In this document: piece after piece, positions 1 through 64,000 of the stretch
How the letters are laid out: each line of letters starts with the position of its first letter
How positions within the stretch are numbered: position 1 is the stretch's first letter
Origin: Pseudomonadota bacterium
GTDB lineage: Bacteria > Pseudomonadota > Gammaproteobacteria > Burkholderiales > Burkholderiaceae_C
Assembly (NCBI GenBank): GCA_039798085.1
Contig: JBDKGR010000001.1
Location: 2,147-66,146 of the forward strand
Reading direction: 5' to 3'
DNA: 64,000 nt
Position numbers and translations under genes: made by a program
Notes under the pieces: model-generated
The model's database searches: none
The model's input: only the letters and a program-made list of their open reading frames with translations
What the model was told of the DNA's origin: nothing

Positions 1-1776
1 GCGCGGCGTAATGCCATTTTCCACATTGAATGCGATTTGTTTTTTGCGGCGGCGTTCGGTTTCGCCGATGGCTTTTTTCATCGACTCGGTGATTTTGTCG
101 GCGTACAAAATCGCTCTGCCGTTCACATTCCGCGCCGCACGCCCGATAGTTTGGATGAGCGAGCGTTCCGAGCGCAAAAATCCTTCTTTATCCGCATCCA
201 AAATCGCCACGAGCGAGACTTCGGGAATATCCAGCCCCTCGCGCAGCAAGTTGATCCCGACCAGTACATCAAACAAGCCCAAACGCAAATCGCGCAGAAT
301 CTCCACGCGCTCCACCGTGTCAATATCGCTGTGCAGGTAGCGCACTTTCACGCCGTTTTCGGCGATGTAGTCGGTTAATTGCTCCGCCATGCGCTTGGTG
401 AGCGTGGTAATCAGCACCCGTTCGTGCTTTTCTACGCGGATGCGGATTTCTTGCAGCACATCATCGACTTGGCTTAACGCGGGGCGCACTTCGACTTCGG
501 GATCAACCAATCCGGTCGGGCGCACCACCTGCTCCACCACCTTGCTGGAATGGTCTTTTTCCCACTGCGCAGGCGTGGCGGATACGAAGATGGCTTGGCG
601 CATCTTGGTTTCAAATTCTGCAAATTGCAGCGGACGATTATCCAAAGCGCTGGGCAAGCGAAAACCGTATTCCACCAGCGTGGTTTTGCGCGAACGGTCG
701 CCGTTGTACATTCCGCCCAGTTGCCCAATCATGACGTGCGATTCGTCCAAAAACATCATCGCATCCTTGGGCAAATAATCGACCAATGTCGCGGGCGGCT
801 CGCCGACTTGCGTGCCGGATAGGTGACGTGAATAATTTTCAATTCCTTTGCAATGCCCAACTTCGCTCAACATTTCCAAATCAAAGCGCGTGCGCTGCTC
901 TAGCCGCTGGGCTTCCACGAGTTTGCCTTCGCTCACAAAATGCTTTAAGCGTTCGGACAATTCGGTTTTGATGGTTTCCACCGCCGCCAAGACCTGCTCG
1001 CGCGGGGTGACGTAATGGCTGCTGGGGTAGACCGTAAAGCGCGGAATTTTTTGCCGAATTTTGCCCGTAAGCGGATCAAATAATTGCAACGATTCGATTT
1101 CTGCATCGAACAATTCAATCCGAATCGCCATTTCGCTATGCTCGGCGGGAAAAACGTCAATGGTGTCGCCCCGCACGCGAAATGTGCCGCGTGAAAATTC
1201 CATATCGTTGCGCTGATACTGCATCCGCACCAGTTGGGCGATGATGTCGCGCTGCCCGGGGGTATCGCCCACGCGCAGGGTCATAATCATTTTGTGGTAC
1301 GCCTCGGGCTGCCCGATACCGTAAATAGCGGAGACGCTGGCAACAATCACCACATCGCGCCGCTCCATCAGGCTTTTGGTGCAGGAAAGGCGCATTTGCT
1401 CGATATGCTCATTGATTGCCGAATCTTTTTCAATGAATACATCGCGCTGCGGCACGTAGGCTTCGGGTTGGTAATAATCGTAATAGCTCACGAAGTATTC
1501 GACCGCATTTTTAGGAAAAAACTCGCGGAACTCGCTATACAACTGCGCCGCCAGCGTTTTGTTGTGGGCAAATACGATAGTCGGTCGTCCCAGCCGCGCG
1601 ATGACATTCGCCATCGTGAACGTCTTGCCCGAACCCGTTACGCCGAGCAGGGTTTGGAACACTTCGCCGTCTTCCACCCCTTCGACCAGCGCATCAATCG
1701 CCGCTGGTTGATCGCCCGCTGGTGGGTAGGGCTGAAATAGCTCAAACGGGGAATTGGGAAAATGAACGAATGCCAT
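1..1776 (-). CDS. uvrB: Excinuclease ABC subunit B, 5' part (runs off the window start)
   Basis: Manual translation from ATG at 1776: [24 protein letters not shown]...[12 protein letters not shown] (Walker A), [34 protein letters not shown]. Missing from the ORF track because there is no stop in the window. Confidence 0.97.
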
Positions 1777-1790
1777 TGATCTCATTGATC

Positions 1791-2282
1791 TCATTGATCT
1801 CCACAACTATCCCCCGCGCAGCCGTGAATCTCGGCGGCGGGTAGCGCTTCGGGTTTGTGGATGATGCCCGTCGCGGGGTCAAAACCAATGCGTTGAAAAT
1901 GACCCGCTAACGCCGCATCCATCGCATCGGTGTGCATAGGGAACCACGTTACCAGTTCGGTAGCCAGTTGGCGAATCATCGAAAAATCGCCTTCCAGCCC
2001 CTTTTCCGTTCCCTGCCGCAAAATATCCAGCACGATGGTGTGTTGGGACGTGTGGCAGTTGCTGGCGGCAAAATGCGTTTCCAGCATCCAACGGTCTTCG
2101 CGCCCAAAATGGTGAATCGTATGCTCTACCAAAGTTTGCCATGCCGATAACAGATTTGCGTCATCGGCGTTTTGCACTGCGGTAAGCAATTCGATAAATT
2201 CCTGATGGGTTTGATCCATGAGCGGCATATTCAATGCCAGCTCATCCGACCATTGCAATGTTTTGAGCAGGGTGTTTGTCAT
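1791..2282 (-). CDS. Hemerythrin-domain protein
   Basis: W-x4-L...[27 protein letters not shown] and [10 protein letters not shown] match the di-iron His/Glu/Asp ligand pattern. Confidence 0.9.
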
Positions 2283-4984
2283 AGCGTATGGGTGACCAAT
2301 TTGAAGTCGGGGTCTTCATCAAACGTCTTGATGGTAAAGCCTAGACTGCGCATGAGTTTCAACATTCCGGGGTTGTTGGCCAATACCAAGCCTTCGATTT
2401 CTGCCAAACCACGCTCGCGTGCTACATCCATAATCGCCAACATCAAGCGCGAACCCATGCCTTTGCCATTGAAATCATCGGCAACCAATAGCGAGAATTC
2501 GCAGCTCGATTGATCGGGGTTCGTAATGTAGCGCGATACGCCCACAATCCGCTCGGTTTCGGTGAAAATGCCTTCGGAATCGGAATGACGCTCTTTCACC
2601 ACGGCAACCAATGCCATTTCGCGGTCGTAATCAATCAGCGTGAAGCGTGCCAACATGGTCGGTGGCAACTCGGTAATCGAGGAGACAAAACGGAAATAAC
2701 GGCTCTCCGCCGAGAGGCTTTGCGTCAGCTCTTGCAGCATTTGCGCATCGTCGGGGCGAATCGGACGCACGGTGTAATCACCCCCACCCGGCAGCGGCCA
2801 AACTTGCGAAAAACGTGCCGGATAGGGCAGGATCGCCATGTGGTGGTAGCGATTGTTCGCACCCGTATTCGATTGCGTGGAATGGTCAATCACGATACGC
2901 GCATCCACCGCTACCGCGCCATTTTCATCCACAATGAAGGGGTTAATATCCATTTCCCGCAACTGGGGTAATTCGCAAACCATCTCGGAAACGCGCAGCA
3001 GAACTTGTTCTAATGCTTCCATTTTGATAGCGCCGTGTCCACGCCATTGCCCTAGCATCTCGGATACGCGTGAGCGTTCGATTAAGCGCCGTGCCAAGAA
3101 TTGGTTGAGCGGTGGCAGTTCCATCGCGCGGTCGTTGATGAGTTCGATCATCGTGCCGCCTGCGCCGAAGGAAATTACGGGGCCAAACGGATCATCGGTT
3201 ACCAAGCCGATATAAATCTCGCGCCCATGCCGTGCGCTGACCATGTTTTGCACGGTCACGCCGTTGATGCGGGCTTTGGGTTCGAGGCGAGAAACCGCTT
3301 CCATCATGTCGTTGTACGCATCGCGCACCGAGGTCGCGTTCAAAATGTTCAGCGCCACGCCCTGCACGTCCGATTTGTGGGAAATATCGGGCGAATCAAT
3401 TTTCAGCACCACGGGGTAACCGAGTTGGCTGGCAATCATCATCGCTTCATTGGGGCTGCGTGCCAACATGGTTTTGGTCACAGGAATATGGAAGGCGGAT
3501 AAAAGCGCTTTCGATTCCATTTCCGTCAACACTTTGCGCCGTTCGGTCAATACGCTTTCAATCACCAAACGTGCGCCTTCAATATCGGGTTTGTTGAGCG
3601 TGCTCAACGGTGGCGGGGTTTGTTGGAGCAGCAGTTGATTTTGGTAGAACGATGCGATATTGCCAAACGCTCCCACTGCCGCCTCGGGCGTGCGGAAGCT
3701 GGGGATGCCCGCATCGTGCAACACATGACGCGCCGCCACCACCGAGGTATCGCCCATCCAGCACGAAATCAAGGGTTTGCTGATGCGTTTTTTGGTATCC
3801 GCCAAGGCTTGTGCGACGGCAGTTGGGTCACCACCGATTTTGGGCGAATAAATTGCCAACATTCCATCGACATTTTTATCGTGTTCGGCTTGGTTGATCG
3901 CAATGCGGTAATGCTCGTCGGTCGCGTCTTCGGATAAATCGATCAAATCGACCAGAGATGCCAGTGGGGGTAATTGGGGCTTCAATTTGGCAAGGGATTC
4001 GGGGGTTAATTGCCCTAACTGCAAGCCGATGTCATTGGCCCAATCGGCTGCCAACACACCCGGGCCGCCGCCGTTCGTGATAATCGCCAAACGCTTGCCT
4101 ACCGGACGGTAGCGCGATGCCAAGCAGCGCGTCGCCGAGAACAATGCCACAAACGAATTCACCCGTACCGCACCCGCGCGGCGCAGGGCGGCATCGAAAA
4201 CATCATCGCTCCCCACAATCGCGCCACTATGGGTTTGGGCAGCGGCAGTGCCACAGGTTTTGCGTCCGGCTTTCAAAATCACCACGGGTTTGGCATTGGC
4301 GGCAGAACGCAGCGCACTCATAAAGCGGCGGGCGTTGGAAATACCTTCCATGTACACCACGATGCTGTGGGTTTGGGCATCGTTCGCCAAGAAATCCAAG
4401 ACGTGTGCCATATCCACACCCGTGTGTGGGCCTAGGGATGCGACCATCGAAAAGCCGACACCGTTGTTGCGTGCCCAATCCAGCATCGACGCGGTAAGCG
4501 CCCCCGATTGAGAAACCAATGCCAGCGACCCTTTTTGTGCCAAAGGTCCCGCAGCCGATGCGTTCAGTTGCAGCGAAGGGCGTTGCAATCCCAAAGAATT
4601 CGGGCCGAGTAAATGCACGCCTTCACGCCGCGCCACACGCTTGAGTTCTTGCGCCAATTCCGGCGATACCCCGTTGGACACCACCAACACCGAACGGCAC
4701 GCCATCCGAACCGCCAATTCCAACGCCGCCATCACCTCTGCGGGGGGCAGGGCAATAATCGCCAAATCGGCTTTGGTTTGTGCCAACTCCGCCAACGTGC
4801 CGCTGGTTTGAATGTCGATAAAGTGCAGCGTTCCGGTGAATCGTTGCTCGCGCAAGGCTTCGGTGAGGGCTTTTGCCTGCGCTGTTTGCGCACCATCTTG
4901 ATGCACGCCTTGTTCATCCATTGGACCCGCAAAAACGACCACCGAAGAAGGGTGAAAAAGAGGGGTTAAATAATGTTTATCCAT
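2279..4984 (-). CDS. Bifunctional acetate-CoA ligase-like / GNAT protein lysine acetyltransferase (Pat/Pka/YfiQ family)
   Basis: CoA-binding GPNSLG, SQSGA, ATP-grasp KIDSPDISHKSDVQGV and a C-terminal GNAT domain (GKGMGSRLM, NPGMLKL). Confidence 0.92.
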   Translation of the reverse strand: MDKHYLTPLFHPSSVVVFAGPMDEQGVHQDGAQTAQAKALTEALREQRFTGTLHFIDIQTSGTLAELAQTKADLAIIALPPAEVMAALELAVRMACRSVLVVSNGVSPELAQELKRVARREGVHLLGPNSLGLQRPSLQLNASAAGPLAQKGSLALVSQSGALTASMLDWARNNGVGFSMVASLGPHTGVDMAHVLDFLANDAQTHSIVVYMEGISNARRFMSALRSAANAKPVVILKAGRKTCGTAAAQTHSGAIVGSDDVFDAALRRAGAVRVNSFVALFSATRCLASRYRPVGKRLAIITNGGGPGVLAADWANDIGLQLGQLTPESLAKLKPQLPPLASLVDLIDLSEDATDEHYRIAINQAEHDKNVDGMLAIYSPKIGGDPTAVAQALADTKKRISKPLISCWMGDTSVVAARHVLHDAGIPSFRTPEAAVGAFGNIASFYQNQLLLQQTPPPLSTLNKPDIEGARLVIESVLTERRKVLTEMESKALLSAFHIPVTKTMLARSPNEAMMIASQLGYPVVLKIDSPDISHKSDVQGVALNILNATSVRDAYNDMMEAVSRLEPKARINGVTVQNMVSARHGREIYIGLVTDDPFGPVISFGAGGTMIELINDRAMELPPLNQFLARRLIERSRVSEMLGQWRGHGAIKMEALEQVLLRVSEMVCELPQLREMDINPFIVDENGAVAVDARIVIDHSTQSNTGANNRYHHMAILPYPARFSQVWPLPGGGDYTVRPIRPDDAQMLQELTQSLSAESRYFRFVSSITELPPTMLARFTLIDYDREMALVAVVKERHSDSEGIFTETERIVGVSRYITNPDQSSCEFSLLVADDFNGKGMGSRLMLAIMDVARERGLAEIEGLVLANNPGMLKLMRSLGFTIKTFDEDPDFKLVTHTL

Positions 4985-7955
4985 GATGTTGATCCAGAGA
5001 GTAGATATTCAGTTGCAAGAGCCGCGCCAAAATGGTGTTATCGGGCATTTCGGGCGTGTAATCGTGCCAACCATAGGCATGGGCTACAGCGATGTCCAGT
5101 TGTTCGTGCAGGTATTTGAGCCAAGGCGGACGGTAGTTGTAAAGATGCGTCAGGGTGCGTTCTTGTAGGTTGGTCAGCGCGAATTCATCCAAATCCGGTT
5201 TCGGCAAAATGCGGTCAGGGTAGGGCGATTCGGTCATTCCGTGCGGAACAATTTCTGGCACTTGGTGCGTCCATTCCGGTGGATTGAGCCAGTTTTCCCG
5301 CAATTCGTTCAAGTGATGGGCTGCTTTGGCAATGTTGTATGCTATTGTTTTAGGAGCTGCTTGTGCAATATCCACGGGCGTTACAGCCGTTTTTCTTCTT
5401 ATTTCAATAGCCCCTTCCAAACCTGCCGGAATCAACACACCATCTATTTCTTCCACGCGTTGGTGCGCGGTATCAGCGGGAGTGAAGTTTTCAGGGAATG
5501 GGAACGTTTCAAAGCAGGATTTAGCGTTGTACGTGGGCGTTCCACATCCATGTATAGACCCTTGCGCTAGCGACCACACTGCATGAATACGAGAACTGAG
5601 AACGCCAAAGGTTACATCATCCGCACGCGCAACCACATTGAGTCGCGTATCCGGCAAGATGGAAGGATGCAAAAACACAAAAATGCGGTGCTTGGCTACG
5701 CGCGTAGTGGCTAAATAGCGCGGTAAACCGGATAAAGCCTTGCGCAATTCTGGGCGCGGACGTTCGTGTAGCCACCAGTTTTTCAAGAGGTTGATTCGGC
5801 TTCGTTCTGGCTTAACATTCGCAAGAATATGGGCATAAGGCGCTTCAAATAACTGGGCTTCGTGTTCGCTTATATGGGTTCCAAAATCAATAATCCATTT
5901 ATCGCTGGGATGCGTTGCTAAATCCCGTCCATTGCGCCAAGGTTTAAGAACCAGCGCATTGGATTTGCCGCCCACATTGGGGAGTTTGAGCCATTCGCGT
6001 GCTAAATTTCCCGCAATATCAAATTGACCGTATTTTTTAGTACCCTCAAAAATCGCGTGGGCGTTGACTGCTAAACGTTGGGATTGGGTCAAATCGACCA
6101 ACATTCCATCCGTCAAATCGGTATGGATGCAGGAAACGGATTCTCCATTTAGGCGCGTATCGGTCGTGAATTCATGCTGCCCGAAGCAGGTAATAGAAAT
6201 CCGAACACCAGCACCTTCATTGACCCATTCGTTATTGCTCCACGCTTCAAAAACGCGGTGATTTTTTCCAATCGTATCCAGTACCACGCGATTAGACCCC
6301 GCCCGAATCGCCTGTGTAGAAACCAAACCAGCGGCACGTAACAACCCCGCTGCAATCTGGGTTTGCGCCCGTTCAAACCAATAGCACACCAAATCCGCCC
6401 CACCGGGTACACGGTGCGTAAAAACGGTATCGAGCGCATCGAAGTAGGCATCGCCCAATTCGCGGCGCTTTTTACTACCACCAATAAACGGCGGATTGCT
6501 CATCACAATATCGGCTTTGGGCCATGTGGCTTCGGTTACTTCTCCGGTTTGGGGGTTGATTGCCAAAAGCGCATCGCGTTGGTCAATTAAATCCAATGGC
6601 GCTAAAACTGGATGGAGCTTGAAGGGAAATTTATGTTCCAAACGCCATTGCAATTCACCAATCCACACCGTGATGCGAGCGAGTTCGGCGGCGTATTCGT
6701 TAATCTCAATGCCCAGTACATTGTGCGGGCCGGTGACCAAATCGGCTTCTCGATCCAGTCCTAGCGTAACGGCATCGAGGTGCGTTTGCAGCTCCAAATC
6801 CTTCAACGCCTTCAACCCCATAAACAAAAAGTTGCCGCTACCGCAGGCGGGATCAAGCAAGCGAAAGGCTTTGAGGTGTTCCAACCAATCCGTAAAAACC
6901 ACACGGGCGGCTTTGTAATGCTTATCGTTTTTTTTCTTACTTTGTGCTGTGAACGCCCGTATTTCCTGCATTGCTAGCTCCCATTTTTGGTGCAATGGAC
7001 GGGTTAAAACGGGGTCGGTAATGCGTTGGATGGTGGCGGGGTCGGTGTAATGCGCTCCAAGCTGGCTGCGTTTGGCGGGGTCTAAACCGCGTTCAAACAG
7101 CGTGCCGAGAATGGATGCGTCAATCGCGGACCAATTCATGGCGGCGGCATGGCGCAGCTCGGTGATTTCCATAATGGTCAGTTCGGGAACATTCACCACC
7201 CGAAACAATCCGCCATTGAACCAAGGAATTTCTTCTGCGCCAAACATCCCACCATCGTGCATGGTGGCGAATAAATTGTGCAGCCCTTTGCGCAAGTTTT
7301 TGCTGTCAATATAGCGGTTGCGCAGCAGTTGGACAAAAACGGGGGTGGGCAAAATCCCAATGCTTTCGGCAAAAAAGCAAAAGACGCACTGGGTCAAAAA
7401 GTGAGCGACTTCATCGGCGACACAACCGCGTTTGCGCATTCCCTCGGCGATGATGGCAAAGGTGTTGGCGGCACGTTCGGTAATATCGCGGCAGGTTTCG
7501 TGCGGGCGAAAATGCTCTACATCCGTCCACACGCGGCGCAAAATCGACCGCAAAACGGGGCTATCCATGTCCTCCAATGTGAAAAGAAACTTTCCACTAG
7601 GATGCCCCGTAAAGCGGCTGTGAATCTGAATGCGCTTGCGATCACACACCACCAACAGCGGCGGATTGTTCAGCGAGTGGCTGTACATCAAAAGCTGTTT
7701 CAGCGCTTCATCTAAATTGCCGTCGGGTTTTTTGTTCTCCCACACAAAATGATTGGGGTAGAACACGTCGGCAAATCCGGTGCGTGCGCCAATCATTGTC
7801 GCTTTTTCTTCAAACCGATAGCCGTCTATCGTCCCGGGGGGCGGCACGTCAAGCAACGCGCACAAATCCAAAAAATAACTTTGTGCGCCCTGCTCTTCAT
7901 TGAGCAAGGATGCGGGAGGCGTGCTCCATTTGGTAACGAATTCGGAAGGGGTCAT
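4977..7955 (-). CDS. MmeI/YeeA-like fused restriction endonuclease-N6 adenine methyltransferase (type IIL/IIG-like)
   Basis: N-terminal ADVF...WENK PD-(D/E)xK motif, GAHYT, motif I LDPACGSGNF, motif IV NPPF and a C-terminal TRD region. Start placed at MTPSEF (7955). Confidence 0.88.
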   Translation of the reverse strand: MTPSEFVTKWSTPPASLLNEEQGAQSYFLDLCALLDVPPPGTIDGYRFEEKATMIGARTGFADVFYPNHFVWENKKPDGNLDEALKQLLMYSHSLNNPPLLVVCDRKRIQIHSRFTGHPSGKFLFTLEDMDSPVLRSILRRVWTDVEHFRPHETCRDITERAANTFAIIAEGMRKRGCVADEVAHFLTQCVFCFFAESIGILPTPVFVQLLRNRYIDSKNLRKGLHNLFATMHDGGMFGAEEIPWFNGGLFRVVNVPELTIMEITELRHAAAMNWSAIDASILGTLFERGLDPAKRSQLGAHYTDPATIQRITDPVLTRPLHQKWELAMQEIRAFTAQSKKKNDKHYKAARVVFTDWLEHLKAFRLLDPACGSGNFLFMGLKALKDLELQTHLDAVTLGLDREADLVTGPHNVLGIEINEYAAELARITVWIGELQWRLEHKFPFKLHPVLAPLDLIDQRDALLAINPQTGEVTEATWPKADIVMSNPPFIGGSKKRRELGDAYFDALDTVFTHRVPGGADLVCYWFERAQTQIAAGLLRAAGLVSTQAIRAGSNRVVLDTIGKNHRVFEAWSNNEWVNEGAGVRISITCFGQHEFTTDTRLNGESVSCIHTDLTDGMLVDLTQSQRLAVNAHAIFEGTKKYGQFDIAGNLAREWLKLPNVGGKSNALVLKPWRNGRDLATHPSDKWIIDFGTHISEHEAQLFEAPYAHILANVKPERSRINLLKNWWLHERPRPELRKALSGLPRYLATTRVAKHRIFVFLHPSILPDTRLNVVARADDVTFGVLSSRIHAVWSLAQGSIHGCGTPTYNAKSCFETFPFPENFTPADTAHQRVEEIDGVLIPAGLEGAIEIRRKTAVTPVDIAQAAPKTIAYNIAKAAHHLNELRENWLNPPEWTHQVPEIVPHGMTESPYPDRILPKPDLDEFALTNLQERTLTHLYNYRPPWLKYLHEQLDIAVAHAYGWHDYTPEMPDNTILARLLQLNIYSLDQHHG
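5341..5390 (+). repeat. Dispersed ~50-bp quasi-palindromic repeat, copy 1 (in-frame inside the RM gene)
   Basis: gctattgttttaggagctgcttgtgcaatatccacgggcgttacagccgt aligns without gaps to 62623-62672, 56637-56688 and the reverse complement of 20951-21000. Confidence 0.85.
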
Positions 7956-7965
7956 GGATGGGGTT

Positions 7966-8229
7966 TCAATAATGATTACGCAACTGAGCAATCAGCAATG
8001 CACCATCCACTACTTGGTAAACCATGCGATGTTCATCGGTGATGCGGCGCGACCAAAAACCAGATAAAGCGTGCTTGAGCGCTTCTGGTTTTCCTACCCC
8101 GGTGAAAGGATCGCGCTGGGTTTCACGGATAACACGGATAAGTTTGTTGATGCGTTCCACCATGCGCCGATCCTGTTTTTGCCAGTAAAGGTAATCTTCC
8201 CACGCCTCATCTGCAAAAATCAGTTTCAT
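7966..8229 (-). CDS. yoeB: Txe/YoeB family toxin (ribosome-dependent mRNase)
   Basis: AWEDYLYWQ...GKPEALKHALSGFWSRRITDEHRMVY...LRNHY. Confidence 0.93.
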   Translation of the reverse strand: MKLIFADEAWEDYLYWQKQDRRMVERINKLIRVIRETQRDPFTGVGKPEALKHALSGFWSRRITDEHRMVYQVVDGALLIAQLRNHY

Positions 8230-8477
8230 GGAATAAGTTCGCGTGGTACACCTTGTCCCGCTTTCAACTGGGCAACAGCGGATAAAAGACGCTGGGTATT
8301 GGTAGGACTGCGTAATAGGTATGCCGTTTCCTCCAGTGCCCGATAATCTTCCAGCGAAAGCAGCACCACCGAGAGATTGGCTTTATGCGTGATGATCAAC
8401 GGCTCGTGGTCATCACACACACGGCGCATAGTGTGCGACAAATTGGCACGCGCAGCACTGTAGGTAATGGCATCCAT
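8226..8477 (-). CDS. yefM: Phd/YefM family antitoxin
   Basis: MDAITYSAARANL...VCDDHEPLIIT...LEETAYLLRSPTN; AGGAG RBS before ATG 8477; ATGA overlap with yoeB. Confidence 0.93.
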   Translation of the reverse strand: MDAITYSAARANLSHTMRRVCDDHEPLIITHKANLSVVLLSLEDYRALEETAYLLRSPTNTQRLLSAVAQLKAGQGVPRELIP

Positions 8478-8497
8478 AGTAAAACTCCTGTAATTTT

Positions 8498-9442
8498 TCA
8501 ATCCGCCCCAATTAACACTTTCACATGGGCGGCCACACTGCGGGAGAGGGGGCTGAGAACATATCCACCCTCCAAGCAAGAGATGATACGACCCTTGCTA
8601 TGCTTATTCGCCACCGCAACGAGTTGGCGGGTAACCCACTCGTAATCGGCTTCAACCAAACCTAAATTGCCCATATCGTCTTCCCGATGGGCATCAAAAC
8701 CCGCCGAGATATAAATGATTTCCGGTGCAAACGCATCCAACGCAGGCAACCAGTTTTTTTCTACCGCTTCACGGAAGTGACTGCCCCCCGTGCGCTTGGG
8801 CAAACCGATATTCACCATGTTGGGGCTGCATACGGGTTGGGTTTCTGCGCACAGGGGGTACAAGCCTTCCTCAAAGATAGAGCACATCATGACGCGCTCA
8901 TCACCCTGAAAAATATCCTCGCTGCCATTGCCGTGATGCACATCAAAATCAATCAACGCTACCCGCTGAATGCCGTGCTCCGTCAACGCATGGCGGATAC
9001 CCACGGCTGCATTGTTGAAAAAGCAAAAGCCCATCGCCGCCGACCGCTCGGCATGGTGACCGGGGGGGCGGATATTGCAAAATGCCGTCGGCACTTCACC
9101 CGATACCACCAAGTTGGTCGCCTCCACCACCGCACCCGCTGCCCGTAGAGCAGCCCGCACGGTATAGGGGTTCATTTCGGTATCTGGGTCAAGGCGATGG
9201 TAGCCTTCTTCGGGTGAAGCATTGATGATCTCGTTGATATACAGCGTGCAATGCGCGTGCGCTAGCTGCCCCACCGTCGCCAATGGTGCATCGTAATGGT
9301 GCATATAGTCCAGCAACCCTTTGGTGAGCAGCATATCGTTAATGGCACTCAAGCGTTCGGGGCATTCGGGGTGATGTGCCCCCATTTCGTGGCGGGCGCA
9401 GTCAGGGTGGGTGATGTAAGCGGCTAGCAAGGAAGTCTCCAA
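8498..9442 (-). CDS. Histone deacetylase family (AcuC/HdaH-like) Zn-dependent deacetylase
   Basis: HPECPERL, RPPGHHA, GFCFFNN, DFDVHHGNG, SAGFDAH and LEGGY. The true start may be TTG at 9430. Confidence 0.93.
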   Translation of the reverse strand: METSLLAAYITHPDCARHEMGAHHPECPERLSAINDMLLTKGLLDYMHHYDAPLATVGQLAHAHCTLYINEIINASPEEGYHRLDPDTEMNPYTVRAALRAAGAVVEATNLVVSGEVPTAFCNIRPPGHHAERSAAMGFCFFNNAAVGIRHALTEHGIQRVALIDFDVHHGNGSEDIFQGDERVMMCSIFEEGLYPLCAETQPVCSPNMVNIGLPKRTGGSHFREAVEKNWLPALDAFAPEIIYISAGFDAHREDDMGNLGLVEADYEWVTRQLVAVANKHSKGRIISCLEGGYVLSPLSRSVAAHVKVLIGAD

Positions 9443-9488
9443 GGGTCAGGGTGAAAGAATGATGGCTTTATTTTGTAGCTTTTATGCC

Positions 9489-10673
9489 TTACATTCTCTC
9501 AAAAATTGCGGCAATACCTTGACCGCCACCGATGCACATTGTGACTAAAGCATAGCGTCCTTGAATTCTTTGCAATTCGTGCAGCGCTTTCACTGTAATC
9601 AGCGCACCGGTTGCACCAATCGGGTGACCCAAAGAGATGCCCGAACCGTTGGGATTCACTTTAGCGGGGTCGAGTCCCAAATCACGGGTCACGGCGCAGG
9701 CTTGGGCGGCAAACGCTTCATTGGCTTCGATCACGTCCAAATCGTTTACGGTCAAACCGGCTCGTTTCAGGGCGGCTTGCGAGGCGGGGACAGGCCCGAT
9801 ACCCATGTACTTTGGATCAACACCTGCATGGGCATACGCTACCAAACGCGCCATTGGTTGCAGACCGCGTGCTTTGGCGACACTGGCTTCCATCAACACC
9901 ACGGCAGCGGCGGCATCGTTGATACCGGATGCGTTACCCGCAGTGACCGTACCGTTTTCTTTGATGAACACGGGTTTCAATTTCGCCATATCTGCCATCG
10001 TGCAGTTGGGACGGTAGTGTTCATCTACTTCGTAGGCGACTTCCCCTTTGCGGCTTTTCAGCATCACGGGCATGATTTGACCCTTGAAGTGACCCGCTTC
10101 AATCGCACGCTGGGCGCGGTTGTGGCTTTCAACTGCCAATGCGTCTTGGTCTTCGCGGGTGATGCCCCATTTAGCCGCGATATTTTCTGCCGTCACACCC
10201 ATGTGGATGCTGTGGAAGGGGTCATGCAACGCACCGGTCATCATGTCCACCATCTTGGTATCGCCCATGCGTGCGCCCCAACGCATATTGAGGCTGGCGA
10301 AAGGAGCGCGGCTCATATTTTCAGCACCGCCGCCAATAGCCACATCGGTATCGCCCAACAAAATGCTTTGGCTGGCCGAAATAATCGCTTGCAAACCCGA
10401 ACCGCACAGGCGATTCACGTTGTAAGCGGGCGTAGCTTCAGCACAGCCACCATTGACGGCAGCGACGCGGGAGATGTACATATCTTTAGGTTCGGTATTC
10501 ACAACGTGACCGAATACAACGTGACCAACATCTTTTCCTTCGACTTGACCGCGTTTCAATGCTTCACGCACGACTTGGGAAGCCAATTCGCTAGGAGGAA
10601 TGTCTTTCAAACTGCCACCAAAAGTTCCAATGGCGGTGCGCACGGCGCTAACGACGACTACTTCACGGGTCAT
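9489..10673 (-). CDS. bktB: Beta-ketothiolase (acetyl-CoA C-acyltransferase, BktB-like)
   Basis: NRLCGSG, NEAFA, GHPIGATG and CIGGGQG thiolase motifs. Confidence 0.9.
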   Translation of the reverse strand: MTREVVVVSAVRTAIGTFGGSLKDIPPSELASQVVREALKRGQVEGKDVGHVVFGHVVNTEPKDMYISRVAAVNGGCAEATPAYNVNRLCGSGLQAIISASQSILLGDTDVAIGGGAENMSRAPFASLNMRWGARMGDTKMVDMMTGALHDPFHSIHMGVTAENIAAKWGITREDQDALAVESHNRAQRAIEAGHFKGQIMPVMLKSRKGEVAYEVDEHYRPNCTMADMAKLKPVFIKENGTVTAGNASGINDAAAAVVLMEASVAKARGLQPMARLVAYAHAGVDPKYMGIGPVPASQAALKRAGLTVNDLDVIEANEAFAAQACAVTRDLGLDPAKVNPNGSGISLGHPIGATGALITVKALHELQRIQGRYALVTMCIGGGQGIAAIFERM

Positions 10674-10787
10674 GGATTGTTCTCCTCAAATTGTTTACTT
10701 GTTTACTGTAATTAAGAATGCAAAAATGATTGCAATTAGCAGTGTGAAGTGCTTTTAATACATGAGGCTGACGAGAACGAAGGAAAA

Positions 10788-11534
10788 TTATCCACAAACC
10801 GAACAATGCGGATTGCGTTGGAGGCGAATATCCGACCATTCCATGCTGCGCCCCTCCAACATCAACAAGCGCCCAACGGTGGGCGTACCAGCACCACTGA
10901 GGAGTTTGAGCGCTTCCGCTGCCTGCATACTGCCGATAATTCCGACCAAGGGCGCAAATACGCCCATCGTGGCACAACGTGTTTCTTCCAAAGCCGCATC
11001 GGATGGAAAAACGCAGGCGTAGCAAGGGGATGTGGGTTGCCGAGCATCGTAAACTGCCAACTGTCCATCCCAGCGCACCGCAGCACCCGAGACCAGTGGC
11101 ACACCGTGTTCCACGCACGCCTGATTCAAGGCATGGCGGGTGATGAAGTTATCGCTACAGTCTAAAACCACATCCGAATCGGCAACCAACGCCCTAAGAC
11201 GTTCGGTATGGGCGCGTTCGTGTAGGGTGATGATGTTCAGCTCAGAATTCAATGCCGTCAGTGTTTGGCGGGCAGATTCCACTTTGGATTGCCCCGTGCG
11301 GGCTTCGGTGTGGATAATTTGGCGTTGCAAATTGGTTAAATCCACATGGTCGTTATCGACCAAGGTTAAGCGCCCGATGCCTGCACTGGCTAAATACAAG
11401 GCCGCCGGAGAACCCAAGCCCCCCACACCTACCACCAAGGCGCGGGATTGCATGATTTTCTCCTGTCCCTCGATGCCCAATTCATCAAGCAGAATGTGGC
11501 GGGAATAGCGTAAAAGTTGGGAATCGTTCATCAA
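10788..11534 (-). CDS. moeB: HesA/MoeB/ThiF family adenylyltransferase
   Basis: RYSRHILL, GVGGLG, NLQRQ, CYAC and a terminal CSVC. Confidence 0.88.
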   Translation of the reverse strand: MMNDSQLLRYSRHILLDELGIEGQEKIMQSRALVVGVGGLGSPAALYLASAGIGRLTLVDNDHVDLTNLQRQIIHTEARTGQSKVESARQTLTALNSELNIITLHERAHTERLRALVADSDVVLDCSDNFITRHALNQACVEHGVPLVSGAAVRWDGQLAVYDARQPTSPCYACVFPSDAALEETRCATMGVFAPLVGIIGSMQAAEALKLLSGAGTPTVGRLLMLEGRSMEWSDIRLQRNPHCSVCG

Positions 11535-11573
11535 TCGTTCATCAATCGTTTATTTATTCGTTTATTTATTCGT

Positions 11574-13073
11574 TTATTTTTTATTTTTCGTTTTTTTACC
11601 ACGGATTACGGGTAAGCCCTTCAAATAGTTTAAGGCTTGTATCAACTGAAAATCATCGGATGATCCTACCAAAGGATTTATTAATTTTCGTTTGATGAGA
11701 GGTTTTTGTTCTTCTTCTTCTAATCGGGCGAGGATTTTTTCACGCACCAACTGACGCGCCTGTTGTTGTGCTTTGTCCGCTATTACCTCGGCAGGGGATT
11801 TTTTTTCTACATCCTGATCATTGGGAAGGTGGTTGTGCAATTCGGATTCATACACCTGCAATAGGGAATAAAAGTTGCCTTTTTCCGTTTCATCCAGCAG
11901 CACATCAGGCACAAGACCTTTCGCTTGAATGGAGCGACCGCTGGGCAGGTAATAACGTTCAACGGTGAATTGAAACCCAGTGCCCGCCCCCAATCCATAA
12001 AACGTTTGTACCAACCCTTTGCCAAAGGTGGTGTTGCCCATCAGAGTGGCACGTTGATAATCCTGCAACGCACCCGCCACCACTTCGCTGGCAGAGGCCG
12101 AACCTTCATTCACCAGAACAACCATAGGAACGGTTTGGAGGATGACCGGAAATCTCTGGCGCGATGTTTTCAACGTTCGGTTGCTACCCCATGCACGCCC
12201 TTTGGTGCGCATGACGACCGTATTTTCCGGCAAAAAAGCAGAGGAAAGGGTGATAGCAGAACTCACCAATCCTCCCGGGTTGCCTCGCAAATCCAGCACC
12301 AATCCTTGAGGATGCGGATTTTCCTTATAAAGTGCGTTCATTTTTTGGGTGAAATCTTTCACCATGCCCTCATCAAAATCGTTGATATACACCCAAGCAA
12401 AGCCCGGTGCTATCCATTTGGTGCGCACTTGTGGCCACCTAATGTCTTCCCGATTCATGACCACGGTAAAGGTGCGATGCTCTTTTTTGCGAAATACCGT
12501 CAGGCGCAATCCGCTTTTGGATGTGCTGCGCAGTTGCTGGATCACATGGCTGTATGTCTGCCACTGAACGGATATGCCACCCACATGGGTAATCAAATCC
12601 TCGGGTTGCAAGCCTGCACGGCGAGCGGGAGAGTTTTCAACTATTTCACCAATTTTCAGCCAACCATCCTCCACTTTTTCCAGTTTGATTCCTGTGCCCA
12701 TCATCCGATTGGGTGTGCCTTTGAATTTTTTGAATTCTTTTGGGCCCAAATAATAAGAATGGGGTTCAAGGTGATTCACCATACCGGAAATGGCTCCGTC
12801 AATGAGTTGTTTATTGCTCACCGAATCGGCATATTCATTCTTCAACAGATTAAAAACGGTTATCAGTTGGAATAATTCTTCGGGGTAGTGGGTGAAAACG
12901 TGAAAAACCGTGGTCAATGACCGCACGGTTTGGGATACCCTTTCCATTGATCTCGAACTGGGTTCTAGCTCTGTGTCCGATTCATATTCGTACCCATAAT
13001 ACGATGCCCACATACCCAAAGCCACGCAAAAACTGAACCACACCACCGTTTTGAGTTGTTGCCACATTGCCAC
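11574..13073 (-). CDS. S41 family C-terminal processing peptidase, divergent paralogue
   Basis: PDZ region, DLRGNPGG, NEGSASASE (catalytic Ser) and FGKG (catalytic Lys); shares near-identical DNA blocks with the upstream S41 gene. Confidence 0.88.
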   Translation of the reverse strand: MAMWQQLKTVVWFSFCVALGMWASYYGYEYESDTELEPSSRSMERVSQTVRSLTTVFHVFTHYPEELFQLITVFNLLKNEYADSVSNKQLIDGAISGMVNHLEPHSYYLGPKEFKKFKGTPNRMMGTGIKLEKVEDGWLKIGEIVENSPARRAGLQPEDLITHVGGISVQWQTYSHVIQQLRSTSKSGLRLTVFRKKEHRTFTVVMNREDIRWPQVRTKWIAPGFAWVYINDFDEGMVKDFTQKMNALYKENPHPQGLVLDLRGNPGGLVSSAITLSSAFLPENTVVMRTKGRAWGSNRTLKTSRQRFPVILQTVPMVVLVNEGSASASEVVAGALQDYQRATLMGNTTFGKGLVQTFYGLGAGTGFQFTVERYYLPSGRSIQAKGLVPDVLLDETEKGNFYSLLQVYESELHNHLPNDQDVEKKSPAEVIADKAQQQARQLVREKILARLEEEEQKPLIKRKLINPLVGSSDDFQLIQALNYLKGLPVIRGKKTKNKK

Positions 13074-13167
13074 ATTGTCACAATATCATAGAAAATAAAA
13101 AATTAATAACAAATAAATAACAAATAAATAACAACAACTTTTTACAATGGGTTCGTACAATTATTTT

Positions 13168-14637
13168 TTAGTAGTTATCTTCTTTATCTTTATCCTTGGA
13201 TTTTTCTTTGCGTTCTACTTGGGTTTTACTCACCACAACCGCCACACCTTTGAGGTGATTTAAGGCTTGAATCAACTGGAAATCTTTGGGCGATCCAAAT
13301 TCAGGGGGTTTGCGATCGGCGGGGGATTTGCGTGATTCTTCATCCAAGCGTTTCATGGCTTCTTCACGGGCTTTTTCTTGGGCTTTTTCTTTCTCAGGGT
13401 CTTTCACCTCTTCGCCTTGACCGCTGGTGATATGCTTACCCAAATCGGCTTCCCGCATCCGCAGAGCGGCGTAAGGGCTACCTTCTGCGGTATCGTCCAC
13501 TAACACGTCGGGCACAATCCCTTTGGCTTGGATGGAGCGTCCATTGGGTGTGTAATAACGTGCCGTGGTAATTTTCAAACCCGTATCAGGCCCCAGCGGA
13601 CGGAATGTTTGTACCGAACCCTTGCCAAATGTTTGGCTACCCATGATGACGGAACGTTTGTAATCTTGCAACGCACCCGCCACAATTTCGCTGGCAGAGG
13701 CCGAACCTTCATTCACCAGCACCACCATCGGAATTTTCTTGAGGGCTGCGGGGAGTTTTTTGATGGGATCAGGGGAACCATCGCGTGCCGAATAATCTCG
13801 GACATTCGTTTTCAAGATTTGCTTGCTGTCTTGTGTTTGCCCGTTGGTCGTAACCACCGTCACATTGGCGGGCAAGAAAGCGGCAGAAATAGCCACTGCT
13901 GCATTCAATAATCCCCCCGGATCGTTGCGCAAATCCAAAACCAAACCTTTGATATTAGGGTCTTGTTTATAGAGTTCTTCTATTTTGCGGGAAAAATCTT
14001 CCACCGTACGTTCTTGAAATTGGCTAATGCGCACCCAAGCGTAACCGGGTTCCACCACTTTGGCGCGTACCGATTGCTGCTTGATTTCTTCCCGAATGAT
14101 GGTGACGGGAAAGGTGCGATTTTCGTCCTTGCGAAATATCGTCAAAATCACCTTGGTTTGGGGTTCTCCGCGCATTTTTTTCACGGCTTCGGTCAAACTC
14201 AATCCTTTGACGGCGGTGTCATCAACGCGCGTAATCAAATCGTTGGTTTTCAATCCAGCACGAAAGGCGGGCGAGCCTTCAATCGGGCTGACGACTTTGA
14301 CCAAACCGTCTTCCATATTCACTTCCAAACCCACGCCGACAAATCTGCCGGATGTGCCTTCTTTGAATTCTTTGAACGCTTTTTTATCAAAGTATTGTGA
14401 ATGCGGATCAAGGCTTGTCACCATGCCGGAAATGGCTTCGGTGATGAGTTTTCGCTCATCCACCGGTTCCACATAATCACTTTTCAGGATACTGAAAACT
14501 GCTGCCAACTGCTGCAATTCTTCCAGTGGCAAGGGGGACATGGCACTACGCGCAACCGTTTGCAACGATACCGAAGTCAGTGCCCCTGCTATCACGCCAA
14601 TACCAATCCAACCTGCAATTTTCAGTTTTTGACCCAT
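13168..14637 (-). CDS. ctpA: S41 family carboxy-terminal processing protease
   Basis: LDPHS, PDZ domain, DLRNDPGG, SASASE and GKGSVQ; canonical position downstream of gpmA. Confidence 0.93.
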   Translation of the reverse strand: MGQKLKIAGWIGIGVIAGALTSVSLQTVARSAMSPLPLEELQQLAAVFSILKSDYVEPVDERKLITEAISGMVTSLDPHSQYFDKKAFKEFKEGTSGRFVGVGLEVNMEDGLVKVVSPIEGSPAFRAGLKTNDLITRVDDTAVKGLSLTEAVKKMRGEPQTKVILTIFRKDENRTFPVTIIREEIKQQSVRAKVVEPGYAWVRISQFQERTVEDFSRKIEELYKQDPNIKGLVLDLRNDPGGLLNAAVAISAAFLPANVTVVTTNGQTQDSKQILKTNVRDYSARDGSPDPIKKLPAALKKIPMVVLVNEGSASASEIVAGALQDYKRSVIMGSQTFGKGSVQTFRPLGPDTGLKITTARYYTPNGRSIQAKGIVPDVLVDDTAEGSPYAALRMREADLGKHITSGQGEEVKDPEKEKAQEKAREEAMKRLDEESRKSPADRKPPEFGSPKDFQLIQALNHLKGVAVVVSKTQVERKEKSKDKDKEDNY

Positions 14638-14650
14638 TTTGCGTACCTTT

Positions 14651-15394
14651 TTAGACTTTGCCTTGTGATGCTACTGCCGCTGCTGCCTGCGCAATTGCGT
14701 GTGCATCGCCCAAATAATAATGGCGAATCGGCTTGAGTTCGGCATCCAATTCGTAAACCAAAGGAATTCCGTTCGGGATATTCAAACCTACGATGTCCGA
14801 ATCGGAAATTCCATCCAGATATTTCACCAGTGCGCGAATCGAATTGCCATGTGCAGCGATGATGATACGCTTACCGCTCAAGATGGTGGGGGCAATGGTA
14901 TCGTTCCAAAACGGTAAAACCCGTGCAACCGTATCTTTTAAGCATTCGGTAAGAGGGATTTGTTCCGCTTGCAAAGTTTGGTAACGAATGTCACCACGTT
15001 CGCTACGGGCATCGGTCGGCTCAAGGGCGGGTGGGGGCGTATCGTAGCTGCGTCGCCATTGCAGCACTTGCGCTTCGCCAAATTGTTTCGCCATGTCGAT
15101 TTTGTTCAACCCTTGCAACGCACCATAATGGCGTTCGTTCAAGCGCCACGAATGAACCACGGGCAACCATGTCCGATCCATCGCATCCAAGCAATGCCAC
15201 AGCGTGCGGGTGGCGCGTTGGAGGACGCTGGTGTAAGCCAAATCGAATTCGTAATGTTCCGCCTTCAGGAGGCGACCCGCGTTTAACGCTTGTTCTACGC
15301 CCGTGGGGGTGAGATCAACATCCGTCCATCCGGTAAAACGATTTTCAAGATTCCAAGTAGATTCGCCGTGGCGAACAAGAACGAGTTGGTACAT
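14651..15394 (-). CDS. gpmA: 2,3-bisphosphoglycerate-dependent phosphoglycerate mutase
   Basis: [21 protein letters not shown] and AHGNS. Start placed at MYQLVL (15394). Confidence 0.97.
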
Positions 15395-15474
15395 AAATAC
15401 ATCAATAAGTAAGAGCAAAACAGCCGTCATTCTAAAATGCCGTATCCCTAACCTACTCACTAACAAGGAATAAA

Positions 15475-15882
15475 GTGAAATTCATTCTCGATAATTGGAT
15501 GTTGATTGCGATTGCCGTTACATCCGGCGCGCTGCTTTTGTTGCCCATCATTCAAGGCGCTGTCGCTGCGGGACTTGATCCGAGCAGCGCGGTTCAACTC
15601 ATTAACCGTGAAAAAGCCGTTGTAGTGGATGTGTGTGAGCCTTCCGAATATGCTGCGGGACACATCAGCGGCGCGAAAAATATCCCCCTCGCGGATTTGG
15701 AGAAAAAACTCCCCACCAGCGTCAAAAATAAAAAACTGCCACTGATTTTGGTGTGCCAATCGGGAATGCGCTCCAACCGCGCAGTCGCCATTGCAAAAAA
15801 ACTGGGCTACGAACAAGCCCAATCCCTCGGCGGTGGCTTGGCAAGCTGGCGTTCGGCAAATCTGCCCGTAGAAAAGGCGTAA
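15475..15882 (+). CDS. Rhodanese-like membrane protein (YibN-like)
   Basis: N-terminal TM segment, GHISGA and VCQSGMRS; precedes grxC-secB-gpsA. Confidence 0.9.
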
Positions 15883-15892
15883 AGGCGTAACG

Positions 15893-16159
15893 ATGCAAAA
15901 AACTATGCAGCCTGTAACCATGTACACCACAGCGGTGTGCCCGTATTGCGTCCAAGCCAAGCGCGTTTTACTCGCCAAGGGCGTGAAAGAAATTCACGAA
16001 ATACGCATTGACTTAGAGCCGCAGCAGCGCAGCCAGATGATGGAACGCACCCAACGCCGCACCGTCCCCCAAATTTTTATCGGCGATACCCATGTCGGTG
16101 GTTGCGATGATTTGATGGCGTTGGATAGGCGCGGCGGTTTAGTCCCCTTGTTGGGCTGA
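15893..16159 (+). CDS. grxC: Glutaredoxin 3
   Basis: CPYC, TVPQIFI and GGCDDL. Confidence 0.95.
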   Translation: MQKTMQPVTMYTTAVCPYCVQAKRVLLAKGVKEIHEIRIDLEPQQRSQMMERTQRRTVPQIFIGDTHVGGCDDLMALDRRGGLVPLLG

Positions 16160-16207
16160 CATAATCCGCAATTCAATTCAATTCAATTTTTTTTGAAAGA
16201 TCACAAC

Positions 16208-16714
16208 ATGACAACGCAAGCTAACCAAGCAGATCGAGCCAATCAAGCAGATCAAAATCCCGTTTTTGCCATTCAACGTGTGTACCTTAAAGGTGCGTCT
16301 TTGGAGCAACCCAATTCCCCCACTATTTTGTTGGAACAAGAGCAACCTTCCTTGGATATGCAGCTTGGCGTACAAGCCCATCCTGTATCGGAAGGCGTAT
16401 TTGAAGTGGTGATTACCGCCACCGTTCACACCAAAATCAAAGAAAAAACCGTGTTCTTGGTAGAAGTACAACAAGCCGGTATCTTTGAAATTCGCAATGT
16501 GCCCCAAGACCAAATGCCCCAAATTTTGGGTATTGCTTGCCCGCAAATCGTGTACCCCTACTTGCGTGGCAATACGGCGGATTTGATTCAACGCGCTGGT
16601 TTCCCACCCGTCCATTTGACCGAAATTAACTTCCAATCCATGTACGAGCAACAACTCGCCCAGCAAATGGCGCAAATGGGACAACCTCAAGCTGGTAGCA
16701 ATCTGACCCAGTAA
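16208..16714 (+). CDS. secB: Protein-export chaperone SecB
   Basis: [17 protein letters not shown] and [10 protein letters not shown]; ATG at 16208. Confidence 0.96.
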
Positions 16715-16728
16715 TAAAAAAATAAAAA

Positions 16729-17775
16729 ATGAAAATCGTTGTTTTAGGAGGCGGTGCGTGGGGAACCGCGCTTGCCATCAACGCCGCCACTCACAGTACG
16801 CATGACGTGACGTTGTGGGTACGCAATGCCGATCAAGCCGCCAGTATGCGGGCACATGGTGAAAATCGGCGCTATTTGGCGGGTGTTTCGCTTCCTCACA
16901 ATGTGTCCATTCATTCCGAGCTATTCGCGCCCGAATCGCAATGGGTGAATGCCTTGCAATCCGACGATTTACTCATTATTGCCACACCCATGTCGGCATT
17001 GCGTGATTTTTTGACCGCATTGCACCAATGCCAATGTAAAGCCCCAATCGCATGGCTGTGCAAAGGTTTTGAAATGGGTGTTGGTACAGAAAAAGGGCTG
17101 CTAGGGCACGAAATACAAGCGTTGGTAGCTCCTAATTTAAGAGCAGGCGTTCTCAGCGGCCCGAGTTTTGCGCAGGAAGTCGCTACGGGACAACCGACTG
17201 CCTTGGTCGCCGCCAGTGTGCATTCCGATGTGCGCGATGCCTTGGTCGCTGCTTTTCACAATTCCAGCCTGCGCGTATATGCCAATGACGACATCGTCGG
17301 CGTAGAAGTAGGCGGTGCGGTGAAAAATGTGCTGGCGATTGCCACCGGATTGTGCGATGGTCTGCAACTCGGCTTAAACGCCCGCGCCGCGTTGATTACC
17401 CGAGGTTTGGCAGAAATGACCCGCCTCGGAATCGCTTTGGGTGCGCGTTCGGAAACCTTTATGGGATTGAGCGGATTGGGCGATTTGGTTTTAACCGCAA
17501 CGGGCGATTTATCGCGCAATCGCCGTGTGGGGATGGCGTTGGCGCAAGGCAAAACGCAACAAGAAGCCACTGAAATGCTCGGACACGTTGCCGAGGGCGT
17601 GTACAGCGCCCGTACCGTGGTACAACGGGCGCAGAGCGTGGGGGTTCAGATGCCCATCGCGCAATGTGTGGTCGATTTGCTTGATGGGCGTTTGCACGCT
17701 GCACAAGCCGTGCAGCAGTTGATGGCGCGTTATCCTGCTTCTGAAACGTTTGCCGAAACTTTGGCAGTAATGTGA
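16729..17775 (+). CDS. gpsA: NAD(P)H-dependent glycerol-3-phosphate dehydrogenase
   Basis: [22 protein letters not shown] and GLGDLVLT...SRN. Confidence 0.96.
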
Positions 17776-20336
17776 GCCAACGCTTCTTCGACCTGATCGA
17801 CCAAAATTAGGCACAATTCTCCGGCTTGGAGCTTGTCCATTGCCACATCAATGGCGCGGAATTCACCTTGGATTTCGCTGCATTCGGTGGTGCGTTGGGC
17901 ATTGGCTAACCCTTGGCGTAGCAAGGCAAGCACTTCCCCATCGGCGCGACCGCGTTGGCATTGGTCTTCGTAAAGAATCACTTCGTCAAACGCTGCGCCC
18001 AAAATTTCGGTTTGCTGGCGAATATCTTGATCTCGGCGATCTCCCGCCCCGCTAATCACCACCGATCGGCGGCTGGCAGGTATTGCTTCCACTGCCTGCA
18101 CCAGTGCGAGCATGGCATCGGGGTTGTGACCGTAATCGGCGATGACGGTTGCGCCTCGGTACTGAAACAGGTTGAAACGTCCTTGCGCGTTGTCGGTGTC
18201 GTTGGAAAAGTTGGCGAGTCCGGCTTCAATCGTTTCCCACGGCAAACCCAGAGCCCACGCTGCGGCGATGGATGCCATCGTGTTTTCGACCTGAAAGCTA
18301 ATCACTCCGCCCAGCGTGACGGGGATGTTTGCCAAAGCGATACGGTGTACAAAATTCCTTTTGCTAGCGACGATATACCCCTTATCCACGTACACCACCG
18401 CCAGCCCTTGGGCGCGATGCGTTGCCATGACGGGGTGGTATTGATCCATTGCAAAGAAAATCACGCTGCCTCGGCATTTGCTTGCCATGATGGAGACGTT
18501 GCTATCGTTCGCATTCAACACCGCCGTACCCGTGGGCGCGACGTTTTGCACAATCACGCGCTTCAAAACGGCAAGTTCCTGCACCGTGGTGATGTAATTC
18601 AGCCCTAAATGGTCGCCACTGCCGATATTCGTTACGACTGCGACATCGCAACGGTCAAACGCCAACCCTTCGCGCAATACACCGCCGCGTGCGGTTTCGA
18701 GCACGGCTGCATCTACATCGGGGTGCAACAGCACGCTGCGGGCGCTTTTGGGGCCGCTGCAATCACCCGTGTCGATGCAGGTCGTACCAGCCTGATTCAC
18801 GATATACACGCCATCGGTGTTCGTCATACCCACGCACAAGCCTTTTTGGGTGAGCAAGTGCGAAATCAGGCGCACGGTGGTGGTTTTGCCATTCGTTCCC
18901 GTTACCGCGACGATGGGAATACGTCCGTTTTGTCCATTCTTGAACATACTAGAAACAATCGCTTCCCCCACCGCCCGCCCTTTGCCGAACGAGGGCGCTA
19001 TGTGCATCCGCAGCCCCGGCGCAGCATTCACTTCGACGACACCACCGCCTTGGTCTTCGAGGGGACGCAAAATGCTATCGGACACCACATCCACCCCGCA
19101 AATATCCAAACCCACCATGTGCGCAGCGGCAATGGCACGGGCAGCGACTTCGGGGTGAACATCATCGGTCACATCGGTGGCGGAACCACCGGTGGACAAA
19201 TTCGCGTTATTGCGCAGATTTACGCGCTGACCTTTGGCAGGAATCGTTTCCGGTGTTACGCCTTGGTGCGCGAGGCAGGTTAAGGCAATATCGTCGATGC
19301 GGATTTTGGTTAAAGAGGTGGAATGTCCCGAACCCCGACGCGGATCAAGATTCACCTGCGCGACCAATTCTGCCACCGTGTGAACCCCATCGCCTACCAC
19401 TTTGGGCGGATCGCGGCGGGCGGCGGCGACCAATTTATCGCCGACCACCAGCAGGCGGTAATCGTTGCCCGGCATATAGCGTTCGACCAAAATATCATCG
19501 CGGAACTCGGTGGCGATGGCGTAGGCTTGGGTGAGATGTTCTTTGCTGGTGATATTGACGGTTACGCCTTTGCCCTGATTCCCATCTTTGGGTTTGACGA
19601 CCACGGCAACCTGCGGAAAGCCAATTTCACACGCAGCCTTATACGCATCTTCGGCATCCGTGACGGCACGCCCTGTGGGAACCGGCACGCCCGCTGCGGT
19701 CAGCAATTTTTTGGTGAGTTCTTTGTCTTGCGCAATGGATTCGGCAATCGCGCTGGTAACGTCCATTTCAGCGGCTTGAATCCGGCGCTGTTGGCTACCC
19801 CAGCCAAAACGCACCATGCTGCCCTCGGTCATGCGGCTGTAGGGAATACCGCGTGCCACTGCTGCATCCACAATGCAGCCCGTGCTAGGGCCTAGGCGCA
19901 CGTCTTCGTCTAATTCGCGCAGTTGTTCAAGGGCGGCGTGCAAATCAAAAGGTGTATCGCCCCATGCCGATTGGCACAAACTTTCTGCCAATTCCAATGC
20001 CAAGCGTCCTACGGCTTCTTCGCTGTATTCCACCACCATTTGATAGACGTTTTCCTCCACCGTCGCTACCGTGCAACTAAATGTCACAGGGCAGCCCGCC
20101 TGCGCTTGAAAGCCCAGTGCGGCTAATTCCAGCACGCGCACCAAAGGAATCACATCATCATGCCCAATGGGTTGAAACGAGGCAATTTCAGGAAACCGCG
20201 CACGAACGCGCGTCTCAAAGCCAGAGAGGGTGTCAATCGAACATTCCTCGCCGCTACACGTCACCACCGCTTGAATAGCGGTGTGGTGACTCCAAAGATT
20301 AGGCCCACGCAGGGCGCGAATACGGGTTACTTGCAT
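17730..20336 (-). CDS. cphA: Cyanophycin synthetase (ATP-grasp plus Mur-ligase domains)
   Basis: [42 protein letters not shown] and DYGHN. Start placed at MQVTRI (20336). Confidence 0.93.
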
Positions 20337-20482
20337 GGTAGCCGCTCCGATAATAAGGTCGTTACAAAGGGCTGCATGGTAGCAAATCCCATTTTTACTA
20401 CAGCGCCACGCATAATTGATTACCATTAAGGTCGCTTTTGAAGCGTAGTAATCGTTGTAATCGTTGTAATCCTAGTAACGCT

Positions 20483-20944
20483 ATGCCTATGTCACCAATC
20501 GAAAACATTGAAAACATTGAAAACATTGCAAATCTTGTGTATGTCTCCAGTGCGGCATTACCTATCACGCGGGATAAGCTCCTTCATGTGTTGGAACGAT
20601 CTCGACAGCGCAACAAAGAACACCACGTTACCGGTGTTTTATTATTTGATGCGGGCAACTTTATGCAGTTTATCGAAGGACCTGCGGCGGGTTTGGAAAT
20701 TATTTACCACCACATTAAGCATGATCCGTTGCACACTGGCATCATCGAATTGTCCCGAGAAACCAGCCATGAACGCATTTTTGACCAATGGGCAATGGGC
20801 TTTCGGGCATTTAACGATGTCGAAATCAGCGATTCGTGGTTGTACGATGAACTCTTGGAAGCAAAAGTAACCCATCACATACGAGATACCAGTTCCGCCG
20901 CTATTTTGCTGCACGGGTTTTGGTCTCGTGGTTTAAGAAAATAG
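20483..20944 (+). CDS. Stand-alone BLUF (blue-light sensing using FAD) protein
   Basis: LVYVS (Tyr), RNKEHHVTGVLL, FMQFIEG (Gln), DPLH and WAMGF (Trp/Met). Confidence 0.9.
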   Translation: MPMSPIENIENIENIANLVYVSSAALPITRDKLLHVLERSRQRNKEHHVTGVLLFDAGNFMQFIEGPAAGLEIIYHHIKHDPLHTGIIELSRETSHERIFDQWAMGFRAFNDVEISDSWLYDELLEAKVTHHIRDTSSAAILLHGFWSRGLRK

Positions 20945-20950
20945 ATAAAT

Positions 20951-21000
20951 AAGCTCCTAACGCCCGTGGAATAAGCGTTAGCAGCTCCTAAATAAATAGC
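20951..21000 (-). repeat. Dispersed ~50-bp quasi-palindromic repeat, intergenic copy between convergent BLUF and cphA' genes
   Basis: The reverse complement gctatttatttaggagctgctaacgcttattccacgggcgtta matches copy 1 at about 34/43 positions (hand count) and contains the hairpin gctcctaacgc...gcgttagcagc. Confidence 0.85.
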
Positions 21001-21016
21001 AGCAACAACAGCAAAA

Positions 21017-23188
21017 TCAATACGGGGTTTTCTTCGGATTCGATTCAAACGTCCGCAAACCTGCGCCAATCAGCTCAGGGGATATGCCCAACGCCCACGC
21101 TGCCGCCACCGCTGCCATCACCATTTCTGGTTGCGAAGCCTTCTCCGGTTTCAAGGATTGCAACGCAAATAAAGCGACTTCTTCTCCACCGTGCGCCAAA
21201 ACAATGCAGCCATCGCGCAAAAATACCGCCCGTTCGCCTGCCGCGCGGTGTTCAACAAGGACGCTGTGCTGCGCATCCAGCCCATAAAAAATGACTTTTC
21301 CATCGCACAACGCCGCCATTTCTACGACTTGGGGGTCGGCAACATTCAATACGGCCGTTCCGCTGGGCAAAATCACGTCCACTTGGGTGCGGACGACTTT
21401 GTAGGTTTGTTCGGCATCGAAAATATCGAATTCTGCAAGCGATTCTTGCCAACTCACATCGGTCACCACACCCACGCTGCATTTATCGTAAGCCAAACCT
21501 TCAGCCAAAATCATGGCACTGGCATTTTCAAATACCGCCGCTTGCACTGAACGGTTCATTAACAGGCGTTGCCCGGCTTCCCAATGGGCGCAATTTTTGG
21601 ATTCGACTTGCCGCCCATCCAAATAAAGACCTTCACTGCACGCCAGCCCAACGTGCTTGCCGCTGATATGGACTAACCACGCCACCAGCCGCGCGATGCG
21701 TCCGGTTTTTTGCGTTCCGGTAATGCCGATGATGGGGATACGCCCATCGCGCTCTGCTTGGAAGAGGTGCGCAATAATCGCTTTTCCTACGGGGCGACCT
21801 TCGCCGTTAGCGGGTTTGATGTGCGATAACAATCCGGGGCTGGCATTAACTTCAATCACCGCCGCGCGTTGGCTTTGAATGGGTTTCGAAATATCGTCCA
21901 ACACCATATCGATTCCGGCAATATCCAAGCCCACAATCCGCGCGGCGAGGGCAGCGGTGGCGGCAACGCTGGGGTGCATGGAATCGGTCACATCAAAGGC
22001 AACATTGCCATTGCGCTGAATCAAAATTCGATGCCCTTTGTTCGGAATCGATTGGGGGGTTAGCTTTACGCGCTCTAATTCTAATAACACCTCGCCCGAT
22101 TCGCTCGGAATCACGAGATTGAGCGGAAACGCTTCGCCCGAACCACGCCGAGGGTCACCGTTGATTTGCAAATCGGCTAATTGGTCGATGGTGGAAATGC
22201 CATCGCCCACCACCCACAGCGTTTCGCCACCTGCTGCGGCTACCACTTGCTTGCCCACCACCAGCAAGCGATGTTCGTTACCGGGGATGAATTTTTCCAC
22301 AATCACGCTGCTACCGCCGCCTTTGCGGTGCGCTAGGGCAAAAGCGGCTTCGACGTCGCTTTGCGTGCGCAAATCCAGCGACACGCCGCGCCCGTGGTTG
22401 CCATCGTAGGGTTTCAATACGACGGGGATTCCAATATCTTGCGCAGCCTCCCATGCAGCCGCAGCGCTTTTGACCAATTCGCCTTCAGGAACCGGTACGC
22501 CACAGGCTTTGAGGAGCGATTTGGTCAAATCTTTATCGCTGGCAATTTCTTCGGCGATTGCGCTGGTTTGATCGGTTTCTGCCGTCCAAATGCGGCGCTG
22601 GTTGATGCCGTAGCCCAGTTGCACGAGGTTGCCTTCGGTCAGGCGAATGAAAGGAATTTTGCGATCAATCGCCGCATCCACAATGTGCGAGGTGCTGGGG
22701 CCCAGCATTAAATCATCGGCTTTTTCGCGCAAATCGGCGATGGTGGCGGCTACGTCATAATCCGTGCCATTGATGGCGGCTACGACCAAATCCCGCGCCG
22801 CATAGAGCGCTTGGCGACCAATTTCTTCTTGGCGCGTGCGAAATGCCAGCTTGTAAATCCCGCGTTGGGAAGTTTGGCGTGTTTTGCCGAATCCGGTACG
22901 CATTCCGACCAAATTCTGCAATTCCAGCGTGACGTGTTCCAGAATATGTCCGGCATACGTTCCCTCGCGCACGCGCTGCAAGAATCCACCGTATACGCCC
23001 GGGCTGCAACGGTGTTCTACTAAACTCGGTAAAAACGCCGTCAAGCGTTCATAGAACCCCTCTAGGGTGTTGGAAGGGTAATCTTCTAAACTTCCAATAT
23101 CTACCCATGCTTCGATAACCGGACGGTATGTCCAGATATTCGGGCCTCGAAGGTGCTTGACCTTCAAAATTTCAATTCTTTTTGTCAT
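21017..23188 (-). CDS. cphA: Cyanophycin synthetase-like partner (CphA'/CphA2-type, shortened C-terminus, degenerate P-loop)
   Basis: HLRGPNIW, HILEHV, LGPST and KPYDGNHGRG; the P-loop reads GITGTQKTG and the final Mur-ligase domain is absent. Confidence 0.88.
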   Translation of the reverse strand: MTKRIEILKVKHLRGPNIWTYRPVIEAWVDIGSLEDYPSNTLEGFYERLTAFLPSLVEHRCSPGVYGGFLQRVREGTYAGHILEHVTLELQNLVGMRTGFGKTRQTSQRGIYKLAFRTRQEEIGRQALYAARDLVVAAINGTDYDVAATIADLREKADDLMLGPSTSHIVDAAIDRKIPFIRLTEGNLVQLGYGINQRRIWTAETDQTSAIAEEIASDKDLTKSLLKACGVPVPEGELVKSAAAAWEAAQDIGIPVVLKPYDGNHGRGVSLDLRTQSDVEAAFALAHRKGGGSSVIVEKFIPGNEHRLLVVGKQVVAAAGGETLWVVGDGISTIDQLADLQINGDPRRGSGEAFPLNLVIPSESGEVLLELERVKLTPQSIPNKGHRILIQRNGNVAFDVTDSMHPSVAATAALAARIVGLDIAGIDMVLDDISKPIQSQRAAVIEVNASPGLLSHIKPANGEGRPVGKAIIAHLFQAERDGRIPIIGITGTQKTGRIARLVAWLVHISGKHVGLACSEGLYLDGRQVESKNCAHWEAGQRLLMNRSVQAAVFENASAMILAEGLAYDKCSVGVVTDVSWQESLAEFDIFDAEQTYKVVRTQVDVILPSGTAVLNVADPQVVEMAALCDGKVIFYGLDAQHSVLVEHRAAGERAVFLRDGCIVLAHGGEEVALFALQSLKPEKASQPEMVMAAVAAAWALGISPELIGAGLRTFESNPKKTPY

Positions 23189-25298
23189 GACCATAATTTT
23201 AGAAAACGAAAATGAAAATGTATTAGCGACATTAGAGCTTGATCTTGATGCACGCCTCCATTTTGTCAAAGGCTCGGTGGTTTTAACCGATAAGCGCATT
23301 GTGAGCGAAGAATTGGGTCTATCGCGCGAATGGAATTTGCACCCAGAATTGCAATTACACCACCACGATCATGCTGGTGTGGGGCATCTTGAATTGGTTG
23401 ATTCCAGCGGGCTGTTAGCTACATGGCGTTTTACGCTGGGGCACAATTTGGATGCAATGCGGTTAGTGAATGCGTTTTACGCCAAACCCATCGCCGAAGA
23501 AACTTCGTTTGCTTCAGAAAATACACCGACCCCTTCTACTTGGATTTTGTTTCGGTTATGGCGTTTTACCAAACCCTACAAAGGAGAATTGCTACTGGGT
23601 TTTATTTTGATGCTATTGGGAACGGCAGCGCACCAAATCCCGCCGTATTTAACGATTCCTTTGGTGGATGAGGTGCTGATTCCTTTTCAAAACGGGCAAC
23701 AAATTCCGGCGGCTACGGTCGCGTGGTATTTGAGTGGCTTACTGGGTGCGGCGATATTGGCATGGGCACTGGGGTGGGCGAAAAAATACGTGTTGGCACG
23801 GGTCTCTGAACGCATCGCCGCCGATTTACGCACCACGACCTACAACCATTTAATGCAGCTCTCATTGGAATACTTTGGTGGTAAGCGCACGGGCGATTTG
23901 CTTTCCCGCATCGGTAGTGGCAGTGACCGGATCGCCGTGTATTTGTCGCTGCACCTCACCGACTTTGCCAGCGATGTGGTGATGATTGTGATGACTGCCG
24001 TCATTTTGTTTACCCTCAACCCGTATTTGGCGCTGATCACACTGGTTCCTTTGCCTTTTATTGCGTGGTTGATTCATGTGGTGCGTTACAAATTGCGCAC
24101 GGGCTTTGAAAAAATCGACCGTGTATGGGGTGAGGTAACCAATGTTCTAGCCGATACCATCCCCGGCATTCGGGTGGTGAAGGCTTTTGCGCAGGAGCGG
24201 CGCGAATCCCAGCGTTTTCAGGATGCGAATCGTGCCAATTTGCACGTTAATGACCGTTTGAACCAAATTTGGGCCTTGTTTTCCCCCACGGTTTCTTTAT
24301 TGACGGAAGTCGGTTTGCTGGTGGTGTGGGCGTTTGGTATTTGGCAAGTCTCCAAGGGCGAAATCACGGTGGGAATGTTGCTCGCCGCCATTGCTTATAT
24401 CAGCCGCTTTTATGGACGACTGGATGCCATGAGCACGATTGTTTCGGATACGCAAAAAAGTGCCTCGGCTGCCAAGCGCATTTTTGATATTTTGGATCAT
24501 GTCTCTAGCGTCCCCGAACCTGCGAACCCTGTTCATATCGGCAAAGTGAAAGGCAAAATCGAGATACGCGAAGCGGGCTTCCGTTACGGTAATCGGCAGG
24601 TGAATAAAGGCATCAACCTGACGATAGAACCCGGGCAAATGATCGGTTTGGTGGGGCATAGCGGTTCGGGTAAAAGTACCTTGGTGAATTTGATTTGCCG
24701 CTTTTACGATGTGAATGAGGGGGCAATTTGGGTCGATGGAGTCGATATTCGCAGCTACGCGATTTCTGATTACCGCCAAAATATCGGTTTGGTATTGCAA
24801 GAGCCGTTTTTATTTTTTGGCACGATTGCCGAAAATCTGGCCTACGGCAAACCCGATGCGACGCGAGAAGAAATCATCGCCGCTGCCCGTGCCGCCCACG
24901 CCCACGAATTTATTTTGCGCCTACCGCAAGGCTACGATTCGATGGTTGGGGAACGGGGACAAGGTTTGTCGGGCGGGGAACGCCAACGCATCTCCATCGC
25001 TCGCGCCTTGCTGATTGACCCGCGCATTTTGATTTTGGACGAAGCCACTGCCTCGGTCGATTCGGAAACCGAAAAAGAAATCCAAAAAGCCTTGGAAAAC
25101 CTCGTGCAAGGTCGTACCACCATTGCGATTGCGCACCGCCTTTCTACGCTGCACCGCGCGGATCGTTTGGTGGTACTGGATCGCGGTCGCATAGTGGAAG
25201 AGGGCACGCACGATGCGTTGATGGAAGCCGAAGGTGCGTATTACAAACTCTACCAAGCGCAAGCACGCAATGCAGCCGTGATGGTGGAGGAAGAATAA
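23187..25298 (+). CDS. Cyanophycin-locus ABC transporter (fused permease-ATPase)
   Basis: TM domain followed by GHSGSGKS, LSGGERQR and ILDEAT; adjacent to cphA genes. Confidence 0.92.
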   Translation: MTIILENENENVLATLELDLDARLHFVKGSVVLTDKRIVSEELGLSREWNLHPELQLHHHDHAGVGHLELVDSSGLLATWRFTLGHNLDAMRLVNAFYAKPIAEETSFASENTPTPSTWILFRLWRFTKPYKGELLLGFILMLLGTAAHQIPPYLTIPLVDEVLIPFQNGQQIPAATVAWYLSGLLGAAILAWALGWAKKYVLARVSERIAADLRTTTYNHLMQLSLEYFGGKRTGDLLSRIGSGSDRIAVYLSLHLTDFASDVVMIVMTAVILFTLNPYLALITLVPLPFIAWLIHVVRYKLRTGFEKIDRVWGEVTNVLADTIPGIRVVKAFAQERRESQRFQDANRANLHVNDRLNQIWALFSPTVSLLTEVGLLVVWAFGIWQVSKGEITVGMLLAAIAYISRFYGRLDAMSTIVSDTQKSASAAKRIFDILDHVSSVPEPANPVHIGKVKGKIEIREAGFRYGNRQVNKGINLTIEPGQMIGLVGHSGSGKSTLVNLICRFYDVNEGAIWVDGVDIRSYAISDYRQNIGLVLQEPFLFFGTIAENLAYGKPDATREEIIAAARAAHAHEFILRLPQGYDSMVGERGQGLSGGERQRISIARALLIDPRILILDEATASVDSETEKEIQKALENLVQGRTTIAIAHRLSTLHRADRLVVLDRGRIVEEGTHDALMEAEGAYYKLYQAQARNAAVMVEEE

Positions 25299-25329
25299 AT
25301 ATTAAATAATAAATAATAAATAATAAATA

Positions 25330-26970
25330 ATGAACAATCAAAATTCTCTTTACTACGGAGATAACCTCAATGTATTACGTGAATCCATTGCCGATGAATC
25401 GGTGGATTTGATTTATCTCGATCCGCCATTTAATAGCGCACGGGATTACAACATTTTATTTGCATCACCCAAAGGGGCATCCAGCGAAGCGCAGATTACC
25501 GCCTTTGAAGATTCGTGGCACTGGAATCAGCAAGCGGAATCAGAATTCAACGAAATCATGCACCAGAGCAACACTGCTGTGGCGGAGATGATGGATGCAC
25601 TGCGCCGTTTTTTGGGTGAAAACGACATGATGGCGTATCTCACCATGATGGCGAATCGTTTACTGGAATTGCACCGTGTTTTGAAACCCACTGGAAACCT
25701 TTATCTGCACTGCGATCTTACCGCATCGCATTATTTGAAAATTGTATTGGATGGCGTTTTTGGAAAAAACAACTATCGCAGTGAAATTTCATGGTTACGT
25801 TCGCAACCAAAAAGTCACGGAACGACGAATTTTTCTAATTGCCGTGATATTATTTTCCGTTATGCGAAATCAGATCAAACAAAATTTTTCAAAGTTTATG
25901 GAAAATATAATAAAGATTATTTGAAGAACTTTTATAAATACCAAGATTCTGACGGAAGAATATATAGCCTTGATAATCTTGCGAATCCGAATAAAAAACG
26001 CCCTAATCTCACTTATGAATTTTTGGGTGTAACACGGGTTTGGCGTTGGACAAAAGAACGAATGCAAAAAGCATGGGAGGACGGTTTAATTGTTCAATCC
26101 AAGACGGGAGCTATTCCACGCTTTAAGCGTTATTTGGATGAAATGCACGGGCAGCCGATAACGAATAACTGGAATGATATTGAACATTTACATGGAAGTA
26201 ATGACGAATTTTTGGGTTATCCAACCCAAAAACCGGTAGCGCTTTTAGAGCGCATTATCGAAGCCAGTACCAATGAAGGCGATGTCGTTTTAGACCCATT
26301 TTGTGGCTGCGGTACAGCCGTTCATGCGGCGCAAAAATTGGGACGACAATGGATTGGAATCGACATTACCCATTTAGCCGTAAGCCTGATTGAAAAGCGT
26401 CTGCGCGATGCGTTTCCCGATAGCGTTTTTGCCATTGAAGGCACGCCCAAAGATTTGGAAGGGGCGCGGGATTTGGCGAATCGGGATAAATACCAATTTC
26501 AATGGTGGGCGTGTTCGCTGGTTAATGCCCAACCGTATCAAGGCAAGAAAAAAGGCGCGGACGGTGGTATTGATGGGCTGATTTATTTTCAAGATGGTTC
26601 TGGCGATAAAAACGATAAACAGCACAAAAAGATTATTGTTTCCATTAAAGGTGGTGGCAATGTGAACGTGGCAATGGTGCGGGATTTGGCACACGTTGTT
26701 AAGCGCGAAAAAGCCCATATCGGATTATTCGTGACGCTCACCCCGCCGACCAAACCCATGCTCGTAGAAGCGCTGAAAGAAGGTTATTACGAAAGCCCCT
26801 TGTTTCCACCGAATGCGTTTCCTGCGATTCAAATTCTCTCGGTCGAAGGTTTATTGGAGGGGACAGAACGCCCGCGTTTCCCCGATTTGGGACGTGGCAT
26901 GACCACCTTTAAGAAAGCAAAATTGGAAGAGAAAACAATCGATCAAAAAGGATTTTTCGATGAATCTTGA
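25330..26970 (+). CDS. Beta-class N4/N6 DNA methyltransferase with C-terminal Mrr/restriction-endonuclease-like domain
   Basis: Motif IV DPPF near the N-terminus, YPTQKP, motif I LDPFCGCGT, then GADGGIDG...IIVSIKGG. Confidence 0.87.
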   Translation: MNNQNSLYYGDNLNVLRESIADESVDLIYLDPPFNSARDYNILFASPKGASSEAQITAFEDSWHWNQQAESEFNEIMHQSNTAVAEMMDALRRFLGENDMMAYLTMMANRLLELHRVLKPTGNLYLHCDLTASHYLKIVLDGVFGKNNYRSEISWLRSQPKSHGTTNFSNCRDIIFRYAKSDQTKFFKVYGKYNKDYLKNFYKYQDSDGRIYSLDNLANPNKKRPNLTYEFLGVTRVWRWTKERMQKAWEDGLIVQSKTGAIPRFKRYLDEMHGQPITNNWNDIEHLHGSNDEFLGYPTQKPVALLERIIEASTNEGDVVLDPFCGCGTAVHAAQKLGRQWIGIDITHLAVSLIEKRLRDAFPDSVFAIEGTPKDLEGARDLANRDKYQFQWWACSLVNAQPYQGKKKGADGGIDGLIYFQDGSGDKNDKQHKKIIVSIKGGGNVNVAMVRDLAHVVKREKAHIGLFVTLTPPTKPMLVEALKEGYYESPLFPPNAFPAIQILSVEGLLEGTERPRFPDLGRGMTTFKKAKLEEKTIDQKGFFDES

Positions 26971-27418
26971 ACGCGATGCCTTTGGCAAACTCACTCTCAC
27001 ATTGAACAATGGGCAGCGCTACGAAGCGGTAGCACCGGTGCGGGCTTTTCCTTTGCAAGCACCAGATGAAGGAATTTCTTTGGTGAATACGGATGGCAAA
27101 GAAGTGGTTTGGATTCCCCATCTTTCCACCTTGCCACCCGCCGCTGCAAAGCTGATTGAGGAAGAGCTGAATGGGCGCGAATTTGTTCCGGTGATTACCA
27201 AAATCGCGTCCGTCACCAGCTATTCCACGCCCTGTACGTGGAAGGTTCATACCGACCGAGGCGATACCGAATTCCTATTGCGTGGAGACGAAGATATTCG
27301 CCGCGTAGGCAACGAAGGCGTATTGCTGATTGCCGATACGCATGGAATTCATTACCTCATCAAAAACCATTTTGAGTTGGATGCGTTGAGTAAAAAGATT
27401 TTGGATAGGTTTTTATGA
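26960..27418 (+). CDS. DUF1854 family protein (cyanophycin-locus associated)
   Basis: PVRAFP...EGISL...EFVPVI...TWKVHTDRG...EDIRR pattern and gene context. Confidence 0.85.
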
Positions 27419-28479
27419 ACAACAATACGAACAACAATAAAACCCTTGTTTTAGGTTTTGAATCGTCCTGTGACGAAACGGGTGTGGCGTTGGTCGAATA
27501 TGCCGAAAAAGGCGTTCCGAAGCTGCTAGCGCACGCGCTGCATTCGCAAATCACCATGCACCAAGCGTTTGGCGGAGTCGTACCGGAATTGGCAAGCCGC
27601 GACCACATCCGCCGCACCCTGCCCTTGACGCAAGAGGTGCTGACCCAATCCGGTAAAACGTTGGCGGATGTCGATGTGGTTGCCTTTACGCGCGGGCCCG
27701 GATTGGCAGGGGCTTTGCTGGTGGGTGCGGGCGTGGCGTGTGCGTTGGCGGCGGCGTTGGATAAACCCGTGCTGGGCGTGCATCACTTGGAAGGACATTT
27801 GCTTTCGCCGTTTTTGAGCGCCGATCCGCCCGAATTTCCCTTCGTTGCCTTGCTGGTATCGGGCGGACACACCCAGTTGATGCGCGTGGATGGTGTGGGG
27901 CATTACGCCATCCTTGGCGAAACGATTGACGATGCAGCGGGGGAAGCCTTTGATAAATCCGCCAAAATCATGGGGCTGGATTATCCGGGTGGTCCGTTGC
28001 TAGCGAAAATGGCGCAAGAGGGAAGCCCCACGGCGTACAAACTGCCGCGCCCTTTGCTGCATAGCGGGAATTTGGATTTTTCGTTTGCCGGATTAAAAAC
28101 GGCGGTGTTGGTGCAATCGCAAAAAATCCAGCCAGCAGATTTTCCTGATTTGGCTGCATCAACCCAAGCGGCGATTGTGGAGGTGCTGGTGAAAAAATCG
28201 CTTTCCGCGCTCAAAGAAACGGGACTCAAACGGTTGGTTGTGGCGGGCGGCGTGGGCGCGAATCGGGAATTACGCACCCAACTCAATGCCGCGTGTGCGG
28301 AGCGCAAAGTGCGTGTGCATTACCCCGAATTGCATTTGTGTACCGACAATGGAGCCATGATTGCCCTCGCCGCCGCCATGCGCCTGCAAAGTGGTGTGCA
28401 GCAGGCGCACAAAAACTATGCGTTTGATGTCAAACCGCGTTGGGAGTTAACGTCATATCTCTCCCCAATAAACGCTTAG
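27415..28479 (+). CDS. tsaD: tRNA t6A37 threonylcarbamoyltransferase subunit
   Basis: [39 protein letters not shown] and CTDNGAM. Confidence 0.97.
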
Positions 28480-29554
28480 AAAGCTGTGCTAAACGCTTAT
28501 TAGAACGCATGGATTCAATCCGTAAACCATTATTATAAATATCCTTATAACAATGGTTTTTATCATCCCATAATTGTTCTTTTTGAATTCCTTCGGGTTC
28601 AAATCCTAATTCCACTGTTTGATTTTGAGCAGATATATTATCACCATAAACGATGCTGGTGATTTTATGCAATCCTATACGGTTGAATGCAAAATCTATA
28701 GCAAGTAATGACGCTTCTAATCCAGCTCCAAGGGGCGTTTGTATTTTTTCTGTATCTGGTATTCCAACTAATAATTCAGCACGTTGATGCAAAAAACTAA
28801 TCGCAGTCAAACTCGCTAAACCAATAGTACGGGAATCAATTTTTCGTTCAATTACCCAATCTAGGGTATTGGTTTCACAGGGGTGCTTTTCTGTTGATTT
28901 TTTCAATGCAGCATCTAACGCCGACAATGTGGAATGTTGGAATAAATTCCGGTTGTAGCGCGTGGTAAATTCTAGATTCCGAAAACACGATTGTAAAAAT
29001 GGCGCATGGTGTGGTTCTTGGCGGCGGAGGATAAGATGTTTCCCTTCAATGGGTAAAAGCCATTCGGGGGAAACTTCCATTTGTAAACGCGGTGCATTGA
29101 TACGAGAAAAAGCGCGAAATGCTTCTTTCACATTCCCCTTCTTTTTTAAGGCTTGCCCCAAATTTTGCCAAGCAGGGGCGTAGTCTGCTTGTAGAGACAA
29201 TGCTTTTTCGATGCAAAGAACTGCTTTGGGATAATTTTCCAGACTCATCCATGCGTTACCCAGAATGTTGTAGAGCAGCGGTATGGAGTGGTTGGGTTCG
29301 GCATCTAATACGATTTTGCATTCTGCGATAGCGGAGCGTGCTTCACCGAGTTCACATAAAGCATTTGCATAATTGAGTCGAATATCGGTACGCTCAGGTG
29401 CTGCCGAGCTGGCTTTTTGAAACCACGGCAGCGCCTCAATTAGTCGCCCTGATTGTGCCAACGCCACTGCGGTGATGTGCGCAGCATTTACACCATCGCC
29501 ATTTTTTTCACAAATACGGGCTTGTTCAAGAAGCTGTGGGGTGGTGTTATTCAT
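28430..29554 (-). CDS. TPR-repeat protein fused to a RimJ/RimL-type GNAT N-acetyltransferase
   Basis: N-terminal TPR helices ([18 protein letters not shown]) and a C-terminal GNAT ([11 protein letters not shown]...N...LGFEPEG); AT-rich. Confidence 0.75.
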
Positions 29555-29563
29555 AACTTGATG

Positions 29564-29593
29564 TGTTCCCGCACAATTTAAGGTGCAGGAACA
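29564..29593 (-). terminator. Stem-loop just downstream of the giant surface-protein gene
   Basis: 11-bp stem tgttcccgcac/gtgcaggaaca (one G-U pair on the minus-strand RNA) with no long U tract. Confidence 0.5.
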
Positions 29594-29613
29594 TGGCTCG
29601 CTCGGGTTAGGTG

Positions 29614-32600
29614 TTAATACACAAAGAAGTTATTAGCCGTTAAATCCGACAAGGTCGTAGTTCCTGTCAACGTGACGGTTGCTAACTGCGTCACATCCAG
29701 ACCGTTTGTGCCCGTGTGCGCACTACCCACATACCAAACCTGATTTTCAGTACCATTGTTGAACACCAGTACCAATCCGTTATCCATACCAGTAACCGTT
29801 GCACTTGCCATTGCTGCATCAACGGCTGCGGCAGAATTCCAAGTAGGTTGGGCATCGGTAATGACCCAAATGTTGTCATCGGCGGTAGGTATAATTCCGG
29901 CTGCCGTTCCGCTATTGAACACTTTGGTGGATGTTCCGGTTAAACGCAACTCACCTCTATTGTCCCCAACAGGGGTATCTTTGAACGCCAAAATATCCGT
30001 GTTAGTGAATGTGGAAACCGATTGGGTATGAAGGTACTTGTAAATCGCTTGAACGGCTGGGTTTCCTGCAACTTCTCTTCCATCGGTATACGCGGCATTT
30101 GCCGGAGTTGCCAAATCGGTAATCGAATTCGGATTTCCATTGTTGGCAGTATAAGTTACATCAAAAGCCGTTGCGGCAGGTGACCCCAAAGTCAAAATCA
30201 CTTTGTTGGAATCTGCACCCGTTCCGATTACTGCGTTAGTTACTGTATTTCCCGTCACTGTGTAATCACCTATTTCAGGTGTTCCTGTTAAGGCTTCAGA
30301 ATAAGTAAGCGTTACAGTTGTTCCGTTTGCAGATATAGGTGCGTTCATCCAAGGTGAAGTGGCATCTGCGACTATATCCAAAACAATCGCATTAGGATCG
30401 GTCAAGCCCGGAAACGGTATATTCGTTCCATCTTGTAGAATTGCTCCGGTTGGGATTTCCAAATGGTATTTATTGCCAGCTAAAAGTTCAGTACAACTGA
30501 AACTCAAACGTCCCTGATTATTTGAGGAATAAAAATAGACTTTACTGGTATCGGTCACGTCAATGGTAATATCTGCACCACCCGAATCATTTTTCAACAC
30601 CAGATTACCAGTACCTGCATGAACAGGGTGACTAAAGGTGGTGTTATAGCTGGAATTAGGTTCCATCCTGCTTGGTCCATTTCCGGTGTACATCAACGTA
30701 GGGAATCCATCGTAGGAAATATCCGATGCTCGCAGTGTATAGTCATACGCGGCATTCGCTGGATTTGCCAAATCGGTAATCGAATCGGGCGTTCCATTGG
30801 TAGCGGTATAAGTCACACCTGTGAGGCTGGCAGTGGTAACCGGAGTTCCCAAAGTCAAAATCACTTTGTTGTTATCTAAACCTGCCCCGATAGATGCCGA
30901 AGTAACCGTATTGCCGCCTACCGTGTAATCCACCACTTCAGCCGTTCCCGCCAACGCTTCGGAATAGGTAAGGGTCAAAGTAGCTCCATCAGCAGATACA
31001 ACGGCGTTTTGCATACGGGGTTGCATAGCATCCGCTACGACATTCAAAACAAGTGCAGTAGGGTCTGTCAAACCACCAAATGGCGTATTAGTTCCATTTT
31101 GCAATATCGCTCCGGCTGGAATTTCTAAATGGTAATTATTGCTAACTACAAGCCCAAGATTACTGAGATGTAGCTCGCCGTAACCATTTGTATAGGAAGA
31201 GAAACTGACTTTACTTGCATCCAATACGTCAATGGTGATGTCTGCCCCAGCAACAGTATCATTTTTCAACACAAGATTTCCAGCGCCTGCGTGAATTGGA
31301 CTGCTAAACCTAGCAATAGTAATATTGCCCGAAGTAGGTTCCACCCTGATTGCATACCCCGTGTACAACAACGTCAAAATTCCATCGTAGGTAATTTCCG
31401 AGGGTTGTAACGTAGAGGTATAAGCAGCATTCGCTGGAGTTGCCGCATCTTTAATGGAATTCGGCGTTCCATTCGTAGCGGTATAAGTCACCCCCGTGAG
31501 GCTGGCACTGGTAACCGGAGTTCCCAAAGTCAAAATCACTTTATTGCTATCCGCGCCCGTTCCGATAATTGCCGCAGTAACGGTATTTCCAGCTACTGTG
31601 TAGTCGATTTTCTCCACCGTTCCGGTTAAGGGTTCGGAATAGATTATGGTTAAAGTTGTACCATCAGCAGATACAACGGCACTTCGCATATGAGGTGGCA
31701 CGGCATCCGCGACCACATTCCAAACAATCGCATTGGGGTCAGTCAAACCACCGAACGGTGCATTGTCACTATTGCGCAATATCGCTCCGGCTGGAATTTC
31801 CAAATGGTACTTCTGACCGACTACAAGCCCACTATTTCGCAAACTGACATCCCCTCGTTGCACACCGCCGCTATACGTATAGGAGTTAAAAATAACCTTG
31901 TTGGTATCGGTCACATCAATGGTGATGTCTGCTCCACCCGAATCATTTTTCAGCACCAAGTTACCAGTACCTGCATGAACAGGGCTGCTGAAAGTAGGGA
32001 TATTCCAATACGAAGTAGGATCAACTGTTCTCGGATTTCCGGTGTACATCAACGTAGGGAATCCATCGTAGGTAATTTCCGAGGGTTGTAACGTAGAGGT
32101 ATATGCAGCATTTGCTGGATTTGCCGTATCTTTAATCGAATTCGGCGTTCCATTCGTAGCGGTATAAGTTACCCCCGTGAGGCTGGCACTGGTAACGGGA
32201 GTTCCCAAAGTCAAAATCACTTTGTTGTTATCTGCACCCGTTCCGATAATTGCCGCAGTAACGGTATTGCCGCCTACTGTGTAATCACCCAATTCCACCG
32301 TTCCGGTTAAGGCTTCGGAATAGGTAAGGGTCAAGGTCGTTCCATTTGCCGCTACCGAAGCATTTTGCATCCAAGGTGCTCTAGCATCCGCAACGACATT
32401 AAAAACAAGTGCAGCAGGGTCAGTCAAACCGGCAAATGGTGCATTGTCACTATCGCGCAATACCGCTCCGGCTGGAATTTCTAAATGGTACTTCTGACCG
32501 ACTACAAGCCCAGCATCTCGCAAATTGAAATTCCCTCGTTGTAAACCGCTACCATCCGTATAAGAAACAAAAATAACTTTAGCCGTATCCAATACATCAA

Positions 32601-35600
32601 TGGTGATGTCTGCTCCACCGGTATCATTTTTCAACACCAAGTTACCAGTGCCTGCATGAACTGGGCTGCTGAAGGTAACAACATTCGTCAGAATAGGATC
32701 AGTTTGTTGCATACCGGTGTGCATCAGCGTCAAAATTCCATCATAGGTAATTTGTGATGCTGGTAATATGTCACTATACGCAGCATTGGAAGGAGTTGCC
32801 GTATCTTTAATTGAATCCGGCGTTCCATTCGTAGCGGTATAAGTCACATCCATGCGAATGGCACTGGTAACGGGAGTTCCTAAAGTCAAAATCACTTTGT
32901 TGTTATTTGCACCCGCTCCAATTACCGCATTGGTAACCGTATTGCCGACTACCGTGTAATCCGATGCTTCTGCCGTTCCCGCTAATGCTTCGGAATAGAT
33001 TATGGTTAAAGTTGTACCATCAGCAGATACAACAGCGTTTTGCATATGAGGGTGCGTGGCATACGAGACCACATTCAAAACAATCGCATTGGTGTCAGTT
33101 AAACCACCGAACGGTGCATTGTCACTATTGCGCAATACCGCTCCGGCTGGAATTTCTAAATGGTACTTTTGACCGACAACAAACTCAATATTATTGAAAT
33201 ACAAAGACCCGTGGCTGATGAAATTCCAAAAACTGACTTTATTGGTATCGGTCACGTCGATTATGATGTCTGCTCCACCGGTATCATTTTTCAACACCAA
33301 ATTACCAGTGCCAGCATGAATAGGGCTGCTAAATTGTGCACTAAAACTCGTCGTAGTAGGCATAATTGTTTCCGGCTGTCCCGTGTATATCAACGCAAGA
33401 AATCCATCGTAGGAAATATCCGAGGGTTGTAACCTAGAGGTATATGCAGCATTGGAAGGAGTTGCCGCATCTTTAATGGAATTCGGTGTTCCATTGGCAG
33501 CGGTATAAGTCACGTCCGTGCGAATGGCACTGGTAACGGGAGTTCCTAAAGTCAAAATCACTTTATTGCTATCCGCGCCCGTTCCGATAATTGCCGCAGT
33601 AACGGTATTTCCAGCTAATGTGTAATCACCAGCCTCTGCCGTTCCCGCTAATGCTTCGGAATAGATTATGGTTAAAGTTGTACCATCAGCAGATACAACG
33701 GCACTTCGCATATGAGGTGGCGTGGCATCCGCGACAACATTCAAAACAATCCCTGTGGGGCTACTCAAACCTGCAAAAGATTCATTATTTGCATCCAATA
33801 TTGCGCCCGATGGAATCGTCAAATGGTAGTTATGACCCGCTACAAGCCCTAACGCGGAAGTATGCAGTTTCGTTTTTCCTTGCGATGTTCGGTAGGTTGC
33901 AACCTCAATTTTGCTCGTATCGGTTATATCAATATTGATATTGACTGGATTCACAGTGGAGTCATCGACCAAAACTACCGTACCCGTTCCGGCGTGAACT
34001 GGTTCGTTAAAAATGATTTCAGTCATTGGTGAGGTCGGATCAATTCTAAACGTTTGATTGGGGGTGACCAATATAGGAGCTGTACCAGATGTAGAGGGAG
34101 GGGCAACCGTTGAACCATTCGTAACCGCAGCCAGCATTTGGTCGACAGCATTATTGGGTGTGGTTGCCGCATCTTTAATCGAATTAGCTGTTCCAGCGGA
34201 AGCGGTGTAAACCAAGTTGGATACGGTAGCTGCGCTATCCAATGCGGTTGCCAATGTCAGGGTAACTTGATTATTGGTAGTGCCTGTAATAGCAGCCGTT
34301 GCCCCTGTGAGGTTCACACCCGTAGCAGCGTAATCGGCTACTTCAGGCGTTCCAGTCAAGGCTTCGGTGTACGTGATAGTTAAAGTTTTGCCATCTGCTG
34401 CTACAGCAGCACTTCGCATAAAAGGCGGTGTGGCATCTGCTACGACATTAAAAACAATCCCTGTTGGGCTACTCAAACCCGCAAAAGATTCATTATTTGC
34501 ATCCAATATCGCGCCCGATGGAATCTCTAAATGGTAGTTATGACCCACTACTAACCCAAGATGGGAAAGGTTCAAGCTCGATATTCCATGTTGGTTAGAC
34601 GAATTAGTCGAGAATGAAACTTTACTGTTATCCGTTACATCCACGTTGATATTTGATCCACCTGAATCATTGACCAAAACCACAGTACCCGTTCCTGCAT
34701 GAACTGGCTCGTTAAATTCAAGCCAAGGAGTCATCGTCGAATCAACTCTAATGGTTTGGTTGGGGAGGGTTACTAAAACAGGAGCTGTACCAGATGTAGA
34801 GGGAGGCAAAACCGTTGAACCATTCGTAACCGCAGCCAGCGTTTGGTCGACAGCATTATTGGGTGTGGTTGCCGCATCTTTAATCGAATTAGCTGTTCCA
34901 GCGGAAGCGGTGTAAACCAAGTTCGATACGGTAGCTGCACTATCTAACGCCGTTGCCAATGTCAGGGTAACTTGGTTATTGGTAGTGCCTGTAATAGCAG
35001 CCGTTGCCCCTGTGAGGTTCACACCCGTAGCAGCGTAATCGGCTGCCTCAGGTGTTCCGGTCAAGGCTTCGGAATAGGTGATAACAATTTGCGTACCATC
35101 CGCAGAAACTGCTGCACTGCTCATGGTGGGTGCGGTGGTATCGGCAACAACGGGCGCAACCGTTGAACCATTGGTGAAATTGGTAGTCAATATTTGAGTG
35201 GTTGCAGCGGTATTGGGTGTTGGGGTCGCAGCATCCTTAATCGAATCGGAAACCCCGTTATTAGCCGTATAAGTGAATAATCCAGAAAGCGTTGCCCCTT
35301 GAATAACAGGCGTACCTAATGTCAAAATCACTTTATTGTTATTTGCACCCGTTCCAATCACTGCATTCGTAATGGTGTTGCCAGTCCAAGTGTAATCCGA
35401 TGCTTCTGCTGTTCCAGTCAAAGGTTCGGAGTATGTAATGGTCAAAGTCACCCCATCTGCTTCTAAGGCAGCACTCAATATTGTGGGGGCGGTGGTATCA
35501 GGTGCTGGAACAGTCGAATTATTCGTAACCGTCGCCCATGTTTGCGTAGTTGCGGCATTGGGTGTTGGAGTTGCCGCATCTTTAATCGAATTAGGTGTTG

Positions 35601-37314
35601 TTCCAGCGGAAGCGGTGTAAACCAAGTTCGATACGGTTGTACCTGTAATCACAGGCGTTCCCAACGTCAAAATTACGGTGTTACCACTCAATATGGCATT
35701 GGTGATGGTGTTGCCTGTAATCGCATAATCGGTTGCTTCGGGTACTCCGGTCAATGGTTCGGAATAGGTTAGAGTTAAAGTCGTTCCGTTGGCTGCAAGA
35801 ACTGCACTGCCCATAATGGGTATAACCAAATCCGATTGTGGTGTTGGATAAGAATACGTTGGCTCAGGTTTTGGGGAAGAAGGGGTGGGAACACCAACCG
35901 CAACATCACCTGTAGTTGCATTACTAACCGCAGTTTGCAGAGAACTACCCGTGAAATTATGAGCCACAGTAGCAAAATTGCCACTTCCACCCGCAGCAGC
36001 AATAAGTTCATCCGTTGCATTGCTTTGTGCTACCACGGCGACTTGTGCCAGTTTGGTGATGTCCTGTGCAGCTTGTGTAGCTACATTACTCGCTGATGTG
36101 ACAGCCGCAATTTGACCAGCTTGTGTAGCCGTAGTCGGAAGTCCCAATTGCGTAGCAGATGATTGCACTACGCCTGTCAGCAATGTCGTATCCGTAAGGT
36201 CTATCACCGTTGATGAATGGCTAATCAAACTTGCCAGTGTATCGGTTGTTGCCTCTGCCGCATGAACGGCGTTGACGTTGGAACTGCTGGCATCAAGCGT
36301 GTTGCCGATTTGGGTAATGATGTTTTGGATTTGCAGAGCCGTTTTTTGTACTGCCAATGCAGTGGCTTTATCTGCTGTACTGGCACTGGAATCGGCTAAA
36401 ACTGCTAACGGATCGTAGGTTAACAGGTTGATGTTGCTAGGCAACCCCAAGGCTTTTTGCACGATGGATGTAGTGTTCGCCAATTCAGCCAGAGATTGCG
36501 CCTTGCTTCCAACGGCTTCAATTAAGGTGGTGATTGGATTGATGGTTGTAGAGCCAGGTAATGCAGTCATGACCCCTTTGAAGGGCTTTCCAGTCAAAAT
36601 ATCCGTACCACCGGATGCAATCAGTTTTCCAATACCTGCATTCAGTGGCAAGTTGTAATGTCCTGAAGCGTCAGTGGTAGCAGAAAATTCTCCGTCATTA
36701 AGTTTGCCATCTCCATTGGCATCAACAAAAATGGTGGCATCTTTGACATAGCCGTCAACTACGCTACCACGGATGCCATTGCTAGATAAGATCGTACTCA
36801 ATGTCGAAAAACCAGCTTGACCATTGCTCAAACTACTTGTGCTTGCATCAACATTTTGAACCAGATTTTTAACGGTTTGTAATACCGATGCACCCATAAA
36901 TAAATCGGTTTTTCCAGTGGTCGTAAGCTGGTCTAAAAACGAATTAAGGGCAGTGGTGCGGTTGTCCAACGTTACCCCCGCACTGCCCCCTATTTGCAGG
37001 CACGTAACAACGACTTCAGCCCAAGAAATTTTACTACCACCAATGTAGTTAGCGATTTCAGTGGAGTCTGTTGTACTGAGAGAAATGCCCAGACCATTTT
37101 GGGCGAGTTGACCGACAAGGGTCGCTGGACTGGATGCTTGGGCCTGTTTACCCAGAAAATCGTTAATACCTTCAATGAGCGGGAAGTACTTTCCATCAGA
37201 CCCTGCTAAACCCTCTAGTTCCTGTAATTGGGCTGCATTTGCGCCATGACCTGTGATAAGGATGGCAATTTTTTGTAATACCGTTTGGATGCTGGTCGTC
37301 ATTGAAATACCCAT
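29614..37314 (-). CDS. Giant repetitive surface/S-layer-like adhesin with 10 SwmB-like repeats and 7 Big_5/SbsA-like Ig domains
   Basis: 2566-aa Thr/Ala/Asn/Gly-rich ORF; repeats SAxVxAdGxxLTxxYSExL and FxxPVHAGTGxxVL...YHLEIPxGAIL; DANGDGKLNDGE Ca-binding-like loop; no Sec signal; C-terminal LTANNF. The start may be 37302. Confidence 0.85.
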   Translation of the reverse strand: MGISMTTSIQTVLQKIAILITGHGANAAQLQELEGLAGSDGKYFPLIEGINDFLGKQAQASSPATLVGQLAQNGLGISLSTTDSTEIANYIGGSKISWAEVVVTCLQIGGSAGVTLDNRTTALNSFLDQLTTTGKTDLFMGASVLQTVKNLVQNVDASTSSLSNGQAGFSTLSTILSSNGIRGSVVDGYVKDATIFVDANGDGKLNDGEFSATTDASGHYNLPLNAGIGKLIASGGTDILTGKPFKGVMTALPGSTTINPITTLIEAVGSKAQSLAELANTTSIVQKALGLPSNINLLTYDPLAVLADSSASTADKATALAVQKTALQIQNIITQIGNTLDASSSNVNAVHAAEATTDTLASLISHSSTVIDLTDTTLLTGVVQSSATQLGLPTTATQAGQIAAVTSASNVATQAAQDITKLAQVAVVAQSNATDELIAAAGGSGNFATVAHNFTGSSLQTAVSNATTGDVAVGVPTPSSPKPEPTYSYPTPQSDLVIPIMGSAVLAANGTTLTLTYSEPLTGVPEATDYAITGNTITNAILSGNTVILTLGTPVITGTTVSNLVYTASAGTTPNSIKDAATPTPNAATTQTWATVTNNSTVPAPDTTAPTILSAALEADGVTLTITYSEPLTGTAEASDYTWTGNTITNAVIGTGANNNKVILTLGTPVIQGATLSGLFTYTANNGVSDSIKDAATPTPNTAATTQILTTNFTNGSTVAPVVADTTAPTMSSAAVSADGTQIVITYSEALTGTPEAADYAATGVNLTGATAAITGTTNNQVTLTLATALDSAATVSNLVYTASAGTANSIKDAATTPNNAVDQTLAAVTNGSTVLPPSTSGTAPVLVTLPNQTIRVDSTMTPWLEFNEPVHAGTGTVVLVNDSGGSNINVDVTDNSKVSFSTNSSNQHGISSLNLSHLGLVVGHNYHLEIPSGAILDANNESFAGLSSPTGIVFNVVADATPPFMRSAAVAADGKTLTITYTEALTGTPEVADYAATGVNLTGATAAITGTTNNQVTLTLATALDSAATVSNLVYTASAGTANSIKDAATTPNNAVDQMLAAVTNGSTVAPPSTSGTAPILVTPNQTFRIDPTSPMTEIIFNEPVHAGTGTVVLVDDSTVNPVNINIDITDTSKIEVATYRTSQGKTKLHTSALGLVAGHNYHLTIPSGAILDANNESFAGLSSPTGIVLNVVADATPPHMRSAVVSADGTTLTIIYSEALAGTAEAGDYTLAGNTVTAAIIGTGADSNKVILTLGTPVTSAIRTDVTYTAANGTPNSIKDAATPSNAAYTSRLQPSDISYDGFLALIYTGQPETIMPTTTSFSAQFSSPIHAGTGNLVLKNDTGGADIIIDVTDTNKVSFWNFISHGSLYFNNIEFVVGQKYHLEIPAGAVLRNSDNAPFGGLTDTNAIVLNVVSYATHPHMQNAVVSADGTTLTIIYSEALAGTAEASDYTVVGNTVTNAVIGAGANNNKVILTLGTPVTSAIRMDVTYTATNGTPDSIKDTATPSNAAYSDILPASQITYDGILTLMHTGMQQTDPILTNVVTFSSPVHAGTGNLVLKNDTGGADITIDVLDTAKVIFVSYTDGSGLQRGNFNLRDAGLVVGQKYHLEIPAGAVLRDSDNAPFAGLTDPAALVFNVVADARAPWMQNASVAANGTTLTLTYSEALTGTVELGDYTVGGNTVTAAIIGTGADNNKVILTLGTPVTSASLTGVTYTATNGTPNSIKDTANPANAAYTSTLQPSEITYDGFPTLMYTGNPRTVDPTSYWNIPTFSSPVHAGTGNLVLKNDSGGADITIDVTDTNKVIFNSYTYSGGVQRGDVSLRNSGLVVGQKYHLEIPAGAILRNSDNAPFGGLTDPNAIVWNVVADAVPPHMRSAVVSADGTTLTIIYSEPLTGTVEKIDYTVAGNTVTAAIIGTGADSNKVILTLGTPVTSASLTGVTYTATNGTPNSIKDAATPANAAYTSTLQPSEITYDGILTLLYTGYAIRVEPTSGNITIARFSSPIHAGAGNLVLKNDTVAGADITIDVLDASKVSFSSYTNGYGELHLSNLGLVVSNNYHLEIPAGAILQNGTNTPFGGLTDPTALVLNVVADAMQPRMQNAVVSADGATLTLTYSEALAGTAEVVDYTVGGNTVTSASIGAGLDNNKVILTLGTPVTTASLTGVTYTATNGTPDSITDLANPANAAYDYTLRASDISYDGFPTLMYTGNGPSRMEPNSSYNTTFSHPVHAGTGNLVLKNDSGGADITIDVTDTSKVYFYSSNNQGRLSFSCTELLAGNKYHLEIPTGAILQDGTNIPFPGLTDPNAIVLDIVADATSPWMNAPISANGTTVTLTYSEALTGTPEIGDYTVTGNTVTNAVIGTGADSNKVILTLGSPAATAFDVTYTANNGNPNSITDLATPANAAYTDGREVAGNPAVQAIYKYLHTQSVSTFTNTDILAFKDTPVGDNRGELRLTGTSTKVFNSGTAAGIIPTADDNIWVITDAQPTWNSAAAVDAAMASATVTGMDNGLVLVFNNGTENQVWYVGSAHTGTNGLDVTQLATVTLTGTTTLSDLTANNFFVY
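30365..35820 (-). repeat. Intragenic tandem domain array with a period of about 0.67-0.71 kb
   Basis: For example 34077-34366 and 34782-35075 are near identical, and gtcaaaatcactttgttgtt / ggaatttctaaatggta blocks recur. Confidence 0.92.
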
Positions 37315-37333
37315 TCTTCAGAGTGGAGGAAAG

Positions 37334-37373
37334 AAAATAAGCAGGCACAAGCGATTTTGTGCCTGCTTATTTT
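37334..37373. terminator. Perfect 17-bp inverted repeat (bidirectional terminator-like)
   Basis: aaaataagcaggcacaa-gcgatt-ttgtgcctgcttatttt. Confidence 0.75.
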
Positions 37374-37446
37374 ATCTAACTAACCTTTATTTTTGCGGTA
37401 TATCATCTAAAGGTATGACAACTTCATCAAATCAATGTGGCATTTA

Positions 37447-37950
37447 TCAGACAGAGAGAACTTGGTAACTGGGAACGCCATTGTCAAACGTGGCGGACAT
37501 GGCCATCATGCGTGCGGCGGGTGCGAACGATACGTGTACCCAAGTGCCTTCCAAAATCAACTGGTCATAAACCAAATCGGTTTTGCGCAGCGCTGCAACA
37601 ATGTCGGTTGGTGTACCAAAGTTGGGGCAAACAAAATCGGCACAAAATCCTTTTGGATGTCCTTTATTGGCAAAGTATTCAGGCCACGCGGTGGAGGCAT
37701 CTTTGCCATGTCGATTGCACCACCCGCCAAAATCTTTGGCACACAACACTTTCTCCAACTCTTCGCAACGAAAGCCGGAATTGATGCGAATGGAGTTACC
37801 GCCCAAAAAGGTGCGAATCTTTTCCATTTCGTTAGCCACCACAATCAGGTTGATGGTGATTTCATCATTGGCGGTATTATCAATACCACAGCGAATAGCG
37901 GTATCCGAAGACACAAATTCTTCTAAGGTAAAGTGTTCTGTTAATTGCAT
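37447..37950 (-). CDS. Peptidase M15A family Zn metallopeptidase (endolysin-like peptidoglycan hydrolase)
   Basis: MQLTEHFTLEEF, INSGFRC, H-x6-D (GHPKGFCADF) and WVHVS. Confidence 0.88.
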   Translation of the reverse strand: MQLTEHFTLEEFVSSDTAIRCGIDNTANDEITINLIVVANEMEKIRTFLGGNSIRINSGFRCEELEKVLCAKDFGGWCNRHGKDASTAWPEYFANKGHPKGFCADFVCPNFGTPTDIVAALRKTDLVYDQLILEGTWVHVSFAPAARMMAMSATFDNGVPSYQVLSV

Positions 37951-37984
37951 GAATGGAGTCCTTTGGGTAGGGGGAATGCGCGAG

Positions 37985-38443
37985 TTACTCTTGTTCTAAT
38001 AACTGGGTTTCAGCGATGTTATTAGTATAGCTACCCTTGCACTTGACGGCGGTGGTGTATCTTCTTTTAATATAAACTTCCACGCCTGCATCGGGGCAGG
38101 ATAAATCGCGTAGGGTCTCCATCGCATATACCCGGTAAACTGTGTCGCCATTCGGAATGGTGACCGAGCTTCGGATACAGCCAACCCCTACGATATATTC
38201 TTTTTTCGCACGCTCACGCGGAACGGTGACAACAATTTCCGGTTTTGCATTGGGGTAGCCAAACGAATAACTGATGGTTTTCCCGGCATCGCACACTTCG
38301 ATTTGCTTTGCCTTACCAGTGAGACAGGAAAAAACCGTTTTTTCCGCACCATCGCACTTTGCTTGTGCAGAGAACGATGCCAGTACACCAACCAATAAAA
38401 TCAAGCTCACTTTCATCAAGTTGAGGGGCGTGGATTGAAACAT
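37985..38443 (-). CDS. Secreted cysteine-containing hypothetical protein
   Basis: Signal peptide ending SAQA and C-x7-FSC-x9-VC...YSFG pattern; the start may be MKVSL. Confidence 0.7.
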   Translation of the reverse strand: MFQSTPLNLMKVSLILLVGVLASFSAQAKCDGAEKTVFSCLTGKAKQIEVCDAGKTISYSFGYPNAKPEIVVTVPRERAKKEYIVGVGCIRSSVTIPNGDTVYRVYAMETLRDLSCPDAGVEVYIKRRYTTAVKCKGSYTNNIAETQLLEQE

Positions 38444-38514
38444 AAACAGTGCCTTTCGGGTAGCAAAATCTGAATTCAGTACACAATATACACCTAACTT
38501 ACAGAGGATATTTG

Positions 38515-38895
38515 ATGAAAACTGCCCACGACCTTGTAATGACTGCCAAATCGCGTATCAAAGAAGTTACTTTGGTAGATGCCGAATCGGCGATTCGTGC
38601 CGCCGATGTACTGCTAGATGTGCGCGAAGCCGATGAATTCGCCGCCGGACATTTAGCGGGTGCGGTTCATATTTCACGCGGAATGTTGGAATTTAAATTC
38701 ACCGCCAACCCCGCCCTGCAAGCCCGCGATTTGCACATCGTGCTGTATTGCAAAACCAGTGGACGCGCTGCACTGGCGGCGGTGGCGTTGCAGGAGATGG
38801 GTTATCTCAACGTGCTGTCGATTGCAGGCGGCTTTGATGGCTGGATTGCAGCTGGCAAGCCCGTCGTCCAACCACAAGTACCATCGTTTGATTAA
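38515..38895 (+). CDS. Rhodanese-like sulfurtransferase
   Basis: [24 protein letters not shown] and GGFDGW. Confidence 0.9.
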
Positions 38896-39734
38896 ACTTC
38901 TAAGTTATCAATCAGCCGCGTAGCCCCTAAACGGGCGGCGGCTAGCACCACCAGCGCATCACCCGCGCGGGGTGCTTGCAAATCGGCTTGGCGACGCACG
39001 GCAACGTAATCAGGTCGCCATCCGCTATGGCTCAGAGATTGCAGCGCTTGCGCTTCCAAACGGTGAATTTCGGTAGCATCCGCACGCAACTCGGGGTTAT
39101 CGCGCAAGGTTTGTACGATTTTTTTCAAGGTTTGGGATAGTTCCACCGCTTGCGCCCGTTCCGCCGCGCTCAAATAGCCGTTGCGAGAGGAAAGCGCCAA
39201 ACCATCGTCACTGCGCTGGGTTTCGCCGCCCACAATGCTGATTGGCATGGCAAATTGCTTCACCATATTGCGAATCACCATCAATTGCTGGTAATCTTTT
39301 TTACCGAACAATGCAGTACGCGCTTGTGTGAGTGACAACAATTTCAGCACCACCGTACACACACCAATAAAGAATCCGGGGCGGAAATGCCCTTCCAAAA
39401 TATCCGCTAATTCGGTCGGCGGATGGACTTTGAAGGTTTGCGGCTGCGGATACATTTCCGTTTCTTTGGGCGCGAAGACCACATCACAACCAGCGGCTTC
39501 GAGTTGCTCACAATCGGCATCCAAGGTGCGGGGATAGGTATCAAAATCTTCGTGCGGAGCGAATTGCAGACGGTTCACAAAGATGGTCGATACGGTGACA
39601 TCGCCCAGCGGTTTGGCTTGGCGTACCAAAGCCAGATGTCCGGCGTGCAAATTGCCCATAGTGGGAACGACGGCGGGGTGACGGTAGCGGGTAAGGTGTT
39701 CGCGGAGTTCCGCGATGGTATGAATCAGGTGCAT
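38892..39734 (-). CDS. panC: Pantoate--beta-alanine ligase
   Basis: [23 protein letters not shown] and RLIDN. Confidence 0.97.
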
Positions 39735-39761
39735 GAAATCAAATACATTGAGTACGTTTTT

Positions 39762-40640
39762 TTACCAAGCGTGCAAGGTGTTATCAGGAAAACTGCCATT
39801 TTTAACCGCCGCAACGTAGGCTTCAAAGGCGGCACGGATGCTGGGTGCTGCGCCTTGTTGTGATTCCATAAAGTTGCGGACGAACTTCGGATTTTTACCC
39901 AGATTCAGCCCCAACATATCGTGCATCACCAAAACTTGTCCCGCCGTACCGTTGCCCGCACCAATACCAATGGTGGCGCAATGTTGCAATTCGGTGGTTA
40001 ATTCGGTGGATAGTGGGGCTGGAACCATCTCCAACACCAGCATGGATGCGCCCGCGTCTTGCAATTCGTGCGCTTGGCGTTTGAGCGTATCGGCGCTGGC
40101 TTGCGATTTACCTTGCACACGGTAGCCGCCAAGGGAATGGACGGTTTGCGGAGTCAGCCCTAAATGGGCGCATACGGGAATACCGCGTTCTACCAAAAAG
40201 CGCACGGTTTCTGTCGTCCAGCCACCACCTTCCAGCTTGACCATGTGCGCTCCTGCTTGCATCAGCACCGAGGCGCTGCGAATGGCTTGTTCGCGTGATT
40301 CTTGGTACGAGCCAAACGGCAAATCGCCCACAATCCATGCCGTACCCTGCGCACGGCGAATACCGCGTGCCACCATTTCGGTGTGATAGCGCATATTTTC
40401 AAGCGATACACCGACCGTAGTGAGCAAACCTTGGCACACCATACCCAGCGAATCGCCGACCAAAATACACTCCACGCCCGCAGCATCGGCAACGGCGGCA
40501 AAGGTGGCATCGTAGGCGGTCAGCATGGTGATTTTTTCACCGCGTGTCCGCATATCCAACAAACGCGGCAAGCTCATGGGCTTGCGGCTGGGCATGGGTG
40601 ATGCGGGGGGTAATGTACCGTAGGGGGTGGCGTGTGTCAT
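39762..40640 (-). CDS. panB: 3-methyl-2-oxobutanoate hydroxymethyltransferase
   Basis: [27 protein letters not shown] and GIGAG. Confidence 0.97.
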
Positions 40641-40647
40641 GGATTTA

Positions 40648-42153
40648 TCACGGAAAAGAAAGATATTTCGTTAAATACGAAGAAAAAGAAACCGCATTAT
40701 CCCTATCCATTTTTTCTTTTTGTGCTTGTTCGTACAGAGATTGGGTTGCCATTGTCGCTAATGTAGCCTGCTGCTGTTGCGCCAGTGCTGTATTCGTTTT
40801 CAGCATGGCATCGCGGGTGATTTCCGATTGCGCTTGGGTGAATGCGGTAAAAGAGCCGCCAAAATCATCCTGTATCGCCCGCAATACCCGTGCCGAAGGT
40901 AGCGTATCGGGGTGATGCAAGTGGTGCTGCGCGGCGTTTACCGCATCTGCATACGATTCTCCCAGTTGGGCGGCGATGGGATGCAGTTCTTGCATAATTT
41001 CCAAGCCCCACTCACGCAAAGCGATTTCTTTATCACCCCGTTCCAGCATCAAATGGGGTTCACGTCCATGTTCTGCCACGCGGTGTTGATTGTGTGAGAG
41101 GGTGGCGATTTCCTCCGGCGTATCGGGTGGACTCGCGGTTTGCAAGCAGTGCAGCAAAAACACATCCAAGAATCGCATGGTTTGGGGGGTGATGCCTACG
41201 GGTTCAAACGGGTCTAAATCCATTAAGCGAACTTCGACATATTCCACGCCCCGTTCTCGCAGCGCGTGCAGGGGACGTTCTCCGCTGCGGATGGTGCGTT
41301 TGGGGCGAATCGTGCCGTAAAACTCGTTTTCGATTTGCAAGAGCGTCGTCGATAGCTGGCGATAGTGAATACCATCCGCATCGCACAAACCCATCGCCTC
41401 GTAAGCGGGATACGGTGTCGTCAATGCCGATTGCAGGGATTGGGTGTACCCCTCTAAACCGTTGTAGCTTACTGCCAATGCCGATTGCGCATCGCTTTGG
41501 TAACCCAGCCGCCCCATGCGCAGCGAGGTAGCGTGGGGCAAATACAGCGTTTCATTGGTCAGTGCTTGCAAACGATGTTCCCGCCCCTGCACAAAGGACG
41601 ATGCCACGGCGGGACTCGCGCCAAATAAATACAGCAACAAAAAAGCATGGCGACGAAAATTGCGAATCAGCCCAAAGTATTGCTCGCTGGATACATCGGG
41701 TAACGACCAGTTGTAATGAATCCCCGAAATCGTTTGCATTCGCCGCCCGTAGCGAAAGCCCAATCCGCGCCGATACACCGTTTTCGCCTGTCCGATATGC
41801 GATGTACCATATTGCCCTAGGGGAATATCATCATCGTCTTCCGGTAATTGGCAAGGCATACTCGAAACCCACAGCATTTCATTGCGCGGTTTTTCCGATA
41901 AAGCCCGTTGGGTAAAGCATTGAATGTTGAACAATTCGTTGTAGCAAGTCTCGGCATCGGGGTGAACGCCCGTAATGAGTTCCATCTGCGATTCACTGAA
42001 ATCGGTCGTGATATAGGGGTGCGTTAATGCAGAGCCAAGGGCTTTTGGATGCGGTGTCCGTGCCAGAATCCCTGACATATCGGTGCGTAGGCTTTCCTTC
42101 TCTACTCCCCGCAGCATTTTTTTCCAATCAGCACGCATAGTTTTTGTCTCCAT
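40648..42153 (-). CDS. gshA: Glutamate--cysteine ligase
   Basis: [39 protein letters not shown] and YVEVR. The start could be 42138 or 42153. Confidence 0.95.
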
Positions 42154-42216
42154 GAAAAGCAGAAAATGTAATTCAAATTCTTTACAGTTCTTTACCATTC
42201 TTTACACTTTCATTAC

Positions 42217-42897
42217 ATGAAACAAAAAACCAAAATTTCAACGAACCATCCGACCGATGCAGCAACCGTTCTTCTTCTACAAGATGGTACGGAAGGGTTG
42301 GAAGTTTTATTGATTTGCCGCCACATCCAATCCAATGTACTGGGTGGTGTGTACGTTTTCCCGGGGGGGAAGCACGATTCGAGCGATGCCAGTTTTCACC
42401 ACACCGCCCAGCGCGAAACGTGGGAAGAAGTGGGCGTACAGTTGGAAATTGATCACCTTATCCCTTGGAGCCGTTGGATTACGCCCCGCCAGCCCACGTT
42501 AAGCAGCAAGCGTTTTGATGCCCGTTTTTTTGTCGCCGCCATGCCCGCCAACCAAAAAGCGAAACACGATGACTATGAAGCCACTGAAACTTTGTGGATT
42601 CGTCCCGCCAAGGCGTTAGAGCGTTATTGGAACGGAGATTTGCCACTTGCTCCGCCCCAAATCATGAGCTTGTTGCACTTATCACACTACCCCGATACCG
42701 CAAGCGCAATCGCCGCTGCGCCCAGCGATCCACCTTTAATACAACCTGAAGTGTTAGAGGAAAATGGAGAGCGCATCATCTGTTACCCGGGTGACCCGCT
42801 ACACCCCATCCGCCAACGTGCCCAACCGGGTCCGCTGCGCTGGTATTACCGGAATCAACGCTTTGAATACGAAAGCCACAAAAATCATGAAAGTTGA
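42217..42897 (+). CDS. NUDIX hydrolase
   Basis: VFPGG...[10 protein letters not shown] Nudix box and RWITP...RFDARFF. Confidence 0.88.
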
Positions 42898-43336
42898 TGT
42901 CAAAATTCTTGACGAGCGCCTGCACACCCAAATGCCCCATTACGCCACACCCGGTAGTGCGGGTTTGGATTTACGGGCTTGTATCGCCGAGGCAATAACC
43001 CTTGCGCCTCATGCGTGGGAGCTTGTGCCATTGGGAATGGCAATTCATTTGGCAGATGCAGGTTATGCGGCGCTGATTTTGCCGCGCTCAGGTTTGGGGC
43101 ATAAGCATGGCATTGTGTTGGGAAATTTGGTAGGCTTGATTGATAGCGATTACCAAGGACAACTCATGGCGAGCGTTTGGAATCGCAGTGAGGTGGCGTT
43201 TACCATTGAACCTATGGAGCGTATCGCCCAGCTTATCATCGTGCCCGTAGTGCAGGCACAATTCCATATTGTGAATGCGTTTGATGCCACCAGCCAGCGT
43301 GGAGAAGGTGGTTACGGTTCTACCGGAAAGGGTTAA
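42887..43336 (+). CDS. dut: dUTP diphosphatase
   Basis: [22 protein letters not shown] and [10 protein letters not shown]; ATG at 42887. Confidence 0.96.
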
Positions 43337-43338
43337 AA

Positions 43339-43998
43339 ATGCAACGTCAAGGGGTTTCTCTTTTTTTAGCGGCTAGTTTGGCGGGTTTATTAGGCGGGGG
43401 CTTGGGAGGGTGTGCCAATATCCCCCCCGAAGCGCCAGAACTTTCGGCTCAACTGGGAATGCGCATTTCGGCTTTAGAAGCCGCCCATACCCGCTTGGTG
43501 CAGGAGTTTTTCGTCGCCAAAAGGAAACGGATTGACGAATTTTTACAAGATGTTTGGGTTCCCACTTTTTCTCAAGAGTTTTTTAACGACCCCAAAATTG
43601 ATGGCGTATGGAAGCAAGTAATCCAATCACAAGACCCCAAAGACCGGAGAAAGTTTATCGGTATTGCTGGGAGTAAACTGCAAGAACGCATCAATAAAAA
43701 ACGCACCGAATTATTGCAACCCTTGGATGCACTCGAAGCCTCAATGCTGCGAAAATTGCAAGCAGAATACAATCAAACCCGTGCTATCAATAATACATTA
43801 ACTTCTTTTTTACAATCCACATCCAAAGTCGAAGAAAATCGCAAACGCTATATGGATATGGTCGGCGTACCCGATAAAGGCTTGGATAGCATGATTGGTG
43901 AAACCGAATCGGCTATCATTGATTTAATAAGCACCAAAAATGATACCGATAAATACATTCTGAAAATCAATAATTTAATAAATAAAATTAATAAATAA
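43339..43998 (+). CDS. Hypothetical helical lipoprotein
   Basis: Signal peptide with lipobox LGG-C and a predominantly amphipathic helical mature region. Confidence 0.72.
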   Translation: MQRQGVSLFLAASLAGLLGGGLGGCANIPPEAPELSAQLGMRISALEAAHTRLVQEFFVAKRKRIDEFLQDVWVPTFSQEFFNDPKIDGVWKQVIQSQDPKDRRKFIGIAGSKLQERINKKRTELLQPLDALEASMLRKLQAEYNQTRAINNTLTSFLQSTSKVEENRKRYMDMVGVPDKGLDSMIGETESAIIDLISTKNDTDKYILKINNLINKINK

Positions 43999-44064
43999 AT
44001 TTGTAAATAAATTTGTAAATAAATTGGGTGAACGGTTAAATAATTTAAATCAAAGGAGAAAATC

Positions 44065-44349
44065 ATGGGAGTTGATTGGGATAAATTTCAAGAAGATATT
44101 GATACCTTGGTAGTGAGCGCGGGTCACAAGACCGATGCGGCATTGGCAAGTCAAATATCTTCTTTGACACGCTTGACGGATGAAGATGTGCAAAAATTAT
44201 TTCCCGAGCCTGCCGATGTGCAAAAATTAGCACAACTGATGGAAATTGTAAAAGGTGCGGGAGAGAAAAACGAAAAAATTAATAAATTCGTTGCGGGTTC
44301 TGACCAATATGCGAGTGTGGTTTTAACTTTATTAGGTGCATTGGTTTAA
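44065..44349 (+). CDS. Small hypothetical protein with hydrophobic C-terminus
   Basis: Strong AAGGAG RBS; 94-aa ORF filling the gap before parE. Confidence 0.75.
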   Translation: MGVDWDKFQEDIDTLVVSAGHKTDAALASQISSLTRLTDEDVQKLFPEPADVQKLAQLMEIVKGAGEKNEKINKFVAGSDQYASVVLTLLGALV

Positions 44350-44362
44350 TTTTGCTTTCAAT

Positions 44363-46324
44363 ATGAATTATTCGGAATCTTCGATTCGTGTCCTCAAAGG
44401 ATTAGAACCCGTCCAACAACGTCCGGGTATGTACACCCGCACGGATAATCCGCTGCATATTATTCAAGAGGTGTTGGATAATGCCGCCGATGAAGCGCTG
44501 GGCGGCTTTGGACGGAAGATTAACGTAATTCTGCATACCGATGGTTCGGTCACGGTAGAAGACGATGGGCGTGGCATTCCGTTTGGAATGCACCCCGAAG
44601 AAAATGCCCCCGTGATCGAACTGGTATTTACCCGTCTGCACGCGGGCGGTAAGTTTGATAAGGGCAAGGGCGGCGCATACAGTTTTTCAGGCGGTTTGCA
44701 CGGCGTGGGCGTGAGCGTGACCAATGCGCTGGCATTGCGGCTGGAAGTGCAATCGTACCGCGAAGGCAAAGTGGCAAAAATCGCCTTTGAAAATGGCGGC
44801 GTGAGCGAAGCCTTGACCATCCACAAAGCCGAATCACCCATCAAATCCGGCACATCGGTGCGGGTGTGGGCAGACCCCCAATACTTTGAATCCGCCACCC
44901 TGCCCATGCCGGAACTCGTGCATTTGCTACGCAGTAAAGCGGTTCTCATGCCCGGGGTGCGGGTTTCGTTGTTGATTGAAAAAACGAAAGAATCCACCAA
45001 AGAATCGCAAGTGTGGCTCTACAAAGGCGGGCTGCGTGATTATTTGGCGCAAACCTTATCGGATGAGCCGATCATCCCTTTGTTGGAAGGGGAAGGATTT
45101 GCCGATTCTCAGCACGAACAGTTTGCTGAAGGGGAGGGAGCCGCGTGGTGCGTTGCCTTCACGCCAGAAGGCGCAACGGTGCGGGAAAGTTATGTGAATT
45201 TGATTCCCACCAGCGCGGGCGGTACGCACGAAAGTGGATTGCGTGAAGGATTATTTCAGGCAGTAAAAGGGTTTATCGAATTACATTCTTTATTACCCAA
45301 AGGCGTGAAGTTAATGCCGGAGGATGTATTTTCTCGTGCAAGTTATGTGCTTTCCACCAAAGTGCTTGATCCGCAATTTCAAGGGCAAATCAAAGAGCGT
45401 TTGAATTCGCGCGATGCGGTGCGTTTGGTGGCGAGTTTTGTACGCCCGTCGCTGGAATTGTGGCTGAATCAGCACGTTGAGTTTGGAAAAAAATTGGCAG
45501 AACTTGCCATTAAAACTGCGCAACACCGCCAACGGGCGGGACAAAAAGTGGAAAAGCGCAAAAGTTCGGGCGTGGCGGTATTACCCGGGAAATTAACCGA
45601 TTGCGAGAGCCGTGATATTGCCTATAACGAAGTCTTTTTAGTCGAGGGCGATTCCGCCGGTGGTAGCGCCAAAATGGGACGCGATAAAGAACTCCAAGCA
45701 ATTTTACCTTTGCGTGGTAAAGTATTAAATACGTGGGAAGTAAACCCCGATCAATTATTTGCTAATAAAGAAATTCATGATATTTCGGTAGCCATTGGCG
45801 TTGATCCACATGGCAGTAATGATACGCCTGATTTATCGGGCTTACGTTATGGCAAAGTATGTATCTTGTCGGATGCGGATGTGGATGGATCGCATATTCA
45901 AGTTTTATTATTGAGTTTATTTTTTCGCCATTTTCCTAAATTGATTGAAACGGGGCATATTTATGTGGCACGTCCGCCTTTGTTTCGGGTGGATGCGCCT
46001 GCACGCGGTAAAAAACCCGCATCGAAAGCCTATGCCTTGGATGAAGCCGAATTGCATACCATTTTGGATAAACTGAAAAAAGAAGGCGTAAAAGAAACCC
46101 ATTGGAATATCAGCCGCTTCAAAGGTTTGGGTGAAATGAATGCCAATCAATTATGGGATACCACCTTAAATCCCGATACGCGGCGCTTATTACCCATCCA
46201 GTTGGGGAATATCAATTTTCAGGAAACGGAAGCCTTAATCGCCCAGTTGATGGGCAAGGGCGAAGCGGCAGCCCGCCGCGAGTTAATGGAGCTGCACGGC
46301 GATTCTGTGGAGGTGGATGTATGA
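44363..46324 (+). CDS. parE: DNA topoisomerase IV subunit B
   Basis: LEPVQQRPGMY, GGLHGVGVS, VEGDSAGGS, PLRGK, DADVDG and RFKGLGEMN; start MNYSES at 44363. Confidence 0.96.
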   Translation: MNYSESSIRVLKGLEPVQQRPGMYTRTDNPLHIIQEVLDNAADEALGGFGRKINVILHTDGSVTVEDDGRGIPFGMHPEENAPVIELVFTRLHAGGKFDKGKGGAYSFSGGLHGVGVSVTNALALRLEVQSYREGKVAKIAFENGGVSEALTIHKAESPIKSGTSVRVWADPQYFESATLPMPELVHLLRSKAVLMPGVRVSLLIEKTKESTKESQVWLYKGGLRDYLAQTLSDEPIIPLLEGEGFADSQHEQFAEGEGAAWCVAFTPEGATVRESYVNLIPTSAGGTHESGLREGLFQAVKGFIELHSLLPKGVKLMPEDVFSRASYVLSTKVLDPQFQGQIKERLNSRDAVRLVASFVRPSLELWLNQHVEFGKKLAELAIKTAQHRQRAGQKVEKRKSSGVAVLPGKLTDCESRDIAYNEVFLVEGDSAGGSAKMGRDKELQAILPLRGKVLNTWEVNPDQLFANKEIHDISVAIGVDPHGSNDTPDLSGLRYGKVCILSDADVDGSHIQVLLLSLFFRHFPKLIETGHIYVARPPLFRVDAPARGKKPASKAYALDEAELHTILDKLKKEGVKETHWNISRFKGLGEMNANQLWDTTLNPDTRRLLPIQLGNINFQETEALIAQLMGKGEAAARRELMELHGDSVEVDV

Positions 46325-47025
46325 AAACGGTGTGGATTGTCTTATTATGGACAATCTTCAGTTCTCATGCTGCGTATGCCGATATTTATAGCTTTGTCGA
46401 TGCAAAAGGGGTTCGGCATTATTCTAATATCCCGAATGATCCTCGGTTTGTGAATTTAACCAATCCTAAAACCGGCGAAACCAAATTACCCAATGCAGGA
46501 AAATACAAATCAGGTTCACCCAATGCTACATGGGGCGCAATGGGGCGCAGCAGTTCGACATTCAAAAATGCAGCGACATTAGAAACCAATCCATCGTATT
46601 TGGCGGTTAAATACTATATGCAAACGGCTGCCCAAGAAAATCAAATTGACCTTGCTTTATTAAAAGCTATTATTGCGACCGAATCGGCATTTAATACCAA
46701 TGCCGTATCACCCAAAGGTGCAAGAGGGCTTATGCAGGTAATGCCCGCTACTGCCCAACGTTTTGGGGTTTCTGATGACCATTCAGGGAGTATTGCTAGT
46801 AAACTAGCCGATCCTCAAACCAATATCGCTGCGGGGACACGTTATTTGCGGTATTTATTTAATTTATTTCCCAACGATTTAGAGCTTGTTATTGCATCCT
46901 ATAACGCGGGAGAAGGAGCGGTTAAGCGCTATGGCAACCGTATCCCCGATTATCCTGAAACGCAAAATTACGTTCGCAGCGTGATGCAGTTGTACCAGCA
47001 GTTTAGTGTGAATGGAAAATCGTAA
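46321..47025 (+). CDS. Lytic transglycosylase (SLT domain, N-terminal DUF4124-like)
   Basis: Signal peptide, ATESAF, GARGLMQVMP and ASYNAGEG; ATGA overlap with parE. Confidence 0.92.
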   Translation: MKTVWIVLLWTIFSSHAAYADIYSFVDAKGVRHYSNIPNDPRFVNLTNPKTGETKLPNAGKYKSGSPNATWGAMGRSSSTFKNAATLETNPSYLAVKYYMQTAAQENQIDLALLKAIIATESAFNTNAVSPKGARGLMQVMPATAQRFGVSDDHSGSIASKLADPQTNIAAGTRYLRYLFNLFPNDLELVIASYNAGEGAVKRYGNRIPDYPETQNYVRSVMQLYQQFSVNGKS

Positions 47026-47055
47026 AATAATAAATATTTAAAAATATACAAAAAT

Positions 47056-49383
47056 ATGTTGAATGAAATTGAGACTAATCCCAATCCCAATCCCAATCCC
47101 AATCCCAATCCCAATCCCGATCCCGATAATCTAGCCCTTGCCACTTACGCCCAGCGTGCTTATTTGGAATACGCGCTCTCGGTCGTGAAAGGGCGGGCGT
47201 TGCCGGATGTGTGCGATGGGCAAAAACCTGTTCAGCGGCGGATTTTGTACGCCATGTCGCGCATGGGTTTGGGAGGGAATGCGCGTCCAGTAAAGTGCGC
47301 CCGCGTGGTGGGTGATGTGTTGGGACGCTTTCATCCGCATGGCGATCAAGCCGCCTACGATGCGTTGGTGCGTATGGCGCAGGATTTTTCTCAGCGCTAC
47401 CCCTTAATCGACGGGCAGGGAAATTTTGGCTCGCGCGATGGGGATGGTGCAGCGGCGATGCGGTATACCGAGGCGCGTTTGGCAAAAATTACCTCGCTTT
47501 TGCTGGATGAAATCGACATGGGGACGGTGGCGTTTCAGCCAAATTACGATGGTTCGACCCAAGAACCGCACCAGCTTCCCGCGCGTTTGCCGTTTACGCT
47601 GCTCAATGGCGCAAGCGGGATTGCGGTGGGTTTGGCAACCGAGATTCCGAGCCACAATCTGCGCGAAGTAGCCAATGCGTGCGTGGCACTCATCAAAAAC
47701 CCCGAGTTGGGAATTGAGGAATTGTTGCCCATTCTTCCCGCGCCGGATTATCCGGGGGGTGGGCAAATTATCAGCAGCGCCGCCGATATTGCCCAAGCGT
47801 ATCGCACGGGACGCGGGTCGCTGAAAGTGCGGGCGCGTTGGAAAATCGAAGAACTGGCGCGTGGGCAATGGCAAATGGTGGTCACCGAACTGCCGCCCGG
47901 AACCAGCAACCAGCGCGTTTTGGAAGAGATTGAAGAACTCACCAACCCCAAAATCAAAGCGGGAAAAAAGGTCGTTTCGCAAGACCAAGCCCAACTCAAA
48001 GCCAGCATTTTGGCGGTGTTGGATGCGGTGCGCGATGAATCGAATAAAGATGCGCCCGTGCGCTTGGTATTTGAACCCAAAAGCAGCCGCGTTGATCCGC
48101 AAGAGCTGATTACCGCGTTGCTGGCGCATACGAGTTTGGAAAGCTCCAGTTCCATCAATCTCACCATGATTGGCTTGGATGGCAGACCCACCTTGAAATC
48201 GCTGCACCAAATTTTGCAGGAATGGATTGCGTTTCGCCGTGCCACCATCGAAAAACGTACGCGCCACCGCTTGGGCAAAGTCCAAGATCGCATCCATATT
48301 TTGGAAGGGCGGCAAACGGTTTTGTTGAATTTGGATGAGGTGATTGCCATCATCCGCGAATCGGACGAGCCCCAAGCGGATTTAATGGCGCGTTTTCACC
48401 TCAGCACCGTGCAAGCCGAGGATATTTTGGACATCCGCCTGCGGCAGTTGGCGCGGCTGGAGGCGCTCAAAATTGCGCAAGAATTGTCCGATTTGCGCGG
48501 TGAACAAAGCACGCTACAGGCTATTTTGGATAACCCCGCCGTCCTGCAAAAATTGATGATTCGGGAAATCGAATCCGATGCCAAAACCTTTGCCGACCCG
48601 CGCCGCACACTGATTCAAGAAGAAAAACGCGCCGTGCAAGAAATCAAGGTGGTGGATGAACCGGTTACCGTCATCATCAGCCAAAAAGGATGGGTGCGTA
48701 CCCGTGGCGGACATGGTTTGGATTCCAGCACTTGGACGTTCAAAGCCGGCGATTCGTTGCACAGTTGCTATGAATGTCGTAGCGTCGATTGCTTGCTGGG
48801 CTTTGGTTTGAACGGAAGGGTGTATTCTGTAGTCGTGTCGCTGCTCCCGGGCGGGCGGGGTGATGGTGTGCCGATTACATCGCTTATCGAACTGGAAGCC
48901 GGAACGCACATTCCGTTTTATTTTGCGGGTTCTGCAAGTACCACGTTTCTGTTAAGCAGCAGCGCGGGTTACGGATTTTTGGCAAGTGTGGAGAACATGA
49001 TGTCGCGCCAAAAAGCGGGAAAAGCCTTTATCACTTGCAATGCGGGCGAAACCATTTGCCCACCTTCGCGCTTCGATCAAGAAACCCATGTGGCGTGCGT
49101 AGCGGCTTCAGGGCGAATTTTGACGTTTGAATTGGCTGATTTGAAATCCATGCCCAATGGCGGACGCGGTTTGATGCTGATGTCCTTGGAAGAAAAAGAT
49201 ACGCTGATAGGCGCAGTGGCTTATATGCGCAGCGTGAAAATTACGGGCGTGGGGCGTGGCGGTAAGGAACGGGAAGATATTTTAGAAATCCGTAGCTTGA
49301 ATAATGCCCAAGGTATTCGGGGGCGCAAGGGCAAGGAAGCAAGTTTTACCTTTAAGCCGAATCGCATTACGCGCATCGCATAA
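47056..49383 (+). CDS. parC: DNA topoisomerase IV subunit A
   Basis: [23 protein letters not shown] and NGASGIAVG. Confidence 0.96.
47077..47127 (+). repeat. Hexamer microsatellite (AATCCC)n encoding Asn-Pro repeats at the ParC N-terminus
   Basis: About seven aatccc units followed by gatccc ([17 protein letters not shown]). Confidence 0.9.
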
Positions 49384-49410
49384 AAAAAGCCGGATGATTC
49401 CGGCTTCTTT
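49382..49410. terminator. Bidirectional intrinsic terminator between parC and the SWIB gene
   Basis: aaaaa-aagccgga-tgat-tccggctt-cttt. Confidence 0.75.
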
Positions 49411-49428
49411 GCTTCTTTGCTTCTTTAC

Positions 49429-49770
49429 TTATTTGGTCAAATGCTTGCTGATAAGTTTTTGCATCGAGAACATATCTACTTGCTTATAAACTTTACCCGC
49501 TTCATCTTTACCGAATACTTTTTTGAGTTTGGCATCGGGGTTAATCATGCGTTTGTTGGTTGCATCTTGTAGATTGTGAGCCTTGATATACACCCACATT
49601 TGTTTCACGACTTCTGTCCGTGGAAGGGGGTCTTTACCCACAATGACCGCCAATTCCTTGCTAGGAGTCAAAGGCTTCATGAATCCAGAGGGCGCTGGAG
49701 TAGGTTCGGGTGCAGGAGCTGCTACGATGGGTTCCGCTTTCGGTGCAGGCGCTTTTTTGGTTGTTGCCAT
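49429..49770 (-). CDS. SWIB/MDM2 domain protein
   Basis: FMKPLTPSKELAVIVG...PRTEVVKQMWVYIKAHNLQD...INPD; start MATTKK. Confidence 0.92.
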   Translation of the reverse strand: MATTKKAPAPKAEPIVAAPAPEPTPAPSGFMKPLTPSKELAVIVGKDPLPRTEVVKQMWVYIKAHNLQDATNKRMINPDAKLKKVFGKDEAGKVYKQVDMFSMQKLISKHLTK

Positions 49771-49937
49771 GATGAGTATTTTCCTTGTAAATCTCCTATG
49801 AACGAGAAACAATTCACAGGCAGACCTTATGCTAATGGAGAAAACTCACCTGTAAAGCAGAAGATAGATTTTTTCGCTCAGAATTCCCTTTTTTCTGCGG
49901 GAAAATGACGTGAATCAACTAAAAGGAGTGTGTATCC

Positions 49938-50426
49938 ATGACCCAAAGCTTTGCTACCTGCGATTTTTGCGACGAATATAAGAACGATTCCACTGGCGAA
50001 TTCCGCGTTCTTCCCCCCGTTTTTAAGGATTTTGGTGCAGTCAAAAAATTCTCCGGCGCAGTCGAAACCGTGAAATGTTTTGAAGATAACACCCTCGTCA
50101 AAGCCGCTGTGGATTCTGCCGGACATGGCAAAGTGCTGGTGGTGGATGGTGGTGGATCGCTGCGTCGTGCCTTGTTGGGCGGCAATTTGGGCGCGGCGGC
50201 TGCCAAAAACGGCTGGGCGGGCGTGGTGATTGATGGCTGCGTGCGCGATACCGCTGAATTAGCAGGTCATGCCGTCGGCATCCGCGCCCTTGCTGCCATG
50301 CCTTTGCCTACGGAAAAGCGCAAAGAAGGGCAATCGAATGTCGCGGTGCAAATTCAAGGCGTATGGGTGCGTCCGGGGGATTGGCTCTATGCCGATGAAG
50401 ACGGTATCGTCATTATGGCGAAGTAG
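49938..50426 (+). CDS. rraA: RraA family protein (RNase E regulator / HMG aldolase-like)
   Basis: TVKCFEDN, VLVVDGGGS, GCVRD and ADEDG. Confidence 0.93.
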   Translation: MTQSFATCDFCDEYKNDSTGEFRVLPPVFKDFGAVKKFSGAVETVKCFEDNTLVKAAVDSAGHGKVLVVDGGGSLRRALLGGNLGAAAAKNGWAGVVIDGCVRDTAELAGHAVGIRALAAMPLPTEKRKEGQSNVAVQIQGVWVRPGDWLYADEDGIVIMAK

Positions 50427-51306
50427 TCGCCAACACCACGCCCGCGAGCGCCATCGCAAATGCGATCGCTTGCAGGGCGTTGAAAGACTCCCCCAAGACC
50501 AGCACGCCCACAGCGGCAGCAGAAATGGGAAGCATCACCGTAAAAACCCCCGCGCGGGAGGCGGGAACGCCTTGTAAACCCGTCATCCATAGCCACACGC
50601 TCCACACGCTGGCCGCCATCGCATAAAACAGCAGCAGCCCCACCGTGGAGGTCGTAAGGGCGAAAAAATCAAATTGCCACGCCGCATAAAGCCCTAGCGG
50701 AGTCATCAGCAAAAATCCCCATAAATTGATAAGCGCCGTAATCCGTTTCGGCGACACCGTTCCCGTGAGTTTTTTGCCAATTACGGCATACGATGCCTCG
50801 CACACCACTGCCAAAAATACCAAGAAATTGCCCGCTATAGCACTAGGGCTGTGCGTAGTATGCTGCGAATTTGATAGCACCGATAGCGCCGATAGCATAA
50901 TCCCCAGCGCACCCAACGCCACCGAAAAGCCTACACGTAGGGTGATTTTCTCTTTCAAAAAGCGCCAACTCAACAATGCGACTACCGCCGGAATGGTCGC
51001 CATAATGACTCCGGCGGATACGGCACTGGTCATGCTCACGCCAAATAGCATCGTGATGGAAAAAAGAAAATTGCCTAAAAACGCCTCTAAAAATAACAAA
51101 CGCTTGGTTGGTGCATCCAAGGGCGGTTCGTGCGGTTGGCGCGGCAACCAATGCAGCATCGCTAATCCGCCAATGCCAAAGCGCAGCCACGCCAGCAAAA
51201 ACACGCCAAAAACCATGACCAGAGTCTTTGAGAGCGCGACATAACTCCCCACCAAAGCCATACTGAGCGCTAAAAAAAAGTACGATAGCGCGATATTTTT
51301 CACCAT
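50413..51306 (-). CDS. DMT/EamA family transporter
   Basis: About 10 hydrophobic segments in two EamA-like halves. Confidence 0.88.
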   Translation of the reverse strand: MVKNIALSYFFLALSMALVGSYVALSKTLVMVFGVFLLAWLRFGIGGLAMLHWLPRQPHEPPLDAPTKRLLFLEAFLGNFLFSITMLFGVSMTSAVSAGVIMATIPAVVALLSWRFLKEKITLRVGFSVALGALGIMLSALSVLSNSQHTTHSPSAIAGNFLVFLAVVCEASYAVIGKKLTGTVSPKRITALINLWGFLLMTPLGLYAAWQFDFFALTTSTVGLLLFYAMAASVWSVWLWMTGLQGVPASRAGVFTVMLPISAAAVGVLVLGESFNALQAIAFAMALAGVVLATTSP

Positions 51307-51363
51307 GCCGCACCTCCTTTCATAATGTGAATTGAGTCAAAATTTTATGACTCGTTCATAAAA

Positions 51364-51413
51364 TTTTATGTCTTATATAAGACATAAGATACACAATCAG
51401 TCTTATATAAGAC
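51364..51413. promoter_or_regulatory. Two palindromic operator sites upstream of aceA (SdhR/GntR-type motif)
   Basis: ttttatGTCTTATATAAGACataaga at 51364-51389 and GTCTTATATAAGAC at 51400-51413. Confidence 0.75.
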
Positions 51414-51468
51414 TACAATCCAATCACTAAGATTTTTGCCATTTTTTTAACCTACGGAGTGACTCCAC

Positions 51469-52773
51469 ATGACACAACAAACCCGTGAACAACAAATCGC
51501 CGCCCTTGAGCATGATTGGGCAACGAATCCCCGCTGGAAAGGCATCAAACGTGGCTACACCGCTGCGGATGTGGTGCGTCTGCGTGGCTCTTTCCAAGTC
51601 GAGCACACTTTGGCTCGTCGTGGTGCTGAGAAACTGTGGAACTTGGTCAACAATGAGCCTTACGTCAACTGCTTGGGCGCATTGACCGGTGGTCAAGCGA
51701 TGCAACAAGTGAAAGCTGGCATCAAAGCGATTTATTTGTCCGGCTGGCAAGTGGCTGCGGATAACAACGAATACGCTGCCATGTACCCCGACCAATCTTT
51801 GTACCCAGTGGATTCGGTGCCAAAGGTTGTTGAGCGTATCAACAATGCGTTCACACGCGGCGATGAAATCCAATGGTCTAAAGGCATTGGCGCTGGTGAC
51901 AAAGGGTATGTCGATTACCACGCTCCTATCGTTGCCGATGCGGAAGCTGGCTTTGGTGGCGTGTTGAACGCTTACGAATTGATGAAAGCCATGATCCGTG
52001 CGGGTGCTGCTGGCGTTCACTTTGAAGACCAATTGGCTTCGGTGAAAAAATGCGGTCACATGGGTGGTAAAGTGTTGGTTCCTACCACCGAAGCGTGCCA
52101 AAAATTGATCGCAGCGCGTATGGCTGCTGACGTTTATGGCGTTCCTACTTTGGTGATTGCACGTACCGATGCAGAAGCCGCTGACCTCTTGACCAGCGAT
52201 TACGATGCGAACGACAAGCCTTTCTTGACTGGCGAACGCACTGCTGAAGGCTTCTACAAAACCAAAAAAGGTCTCGACCAAGCCATTTCCCGCGCAGTGG
52301 CTTACGCTGAGTACGCTGATTTGGTATGGTGCGAAACCGGTACGCCAGACCTCGAATTTGCACGCAAATTCGCGGAAGCTGTCCACGCTAAACACCCCGG
52401 CAAAATGTTGGCTTACAACTGCTCGCCTTCTTTCAACTGGAAGAAAAACTTGGATGATGCAACCATCGCCAAGTTCCAAAAAGAATTGGGCGCGATGGGT
52501 TACAAATACCAATTCATCACCTTGGCGGGTATCCACAATATGTGGTTCCATATGTTCGACTTGGCACAAGACTACGTTGCACGCGGTATGACCGCTTACG
52601 TGGAAAAAGTGCAAGAGCCCGAATTCGCAGCGCGTGAGCGTGGCTACACCTTCGTGTCGCATCAACAAGAAGTGGGCACTGGCTACTTCGACGAAGTAAC
52701 GACCGTGATTCAAGGTGGCAAGTCCAGCGTAACCGCGTTGACTGGTTCGACTGAAGAAGAACAGTTCCACTGA
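51469..52773 (+). CDS. aceA: Isocitrate lyase
   Basis: [25 protein letters not shown] and YNCSPSFNW. Confidence 0.98.
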
Positions 52774-52829
52774 AATTAGCGAAGTTAGCGAAATTTCGCT
52801 AATCAGCAGCACTTTTTTCTTCTCTGCCG

Positions 52830-52867
52830 AGAGCCGCAGTTCCCACAAGGAGCTGCGGCTCTTTTTT
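52830..52867 (+). terminator. Rho-independent terminator of aceA
   Basis: agagccgcagttcc-cacaa-ggagctgcggctct followed by a T run. Confidence 0.88.
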
Positions 52868-52895
52868 ATCGGGGATTTTTGTGGAAGAATTCCGC

Positions 52896-53729
52896 ATGAT
52901 TCTTGAAACCCTTCTTGCCCACCCCTTTGATTTACCCAGTATTCCCCGCGTGGTGGCATTGCTGTTGGTAGAGTTGGATCACGCAGAGGTTGATTTGTCC
53001 AAGGTCAATGAATTGATTCAGAGCGACCCCGCCCTTACCGCACGGTTGTTGCGCCTTGCCAACACCCCCTGTTTCAACATGACCGCGTGCATTCACAGCG
53101 TGCCCGAAGCCTTGGCATTATTGGATTTGCGCTATGTGAAAACAATCGCACAAGCCGCGATCGGCATTGGATCGTCCAAAACCCAAACCTCCATGCAAAC
53201 TATACGCGGTTTGCATTTACCCCAGTTTTGGAATTACAGCCACAATGTGGCAAAAGTTTCTCGCGCATTGGCGGGCTTGGTCTATCAAAATCAACAAACC
53301 GCCTTTACCTGCGGATTGATTCATGCCATTGGTGAACTGGCGATGCACCTTATGATGCCTCAGTCTATGGCAGAACTGAACGATAGAATCCCCCCCCTTA
53401 ATTGGTCGCGTGCCAAATTAGAGCAACAGGAATTGGGCTATTGTTATGCCAACGTCAGTGCTGGACTCGCTCGGATATGGCACTTCCCCCCCGCTATCGT
53501 GGATGCTTTGGAACACCAACACGCTCCGTTTCAGGATGGTGTTTATGAGCCTTTGGCTGGTGTCATTCATTTGGCTTCTTGGCGTGTACGCGCTAAAGAA
53601 TCCCAAGCCAATGAACGCACGATGGCAACCACGTTTCCCGATGAAGTGGGTGTTACTTTAGACTTGGACATGGATTCTGTGCTACAGCAAGACCCCTTCG
53701 ATTGGGGTAAAAATACCCAGTACACCTAA
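52896..53729 (+). CDS. HDOD domain protein
   Basis: LPSIPRV, DPALTARLLRLAN, FW..SH, GLIHAIG and WHFP. Confidence 0.9.
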   Translation: MILETLLAHPFDLPSIPRVVALLLVELDHAEVDLSKVNELIQSDPALTARLLRLANTPCFNMTACIHSVPEALALLDLRYVKTIAQAAIGIGSSKTQTSMQTIRGLHLPQFWNYSHNVAKVSRALAGLVYQNQQTAFTCGLIHAIGELAMHLMMPQSMAELNDRIPPLNWSRAKLEQQELGYCYANVSAGLARIWHFPPAIVDALEHQHAPFQDGVYEPLAGVIHLASWRVRAKESQANERTMATTFPDEVGVTLDLDMDSVLQQDPFDWGKNTQYT

Positions 53730-53784
53730 AACCTAAAACCTGAAACCTACAACCTACCACCTGAACTCAAAAATAACAAAAATC

Positions 53785-54834
53785 ATGCACGCACTTCACC
53801 TTTATGCAGGCGCTTCTGCCTATGCTGCCATCGCCCGCAATGGATTGCAAGCGGGAGATATTTGCACCATTCCCGCAGCCGCTGGAGGCCCCAAGGGTTT
53901 GGTTTTGGGTGCGTTGGATCGTTTTATTTTTGGTGATTGGTTGCCCCAATCCCAGCAGCCGATTGATTTAGTTGGTGCATCCATCGGTGCATGGCGCATG
54001 AGCAGTGCCTGCTTCAACAATCCGCGCGTCGGTTTGGCACAACTGGAGTACGACTATATCCATCAGCATTACGCTGATGCGGCTAGTGTCAGCAAAGAAT
54101 TCGGGCAAATTTTGCATTCTTTTTACCGAGGTCGGGAACACGAGGTGATCCATAACCGCCGTTATCGCCTGCACATCATGACGGCTAGAGGACGGCACTT
54201 ATTGCGCACCGAGCATCCTTGGCTCACGCCGATGGGCTACACCGGAGCCTTCATCAGCAATTTGGTACGGCGCAAAGCGCTGGGCTGGTGGTTAGAGCGG
54301 GTGGTATTTTCTAATCCCCATGCGGCGTTACCATTTGCTACGGGGGATTTTCCGACGCAACAAATTCCGTTTAATGCCCACAATTTAATTCCAGCGGTGT
54401 TGGCGAGTTGCTCGATTCCTTTTGTGTTGGATGCGGTTTCTGATATTCCCAACGCCCCCGCCGGTGCATATTGGGATGGGGGGATTACCGACTACCATCT
54501 GCATCTTCATTATCGAAGCGAGAAAAACGGCATTATTTTGTATCCCCATTTTCAGAAAGCCGTCATCCCGGGTTGGTTGGATAAGCATTTGCTTTGGCGA
54601 CACCGCGCGACTTCTGCCTTGGATCATGTGCTGCTGCTTGCACCGAATCCAGAATGGATCAAAACATTGCCTAATGGCAAGCTCCCAGATCGTACCGACT
54701 TTGCCCGCTATGGCAAAGATGGACGCAGCCGTATTCATGCGTGGAAGAGCGCCTGCCGTGCCAGCACCCAACTCGCCGATGAATTCGCTGCATGGCTTGA
54801 AAGACCAGATTGTGGGAGGGTACAAACCCTGTAA
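53785..54834 (+). CDS. Patatin-like phospholipase
   Basis: AAGGPKGL, GASIG nucleophile elbow and DGG. Confidence 0.85.
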   Translation: MHALHLYAGASAYAAIARNGLQAGDICTIPAAAGGPKGLVLGALDRFIFGDWLPQSQQPIDLVGASIGAWRMSSACFNNPRVGLAQLEYDYIHQHYADAASVSKEFGQILHSFYRGREHEVIHNRRYRLHIMTARGRHLLRTEHPWLTPMGYTGAFISNLVRRKALGWWLERVVFSNPHAALPFATGDFPTQQIPFNAHNLIPAVLASCSIPFVLDAVSDIPNAPAGAYWDGGITDYHLHLHYRSEKNGIILYPHFQKAVIPGWLDKHLLWRHRATSALDHVLLLAPNPEWIKTLPNGKLPDRTDFARYGKDGRSRIHAWKSACRASTQLADEFAAWLERPDCGRVQTL

Positions 54835-54896
54835 TCGCTGATACAAGCGATGTATGGGCGGGGTATCATTACCGCCTTTGTTTTATTTCAGTTTCA

Positions 54897-57800
54897 GTGC
54901 GTCTTCATTCCATCAAACTATCAGGGTTCAAATCTTTTGCTGACCCAACCCATTTTCAACTCCCCGGGCAACTTGTTGGCGTAGTCGGGCCGAATGGGTG
55001 CGGCAAATCCAACATCATGGACGCGGTGCGCTGGGTGCTGGGTGAAAGTCGGGCAAGCGAATTGCGCGGTGAATCCATGCAGGACGTTATTTTTAACGGC
55101 TCCACCACCCGCAAACCCGCCGGACGCGCCAGCGTCGAATTGATTTTCAATAACGCCGATCACCGCGCAGGCGGGCAATGGAATGCGTTTGAAGAAATCG
55201 CCGTGAAGCGGATATTGACACGCAGCGGTCATTCCACCCATGCGGGAGGCACTTCCAGTTACCTCATCAACAACCAAGTGGTGCGGCGGCGCGATGTGCA
55301 GGACGTTTTCCTCGGCACGGGTTTAGGCCCTCGCGCTTACGCCATCATTGGGCAGGGAACGATTAGCCGCATCATTGAATCGAAACCCGAAGAATTGCGG
55401 CTGTTTTTGGAGGAAGCCGCTGGCGTGTCCAAATACAAAGAACGCCGCCGCGAAACCGAAAACCGCCTCACCGATACGCGCGAAAATTTGACTCGCGTCG
55501 ATGATATTTTGCGCGAACTCACCGCCAACTTGGAAAAGCTGGAAAAGCAAGCCGAAATCGCCCAGCGTTACCAAGGATTGCAATCGGAAGTCACGCTCAA
55601 GCAGCACCAACAATGGTTTTTGAAGCGCGCCGAAGCCCAAGCCGATCAAGCAAAAGTCCGCGCCGATGCAGAAGCAGCCATCAACGCGCTCGAAGAACAA
55701 ACCGCCAAGCTGCGCCACATCGAAGCCGATTTAGAAACCGTGCGCCAAGCGCATTACACGGCAGGCGATGAATTGAACCAATCCCAGCGCCTGCTGTACG
55801 AAGCCAACGCCGATATTGGGCGCTTGGAAGCCGAGATTCGCTACGTGGTTGAAGGGCGGAAGCGGGTCGAACAGCGGCTGGTGACACTGCAAGATCAAAT
55901 TCAGCAATGGGCAACGCGCAAAGAAGATGCGGAATTGGAATTGGAACGCCTTGCCGAACTTGCCGTAGTCGGGGATGAGCAAGCCGAACTGCTTGCCGCG
56001 CAGGTGGAGGAGCAAGCCGAGCAACTGCCCGAGCTGGAAGACGTGCTGAATCAAGCGCAATCCGCCGCCAACACCCAGCGCAATGCCGTTGTGCAAGTGC
56101 AGCAGCAAATTCAAGTGCTGGGAGCCGAGCAGCGCGGGATGGAAACGCAAATCCGCCAGCTCAACCAGCGGCACGAACGCCTGAATACCGAGCGCAAAGC
56201 CTTGGTGATGCCGGATGCGGGGCGTTTGGAGGAGTTGGAATTCCAGCTCGAAGAAGCGCAAGAAAGCGCCGTGATTGCCGATGCGCGCCTGCAAGAGCTG
56301 CAAGAACTTTTGCCCCAGCGGGACGAAGCGCGGCGCGTGCAGCAAAAAGCGGTGAATCACGAATCGGCACAGCAAGCGGATTGGGCGGCGCGCTTATCGG
56401 CGCTCAAAGCCTTGCAGGAAAAAGTCAAAACCAACGGCAAATTGCAGCCTTGGCTGAAAAAACACGGTTTGGATGCGTTAGCCGTGTTGTGGAGCCGTAT
56501 CCACATCAAAGCGGGTTGGGAAACCGCGCTAGAAGCCGCGCTGCGGGAACGCTTGGGCGCGTTGGAAGTATCGCGTTTGGAGATGCTGCGCGCCTTTGCC
56601 AACGACCCGCCACCGGGGAAGTTGGTTTTCTTCGATGCTCCTAAAAACGTAGCTGCTACCGCATTATCTACGGGCGTTACAAGCCATTTTCCTTCATTAT
56701 TTCAGTATTTGCAGATTCCCGATGATGGCTTAAAAGCGATTTTGCAGCATTGGTTGCACGGGTGTTTTACCGCCAAGCGTTTGGAAGATGCGCTTGCTGC
56801 CCGCGATCAGTTGGAAGAAGGGCAAGCGATTTATTTGCCATCCGGTCACGTCGTCACGCGGCACAGTGTGGGATTTTTTGCGCAGGATTCGGAGCAATCC
56901 GGTTTGCTGGCGCGGGCGCAGGAAATTGACAATCTGGACAAAGAATTGCGCGCCCAAATCCTGCTCACCGACCAAGCGCGGGCGGATTTGGTGCGGACAG
57001 AAAATGCGTATGCCCAAGTTGCGCAAGATGTTGTCGCCGCGCGCCGCGATGCCACGCAAACGCAAAGCGCCGCGCACAGCCTGCAAGTGGAATATATGCG
57101 CCTGCACCAAGCGGTTGAGCAAGCCCAGCACCGCAGCAGCCAAATGGAAGCGGATTGGCACGAAATCCAAACCCAGTTGGACGATTTGCAAGAGCGTCGC
57201 ATCGAAGCCGAAGGGCGTTTTGAAATGCTGGATAGGGAGCTAGCCGATGCCCAGCAGCGCCATGCCGAATTGGAAGATAGCGTTATCACGGCGCAAACTC
57301 TGCTCACCCAGTGCCGCGATCAACAACGTCGCCTAGAGCGTCAAGCGCAAGAAGCCGCCTTCACCCAGCGCAGTTTGCAAGCACGCAGCGCCGAGCTGGC
57401 GCGCACGGTGGATACGGCGGCGCAACAATCGCAGGCCGTTCATGCCGAAATGCAGCGGGCGCAGGACGAATTGCACCGTTTAAGCGATGCCGCCGCGCAA
57501 GCAGGGCTGCAAAACGCGCTGACAGAACAACTAGAGCGGGAAAAAGCCCTTGCCGATCAGCGCAATGCTCATGAAGCCTTGGGTGCTCAGTTACGCCAGT
57601 ACGAAGCGCAGCGCACCGAGCTAGAACGCGCATTAGAGCCTCTGCGCCAACGCATCACCGATTTCCAATTGAAGGAACAAGCGGCGCGGCTGGGATTTGA
57701 ACAATACGAATTGCAATTAACCGAAGATAAAGCCGATTTGGCGCGCATCGAGCAGTCGATTCAAGAAGGCGATGTGCGTTTGCAAGGAATTCAAGCGGAA

Positions 57801-58445
57801 ATCGACCGTTTGCAGCGCGCGATTATCGGTTTGGGCGCGGTTAATTTGGCAGCGTTGGAAGAATTGGCGGTAGCCCGCGAACGCAAAGACTTTTTGGATG
57901 CGCAAAACGCCGATTTAACCCAAGCCATGCAAACTTTAGAGGATGCTATCCGTAAAATCGACGCAGAAACCCGCGATATGCTGCTGGGCACGTTCAACCA
58001 AGTGAATGAACACTTTGGGCGGATGTTCCCCGAATTGTTTGGCGGCGGCAATGCCAAGCTGATGATGGTGGGGGAGGAGATTTTGCATTCGGGCATTCAA
58101 GTGATTGCGCAGCCGCCGGGAAAGAAAAATCAAACGATTCATCTTTTATCCGGCGGCGAAAAAGCATTGACGGCTATTGCGCTGGTGTTTGCTATTTTTC
58201 AACTCAACCCCGCGCCGTTTTGCTTGCTAGATGAGGTGGATGCGCCTTTGGACGATGCCAACACCGAGCGCTACGCCAAACTGGTACGCAGCATGAGCGC
58301 GGAAACCCAGTTTTTATTTATTAGTCACAACAAAATTGCGATGGAAATGGCAGAGCAACTGATAGGCGTTACGATGCAGGAACAGGGTGTTTCGCGCATC
58401 GTCACTGTGGATATGGAAGCGGCTATTTCGTTGGTAAAAAATTAG
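54897..58445 (+). CDS. smc: Chromosome segregation protein SMC
   Basis: GTG start; GFKSF, GPNGCGKSN, long coiled coils, LSGGEK and LDEVDAPLD. Confidence 0.97.
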   Translation: MRLHSIKLSGFKSFADPTHFQLPGQLVGVVGPNGCGKSNIMDAVRWVLGESRASELRGESMQDVIFNGSTTRKPAGRASVELIFNNADHRAGGQWNAFEEIAVKRILTRSGHSTHAGGTSSYLINNQVVRRRDVQDVFLGTGLGPRAYAIIGQGTISRIIESKPEELRLFLEEAAGVSKYKERRRETENRLTDTRENLTRVDDILRELTANLEKLEKQAEIAQRYQGLQSEVTLKQHQQWFLKRAEAQADQAKVRADAEAAINALEEQTAKLRHIEADLETVRQAHYTAGDELNQSQRLLYEANADIGRLEAEIRYVVEGRKRVEQRLVTLQDQIQQWATRKEDAELELERLAELAVVGDEQAELLAAQVEEQAEQLPELEDVLNQAQSAANTQRNAVVQVQQQIQVLGAEQRGMETQIRQLNQRHERLNTERKALVMPDAGRLEELEFQLEEAQESAVIADARLQELQELLPQRDEARRVQQKAVNHESAQQADWAARLSALKALQEKVKTNGKLQPWLKKHGLDALAVLWSRIHIKAGWETALEAALRERLGALEVSRLEMLRAFANDPPPGKLVFFDAPKNVAATALSTGVTSHFPSLFQYLQIPDDGLKAILQHWLHGCFTAKRLEDALAARDQLEEGQAIYLPSGHVVTRHSVGFFAQDSEQSGLLARAQEIDNLDKELRAQILLTDQARADLVRTENAYAQVAQDVVAARRDATQTQSAAHSLQVEYMRLHQAVEQAQHRSSQMEADWHEIQTQLDDLQERRIEAEGRFEMLDRELADAQQRHAELEDSVITAQTLLTQCRDQQRRLERQAQEAAFTQRSLQARSAELARTVDTAAQQSQAVHAEMQRAQDELHRLSDAAAQAGLQNALTEQLEREKALADQRNAHEALGAQLRQYEAQRTELERALEPLRQRITDFQLKEQAARLGFEQYELQLTEDKADLARIEQSIQEGDVRLQGIQAEIDRLQRAIIGLGAVNLAALEELAVARERKDFLDAQNADLTQAMQTLEDAIRKIDAETRDMLLGTFNQVNEHFGRMFPELFGGGNAKLMMVGEEILHSGIQVIAQPPGKKNQTIHLLSGGEKALTAIALVFAIFQLNPAPFCLLDEVDAPLDDANTERYAKLVRSMSAETQFLFISHNKIAMEMAEQLIGVTMQEQGVSRIVTVDMEAAISLVKN
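56637..56688 (+). repeat. Dispersed ~50-bp repeat copy, in-frame inside smc (hinge region)
   Basis: gctcctaaaaacgtagctgctaccgcattatctacgggcgttacaagcc; locally AT-richer than the flanking smc sequence. Confidence 0.78.
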
Positions 58446-58482
58446 CAAAAAATTAGTAAAAAATTAGCAAAAAATTCTTATT

Positions 58483-59508
58483 ATGAGCAACTTACAAATT
58501 GGATTGGTTATTGTGGGCAGCGTGGTGCTAGTCGCCCTGATTGTGCATGGTGTTTGGATCACACGCAAAAATACCCCCCGCCAACCAGCGGCAACCCCTG
58601 AATCCCCATCGGCAAAAAATCAATTAGAGGAATTGAATTCCCTTCCCCCGCCGCCACCCAATTCCATTTTGCCGCGCAGTTTGGGGTTGGATTATTTGAT
58701 TGATGCCATCGCTACCGTCACCCTCAAAGCCGATGGTAGAAGCGTATCGGGCGATGCGGCGATTGCTGCCATGCCATCTACCCGCCGAGTAGGGAGCAAA
58801 CCGTTTGCGATTGAAGGTCTAAACCTCGCTACGCGCGAGTGGGAAACACTGGTTTCAGAGCATCGTTACCGCATCTTTCAGGCTGGAGTGCAACTGGCGA
58901 ATCGGACTGGGGCGTTGAATGAAATCGAGTATTCCGAATTCGTTGCCAAAACCCAAGCCTTTGCCGATGCGCTGGATGCGAATGTGGAATTTACCGATAT
59001 GTTGCAAGAAGTGGCACGCGCCCGCGATCTCGATCAATTCGCCAATGCCCATGATGCCGTCTTAAACCTCAGTCTGCACGCAACGCGGGTGGCATGGAGT
59101 TTGGGTTATGTGCAGCAAACGGCAGTGAATCTGGGTTTTGTGATGGGTACATTACCCGGCTGCATGGTGTTGCCCCACGCCAGCGATAACCCCACTCCCT
59201 TGTTGGTGCTGTACTACGATCAGCAAGCGGCATTGGCAGACCACCCCGAGAATGTGGCTGTAAATAAAATATCGTTGCAACTGGATGTAACGCATATTGA
59301 CCGCTACGAACAACCGTTTGAGCGGATGCGGCAGGTGAGTTCTCATTTAGTAGAAATCATGGAAGGCGTGATTACCGACGACAACAACCAAGAACTCAGC
59401 AACCAAGCAATGGATCAAATCGGCATGGATTTGTACCGACTCTACGAAGTCCTTGACCAGCGCGACCTTTCGGCGGGTTCACCATTGGCTAAACGTCTGT
59501 TTTCTTAA
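58483..59508 (+). CDS. zipA: ZipA-like cell division protein (C-terminal FtsZ-binding domain)
   Basis: N-terminal TM anchor, Pro-rich linker, QLANRTGALNEIEYSEF and AGSPLAKRLFS; follows smc. Confidence 0.85.
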   Translation: MSNLQIGLVIVGSVVLVALIVHGVWITRKNTPRQPAATPESPSAKNQLEELNSLPPPPPNSILPRSLGLDYLIDAIATVTLKADGRSVSGDAAIAAMPSTRRVGSKPFAIEGLNLATREWETLVSEHRYRIFQAGVQLANRTGALNEIEYSEFVAKTQAFADALDANVEFTDMLQEVARARDLDQFANAHDAVLNLSLHATRVAWSLGYVQQTAVNLGFVMGTLPGCMVLPHASDNPTPLLVLYYDQQAALADHPENVAVNKISLQLDVTHIDRYEQPFERMRQVSSHLVEIMEGVITDDNNQELSNQAMDQIGMDLYRLYEVLDQRDLSAGSPLAKRLFS

Positions 59509-60346
59509 CCGTATAAACCAACGCCCCAATCACCACCGCCCCCCCGATTAAAACAGTAGATTCAGGAACTTCGCCCGCGCCCGCCCACGCCAACAGGATA
59601 CCGAATACCACCTCCAGCAGCGCTAAAAGCGACAATTCCGGCGCTTTCAACACGCGGGCGCACAGCACCGATAGCACGCACGGCACAGCGAGTTGGAAGA
59701 CCCCTAAAAACGCCAATAATCCGACATCATGCCCCGTTGCTTGAAACGGAAATGCCAACGGCAAAGTTGCCAAGCTGCTGATGGTTGCACCCACTAAAAC
59801 CGCTGGAACCAAATCCACATCATGCCCTTGGGTGTGGGAATTTTGCACAATCGTCCAGTTACAGGCACTTGCCAAGGGAACGCACAAGGCAATGAGGCTT
59901 CCCAACCACTGACCGCCCCCCAGTTGCGCACCGTACATATACACAATCCCTGCACCCGCCACCGCAATGGCAAACCAAGTGCGGGTAGCGATGCGATGCC
60001 CAATGAAAATTCGCGCAATTAACGCTGTAAAGAGCGGCCCCAACGCAAGGGTGATAAGCACATTGGCAACGCTGGTTAAGGTCATCGCCAACATAAAGGT
60101 GGTGAACATCACTCCCCAACACAAACCGGATAACCAAAAACTCCATCCGGCATGGCGCATATTGGCAAACACGCGCCATCCCCGCAAGCTGGGCAGAATG
60201 AAAAGTAGCGCCAATGCCGTGAAGCAAGAGCGCCAAAATGTCACTTCAAAGCTACGGGCAGCGTCCAAATGGCGCGTTACCACGCCAGCGGTTGCCCACA
60301 GGAAGGTGGCAAGCACCATCCATGCAACGGCTCGATGGTGGGTCAC
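59489..60346 (-). CDS. DMT/EamA family transporter
   Basis: About 10 TM segments with EamA-like repeats. Confidence 0.87.
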   Translation of the reverse strand: MTHHRAVAWMVLATFLWATAGVVTRHLDAARSFEVTFWRSCFTALALLFILPSLRGWRVFANMRHAGWSFWLSGLCWGVMFTTFMLAMTLTSVANVLITLALGPLFTALIARIFIGHRIATRTWFAIAVAGAGIVYMYGAQLGGGQWLGSLIALCVPLASACNWTIVQNSHTQGHDVDLVPAVLVGATISSLATLPLAFPFQATGHDVGLLAFLGVFQLAVPCVLSVLCARVLKAPELSLLALLEVVFGILLAWAGAGEVPESTVLIGGAVVIGALVYTVKKTDV

Positions 60347-60364
60347 AAAACCTCGTATTCGTAT

Positions 60365-62188
60365 TTATTCACGGCTAGCGCGTTTACGCTCATGCTCTTT
60401 CAAGAAACGTTTGCGCAGGCGAATTGATTTGGGCGTGATTTCAACCAACTCATCATCCTCAATAAACTCTACGCCGTATTCCAGCGTGCAGTCGATTGGG
60501 GGGGTGATTTTGATTGCATCTTCTTTACCGGATACACGGAAATTGGTGAGCTGCTTGGTACGGGTCGCATTCACGATCAAATCGTTATCGCGGTTGTGGA
60601 TACCCACAATCATGCCTTCATAAACCGGATCATTCGCTTTCACGAACATCCGACCGCGATCATCCAATTTGCCCAGCGCGTAGGTGAAAATTTCACCATC
60701 GTCCATCGAAATCAACACACCGTTTTTACGACCGCCGATTTCACCTTTATGGGGTTCATAGCTGTCGAAGATATTGGCAATTAAACCCGATCCGCGCGTC
60801 AAATTCATGAATTCGTTGGCAAAACCAATCAAACCCCGCGCGGGGATACGGTATTCCAAACGGACACGTCCACGGCCATCGGGTTCCATATTGACCAATT
60901 CGCCTTTGCGCTCGCCCAATGCTTGCATCACACCGCCTTGGTGGGTTTCTTCGATGTCCGCTGTTACCAATTCGATTGGTTCATGGCGTTCGCCGTTGAT
61001 GTCGCGGAACATGACGCGGGGTTTAGAAACCGCCAATTCATACCCTTCACGGCGCATATTTTCCAACAGAATCGTCAAATGCAGCTCGCCGCGACCCATG
61101 ACTTGGAAGATACCTTCTTCGTCGGTTTCCATCACGCGCAATGCCACGTTGTGTTGCAATTCTTTTTGCAAACGATCCCAGATTTGGCGGCTGGTAACGA
61201 ACTTGCCTTCGCGTCCTGCCAACGGGCTGGTGTTCACGCAGAAGTTCATGGTGAGCGTAGGCTCATCCACTTGCAGCATGGGCAGCGGAGCGGGATTGAT
61301 GGGGTCGGTCACCGTAACGCCGATACCGATGTCGGCAATACCGTTAATTAACACGATTTCACCCGGGCCGGCTTCGGTTGCTTGCACGCGCTCCAAACCT
61401 TGGAAAGTCAGCACTTGGTTGATACGACCTTTCACGACGGAACCATCCGTACCTTCCATCACGACCACATCCATACCGGGTTTGATCGTGCCTTGGCTGA
61501 TGCGTCCTACGCCAATGCGTCCGACGAAGGAAGAGAAATCCAACGCCGAAATTTGCAACTGCAACGGTGCTTCAGGGTCGCCTTGTTGTGCCGGAACGTG
61601 CTTCAAAATGGTGTTGAAGAGGGCGGACATATCGGGCCCCCATTGTTCACCCGCCGCGCCTTCGTCCAAAGACGACCAGCCGTTGATGCCGGAAGCGTAC
61701 ACCACGGGGAAATCCAACTGCTCATCGGTAGCACCCAATTTGTCGAACAAATCGAAAGCCGCATTGACCACTTTATCGGGATTTGAACCGGGTTTGTCCA
61801 CTTTGTTCACGACCACAATCGGCTTCAAACCGAGTGCCAACGCCTTTTTGGTCACAAAACGGGTTTGGGGCATAGGGCCTTCTTGTGCATCAATCAGCAA
61901 CACCACGCCATCGACCATCGACAAAGCACGTTCCACTTCACCGCCAAAGTCCGCGTGTCCGGGGGTATCCACGATGTTGATGTGCGTACCTTCCCACGTT
62001 ACTGCGCAGTTTTTCGCCAAAATGGTAATACCACGTTCTTTTTCGATAGCGTTGTTATCCATCACGGTATCGACCACTTTTTCGTGCTCGGCAAACGTAC
62101 CGGATTGGCGCAGCAACTGATCCACCATCGTGGTTTTGCCGTGGTCAACGTGGGCGATGATGGCGATATTGCGAATTTGATGACTCAT
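60365..62188 (-). CDS. typA: Translational GTPase TypA/BipA
   Basis: AHVDHGKTT, DTPGHADFGGE, NKVD and EITPKSIRLRK. Confidence 0.98.
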   Translation of the reverse strand: MSHQIRNIAIIAHVDHGKTTMVDQLLRQSGTFAEHEKVVDTVMDNNAIEKERGITILAKNCAVTWEGTHINIVDTPGHADFGGEVERALSMVDGVVLLIDAQEGPMPQTRFVTKKALALGLKPIVVVNKVDKPGSNPDKVVNAAFDLFDKLGATDEQLDFPVVYASGINGWSSLDEGAAGEQWGPDMSALFNTILKHVPAQQGDPEAPLQLQISALDFSSFVGRIGVGRISQGTIKPGMDVVVMEGTDGSVVKGRINQVLTFQGLERVQATEAGPGEIVLINGIADIGIGVTVTDPINPAPLPMLQVDEPTLTMNFCVNTSPLAGREGKFVTSRQIWDRLQKELQHNVALRVMETDEEGIFQVMGRGELHLTILLENMRREGYELAVSKPRVMFRDINGERHEPIELVTADIEETHQGGVMQALGERKGELVNMEPDGRGRVRLEYRIPARGLIGFANEFMNLTRGSGLIANIFDSYEPHKGEIGGRKNGVLISMDDGEIFTYALGKLDDRGRMFVKANDPVYEGMIVGIHNRDNDLIVNATRTKQLTNFRVSGKEDAIKITPPIDCTLEYGVEFIEDDELVEITPKSIRLRKRFLKEHERKRASRE

Positions 62189-62207
62189 AGTGCTAAGTTT
62201 CTTTCTT

Positions 62208-63158
62208 TCATAATTTTTTCATAATTTGTTCGATTTCGAGGGGACTCAAAAGCCGCTTCGGAATCAATTCGTGGTGTTGGATATGCGCCGTTCCCAGCAA
62301 GCTACCGGATTGCGCTGCATAGACAGCAACCTGTGCCGCATCCGCCCAATCACCGCGACGCGCCAAACCGTTCAAAAAGCGTGCGGCATTATCGGCATCC
62401 AATGTGACGGTGGTGTGGTGTTCCAATAAAGAATCGACTGGCAATAAATATGCCCCCCGTTCTTCTTCCGACATCGCTTCCAATGTTTCCAACGTCACGC
62501 ACTGGGCAATGGAAAATCCACCCGTACCGATGCGACGCAAGCGACTCAAATGTGCGCCGCAACCCAAGGCTTCACCAAGGTCTTCGCCGAGGGTGCGGAT
62601 ATACGTCCCTTTGCTGCATCGAACTATCATTTTGATAGCTGGTCGTGCAGTATCCACGGGCGTTACAGCCGGATTGGGTGTTAATTCCATAGCCAAGGAA
62701 TGAATCGTCACGGGACGGGCTTCGCGTGCCACTTCAATGCCTGCGCGTGCGTATTCGTACAGCGCTTTGCCGTCTTTTTTGAGCGCACTGTGCATGGGCG
62801 GAGTTTGCTGAATCGCTCCAGTGAACTGCATGGCAACCCGCGCAATATCGGCATCCGTCACATGGACGGGACGCTCGGCGATGATTGCTCCTTCGGCATC
62901 CCCCGTGCTGGTTTGAATTCCCAGTAAAACGGTGGCTTCGTAGGTTTTATCGGCATCCAGTTGCAACTGGCTGAATTTGGTGGCTGCACCAAAACACAGC
63001 GGCAACACCCCGCTTGCCAACGGGTCTAGTGTTCCCGTGTGCCCCGCTTTTTCTGCCCGCAACAGCCATTTCACTTTTTGAAGAATGTCATTGCTTGACC
63101 AGCCCAAGGGCTTATCCAACAACAAAACCCCGTGGACGGGGCGACGTTTCGTAGCCAT
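62208..63158 (-). CDS. truB: tRNA pseudouridine(55) synthase
   Basis: LLDKP, GHTGTLDP, PPMHSALK and CSKGTYIR. Confidence 0.97.
   Translation of the reverse strand: MATKRRPVHGVLLLDKPLGWSSNDILQKVKWLLRAEKAGHTGTLDPLASGVLPLCFGAATKFSQLQLDADKTYEATVLLGIQTSTGDAEGAIIAERPVHVTDADIARVAMQFTGAIQQTPPMHSALKKDGKALYEYARAGIEVAREARPVTIHSLAMELTPNPAVTPVDTARPAIKMIVRCSKGTYIRTLGEDLGEALGCGAHLSRLRRIGTGGFSIAQCVTLETLEAMSEEERGAYLLPVDSLLEHHTTVTLDADNAARFLNGLARRGDWADAAQVAVYAAQSGSLLGTAHIQHHELIPKRLLSPLEIEQIMKKL
62623..62672 (+). repeat. Dispersed ~50-bp repeat copy, in-frame inside truB
   Basis: 40/50 identical to 5341-5390 (hand count), including an identical 21-mer tatccacgggcgttacagccg. Confidence 0.87.
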
Positions 63159-63164
63159 GCGGTT

Positions 63165-63569
63165 TTAATCGTCTTTGGGTTGATTGGGTTGATTGGGTTG
63201 ACTGGGTTGGTTAGATTGCGATGCAACCGCTTGGGCAATCAGTGCATTCATATCTGCCGCTTTTTCCAAGGTGCGATCAAACACAAAATGCAGCGTGGGC
63301 ACGGTGTGGATATGCAGGCGTTTGAAAAGTTGTGCACGTAAAAATCCAGCCGCCTGATTCAACCCTTCCAAACTTTTGACCGGGTCTCCTTGTAGCAAGC
63401 TGAAAAATACCTTGGCATGGGCATAGTCGGGCGTGACCTCCACCGCTTGAATAGTCACCATACCAACGCGGTAGTCTTTTAACTCCCGCGCAATAATTTC
63501 CGACAAATCCCGCTGGATTTGGTCGGCAACTCGAAAACCCCGATTGGGCATAGAAGACTTTTTTTTCAT
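63165..63569 (-). CDS. rbfA: 30S ribosome-binding factor A
   Basis: [21 protein letters not shown] and PTLHFVFD. Confidence 0.96.
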
Positions 63570-63590
63570 TAAAGAAGCACTTCTAATCGA

Positions 63591-64000
63591 TTACAAAGTA
63601 CGCGCTATTTCGCGGATTTCAAAGAATTCGAGTACATCGCCTTCTTCAATTTCGTTGTAATTTTTCACGGTCAAACCGCACTCGTAGGTTTCTTTGACTT
63701 CTTTTACATCGTCTTTGAAACGCTTGAGCGAATCCAATTCGCCTGTGTAAATCACCACATTGTTGCGCAATAAACGCAGTTTGGCAGCACGACGTACCAA
63801 GCCCGAAGTAACCATACAACCCGCAATGGAGCCGATTTTGCTGACCTTGAGCACTTGGCGAATCTCCGCCGTACCAATGATTTCTTCTTTTTTGTCGGGT
63901 GTCAGCATACCGGACATTGCCAGTTTCAATTCATCCACTGCATCGTAAATAATGTCGTAGTAGCGAATATCCACGCCATTGTTTTCAGCGAGTTTGCGTG
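63591..64000 (-). CDS. infB: Translation initiation factor IF-2, C-terminal part (begins beyond the window)
   Basis: [14 protein letters not shown] and [12 protein letters not shown]...ECG; lies upstream of rbfA-truB. Confidence 0.96.

Follow-up and report, generated by a model that had tools for sequence, protein, structure and literature searches.

Motif copies within the window and their host genes

The window (the whole 64-kb stretch of DNA that was analysed, part of a 2.4-Mb genome) holds seven copies of a dispersed motif, one intergenic and the others inside genes; Pfam identifies an MmeI-type RM enzyme, SMC and TruB among the hosts. The copies, with the two modules of the first as examples, are:

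5341..5404, + strand: copy in the MmeI-type RM gene (4977-7991, − strand), antisense; 49.5 bits
5341..5357, + strand: module 1 example, a 17-bp dyad with conserved positions 1-3 and 15-17
5364..5383, + strand: module 2 example, the dialect carrier (positions 24-43, 6 bp past module 1)
6930..6993, − strand: weak extra copy in the same MmeI-type gene, minor frame; 27 bits
17081..17144, − strand: extra copy in the glycerol-3-phosphate dehydrogenase gene (16729-17775, + strand); 33 bits, exact pattern match
20937..21000, − strand: intergenic copy between the convergent BLUF (end 20944) and cyanophycin synthetase (end 21017) genes; 42 bits
50815..50878, − strand: weak extra copy in the EamA transporter gene (50413-51306, − strand), minor frame; 27 bits
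56637..56700, + strand: copy in the SMC hinge region, sense; 43 bits
62623..62686, + strand: copy inside truB (62208-63158, − strand), antisense; 47 bits

A sequence-only reading had reported the intergenic copy and those in the MmeI-type, SMC and truB genes, and their coordinates and ungapped register were all borne out, as were the three in-gene peptides, their uninterrupted frames and the 21 bp in which the copies of MmeI and TruB are identical. Its count of four falls short of the seven found, and its length of ~50 bp is too short, the motif extending to about position 64; the copy in truB begins ACT and not, as in its consensus, GCT. A pattern drafted post hoc, after the data had been seen, has five exact matches in the window as against 0.00 in 100 shuffles.

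The copy at 5341..5404 consists of a 50-bp core (5341-5390) followed by an AT-rich tail, and encodes the peptide TAVTPVDIAQAAPKTIA at residue 868 of the MmeI-type enzyme, in a loop of 80 aa that spans 62-67 aa in 4 of 40 aligned homologues. The SMC copy encodes APKNVAATALSTGVTSH at residue 610 and is peculiar to this genome, being missing in the SMC of 30/30 relatives. In truB, module 1 encodes AIKMIV immediately before the CSKGTY motif; this is an old site, common to several genera.

The entire motif measures ~65 bp and combines the 17-bp dyad with a second module and phased AT tracts. Module 1 reads GCTAY-N7(AT-rich)-RTAGC, identically across all dialects seen, with a conservation of 0.86-0.98 at positions 1-3 and 0.98-1.00 at positions 15-17, and module 2 in this genome is mostly ..GCA-N9-R GCGTT. 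The spacer and the tail are weakly conserved, and the AT tracts lie near positions 9, 30, 52 and 62, separated by approximately whole helical turns.

Genome-wide abundance and placement

Across the genome we recovered 328 copies of the motif and none in the null; in a profile scan, 344 matches of at least 20 bits were obtained, as against 0 in the reversed genome, which excludes chance. By our own gene calls, 253 of the 328 copies lie in genes (211 of them in just two frames), 53 are intergenic and 22 sit on gene ends. The density is 101 per Mb in genes versus 265 per Mb outside; it is 14 per Mb in the genes of lowest GC3, low GC3 serving here as a stand-in for foreign origin, versus ~150 in native genes. 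Both orientations are used, sense and antisense being equal, and the earlier description of a two-module family dispersed in frame through core and accessory genes on either strand stands. Spacing is near random (CV 0.86-0.99), with a deficit of close pairs (8 at <500 bp versus 21 ± 4 expected). Mean identity among copies is 53%, and near-identical ones occur only within larger duplications.

Strand polarity or an origin-terminus bias is expected of chromosomal signals such as KOPS, Chi, matS and SBS, whereas the motif displays neither. A complete chromosome carries 5-9 copies per 50 kb right through the skew switch and has no origin-terminus or strand bias (KS p = 0.27; 38/62, p = 0.10); strand polarity was dropped as a candidate property on the full copy list.

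Conservation at the level of DNA

Module 2 had been described as a hairpin that is complete in the intergenic copy. There it is indeed perfect and folds as claimed (z −4.2), but the feature is not general: two of five window copies fold better than shuffles, and no covariation was seen across 285 copies. Rfam gave 0 matches at gathering in the window and three on 15 loci, all sub-threshold. A structured RNA or single-strand hairpin is ruled out by the lack of covariation, the equality of strands and the absence of an Rfam match. The intergenic copy also coincides with a terminator-like match, though 1.0 such matches are expected by chance.

Conservation acts on the DNA, even at synonymous positions. 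When synonymous codons were redrawn, the 215 in-gene matches dropped to 2, 3 and 0. Between species that are 81% alike, the synonymous positions 3 and 15 are kept in 38/39 and 40/40 cases; elsewhere, these codons keep them at a rate of 19-32%. The sites themselves are very stable, 45/46 to 42/44 of them being shared between species.

Origin in place versus insertion

The sequence-only reading had likened the motif to Rickettsia palindromic elements (RPEs), which insert into coding regions and add peptide loops. One explanation along these lines invokes an RPE- or MITE-like element that was anciently inserted, trimmed by deletions and later kept for a secondary use. Consistent with it, 5 of 32 unshared sites gain 22 to 36 aa, a patatin gene has 63-66-bp gaps at the motif, the four shorter MmeI homologues lack ~17 aa, one intergenic site is empty over 64-89 bp (without a target duplication), and the spacer and tail are weakly conserved. 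Most sites, however, are length-neutral with residue-by-residue homology. Relative to the motif-free genome G005, 21 of 24 anchored in-gene sites differ by at most 4 aa (14 net zero, the largest +6; five further sites were unanchored), with the glycerol-3-phosphate dehydrogenase of the window at net −1 aa; relative to G050 the change is −1 to +10 aa in 9 of 11 sites. In the gapless cases (17/38), the 14-mers encoded by the motif share 43% identity with their motif-free orthologues, while peptides from other copies reach 17%, with a maximum of 23% in 2000 draws.

Orthologues of unchanged length, which speak against inserted peptides, were found for most sites tested and for TruB in 30/30 genomes, whether the motif is present or absent. 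The SMC stretch comprises 67 aa, versus 62-71 aa in 30 relatives (62 in 20), a gain of 5 residues and not of 16-21; an increase in length appears to hold for the copy in MmeI and for a minority of the others, but not for most sites.

Further points weigh against insertion: there is no covariation and no young family (the mean identity being 53%), contigs from three other studies contain no empty allele, one apparent insertion proved to be a loop that is long even in motif-free G005, and selfish decay would lose the synonymous positions. Five alignments across gaps showed no terminal repeats or target duplications, the species compared being so far apart that such traces would not have survived. 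The sequence-only reading saw no mobilising enzyme in the window, and none tracks the motif by distribution or flanking: Y1 transposases occur in 24/25 positive and 18/25 negative-or-low genomes, and none of the four Y1 matches in this genome is flanked by the motif, which eliminates a flanked mobilising gene of the REP-RAYT kind. Nor was a small GIY-YIG gene or hairpin, the Ssn/SRM trait, seen among the copy-flanked genes that were looked at. We therefore retain the binding-site half of the earlier proposal of a selfish or DNA-binding-site family and discard RPE-like selfish insertion as the main process; this route is largely refuted, and the explanation built on it is improbable. The motif mostly overwrites existing residues, with a minority in expanded loops such as that of MmeI.

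Distribution and dialects in Comamonadaceae

Across the Comamonadaceae the motif is nearly all-or-none in its occurrence and comes in dialects. By the strict pattern, at least 96 of 300 genomes are positive, a lower bound because G294 has 0 strict matches and yet 55 dialect copies per 400 kb; its dialect is typified by AGGGCT at positions 37-42 (44 of 54 copies). Low-count genomes hold decayed remnants only. Where a site is shared between species, 44/44 pairs lean to the profile of their own host, in a test whose profiles contain the tested copies and whose pairs are not independent. Taken together, the length neutrality, site stability, lack of covariation, synonymous conservation and host dialects indicate that the motif is a DNA signal that mostly builds up in place and is held there by selection or drive.

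One candidate for such a signal is the site of a chromosome or nucleoid protein binding as a dimer of dimers about once per 7 kb, maintained by ordinary selection and co-evolving with its protein. This would fit the two dyad-like modules, whose centres lie at a distance of 23 bp, and the phasing of the AT tracts, a geometry presumably reminiscent of LysR- and Fis-type sites. It would likewise fit the near-constant density (~137-150 per Mb in five genomes), the great stability of sites and a fixed span of 103-104 bp in 8 of 13 close inverted pairs; these pairs come from 9 of 58 genomes, none from this one, and six of the eight lie between convergent ORFs by crude gene calls. Against it stand the near-random spacing and the lack of gradient, terminus gap or polarity in the complete chromosome, and the weak selection expected per site is hard to reconcile with hundreds of recoded proteins. 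Moreover, this genome has only five LysR-type and five Fis-type HTH matches, none of which stands out. On balance, we regard a chromosomal site as less likely than not, though as the main rival to the reading proposed below.

Search for a reader protein

Genes for ComEC, DprA, ComEA-like proteins and pilins are present. Genomes with and without the motif alike have ComEC (5/5), DprA (5/5), HHH_3 (5/5), PilE-like (35/36) and ComP_DUS (4/5) matches. As candidate readers, ComEC, ComP_DUS/PilE, DprA, HHH_3, HTH_8 and LysR-type proteins fail to discriminate, and the same was true, on inspection by eye, of basic proteins and of genes that have a copy upstream. A gene-loss screen covering 391 kb in G005 and 400 kb in G050 returned eight and seven genes, respectively, none plausible; no reader emerged from these comparisons.

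A putative self-DNA tag

By analogy with DNA uptake sequences, we tentatively propose, at somewhat under an even chance, that the motif is a protein-read self tag favouring uptake and recombination of own-species DNA. A multimeric protein would bind the double-stranded motif, as its four half-sites and helically phased AT tracts suggest; better-matching fragments would recombine back more often, and consensus-ward changes tolerated by the protein product would spread. Such recombination drive would account for the two preferred frames, with their Ala and Ile/Val codons, and for the small increases in length that loose loops occasionally show; a shift in reader specificity would lead to the rewriting of old sites, and loss of the reader to decay into remnants.

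The motif is present in Acidovorax temperans and A. facilis, both naturally transformable (PMC4212676). The species-specific transformation of A. temperans may follow from homology alone, and each trait supporting the uptake reading also fits a selected chromosomal binding site. Among the relatives, only Verminephrobacter eiseniae has evidence of taking up DNA selectively. It probably lacks the motif, since the part of the 2017 survey discussed below that concerns it gives one unrelated motif pair only (PMC5217627). VeiPR1, a V. eiseniae repeat that is named without its sequence in PMC3975124 and does not appear in PMC3318438, is probably a different repeat.

The tag could instead serve another route for self-DNA, namely packaging by transducing particles or GTAs, nicking in conjugation, or the shielding of incoming DNA against a host nuclease. 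Any such bias would yield the same in-place drive and dialects, and 1-2 copies are seen on each of 13 temperate-phage-like contigs, while integron-like arrays have gene-less one-copy cassettes scattered among foreign genes; plasmids gave a single weak Comamonas match. Against these routes stands the absence of an orientation bias, and we consider them improbable.

Comparison with known systems and implications

In the available portions of the cited sources, the DUS of Neisseriaceae and USS of Pasteurellaceae resemble the motif in being family-restricted, in having dialects with a shared core and both orientations, in their in-place origin, frame bias and scarcity in coding and new genes, and, for USS, in the AT tracts beside the core (PMC2817400, PMC7811141, PMC3630211). 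Known uptake cores are given there as 9-10 bp, non-palindromic and at 0.8-0.9 per kb (PMC2817400), whereas the motif, with its 17-bp dyad and second module in ~65 bp, has a longer, dyadic core and is about six-fold sparser (~0.14 per kb). Inverted pairs, frequent at gene ends for DUS/USS, are rare here.

Parts of the motif have been seen before. In the accessible text of their 2017 survey, Tong, Schliekelman and Mrazek list 114 copies of GCTTAT(N5)AAGCG, a match to module 2, for Acidovorax ebreus, give GCTAT-N7-ATAGC for A. ebreus and Rhodoferax ferrireducens, and place the latter at the top with 140 pairs (PMC5217627). These are almost certainly the same element; that text treats them as separate, mostly intergenic pentamer pairs, assigns no function, does not join them into one element and holds no dialect, coding or evolutionary analysis (PMC5217627). 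Our literature searches, with subscription journals and theses outside their scope, brought up no account of the complete element.

RPEs, as portrayed in the available parts of PMC10969869 and PMC3733652, are similarly dispersed in frame in unrelated genes (TruB included) and between genes, but are ~150-bp insertions that add peptide, whereas the motif mostly overwrites residues, lacks a conserved hairpin and is kept at synonymous positions. According to partial sources, HIP1 of cyanobacteria is comparably abundant, palindromic and genome-wide, and is reported to be selected and to raise transformation; it is an exact octamer tied to methylases, unlike the long, spaced and degenerate motif. 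REP/RAYT and Ssn/SRM are likewise dispersed short repeats, theirs read by host proteins, but form single-strand hairpins flanking an enzyme gene, traits not found here (PMC3733652, PMC11893778, in part); the Comamonadaceae genus names that were looked for do not occur in these two sources.

Sequence-specific self-DNA uptake is named only for Neisseriaceae and Pasteurellaceae in the portions of PMC2817400, PMC7811141 and PMC3630211 at hand. The motif may represent a self-DNA code of separate evolutionary origin, the third after DUS and USS, a possibility that we put a little below even: a universal dyad with a species barcode and a putative multimeric reader, recoding proteins by the hundred in each genome, even a conserved segment of TruB, and rewriting old sites when the barcode shifts. 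Such an uptake code would be a third system, in a family often encountered in freshwater, soil and treatment plants; it would test whether biased uptake alone fills a genome with its signal, and from its dialects one could predict where gene flow is hindered. A chromosome site would instead point towards a sequence-specific nucleoid protein, as yet undescribed, with sites that take precedence over the choice of codons and amino acids. Either reading accounts for the motif pairs left unexplained in 2017 and permits a direct assay in Acidovorax, which can be cultured and transformed, and cautions that the recurring A-I-x-x-I-A peptides in Comamonadaceae proteomes are a product of DNA-level selection.

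A dispersed two-module motif

Re-reading of the sequence bore out the four copies as initially described, the peptides that they encode and the 21 bp over which the MmeI copy is identical to the TruB copy; the host genes in the window were identified by Pfam. An exact pattern, framed post hoc, matched five times in the window against 0.00 in 100 shuffles. Starting from the four window copies, an iterated 50-bp profile without gaps gave 344 matches of at least 20 bits in the source assembly (2.40 Mb, 50% GC, 88% complete) and none in the reversed genome; non-overlapping copies number 328, of which seven lie in the window. Two motif-free relatives served as natural controls, with no matches in 391 kb (G005) and 400 kb (G050). 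The motif is real and much larger in extent than the window showed.

Module 1 (positions 1–17) is a dyad, GCTAY-N7-RTAGC, with an AT-rich centre; six loose bases separate it from module 2 (about 24–43), 3′ of which follow a GC-rich step, an AT tract at 51–54 and another at 62–63. The hairpin palindrome of the sequence-only reading proved not to be general: neither dyad covaries across 285 copies, and two of five window copies fold better than shuffles. Near-identical copies are confined to larger duplications. Given the sharply position-specific conservation, variable spacers, mean pairwise identity of 53%, lack of covariation and lack of an Rfam match, the pattern, as judged from sequence, is that of a putative recognition site in double-stranded DNA and fits neither a hairpin nor a mobile element of recent origin.

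Pieces of the motif have been seen once before: the accessible portions of a 2017 survey by Tong, Schliekelman and Mrazek list them as novel, mostly intergenic pairs of unknown function, with A. ebreus, P. naphthalenivorans and R. ferrireducens as hosts (PMC5217627); the range taken from its supplement rests on some rows, and further rows may bear on it. We found no account of the whole element in the literature, including the accessible portions of PMC3733652, PMC10969869, PMC11893778, PMC3975124, PMC2755013 and PMC3318438, and the whole has apparently not been described previously.

Genomic placement and distribution among relatives

Of the 328 copies, 253 lie inside genes as we called them (coding fraction 89%), 53 are intergenic and 22 fall on gene ends; 211 of the in-gene copies occupy two frames (105 sense, 106 antisense). 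At a threshold of at least 25 bits, density is 101 per Mb within genes versus 265 elsewhere; the tenth of genes with the lowest GC3 has 14 per Mb, native-looking genes about 150. Neighbours less than 500 bp apart are seen 8 times against 21 ± 4 expected. In the single-contig genome of the relative G010, the copies show neither an origin-terminus gradient (p = 0.27) nor strand polarity (38/62), and they continue across the skew switch without a gap; that the motif is a chromosome-binding site is possible, if somewhat doubtful.

The strict two-module pattern is present in 12 of 24 genus relatives, 96 of 300 Comamonadaceae genomes and none of 16 genomes of other families; these are undercounts, as the relative G294 scores none yet has 55 other-dialect copies per 400 kb. 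In a survey of 80 hand-picked genomes, module 1 alone gave more than 50 matches in 29 of 71 family genomes, 6–34 in 8 and 0–2 in 34, with 9 genomes of other families at control level; in those low-count genomes that were inspected, the copies are decayed remnants. Presence in the family is near all-or-none. Carriers among the matches listed include Acidovorax, Rhodoferax, Polaromonas, Simplicispira, Giesbergeria, Curvibacter and Extensimonas, and density is near-constant in the five genomes measured (about 137–150 per Mb).

Several mobile or accessory elements were noted alongside. Thirteen viral contigs (L131–L143), several temperate-phage-like, carry 1–2 copies, often at gene ends. Outside the window, contigs C111 (1188–5757) and C28 (90–5410) of the source genome hold integron-like arrays with attC-like ends and AT-rich cassettes, named by eye as a cytosine methylase with nuclease and an ATPase-HNH pair; a gene-less cassette of about 275 bp with one motif copy recurs there 5–6 times (96–99% identity) and could tag foreign DNA. 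A 194-bp unit with one copy flanks, as an inverted pair (C121:994–1187 and 5088–5281), a prophage-like island next to a seryl-tRNA synthetase-like gene; a further such unit lies at C126:5489–5665. A MITE-like repeat unrelated to the motif, with short terminal inverted repeats, has at least 8 copies (92–99% identity). In G005, the syntenic position yielded no methylase-Mrr-like fusion gene.

Other features of the window and source genome
Window 11574–14637, minus strand: two tandem S41 carboxyl-terminal protease genes
Window 25330–26970, plus strand: fusion of a DNA methylase with an Mrr-like nuclease domain
Window 29614–37314, minus strand: 2566-aa protein with tandem repeats of about 225 aa (SWM_repeat match), likely a surface adhesin
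Contigs C4, C11, C16, C47, C81, C106, C127 and C139: MITE-like repeat of about 123 bp

Most copies overwrite existing codons

The sequence-only reading likened the motif to Rickettsia palindromic elements (RPEs), which insert and add peptide loops; this was largely wrong. Whole insertion would add 16–21 residues. Against G005, anchoring succeeded for 24 of 29 cases: the net length change is zero in 14 and no more than 4 residues in 21, the largest gain is 6 and one case loses 26; against G050, 9 of 11 fall between −1 and +10. Seventeen of 38 copies align without gaps to the motif-free orthologue, and their 14-mers share 43% identity with it versus 17% for other copies' peptides (maximum 23%, 2000 draws). 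Since sites are mostly length-neutral and gapless copies retain this identity, most copies were written over existing codons, with some in expanded loops.

Alignment of the three window genes gave a mixed answer on peptide gain. A gain looks likely for MmeI, where 4 homologues among the 40 best that were aligned, out of 120 listed, fall short by about 17 residues, many others having a motif-like peptide at the site as judged on protein. Whole insertion fails for TruB, which keeps a single length across the site with or without the motif (30 genomes), and for SMC, where none of 30 relatives has the copy and the net gain is about 5 residues. The TruB site is common to several genera and follows local dialects; just past the motif's 3′ end (window 62660–62695), truB of the source genome has 6 residues more than 111 of 120 homologues. 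Its motif peptide AIKMIV aligns, after a 10-residue gap, with ELELEI of a solved TruB, a segment that we take to be a core strand.

An old RPE-like insertion finds support in 5 of 32 unshared cases between motif-bearing genomes, which gain 22–36 residues against 10 net zero (18 of 81 unanchored; control windows net zero in 1117 of 1264), although the loop of one large-gain case is already long in G005; with most sites written over codons, this origin is unlikely, and the motif, lacking the defining RPE features, is not classed as one. A patatin-like gene (window 53785–54834, plus strand) lacks a 63–66-bp motif-bearing loop of G010 and G294, by gain there or loss here.

Conservation at the DNA level

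Syntenic 400-kb stretches of three species (80–91% identity) share 45/46, 45/45, 42/42, 42/44, 45/45 and 45/47 sites, while 8–14 copies per comparison have flanks that do not align. The few departures are an empty intergenic site and two changes that leave length unaltered. In contigs from three other studies that cover the SMC copy and the TruB copy, neither has a listed gap (one record has 22 gap letters, place not shown). Between G010 and a further carrier, G001, the third codon positions at motif positions 3 and 15, both synonymous, are retained in 38/39 and 40/40 cases, against 19–32% for the same codons elsewhere, and redrawing synonymous codons lowers in-gene matches from 215 to 2, 3 and 0. 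The motif is conserved as DNA. Where a site is shared, both copies lie closer to the dialect of their own host in all 44 pairs, a test that is not leave-one-out, with non-independent pairs and partial GC confounding for the source genome; GAGGGC at positions 36–41 occurs in 7 of 9 G294 copies and 0 of 9 of their G010 orthologues. Dialects rewrite old sites.

A putative reader and a possible uptake-type role

We infer that a sequence-specific protein exerts pressure on these sites. A RAYT/HUH transposase flanked by the motif was not borne out: no gene in the source genome is flanked by a close pair, and Y1 transposases occur in 24 of 25 motif-positive and 18 of 25 negative or low genomes. Of 58 genomes, 9 contain close pairs, at 13 places in all; eight of these (loci L336, L337, L339, L340, L341, L344, L345, L347), spread over six genomes, are tail-to-tail with a span of 103–104 bp and share motif positions 41–64. 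Six of these eight lie between convergent ORFs by crude gene calls, and no common neighbour gene accompanies them. ComEC, DprA, HHH_3, PilE-like and HTH_8 proteins occur in genomes with and without the motif. Four of five LysR-type HTH matches in the source genome are, from context, presumably of the CbbR, OxyR, DmlR and ModE types. A gene-loss screen (391 kb and 400 kb covered) gave no candidate. Two further loci were noted: a single-copy Y1 (RAYT-like) protein of about 235 aa (C2:29163–29867, minus strand), a type present in most of the family genomes screened, with a weak 13-bit module-1-like stretch directly downstream; and genes 614 and 625 of C23, HslU- and HslV-like by eye, which G005 lacks at the syntenic position.

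The motif's traits match those described for the uptake sequences of Neisseriaceae and Pasteurellaceae (DUS/USS) in the accessible parts of PMC2817400, PMC7811141 and PMC3630211; unlike them, it is longer, dyadic and six-fold sparser. By the accessible part of PMC4212676, two carriers are naturally transformable. Verminephrobacter eiseniae, a relative with selective uptake, probably lacks the motif, and no receptor among the candidates tried tracks it. A tag for some other transfer or for protection is very unlikely. With its core unlike that of DUS and its uptake role putative, the motif is not classed as a DUS; by analogy it may work like one, and we tentatively read it as an uptake-type tag, at a little below an even chance. 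Biased uptake of motif-bearing DNA would drive the sites and would explain their in-place origin, conservation, dialects and all-or-none presence in the family with no benefit required of any single site.

Follow-up and report, generated by a model that had tools for sequence, protein, structure and literature searches.

Seven Big_5-like domains, each with a different predicted outward face, in a giant repeat protein of a freshwater bacterium

The Big_5 and SWM repeats of giant surface proteins are usually regarded as stalk material. Big_5/SbsA arrays (PF13205) such as SBT05479.1 of Ca. Accumulibacter aalborgensis (P0121 cluster) and WP_161079835.1 of Duganella (P0142) have the fold and framework motifs of the repeat protein described here, the copies of which, however, fall below the Pfam cut-off, alternate with SWM domains and exceed the others by 3-8 aa in the D-E segment. 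The SwmB-type/RTX-T1SS adhesins P0184, P0185 and P0187 and the Acinetobacter Bap-like P0186 share with it the SWM repeats and a DGY module, but have no Big_5 match on record, and two of them (P0184 and P0187) contain RTX repeats, whereas the present protein lacks the RTX nonapeptide. Its predicted helical terminal domain may be a remote relative of DUF4214, found in the DUF4214/RsaA-type surface proteins of type I secretion systems (T1SS), although it has no DUF4214 Pfam match. In P. putida, the RTX-DUF4214 protein Psh is secreted by a T1SS, binds O-antigen and blocks phages, and DUF4214 proteins with Ig-fold cargo are mentioned in the same report (bioRxiv 10.64898/2026.09.02.748959); in its accessible part Psh is an RTX-DUF4214 fusion for which no variable repeat array is described, in contrast to the protein considered here. 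Periscope proteins, according to the accessible text of PMC9704523, are likewise single-chain rods of tandem, recombining Ig-like repeats, but those repeats are highly identical and vary in number, whereas here each repeat differs on one face. No description of a variable-face pattern in Big_5 arrays was found in the open-access full-text literature.

The window (the whole 64,000-nucleotide stretch of DNA that was analysed) comes from a freshwater bacterium and encodes a 2,566-residue repeat protein. The features are as follows.

29614..37314, minus strand: open reading frame of the giant repeat protein, 2566 aa
36775..37314, minus strand: N-terminal all-helical domain, aa 1-180 (profile, structure model and fold search)
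35920..36774, minus strand: second N-terminal module, aa 181-465, a helical bundle preceded by a small DGY-containing beta domain
35200..35829, minus strand: SWM_repeat (PF13753 / TIGR02059) spacers S1 and S2
34843..35139, minus strand: SWM spacer S3
34441..34794, minus strand: Big_5-like domain G1, segment 1 at 34717-34767, segment 2 at 34558-34617
34138-34434, minus strand: SWM spacer S4
33733..34089, minus strand: Big_5-like domain G2, segment 1 at 34012-34062, segment 2 at 33850-33906
33436-33726, minus strand: SWM spacer S5
33067..33435, minus strand: Big_5-like domain G3, segment 1 at 33334-33381, segment 2 at 33187-33234
32770-33060, minus strand: SWM spacer S6
32392..32769, minus strand: Big_5-like domain G4, segment 1 at 32674-32715, segment 2 at 32512-32574
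32095-32385, minus strand: SWM spacer S7
31711..32094, minus strand: Big_5-like domain G5 (the copy modelled), segment 1 at 31993-32040, segment 2 at 31831-31893
31414-31704, minus strand: SWM spacer S8
31036..31413, minus strand: Big_5-like domain G6, segment 1 at 31309-31359, segment 2 at 31156-31206
30739-31029, minus strand: SWM spacer S9
30370..30738, minus strand: Big_5-like domain G7, segment 1 at 30637-30684, segment 2 at 30490-30537
30082-30366, minus strand: SWM spacer S10
29614..30081, minus strand: C-terminal 155-aa domain, no family match

The seven Ig-like domains that a first-pass annotation had assigned to one protein lie within this single reading frame; each framework motif named there occurs seven times, and the variable segments quoted there were found where it had placed them. 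It had also described alternation with SwmB-like spacers. The seven domains do fill the last seven intervals between ten SwmB-type (PF13753) spacers, but three of the ten spacers fall outside strict alternation. All ten spacers score above the SWM_repeat (PF13753 / TIGR02059) cut-off (155 bits against 27 in one search, 44.6 against 40.1 in another). Judging from the beginnings of the homologues P0121 and P0086, translation more probably starts at the second ATG (37302). A promoter and terminator scan gave results at chance level.

Our preferred reading, held tentatively and at close to an even chance, is that the protein is type-I-secreted and surface-anchored, with seven Big_5/CopC-fold domains, each with a different outward face, that form distinct adhesion surfaces on a SwmB-type stalk. 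Anchoring would be through the N-terminus. In a search of ~220 collected proteins, the profile of aa 1-180 matches two with DUF4214, P0142 (E 3.7e-6) and P0141 (E 0.0045); the link by hhalign is weak (probability 33%), and a Pfam scan gave no direct match, including to DUF4214. The structure model of this region is helical; in the fold search it gave a weak phycobilisome-linker match (Z 5.3) and otherwise middling helical Z scores, with RsaA absent from the matches listed. It is a putative cell-surface anchor and perhaps remote kin of DUF4214-bearing N-termini. The following module (aa 181-465) is common to other Big_5, SWM and RTX surface proteins. At the other end, the 155-aa domain is 72% identical to the orthologue fragment P0017. 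T1SS substrates carry their secretion signal in the C-terminal tail, and from its position this domain likely does so here. A motif search found no GGxGxD RTX motif in the giant protein, a profile search no PF00353 match, and a hydropathy plot no long hydrophobic stretch. As for the transporter, contig C15 carries an HlyD gene above cut-off, next to which lie a TolC-like ORF and two that resemble ABC transporters, all three recognised from the beginnings of their sequences; this two-ABC/HlyD/TolC system, through which the protein may be exported, lies on a contig other than that of the giant gene and is not linked to it. Elsewhere in the genome (88% complete), complex I, two terminal oxidases and two MCPs are present, with no phytochrome or reaction-centre match, and a lifestyle as partner in a phototrophic consortium is unsupported; nor does anything in these data single out a particular partner cell for adhesion.

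The seven domains are best called a divergent Big_5-like subfamily. Four of them match PF13205 in a Pfam scan (E 0.0007-0.03, 15-21 bits) and three do not, the best copy reaching 20.8 bits, below the gathering cut-off of 23.6. With a profile of the seven copies, 893 proteins are found at E<=0.001; nine of ten matches scanned are above the Big_5 cut-off, the remaining one being the orthologue P0017, and a Big_5 family profile in turn recovers all seven copies. Homology to Big_5 follows from these profile links to curated members and from the CopC/SbsC-type sandwich fold. A PDB sequence search with the seven-copy profile gave no match at E<=1, and Foldseek nothing at E<=0.001 for either model (a Big_5-like copy and the N-terminus).

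The first-pass annotation had called the frameworks nearly invariant, which is true within copies 3-7, but not of copies 1-2, a second subtype that is 38-50% identical overall to the others. Among copies 3-7, amino-acid identity is 0.30 in segment 1 (14-17 aa) and 0.31 in segment 2 (16-21 aa), compared with 0.86 in the framework between the segments, 0.72 in the framework after them and 0.77 in the SWM spacers, so that divergence is far from uniform along the repeats (~30% in the segments vs 72-86% in the framework). With the segments fixed as in the window protein, this contrast ranks first of 90 Big_5 arrays (0.46; mean 0.11, sd 0.12), and when each protein is allowed its own two most variable windows it ranks second of 108 (0.42; mean 0.20, sd 0.06). 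The D-E segment is 17-22 aa long in all seven copies, against a modal length of 14, found in 612 of the other domains. Of the richness in Y/S/G/N/R/W/F ascribed earlier to both segments, only that of segment 2 was borne out: its fraction is 0.61, compared with 0.36 in 895 other domains (p 1e-8). Segment 1 does not stand out by this measure (0.32 vs 0.27, p 0.26) and is enriched in Y/W/R/H only (0.10 vs 0.03); for segment 2 the Y/W/R/H content is 15% vs 4% in the family (p 2e-7).

An AF2 model of copy G5 (pLDDT 81) has strands at 22-24, 30-35, 67-73 and 79-85. Its best structural match is the N-domain of H. orenii AmyB (PDB 3bc9; Z 9.3, rmsd 2.7, 93 residues aligned), followed by CopC (Z 7.6) and SbsC (Z 6.9). 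The AmyB N-domain, by contrast, is a single domain on an enzyme, with 17% identity; it assists the binding of insoluble starch, as stated in the accessible part of PMC5735674. Covariation across 1182 domains gives B-E pairs (30-78, 32-76, 34-74), D-E pairs (68-75, 70-75) and also A-B pairs. Because strands B, E and D are paired in this way, the two segments are predicted to lie side by side on one A-B-E-D sheet, as strands A'-B and an elongated D-E hairpin, and their variable residues to be exposed and clustered on a single sheet face, neither buried nor scattered. Outward-residue identity between copies is 0.13 on the B/D/E face vs 0.76 on the C/C'/F/G face (0.12 vs 0.91 in copies 3-7 only). 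Thus each of the seven domains would keep a core and one conserved face, while the A-B-E-D face differs from copy to copy.

Antibody variable loops are the apical BC, C'C'' and FG loops. Antibody and T-cell receptor (TCR) variable domains and the arrays of Dscam and protocadherins share with the window protein an Ig-type sandwich in which the framework is constant and the variation is concentrated and rich in aromatic residues, but the earlier label 'CDR-like' does not fit: variation maps to the A'-B strands and the D-E hairpin with its tip rather than to the three apical loops, and the variants are all written into the genome and joined in a single chain, no system for rearrangement, splicing or hypermutation having been found.

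Sequence diversification could instead guard the array against domain swapping and misfolding, the latter being a fault to which highly identical tandem repeats are prone according to the accessible text of PMC9704523. Here, however, no two Big_5 copies are adjacent, the spacers stay 70-89% identical within subtypes, change is limited to one exposed face, and near-identical Big_5 repeat arrays exist (P0002, P0003), which makes this explanation very improbable.

A weightier, though still unlikely, alternative to distinct adhesion surfaces combines relaxed constraint with gene conversion: a functionless B/E/D face drifts, while conversion resets spacers and frameworks. Identical tracts do concentrate in spacers and flanks, exact tracts of at least 30 nt covering 48% of the spacers vs 4% and 1% of the two segments, and several inward positions of strand B are variable too, which suggests a loosened structure. 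Conversion does not, however, explain the conservation of the framework, since the framework between the segments is as synonymously diverged (0.53) as the segments themselves (0.52 and 0.53), yet retains 86% protein identity, with pN 0.09 compared with 0.44-0.47 in the segments. Drift also predicts neither the elongation of the hairpin in every copy nor the four-fold enrichment in Y/W/R/H, and purifying selection acts strongly on the exposed face opposite (omega 0.05-0.14). The codon models favour either side according to the synonymous rate assumed. With a shared rate, omega at the outward variable sites is 1.9 (p 0.03) or 12-13 (lnL gain 11-16); when the rate is left free at these sites, omega cannot be distinguished from 1, as relaxed constraint would have it (0.98, p 0.97; 0.38, p 0.56; 2.96, p 0.30), and this model fits about equally or better (lnL gain 1.7-3.2). 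These estimates come from 8-9 columns chosen after the variation had been seen, near saturation, and recombination violates the single-tree assumption on which they are based. Positive selection on the outward sites is therefore model-dependent and not established, and of the first-pass picture of diversified segments the uneven divergence stands, while the dN/dS support depends on the shared rate. Under our preferred reading, diversification would most likely proceed by repeat duplication and by point substitutions and small indels on strands B, D and E, favoured by selection, and recombination would homogenise the spacers and reassort modules between strains, with the variable faces remaining distinct.

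Variation between strains, as expected from the first-pass annotation, was found in public sequencing runs, of which seven of the 17 listed were compared; the metagenome contigs are short and not linkable into whole alleles, and some may derive from a co-occurring relative. New segment variants occur in runs X6, X8 and X9. In run X8 there is a G2-like contig in which the D strand and the tip are different, with a matching joint in X6, and a G4 variant in X6/X8 has eight non-synonymous and three synonymous codon changes among the listed differences. Depth over the G3, G6 and G7 segments is low in X6, X8 and X9, and missing cover was not counted as absence. P0017 likewise represents new variants, with frameworks 63-77% and segments 18-53% identical to any window copy. 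On the other hand, the covered parts of G1 show at least 99% identity in X6, X7, X8 and X9, and G7 segment 2 is identical in X10, from a different study and habitat. No full-length orthologue was found in 40 relatives, in a further 158 genomes of the genus (of which 19 have distant Big_5 matches only), among 1411-4491-aa proteins, or in metagenome and genome contig scans, from which records near the window's genome may be omitted; in the nearest (sister) genome, G136, contig ends flank the locus on both sides, so that assembly cannot show presence. A search with single-domain fragments for a deeper alignment added three weak matches only.

The replacement of modules from strain to strain also agrees with evasion or shielding, in which the protein forms a coat on the cell, the B/E/D face is the target of phage receptor-binding proteins or grazers, and negative frequency-dependent selection diversifies it. 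The accessible part of the Psh report describes phage blocking by an RTX-DUF4214 protein (bioRxiv 10.64898/2026.09.02.748959), and the N-terminus here may be remotely DUF4214-like. Yet seven simultaneous faces would offer an enemy more targets rather than fewer, the gain of aromatic and basic residues would fit binding better than hiding, and the G1 domain and the G7 hairpin are unchanged across runs from different studies; we consider evasion improbable. Less probable again is self or kin recognition, in which each face binds the matching face on a neighbour cell and the combination serves as an identity code. Dscam, clustered protocadherins and myxobacterial TraA provide parallels, and the seven faces are indeed all different, with combinations that differ between strains on a common framework, but they have no evident self-complementary pattern. 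Under the preferred adhesion reading, the variable faces would bind putative ligands, most plausibly glycans or cell surfaces.

The genome holds a complete diversity-generating retroelement (DGR), and programmed diversification by it or by silent cassettes was considered. The DGR template (C6:3761-3868), however, matches two DUF1566-like genes only (mismatches at A 15/17 and 14/14) and nothing in the giant repeat gene. A blastn search of the whole assembly with the gene (7-mer seeds) found no outside copy except one 42-nt match, and a domain profile over the same assembly, which is 88% complete, found the seven in-gene copies only. Long contigs spanning the variable segments in X1 and X5 show zero differences, X1 containing in addition a second lineage ~83% identical. 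Such an origin was rejected and is the least probable of the explanations considered.

Across the family, variation on the B/D/E face is a minority pattern. In 165 proteins the variability of the B/D/E columns does not exceed that of the opposite face (entropy 2.56 vs 2.76), and mean per-column variation over 100 arrays has no peak at the two segments. An asymmetry apparent before relatives were collapsed (19 vs 5 of 106 arrays) was lost afterwards: the B/D/E face is more variable in 10 vs 3 of 83 clusters (p 0.09), and the mean asymmetry of 0.05 is not significant (Wilcoxon p 0.15). This null result is in keeping with relaxed constraint, but B/D/E is equally not the freer face across the family, which argues against it. 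It is possible, though doubtful, that a subclass of Big_5 arrays (10/83 clusters, including the Accumulibacter protein) forms a natural single-chain binder library, in which constant Ig-like scaffolds follow one another in series and are reshuffled between strains, with an A-B-E-D face that is diversified by selection and was recruited repeatedly in unrelated arrays. If so, Big_5 would no longer be a presumed spacer but a module for multi-specific recognition, its binding face mapped, and would offer a natural side-face binding scaffold, and uncultured freshwater bacteria would encode several specificities per chain without a hypermutation system; the candidate ligand surface is narrowed to one face and eight residue positions in a family of hundreds of uncharacterised proteins. 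If the neutral reading were true, the protein would be an adhesin of the ordinary kind whose pattern of conservation is striking. P0121 and P0086 have two N-terminal modules identical in kind to those of the window protein, and P0121 likewise varies on the B/D/E face (identity 0.25 vs 0.94).

The seven variable domains all lie within a single ORF (29614-37314, minus strand) encoding a giant protein of 2566 aa, which is of a known general type, the repetitive surface proteins, and is built from the following parts:

aa 1-180 and aa 181-465, two N-terminal modules
ten SWM_repeat domains (PF13753, 155 bits), the spacers S1-S10
seven copies of a second domain type (G1-G7), interleaved with spacers S3-S10
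a C-terminal domain of 155 aa

The host genome is 2.4 Mb in size, with 50% GC and 88% completeness. Its TypA protein falls in a cluster whose named members come from Rhodoferax, Polaromonas, Variovorax and Ramlibacter, which suggests a bacterium of the Comamonadaceae. The 17 public sequencing runs listed for the gene or part of it comprise 16 freshwater metagenomes and one microbial mat. Misassembly of the gene is unlikely, because its longest exact repeat is 82 nt and contigs from one run (X1) span several repeat units with no difference from the window. The most likely working model, which we favour tentatively, is a multi-specific adhesion array displayed on an SWM stalk.

Matches to the Big_5 family (PF13205) were found in four of the seven copies, all below the cut-off, and the homologues of the copies are clear Big_5 proteins. 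An AF2 model of G5 (pLDDT 81) shows an Ig-like sandwich closest to the AmyB N-domain (Z 9.3), CopC (7.6) and SbsC domains (6.9), in which the first variable segment corresponds to strands A' and B and the second to the D-E hairpin. Strand adjacency was assessed from residue covariation across 1182 domains (an effective number of 910), giving couplings between strands B and E (30-78, 32-76 and 34-74) and between A and B (12-36, 13-33 and 13-35), and closing the D-E hairpin (68-75 and 70-75); thus the two segments are predicted to form one contiguous sheet. With outward positions assigned from hydrophobic alternation in the family, inter-copy identity is 0.13 on the B/D/E face of this sheet versus 0.76 on the opposite C/C'/F/G face (0.12 versus 0.91 for copies 3-7 only), bearing out the expectation that the variable residues cluster on one face. 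The D-E segment is 17-22 aa long, compared with a family modal length of 14. What varies is therefore one face of a sheet together with an elongated hairpin, and not the CDR-like loops described in the first-pass annotation; in antibodies, by contrast, variation resides in apical loops.

Each framework motif quoted in that annotation occurs seven times in the protein, and its distinction between conserved frameworks and variable segments holds, with identities among copies 3-7 of 0.86 and 0.72 for the frameworks versus 0.30 and 0.31 for segments 1 and 2; protein identity of the spacers is 0.77. The control set was drawn from the best 150 of 893 profile matches plus matches from further searches. 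Of 1237 domain matches, the 1018 that had all anchors, from 163 proteins, were retained, and P0004 was excluded as a fragment of the giant protein itself. Among the 90 arrays having repeat pairs with 60-92% framework identity, the giant protein ranks first in framework-minus-segment contrast (0.46 against a mean of 0.11, sd 0.12), a ranking that favours it because the segments were defined on it. When every protein was assigned its own two most variable windows, it ranked second of 108 (0.42; others 0.20, sd 0.06), and 10 of the other top 13 arrays placed their windows at roughly the same two sites. The reported richness in Y/S/G/N/R/W/F applies to segment 2 and fails for segment 1. In 895 other domains, Y/W/R/H account for 4% of segment 2 and 3% of segment 1; in the giant protein the figures are 15% (p 2e-7) and 10%. 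The contrast is thus real, confined to one predicted face, and among the strongest of the arrays examined. That such divergence between repeats serves to prevent misfolding is very improbable and ranks fifth among the readings considered.

Some other Big_5 arrays, though a minority, likewise vary on the B/D/E face, including P0019, P0036, P0056, P0057, P0063 and P0121. The fraction of F/W/Y on this face is 0.10 in 14 high-contrast arrays versus 0.03 in the rest, an excess that arises in part from choosing the arrays by their variation. Once related proteins are merged, a skew of 10 versus 3 among 83 clusters is left (p 0.09), and the arrays with a variable B/D/E face are therefore a recurring subclass and not a rule of the family. 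Over its seven copies, the giant protein has a face contrast of 0.63, exceeding the cluster mean (0.05, sd 0.22) by about 2.6 sd. In P0022 (Paenibacillus) and P0146 (Cohnella), the latter from a cluster named S-layer-homology protein, the Big_5 array alternates between two subtypes, and in one of these the D-E region is variable and rich in aromatic residues. P0002 and P0003 (47 and 15 matches) are arrays of near-identical Big_5 repeats, apparently from the same genome as P0036, whose B/E faces vary with hydrophobic residues, making these a natural contrast pair.

Synonymous divergence is equal across segment 1, the framework between the segments and segment 2 (0.52, 0.53 and 0.53), whereas the non-synonymous values are 0.47, 0.09 and 0.44; the between-segment framework is therefore maintained by purifying selection rather than by recent conversion. 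Exact tracts of at least 30 nt account for 48% of the sequence in spacers S3-S9 and 44% in the linkers, as against 23% and 11% in the frameworks and only 4% and 1% in the segments, and conversion is real outside the variable segments. Drift combined with conversion ranks second to the adhesion array as an explanation, and is distinctly less likely than it. Simple drift is opposed by the family column entropy (165 proteins), in which B/D/E is not the freer face (2.56 versus 2.76). Fixed-site codon models put omega at 0.17-0.22 in the frameworks and at 0.05-0.14 on the opposite outward face. Under a shared synonymous rate, omega at outward B/D/E sites reached 1.9 (p 0.03; nine sites including hairpin-tip sites) or 12-13 (eight strand sites); with their own synonymous rate, a model fitting equally or somewhat better, it was 0.98, 0.38 or 2.96, none distinguishable from 1. 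Omega above 1 depends on the rate model, and the sites were picked after the data were seen, are near saturation and recombine. What the per-site comparison proposed earlier demonstrates is very rapid change on one face, positive selection on it being no more than likely.

Full-length orthologues were found neither in 40 relatives and 158 other genomes of the genus, nor among proteins of 1411-4491 aa or in scans of metagenome and genome contigs. A 432-aa Logan fragment (P0017), whose C-terminal domain is 72% identical to that of the giant protein, bears an eighth face, with frameworks 63-77% and segments 18-53% identical to any window copy. Contigs from seven of the 17 runs were compared with the window, counting differences among those listed; such contigs lose rare variants, cannot be joined into whole alleles, and some may stem from a relative living alongside. 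Long contigs of X1 and X5 match the window, and the X6 flanks differ at 5 of 880, 7 of 610, 10 of 658 and 48 of 1241 letters. Four runs (X6, X7, X8 and X9) have a nearly constant G1, with 0-3 differences over 199-365 nt, and X10 has an identical G7 hairpin. A contig of X6 and X8 aligned to G4 differs at 35 positions over 229 nt, of which at least 15 fall inside 49 nt of segment 2, with eight non-synonymous and three synonymous codon changes among the differences listed. An X9 contig is a mosaic in which a G3-like linker is followed by 45 unmatched letters in the place of segment 1, then by a framework like that of G4 and an end like that of G5. A G2-like contig of X8 departs from the reference within segment 2, and its loose end, read by hand, encodes in frame a D strand and tip that differ from those of the window and are slightly longer. 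The segment variation that the first-pass annotation proposed to look for is present between runs, some copies being shared across runs and others carrying new variants (X6, X8, X9 and P0017). This pattern fits a standing repertoire of faces, some widespread and some private, reassorted on a common framework, and does not look like ongoing hypermutation. Evasion, as the purpose of the variation, is unlikely (third), and kin recognition (fourth) is more doubtful still. In X1 and X5 there is also another lineage at lower depth, with about 83% identity across the N-terminal region (window 36052-37305), which may be either a related species or a paralogue.

Programmed diversification is the least likely explanation of all. 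The genome encodes a complete diversity-generating retroelement (DGR) on contig C6, outside the window, with two targets that we take, from their motifs, to be DUF1566/Lcl-like:

C6:2306-7394, DGR with a DUF1566/Lcl-like target, an avd-like ORF, a reverse transcriptase (PF00078) and a second target downstream
C6:3761-3868, template
C6:2993-3100, variable region 1, with 15 of its 17 mismatches falling at template adenines
C6:5949-6050, variable region 2, with all 14 of its mismatches falling at template adenines

Its template matches these other genes and has no match within the giant gene, and blastn and domain-profile searches of the 88% complete assembly found no cassettes elsewhere; a DGR or cassette diversifier for the giant protein was accordingly rejected. 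Genes resembling DGR targets also occur on contigs C35, C27, C25, C71 and C47.

A sequence scan of the giant protein found no long hydrophobic stretch and no RTX nonapeptide. Its N-terminal 480 aa share 42-45% identity with the N-termini of two Big_5 proteins, P0086 and P0121, the latter from a Ca. Accumulibacter cluster. A profile built on aa 1-182 weakly matches two DUF4214 proteins. A candidate export system is encoded elsewhere in the genome:

C15:16613-22658, type I secretion cluster with two ABC-transporter-like ORFs, HlyD and a TolC-like ORF

No large substrate gene is evident beside it. A preprint describes O-antigen binding and phage shielding of P. putida by a type I-secreted RTX-DUF4214 protein (bioRxiv 10.64898/2026.09.02.748959). 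From this precedent, the C15 cluster and the weak DUF4214 link, we infer that the protein is exported by a type I system and anchored to LPS. In the RNA run X5, contigs span 29541-37343, near the gene ends, while the DNA run X1 extends beyond; this is a weak hint of transcription, because it comes from a single study and an inverted repeat lies at the upstream end:

37334-37373, perfect 17-bp inverted repeat with a 6-nt loop, terminator-like

The repeat is 20 nt upstream of the first ATG and directly follows a peptidase M15 gene, and neither candidate ATG is preceded by a clear ribosome-binding site. On contig C177 (1075-2586), a likely lipoprotein of 504 aa has the same DGY-type beta module as the giant protein and terminates in two CxxCH cytochrome c motifs.

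Other genes in the window are:

4977-7991, minus, MmeI-like restriction-modification protein inserted among metabolic genes
11574-14637, minus, two S41 carboxy-terminal proteases in tandem
17730-25298, two cyanophycin-synthetase-like genes and a divergent ABC transporter
25330-26970, DNA methylase-Mrr fusion between the ABC transporter and DUF1854
28430-29554, minus, TPR and GNAT acetyltransferase fusion, beginning 59 nt past the giant gene

ORFs of 510 aa (51427-52959, minus) and 219 aa (43339-43998, plus) have no Pfam or NCBIfam match. The TPR-GNAT fusion shows weak similarity to PseH-type sugar acetyltransferases, and a possible role would be modification of the surface protein or its glycans.
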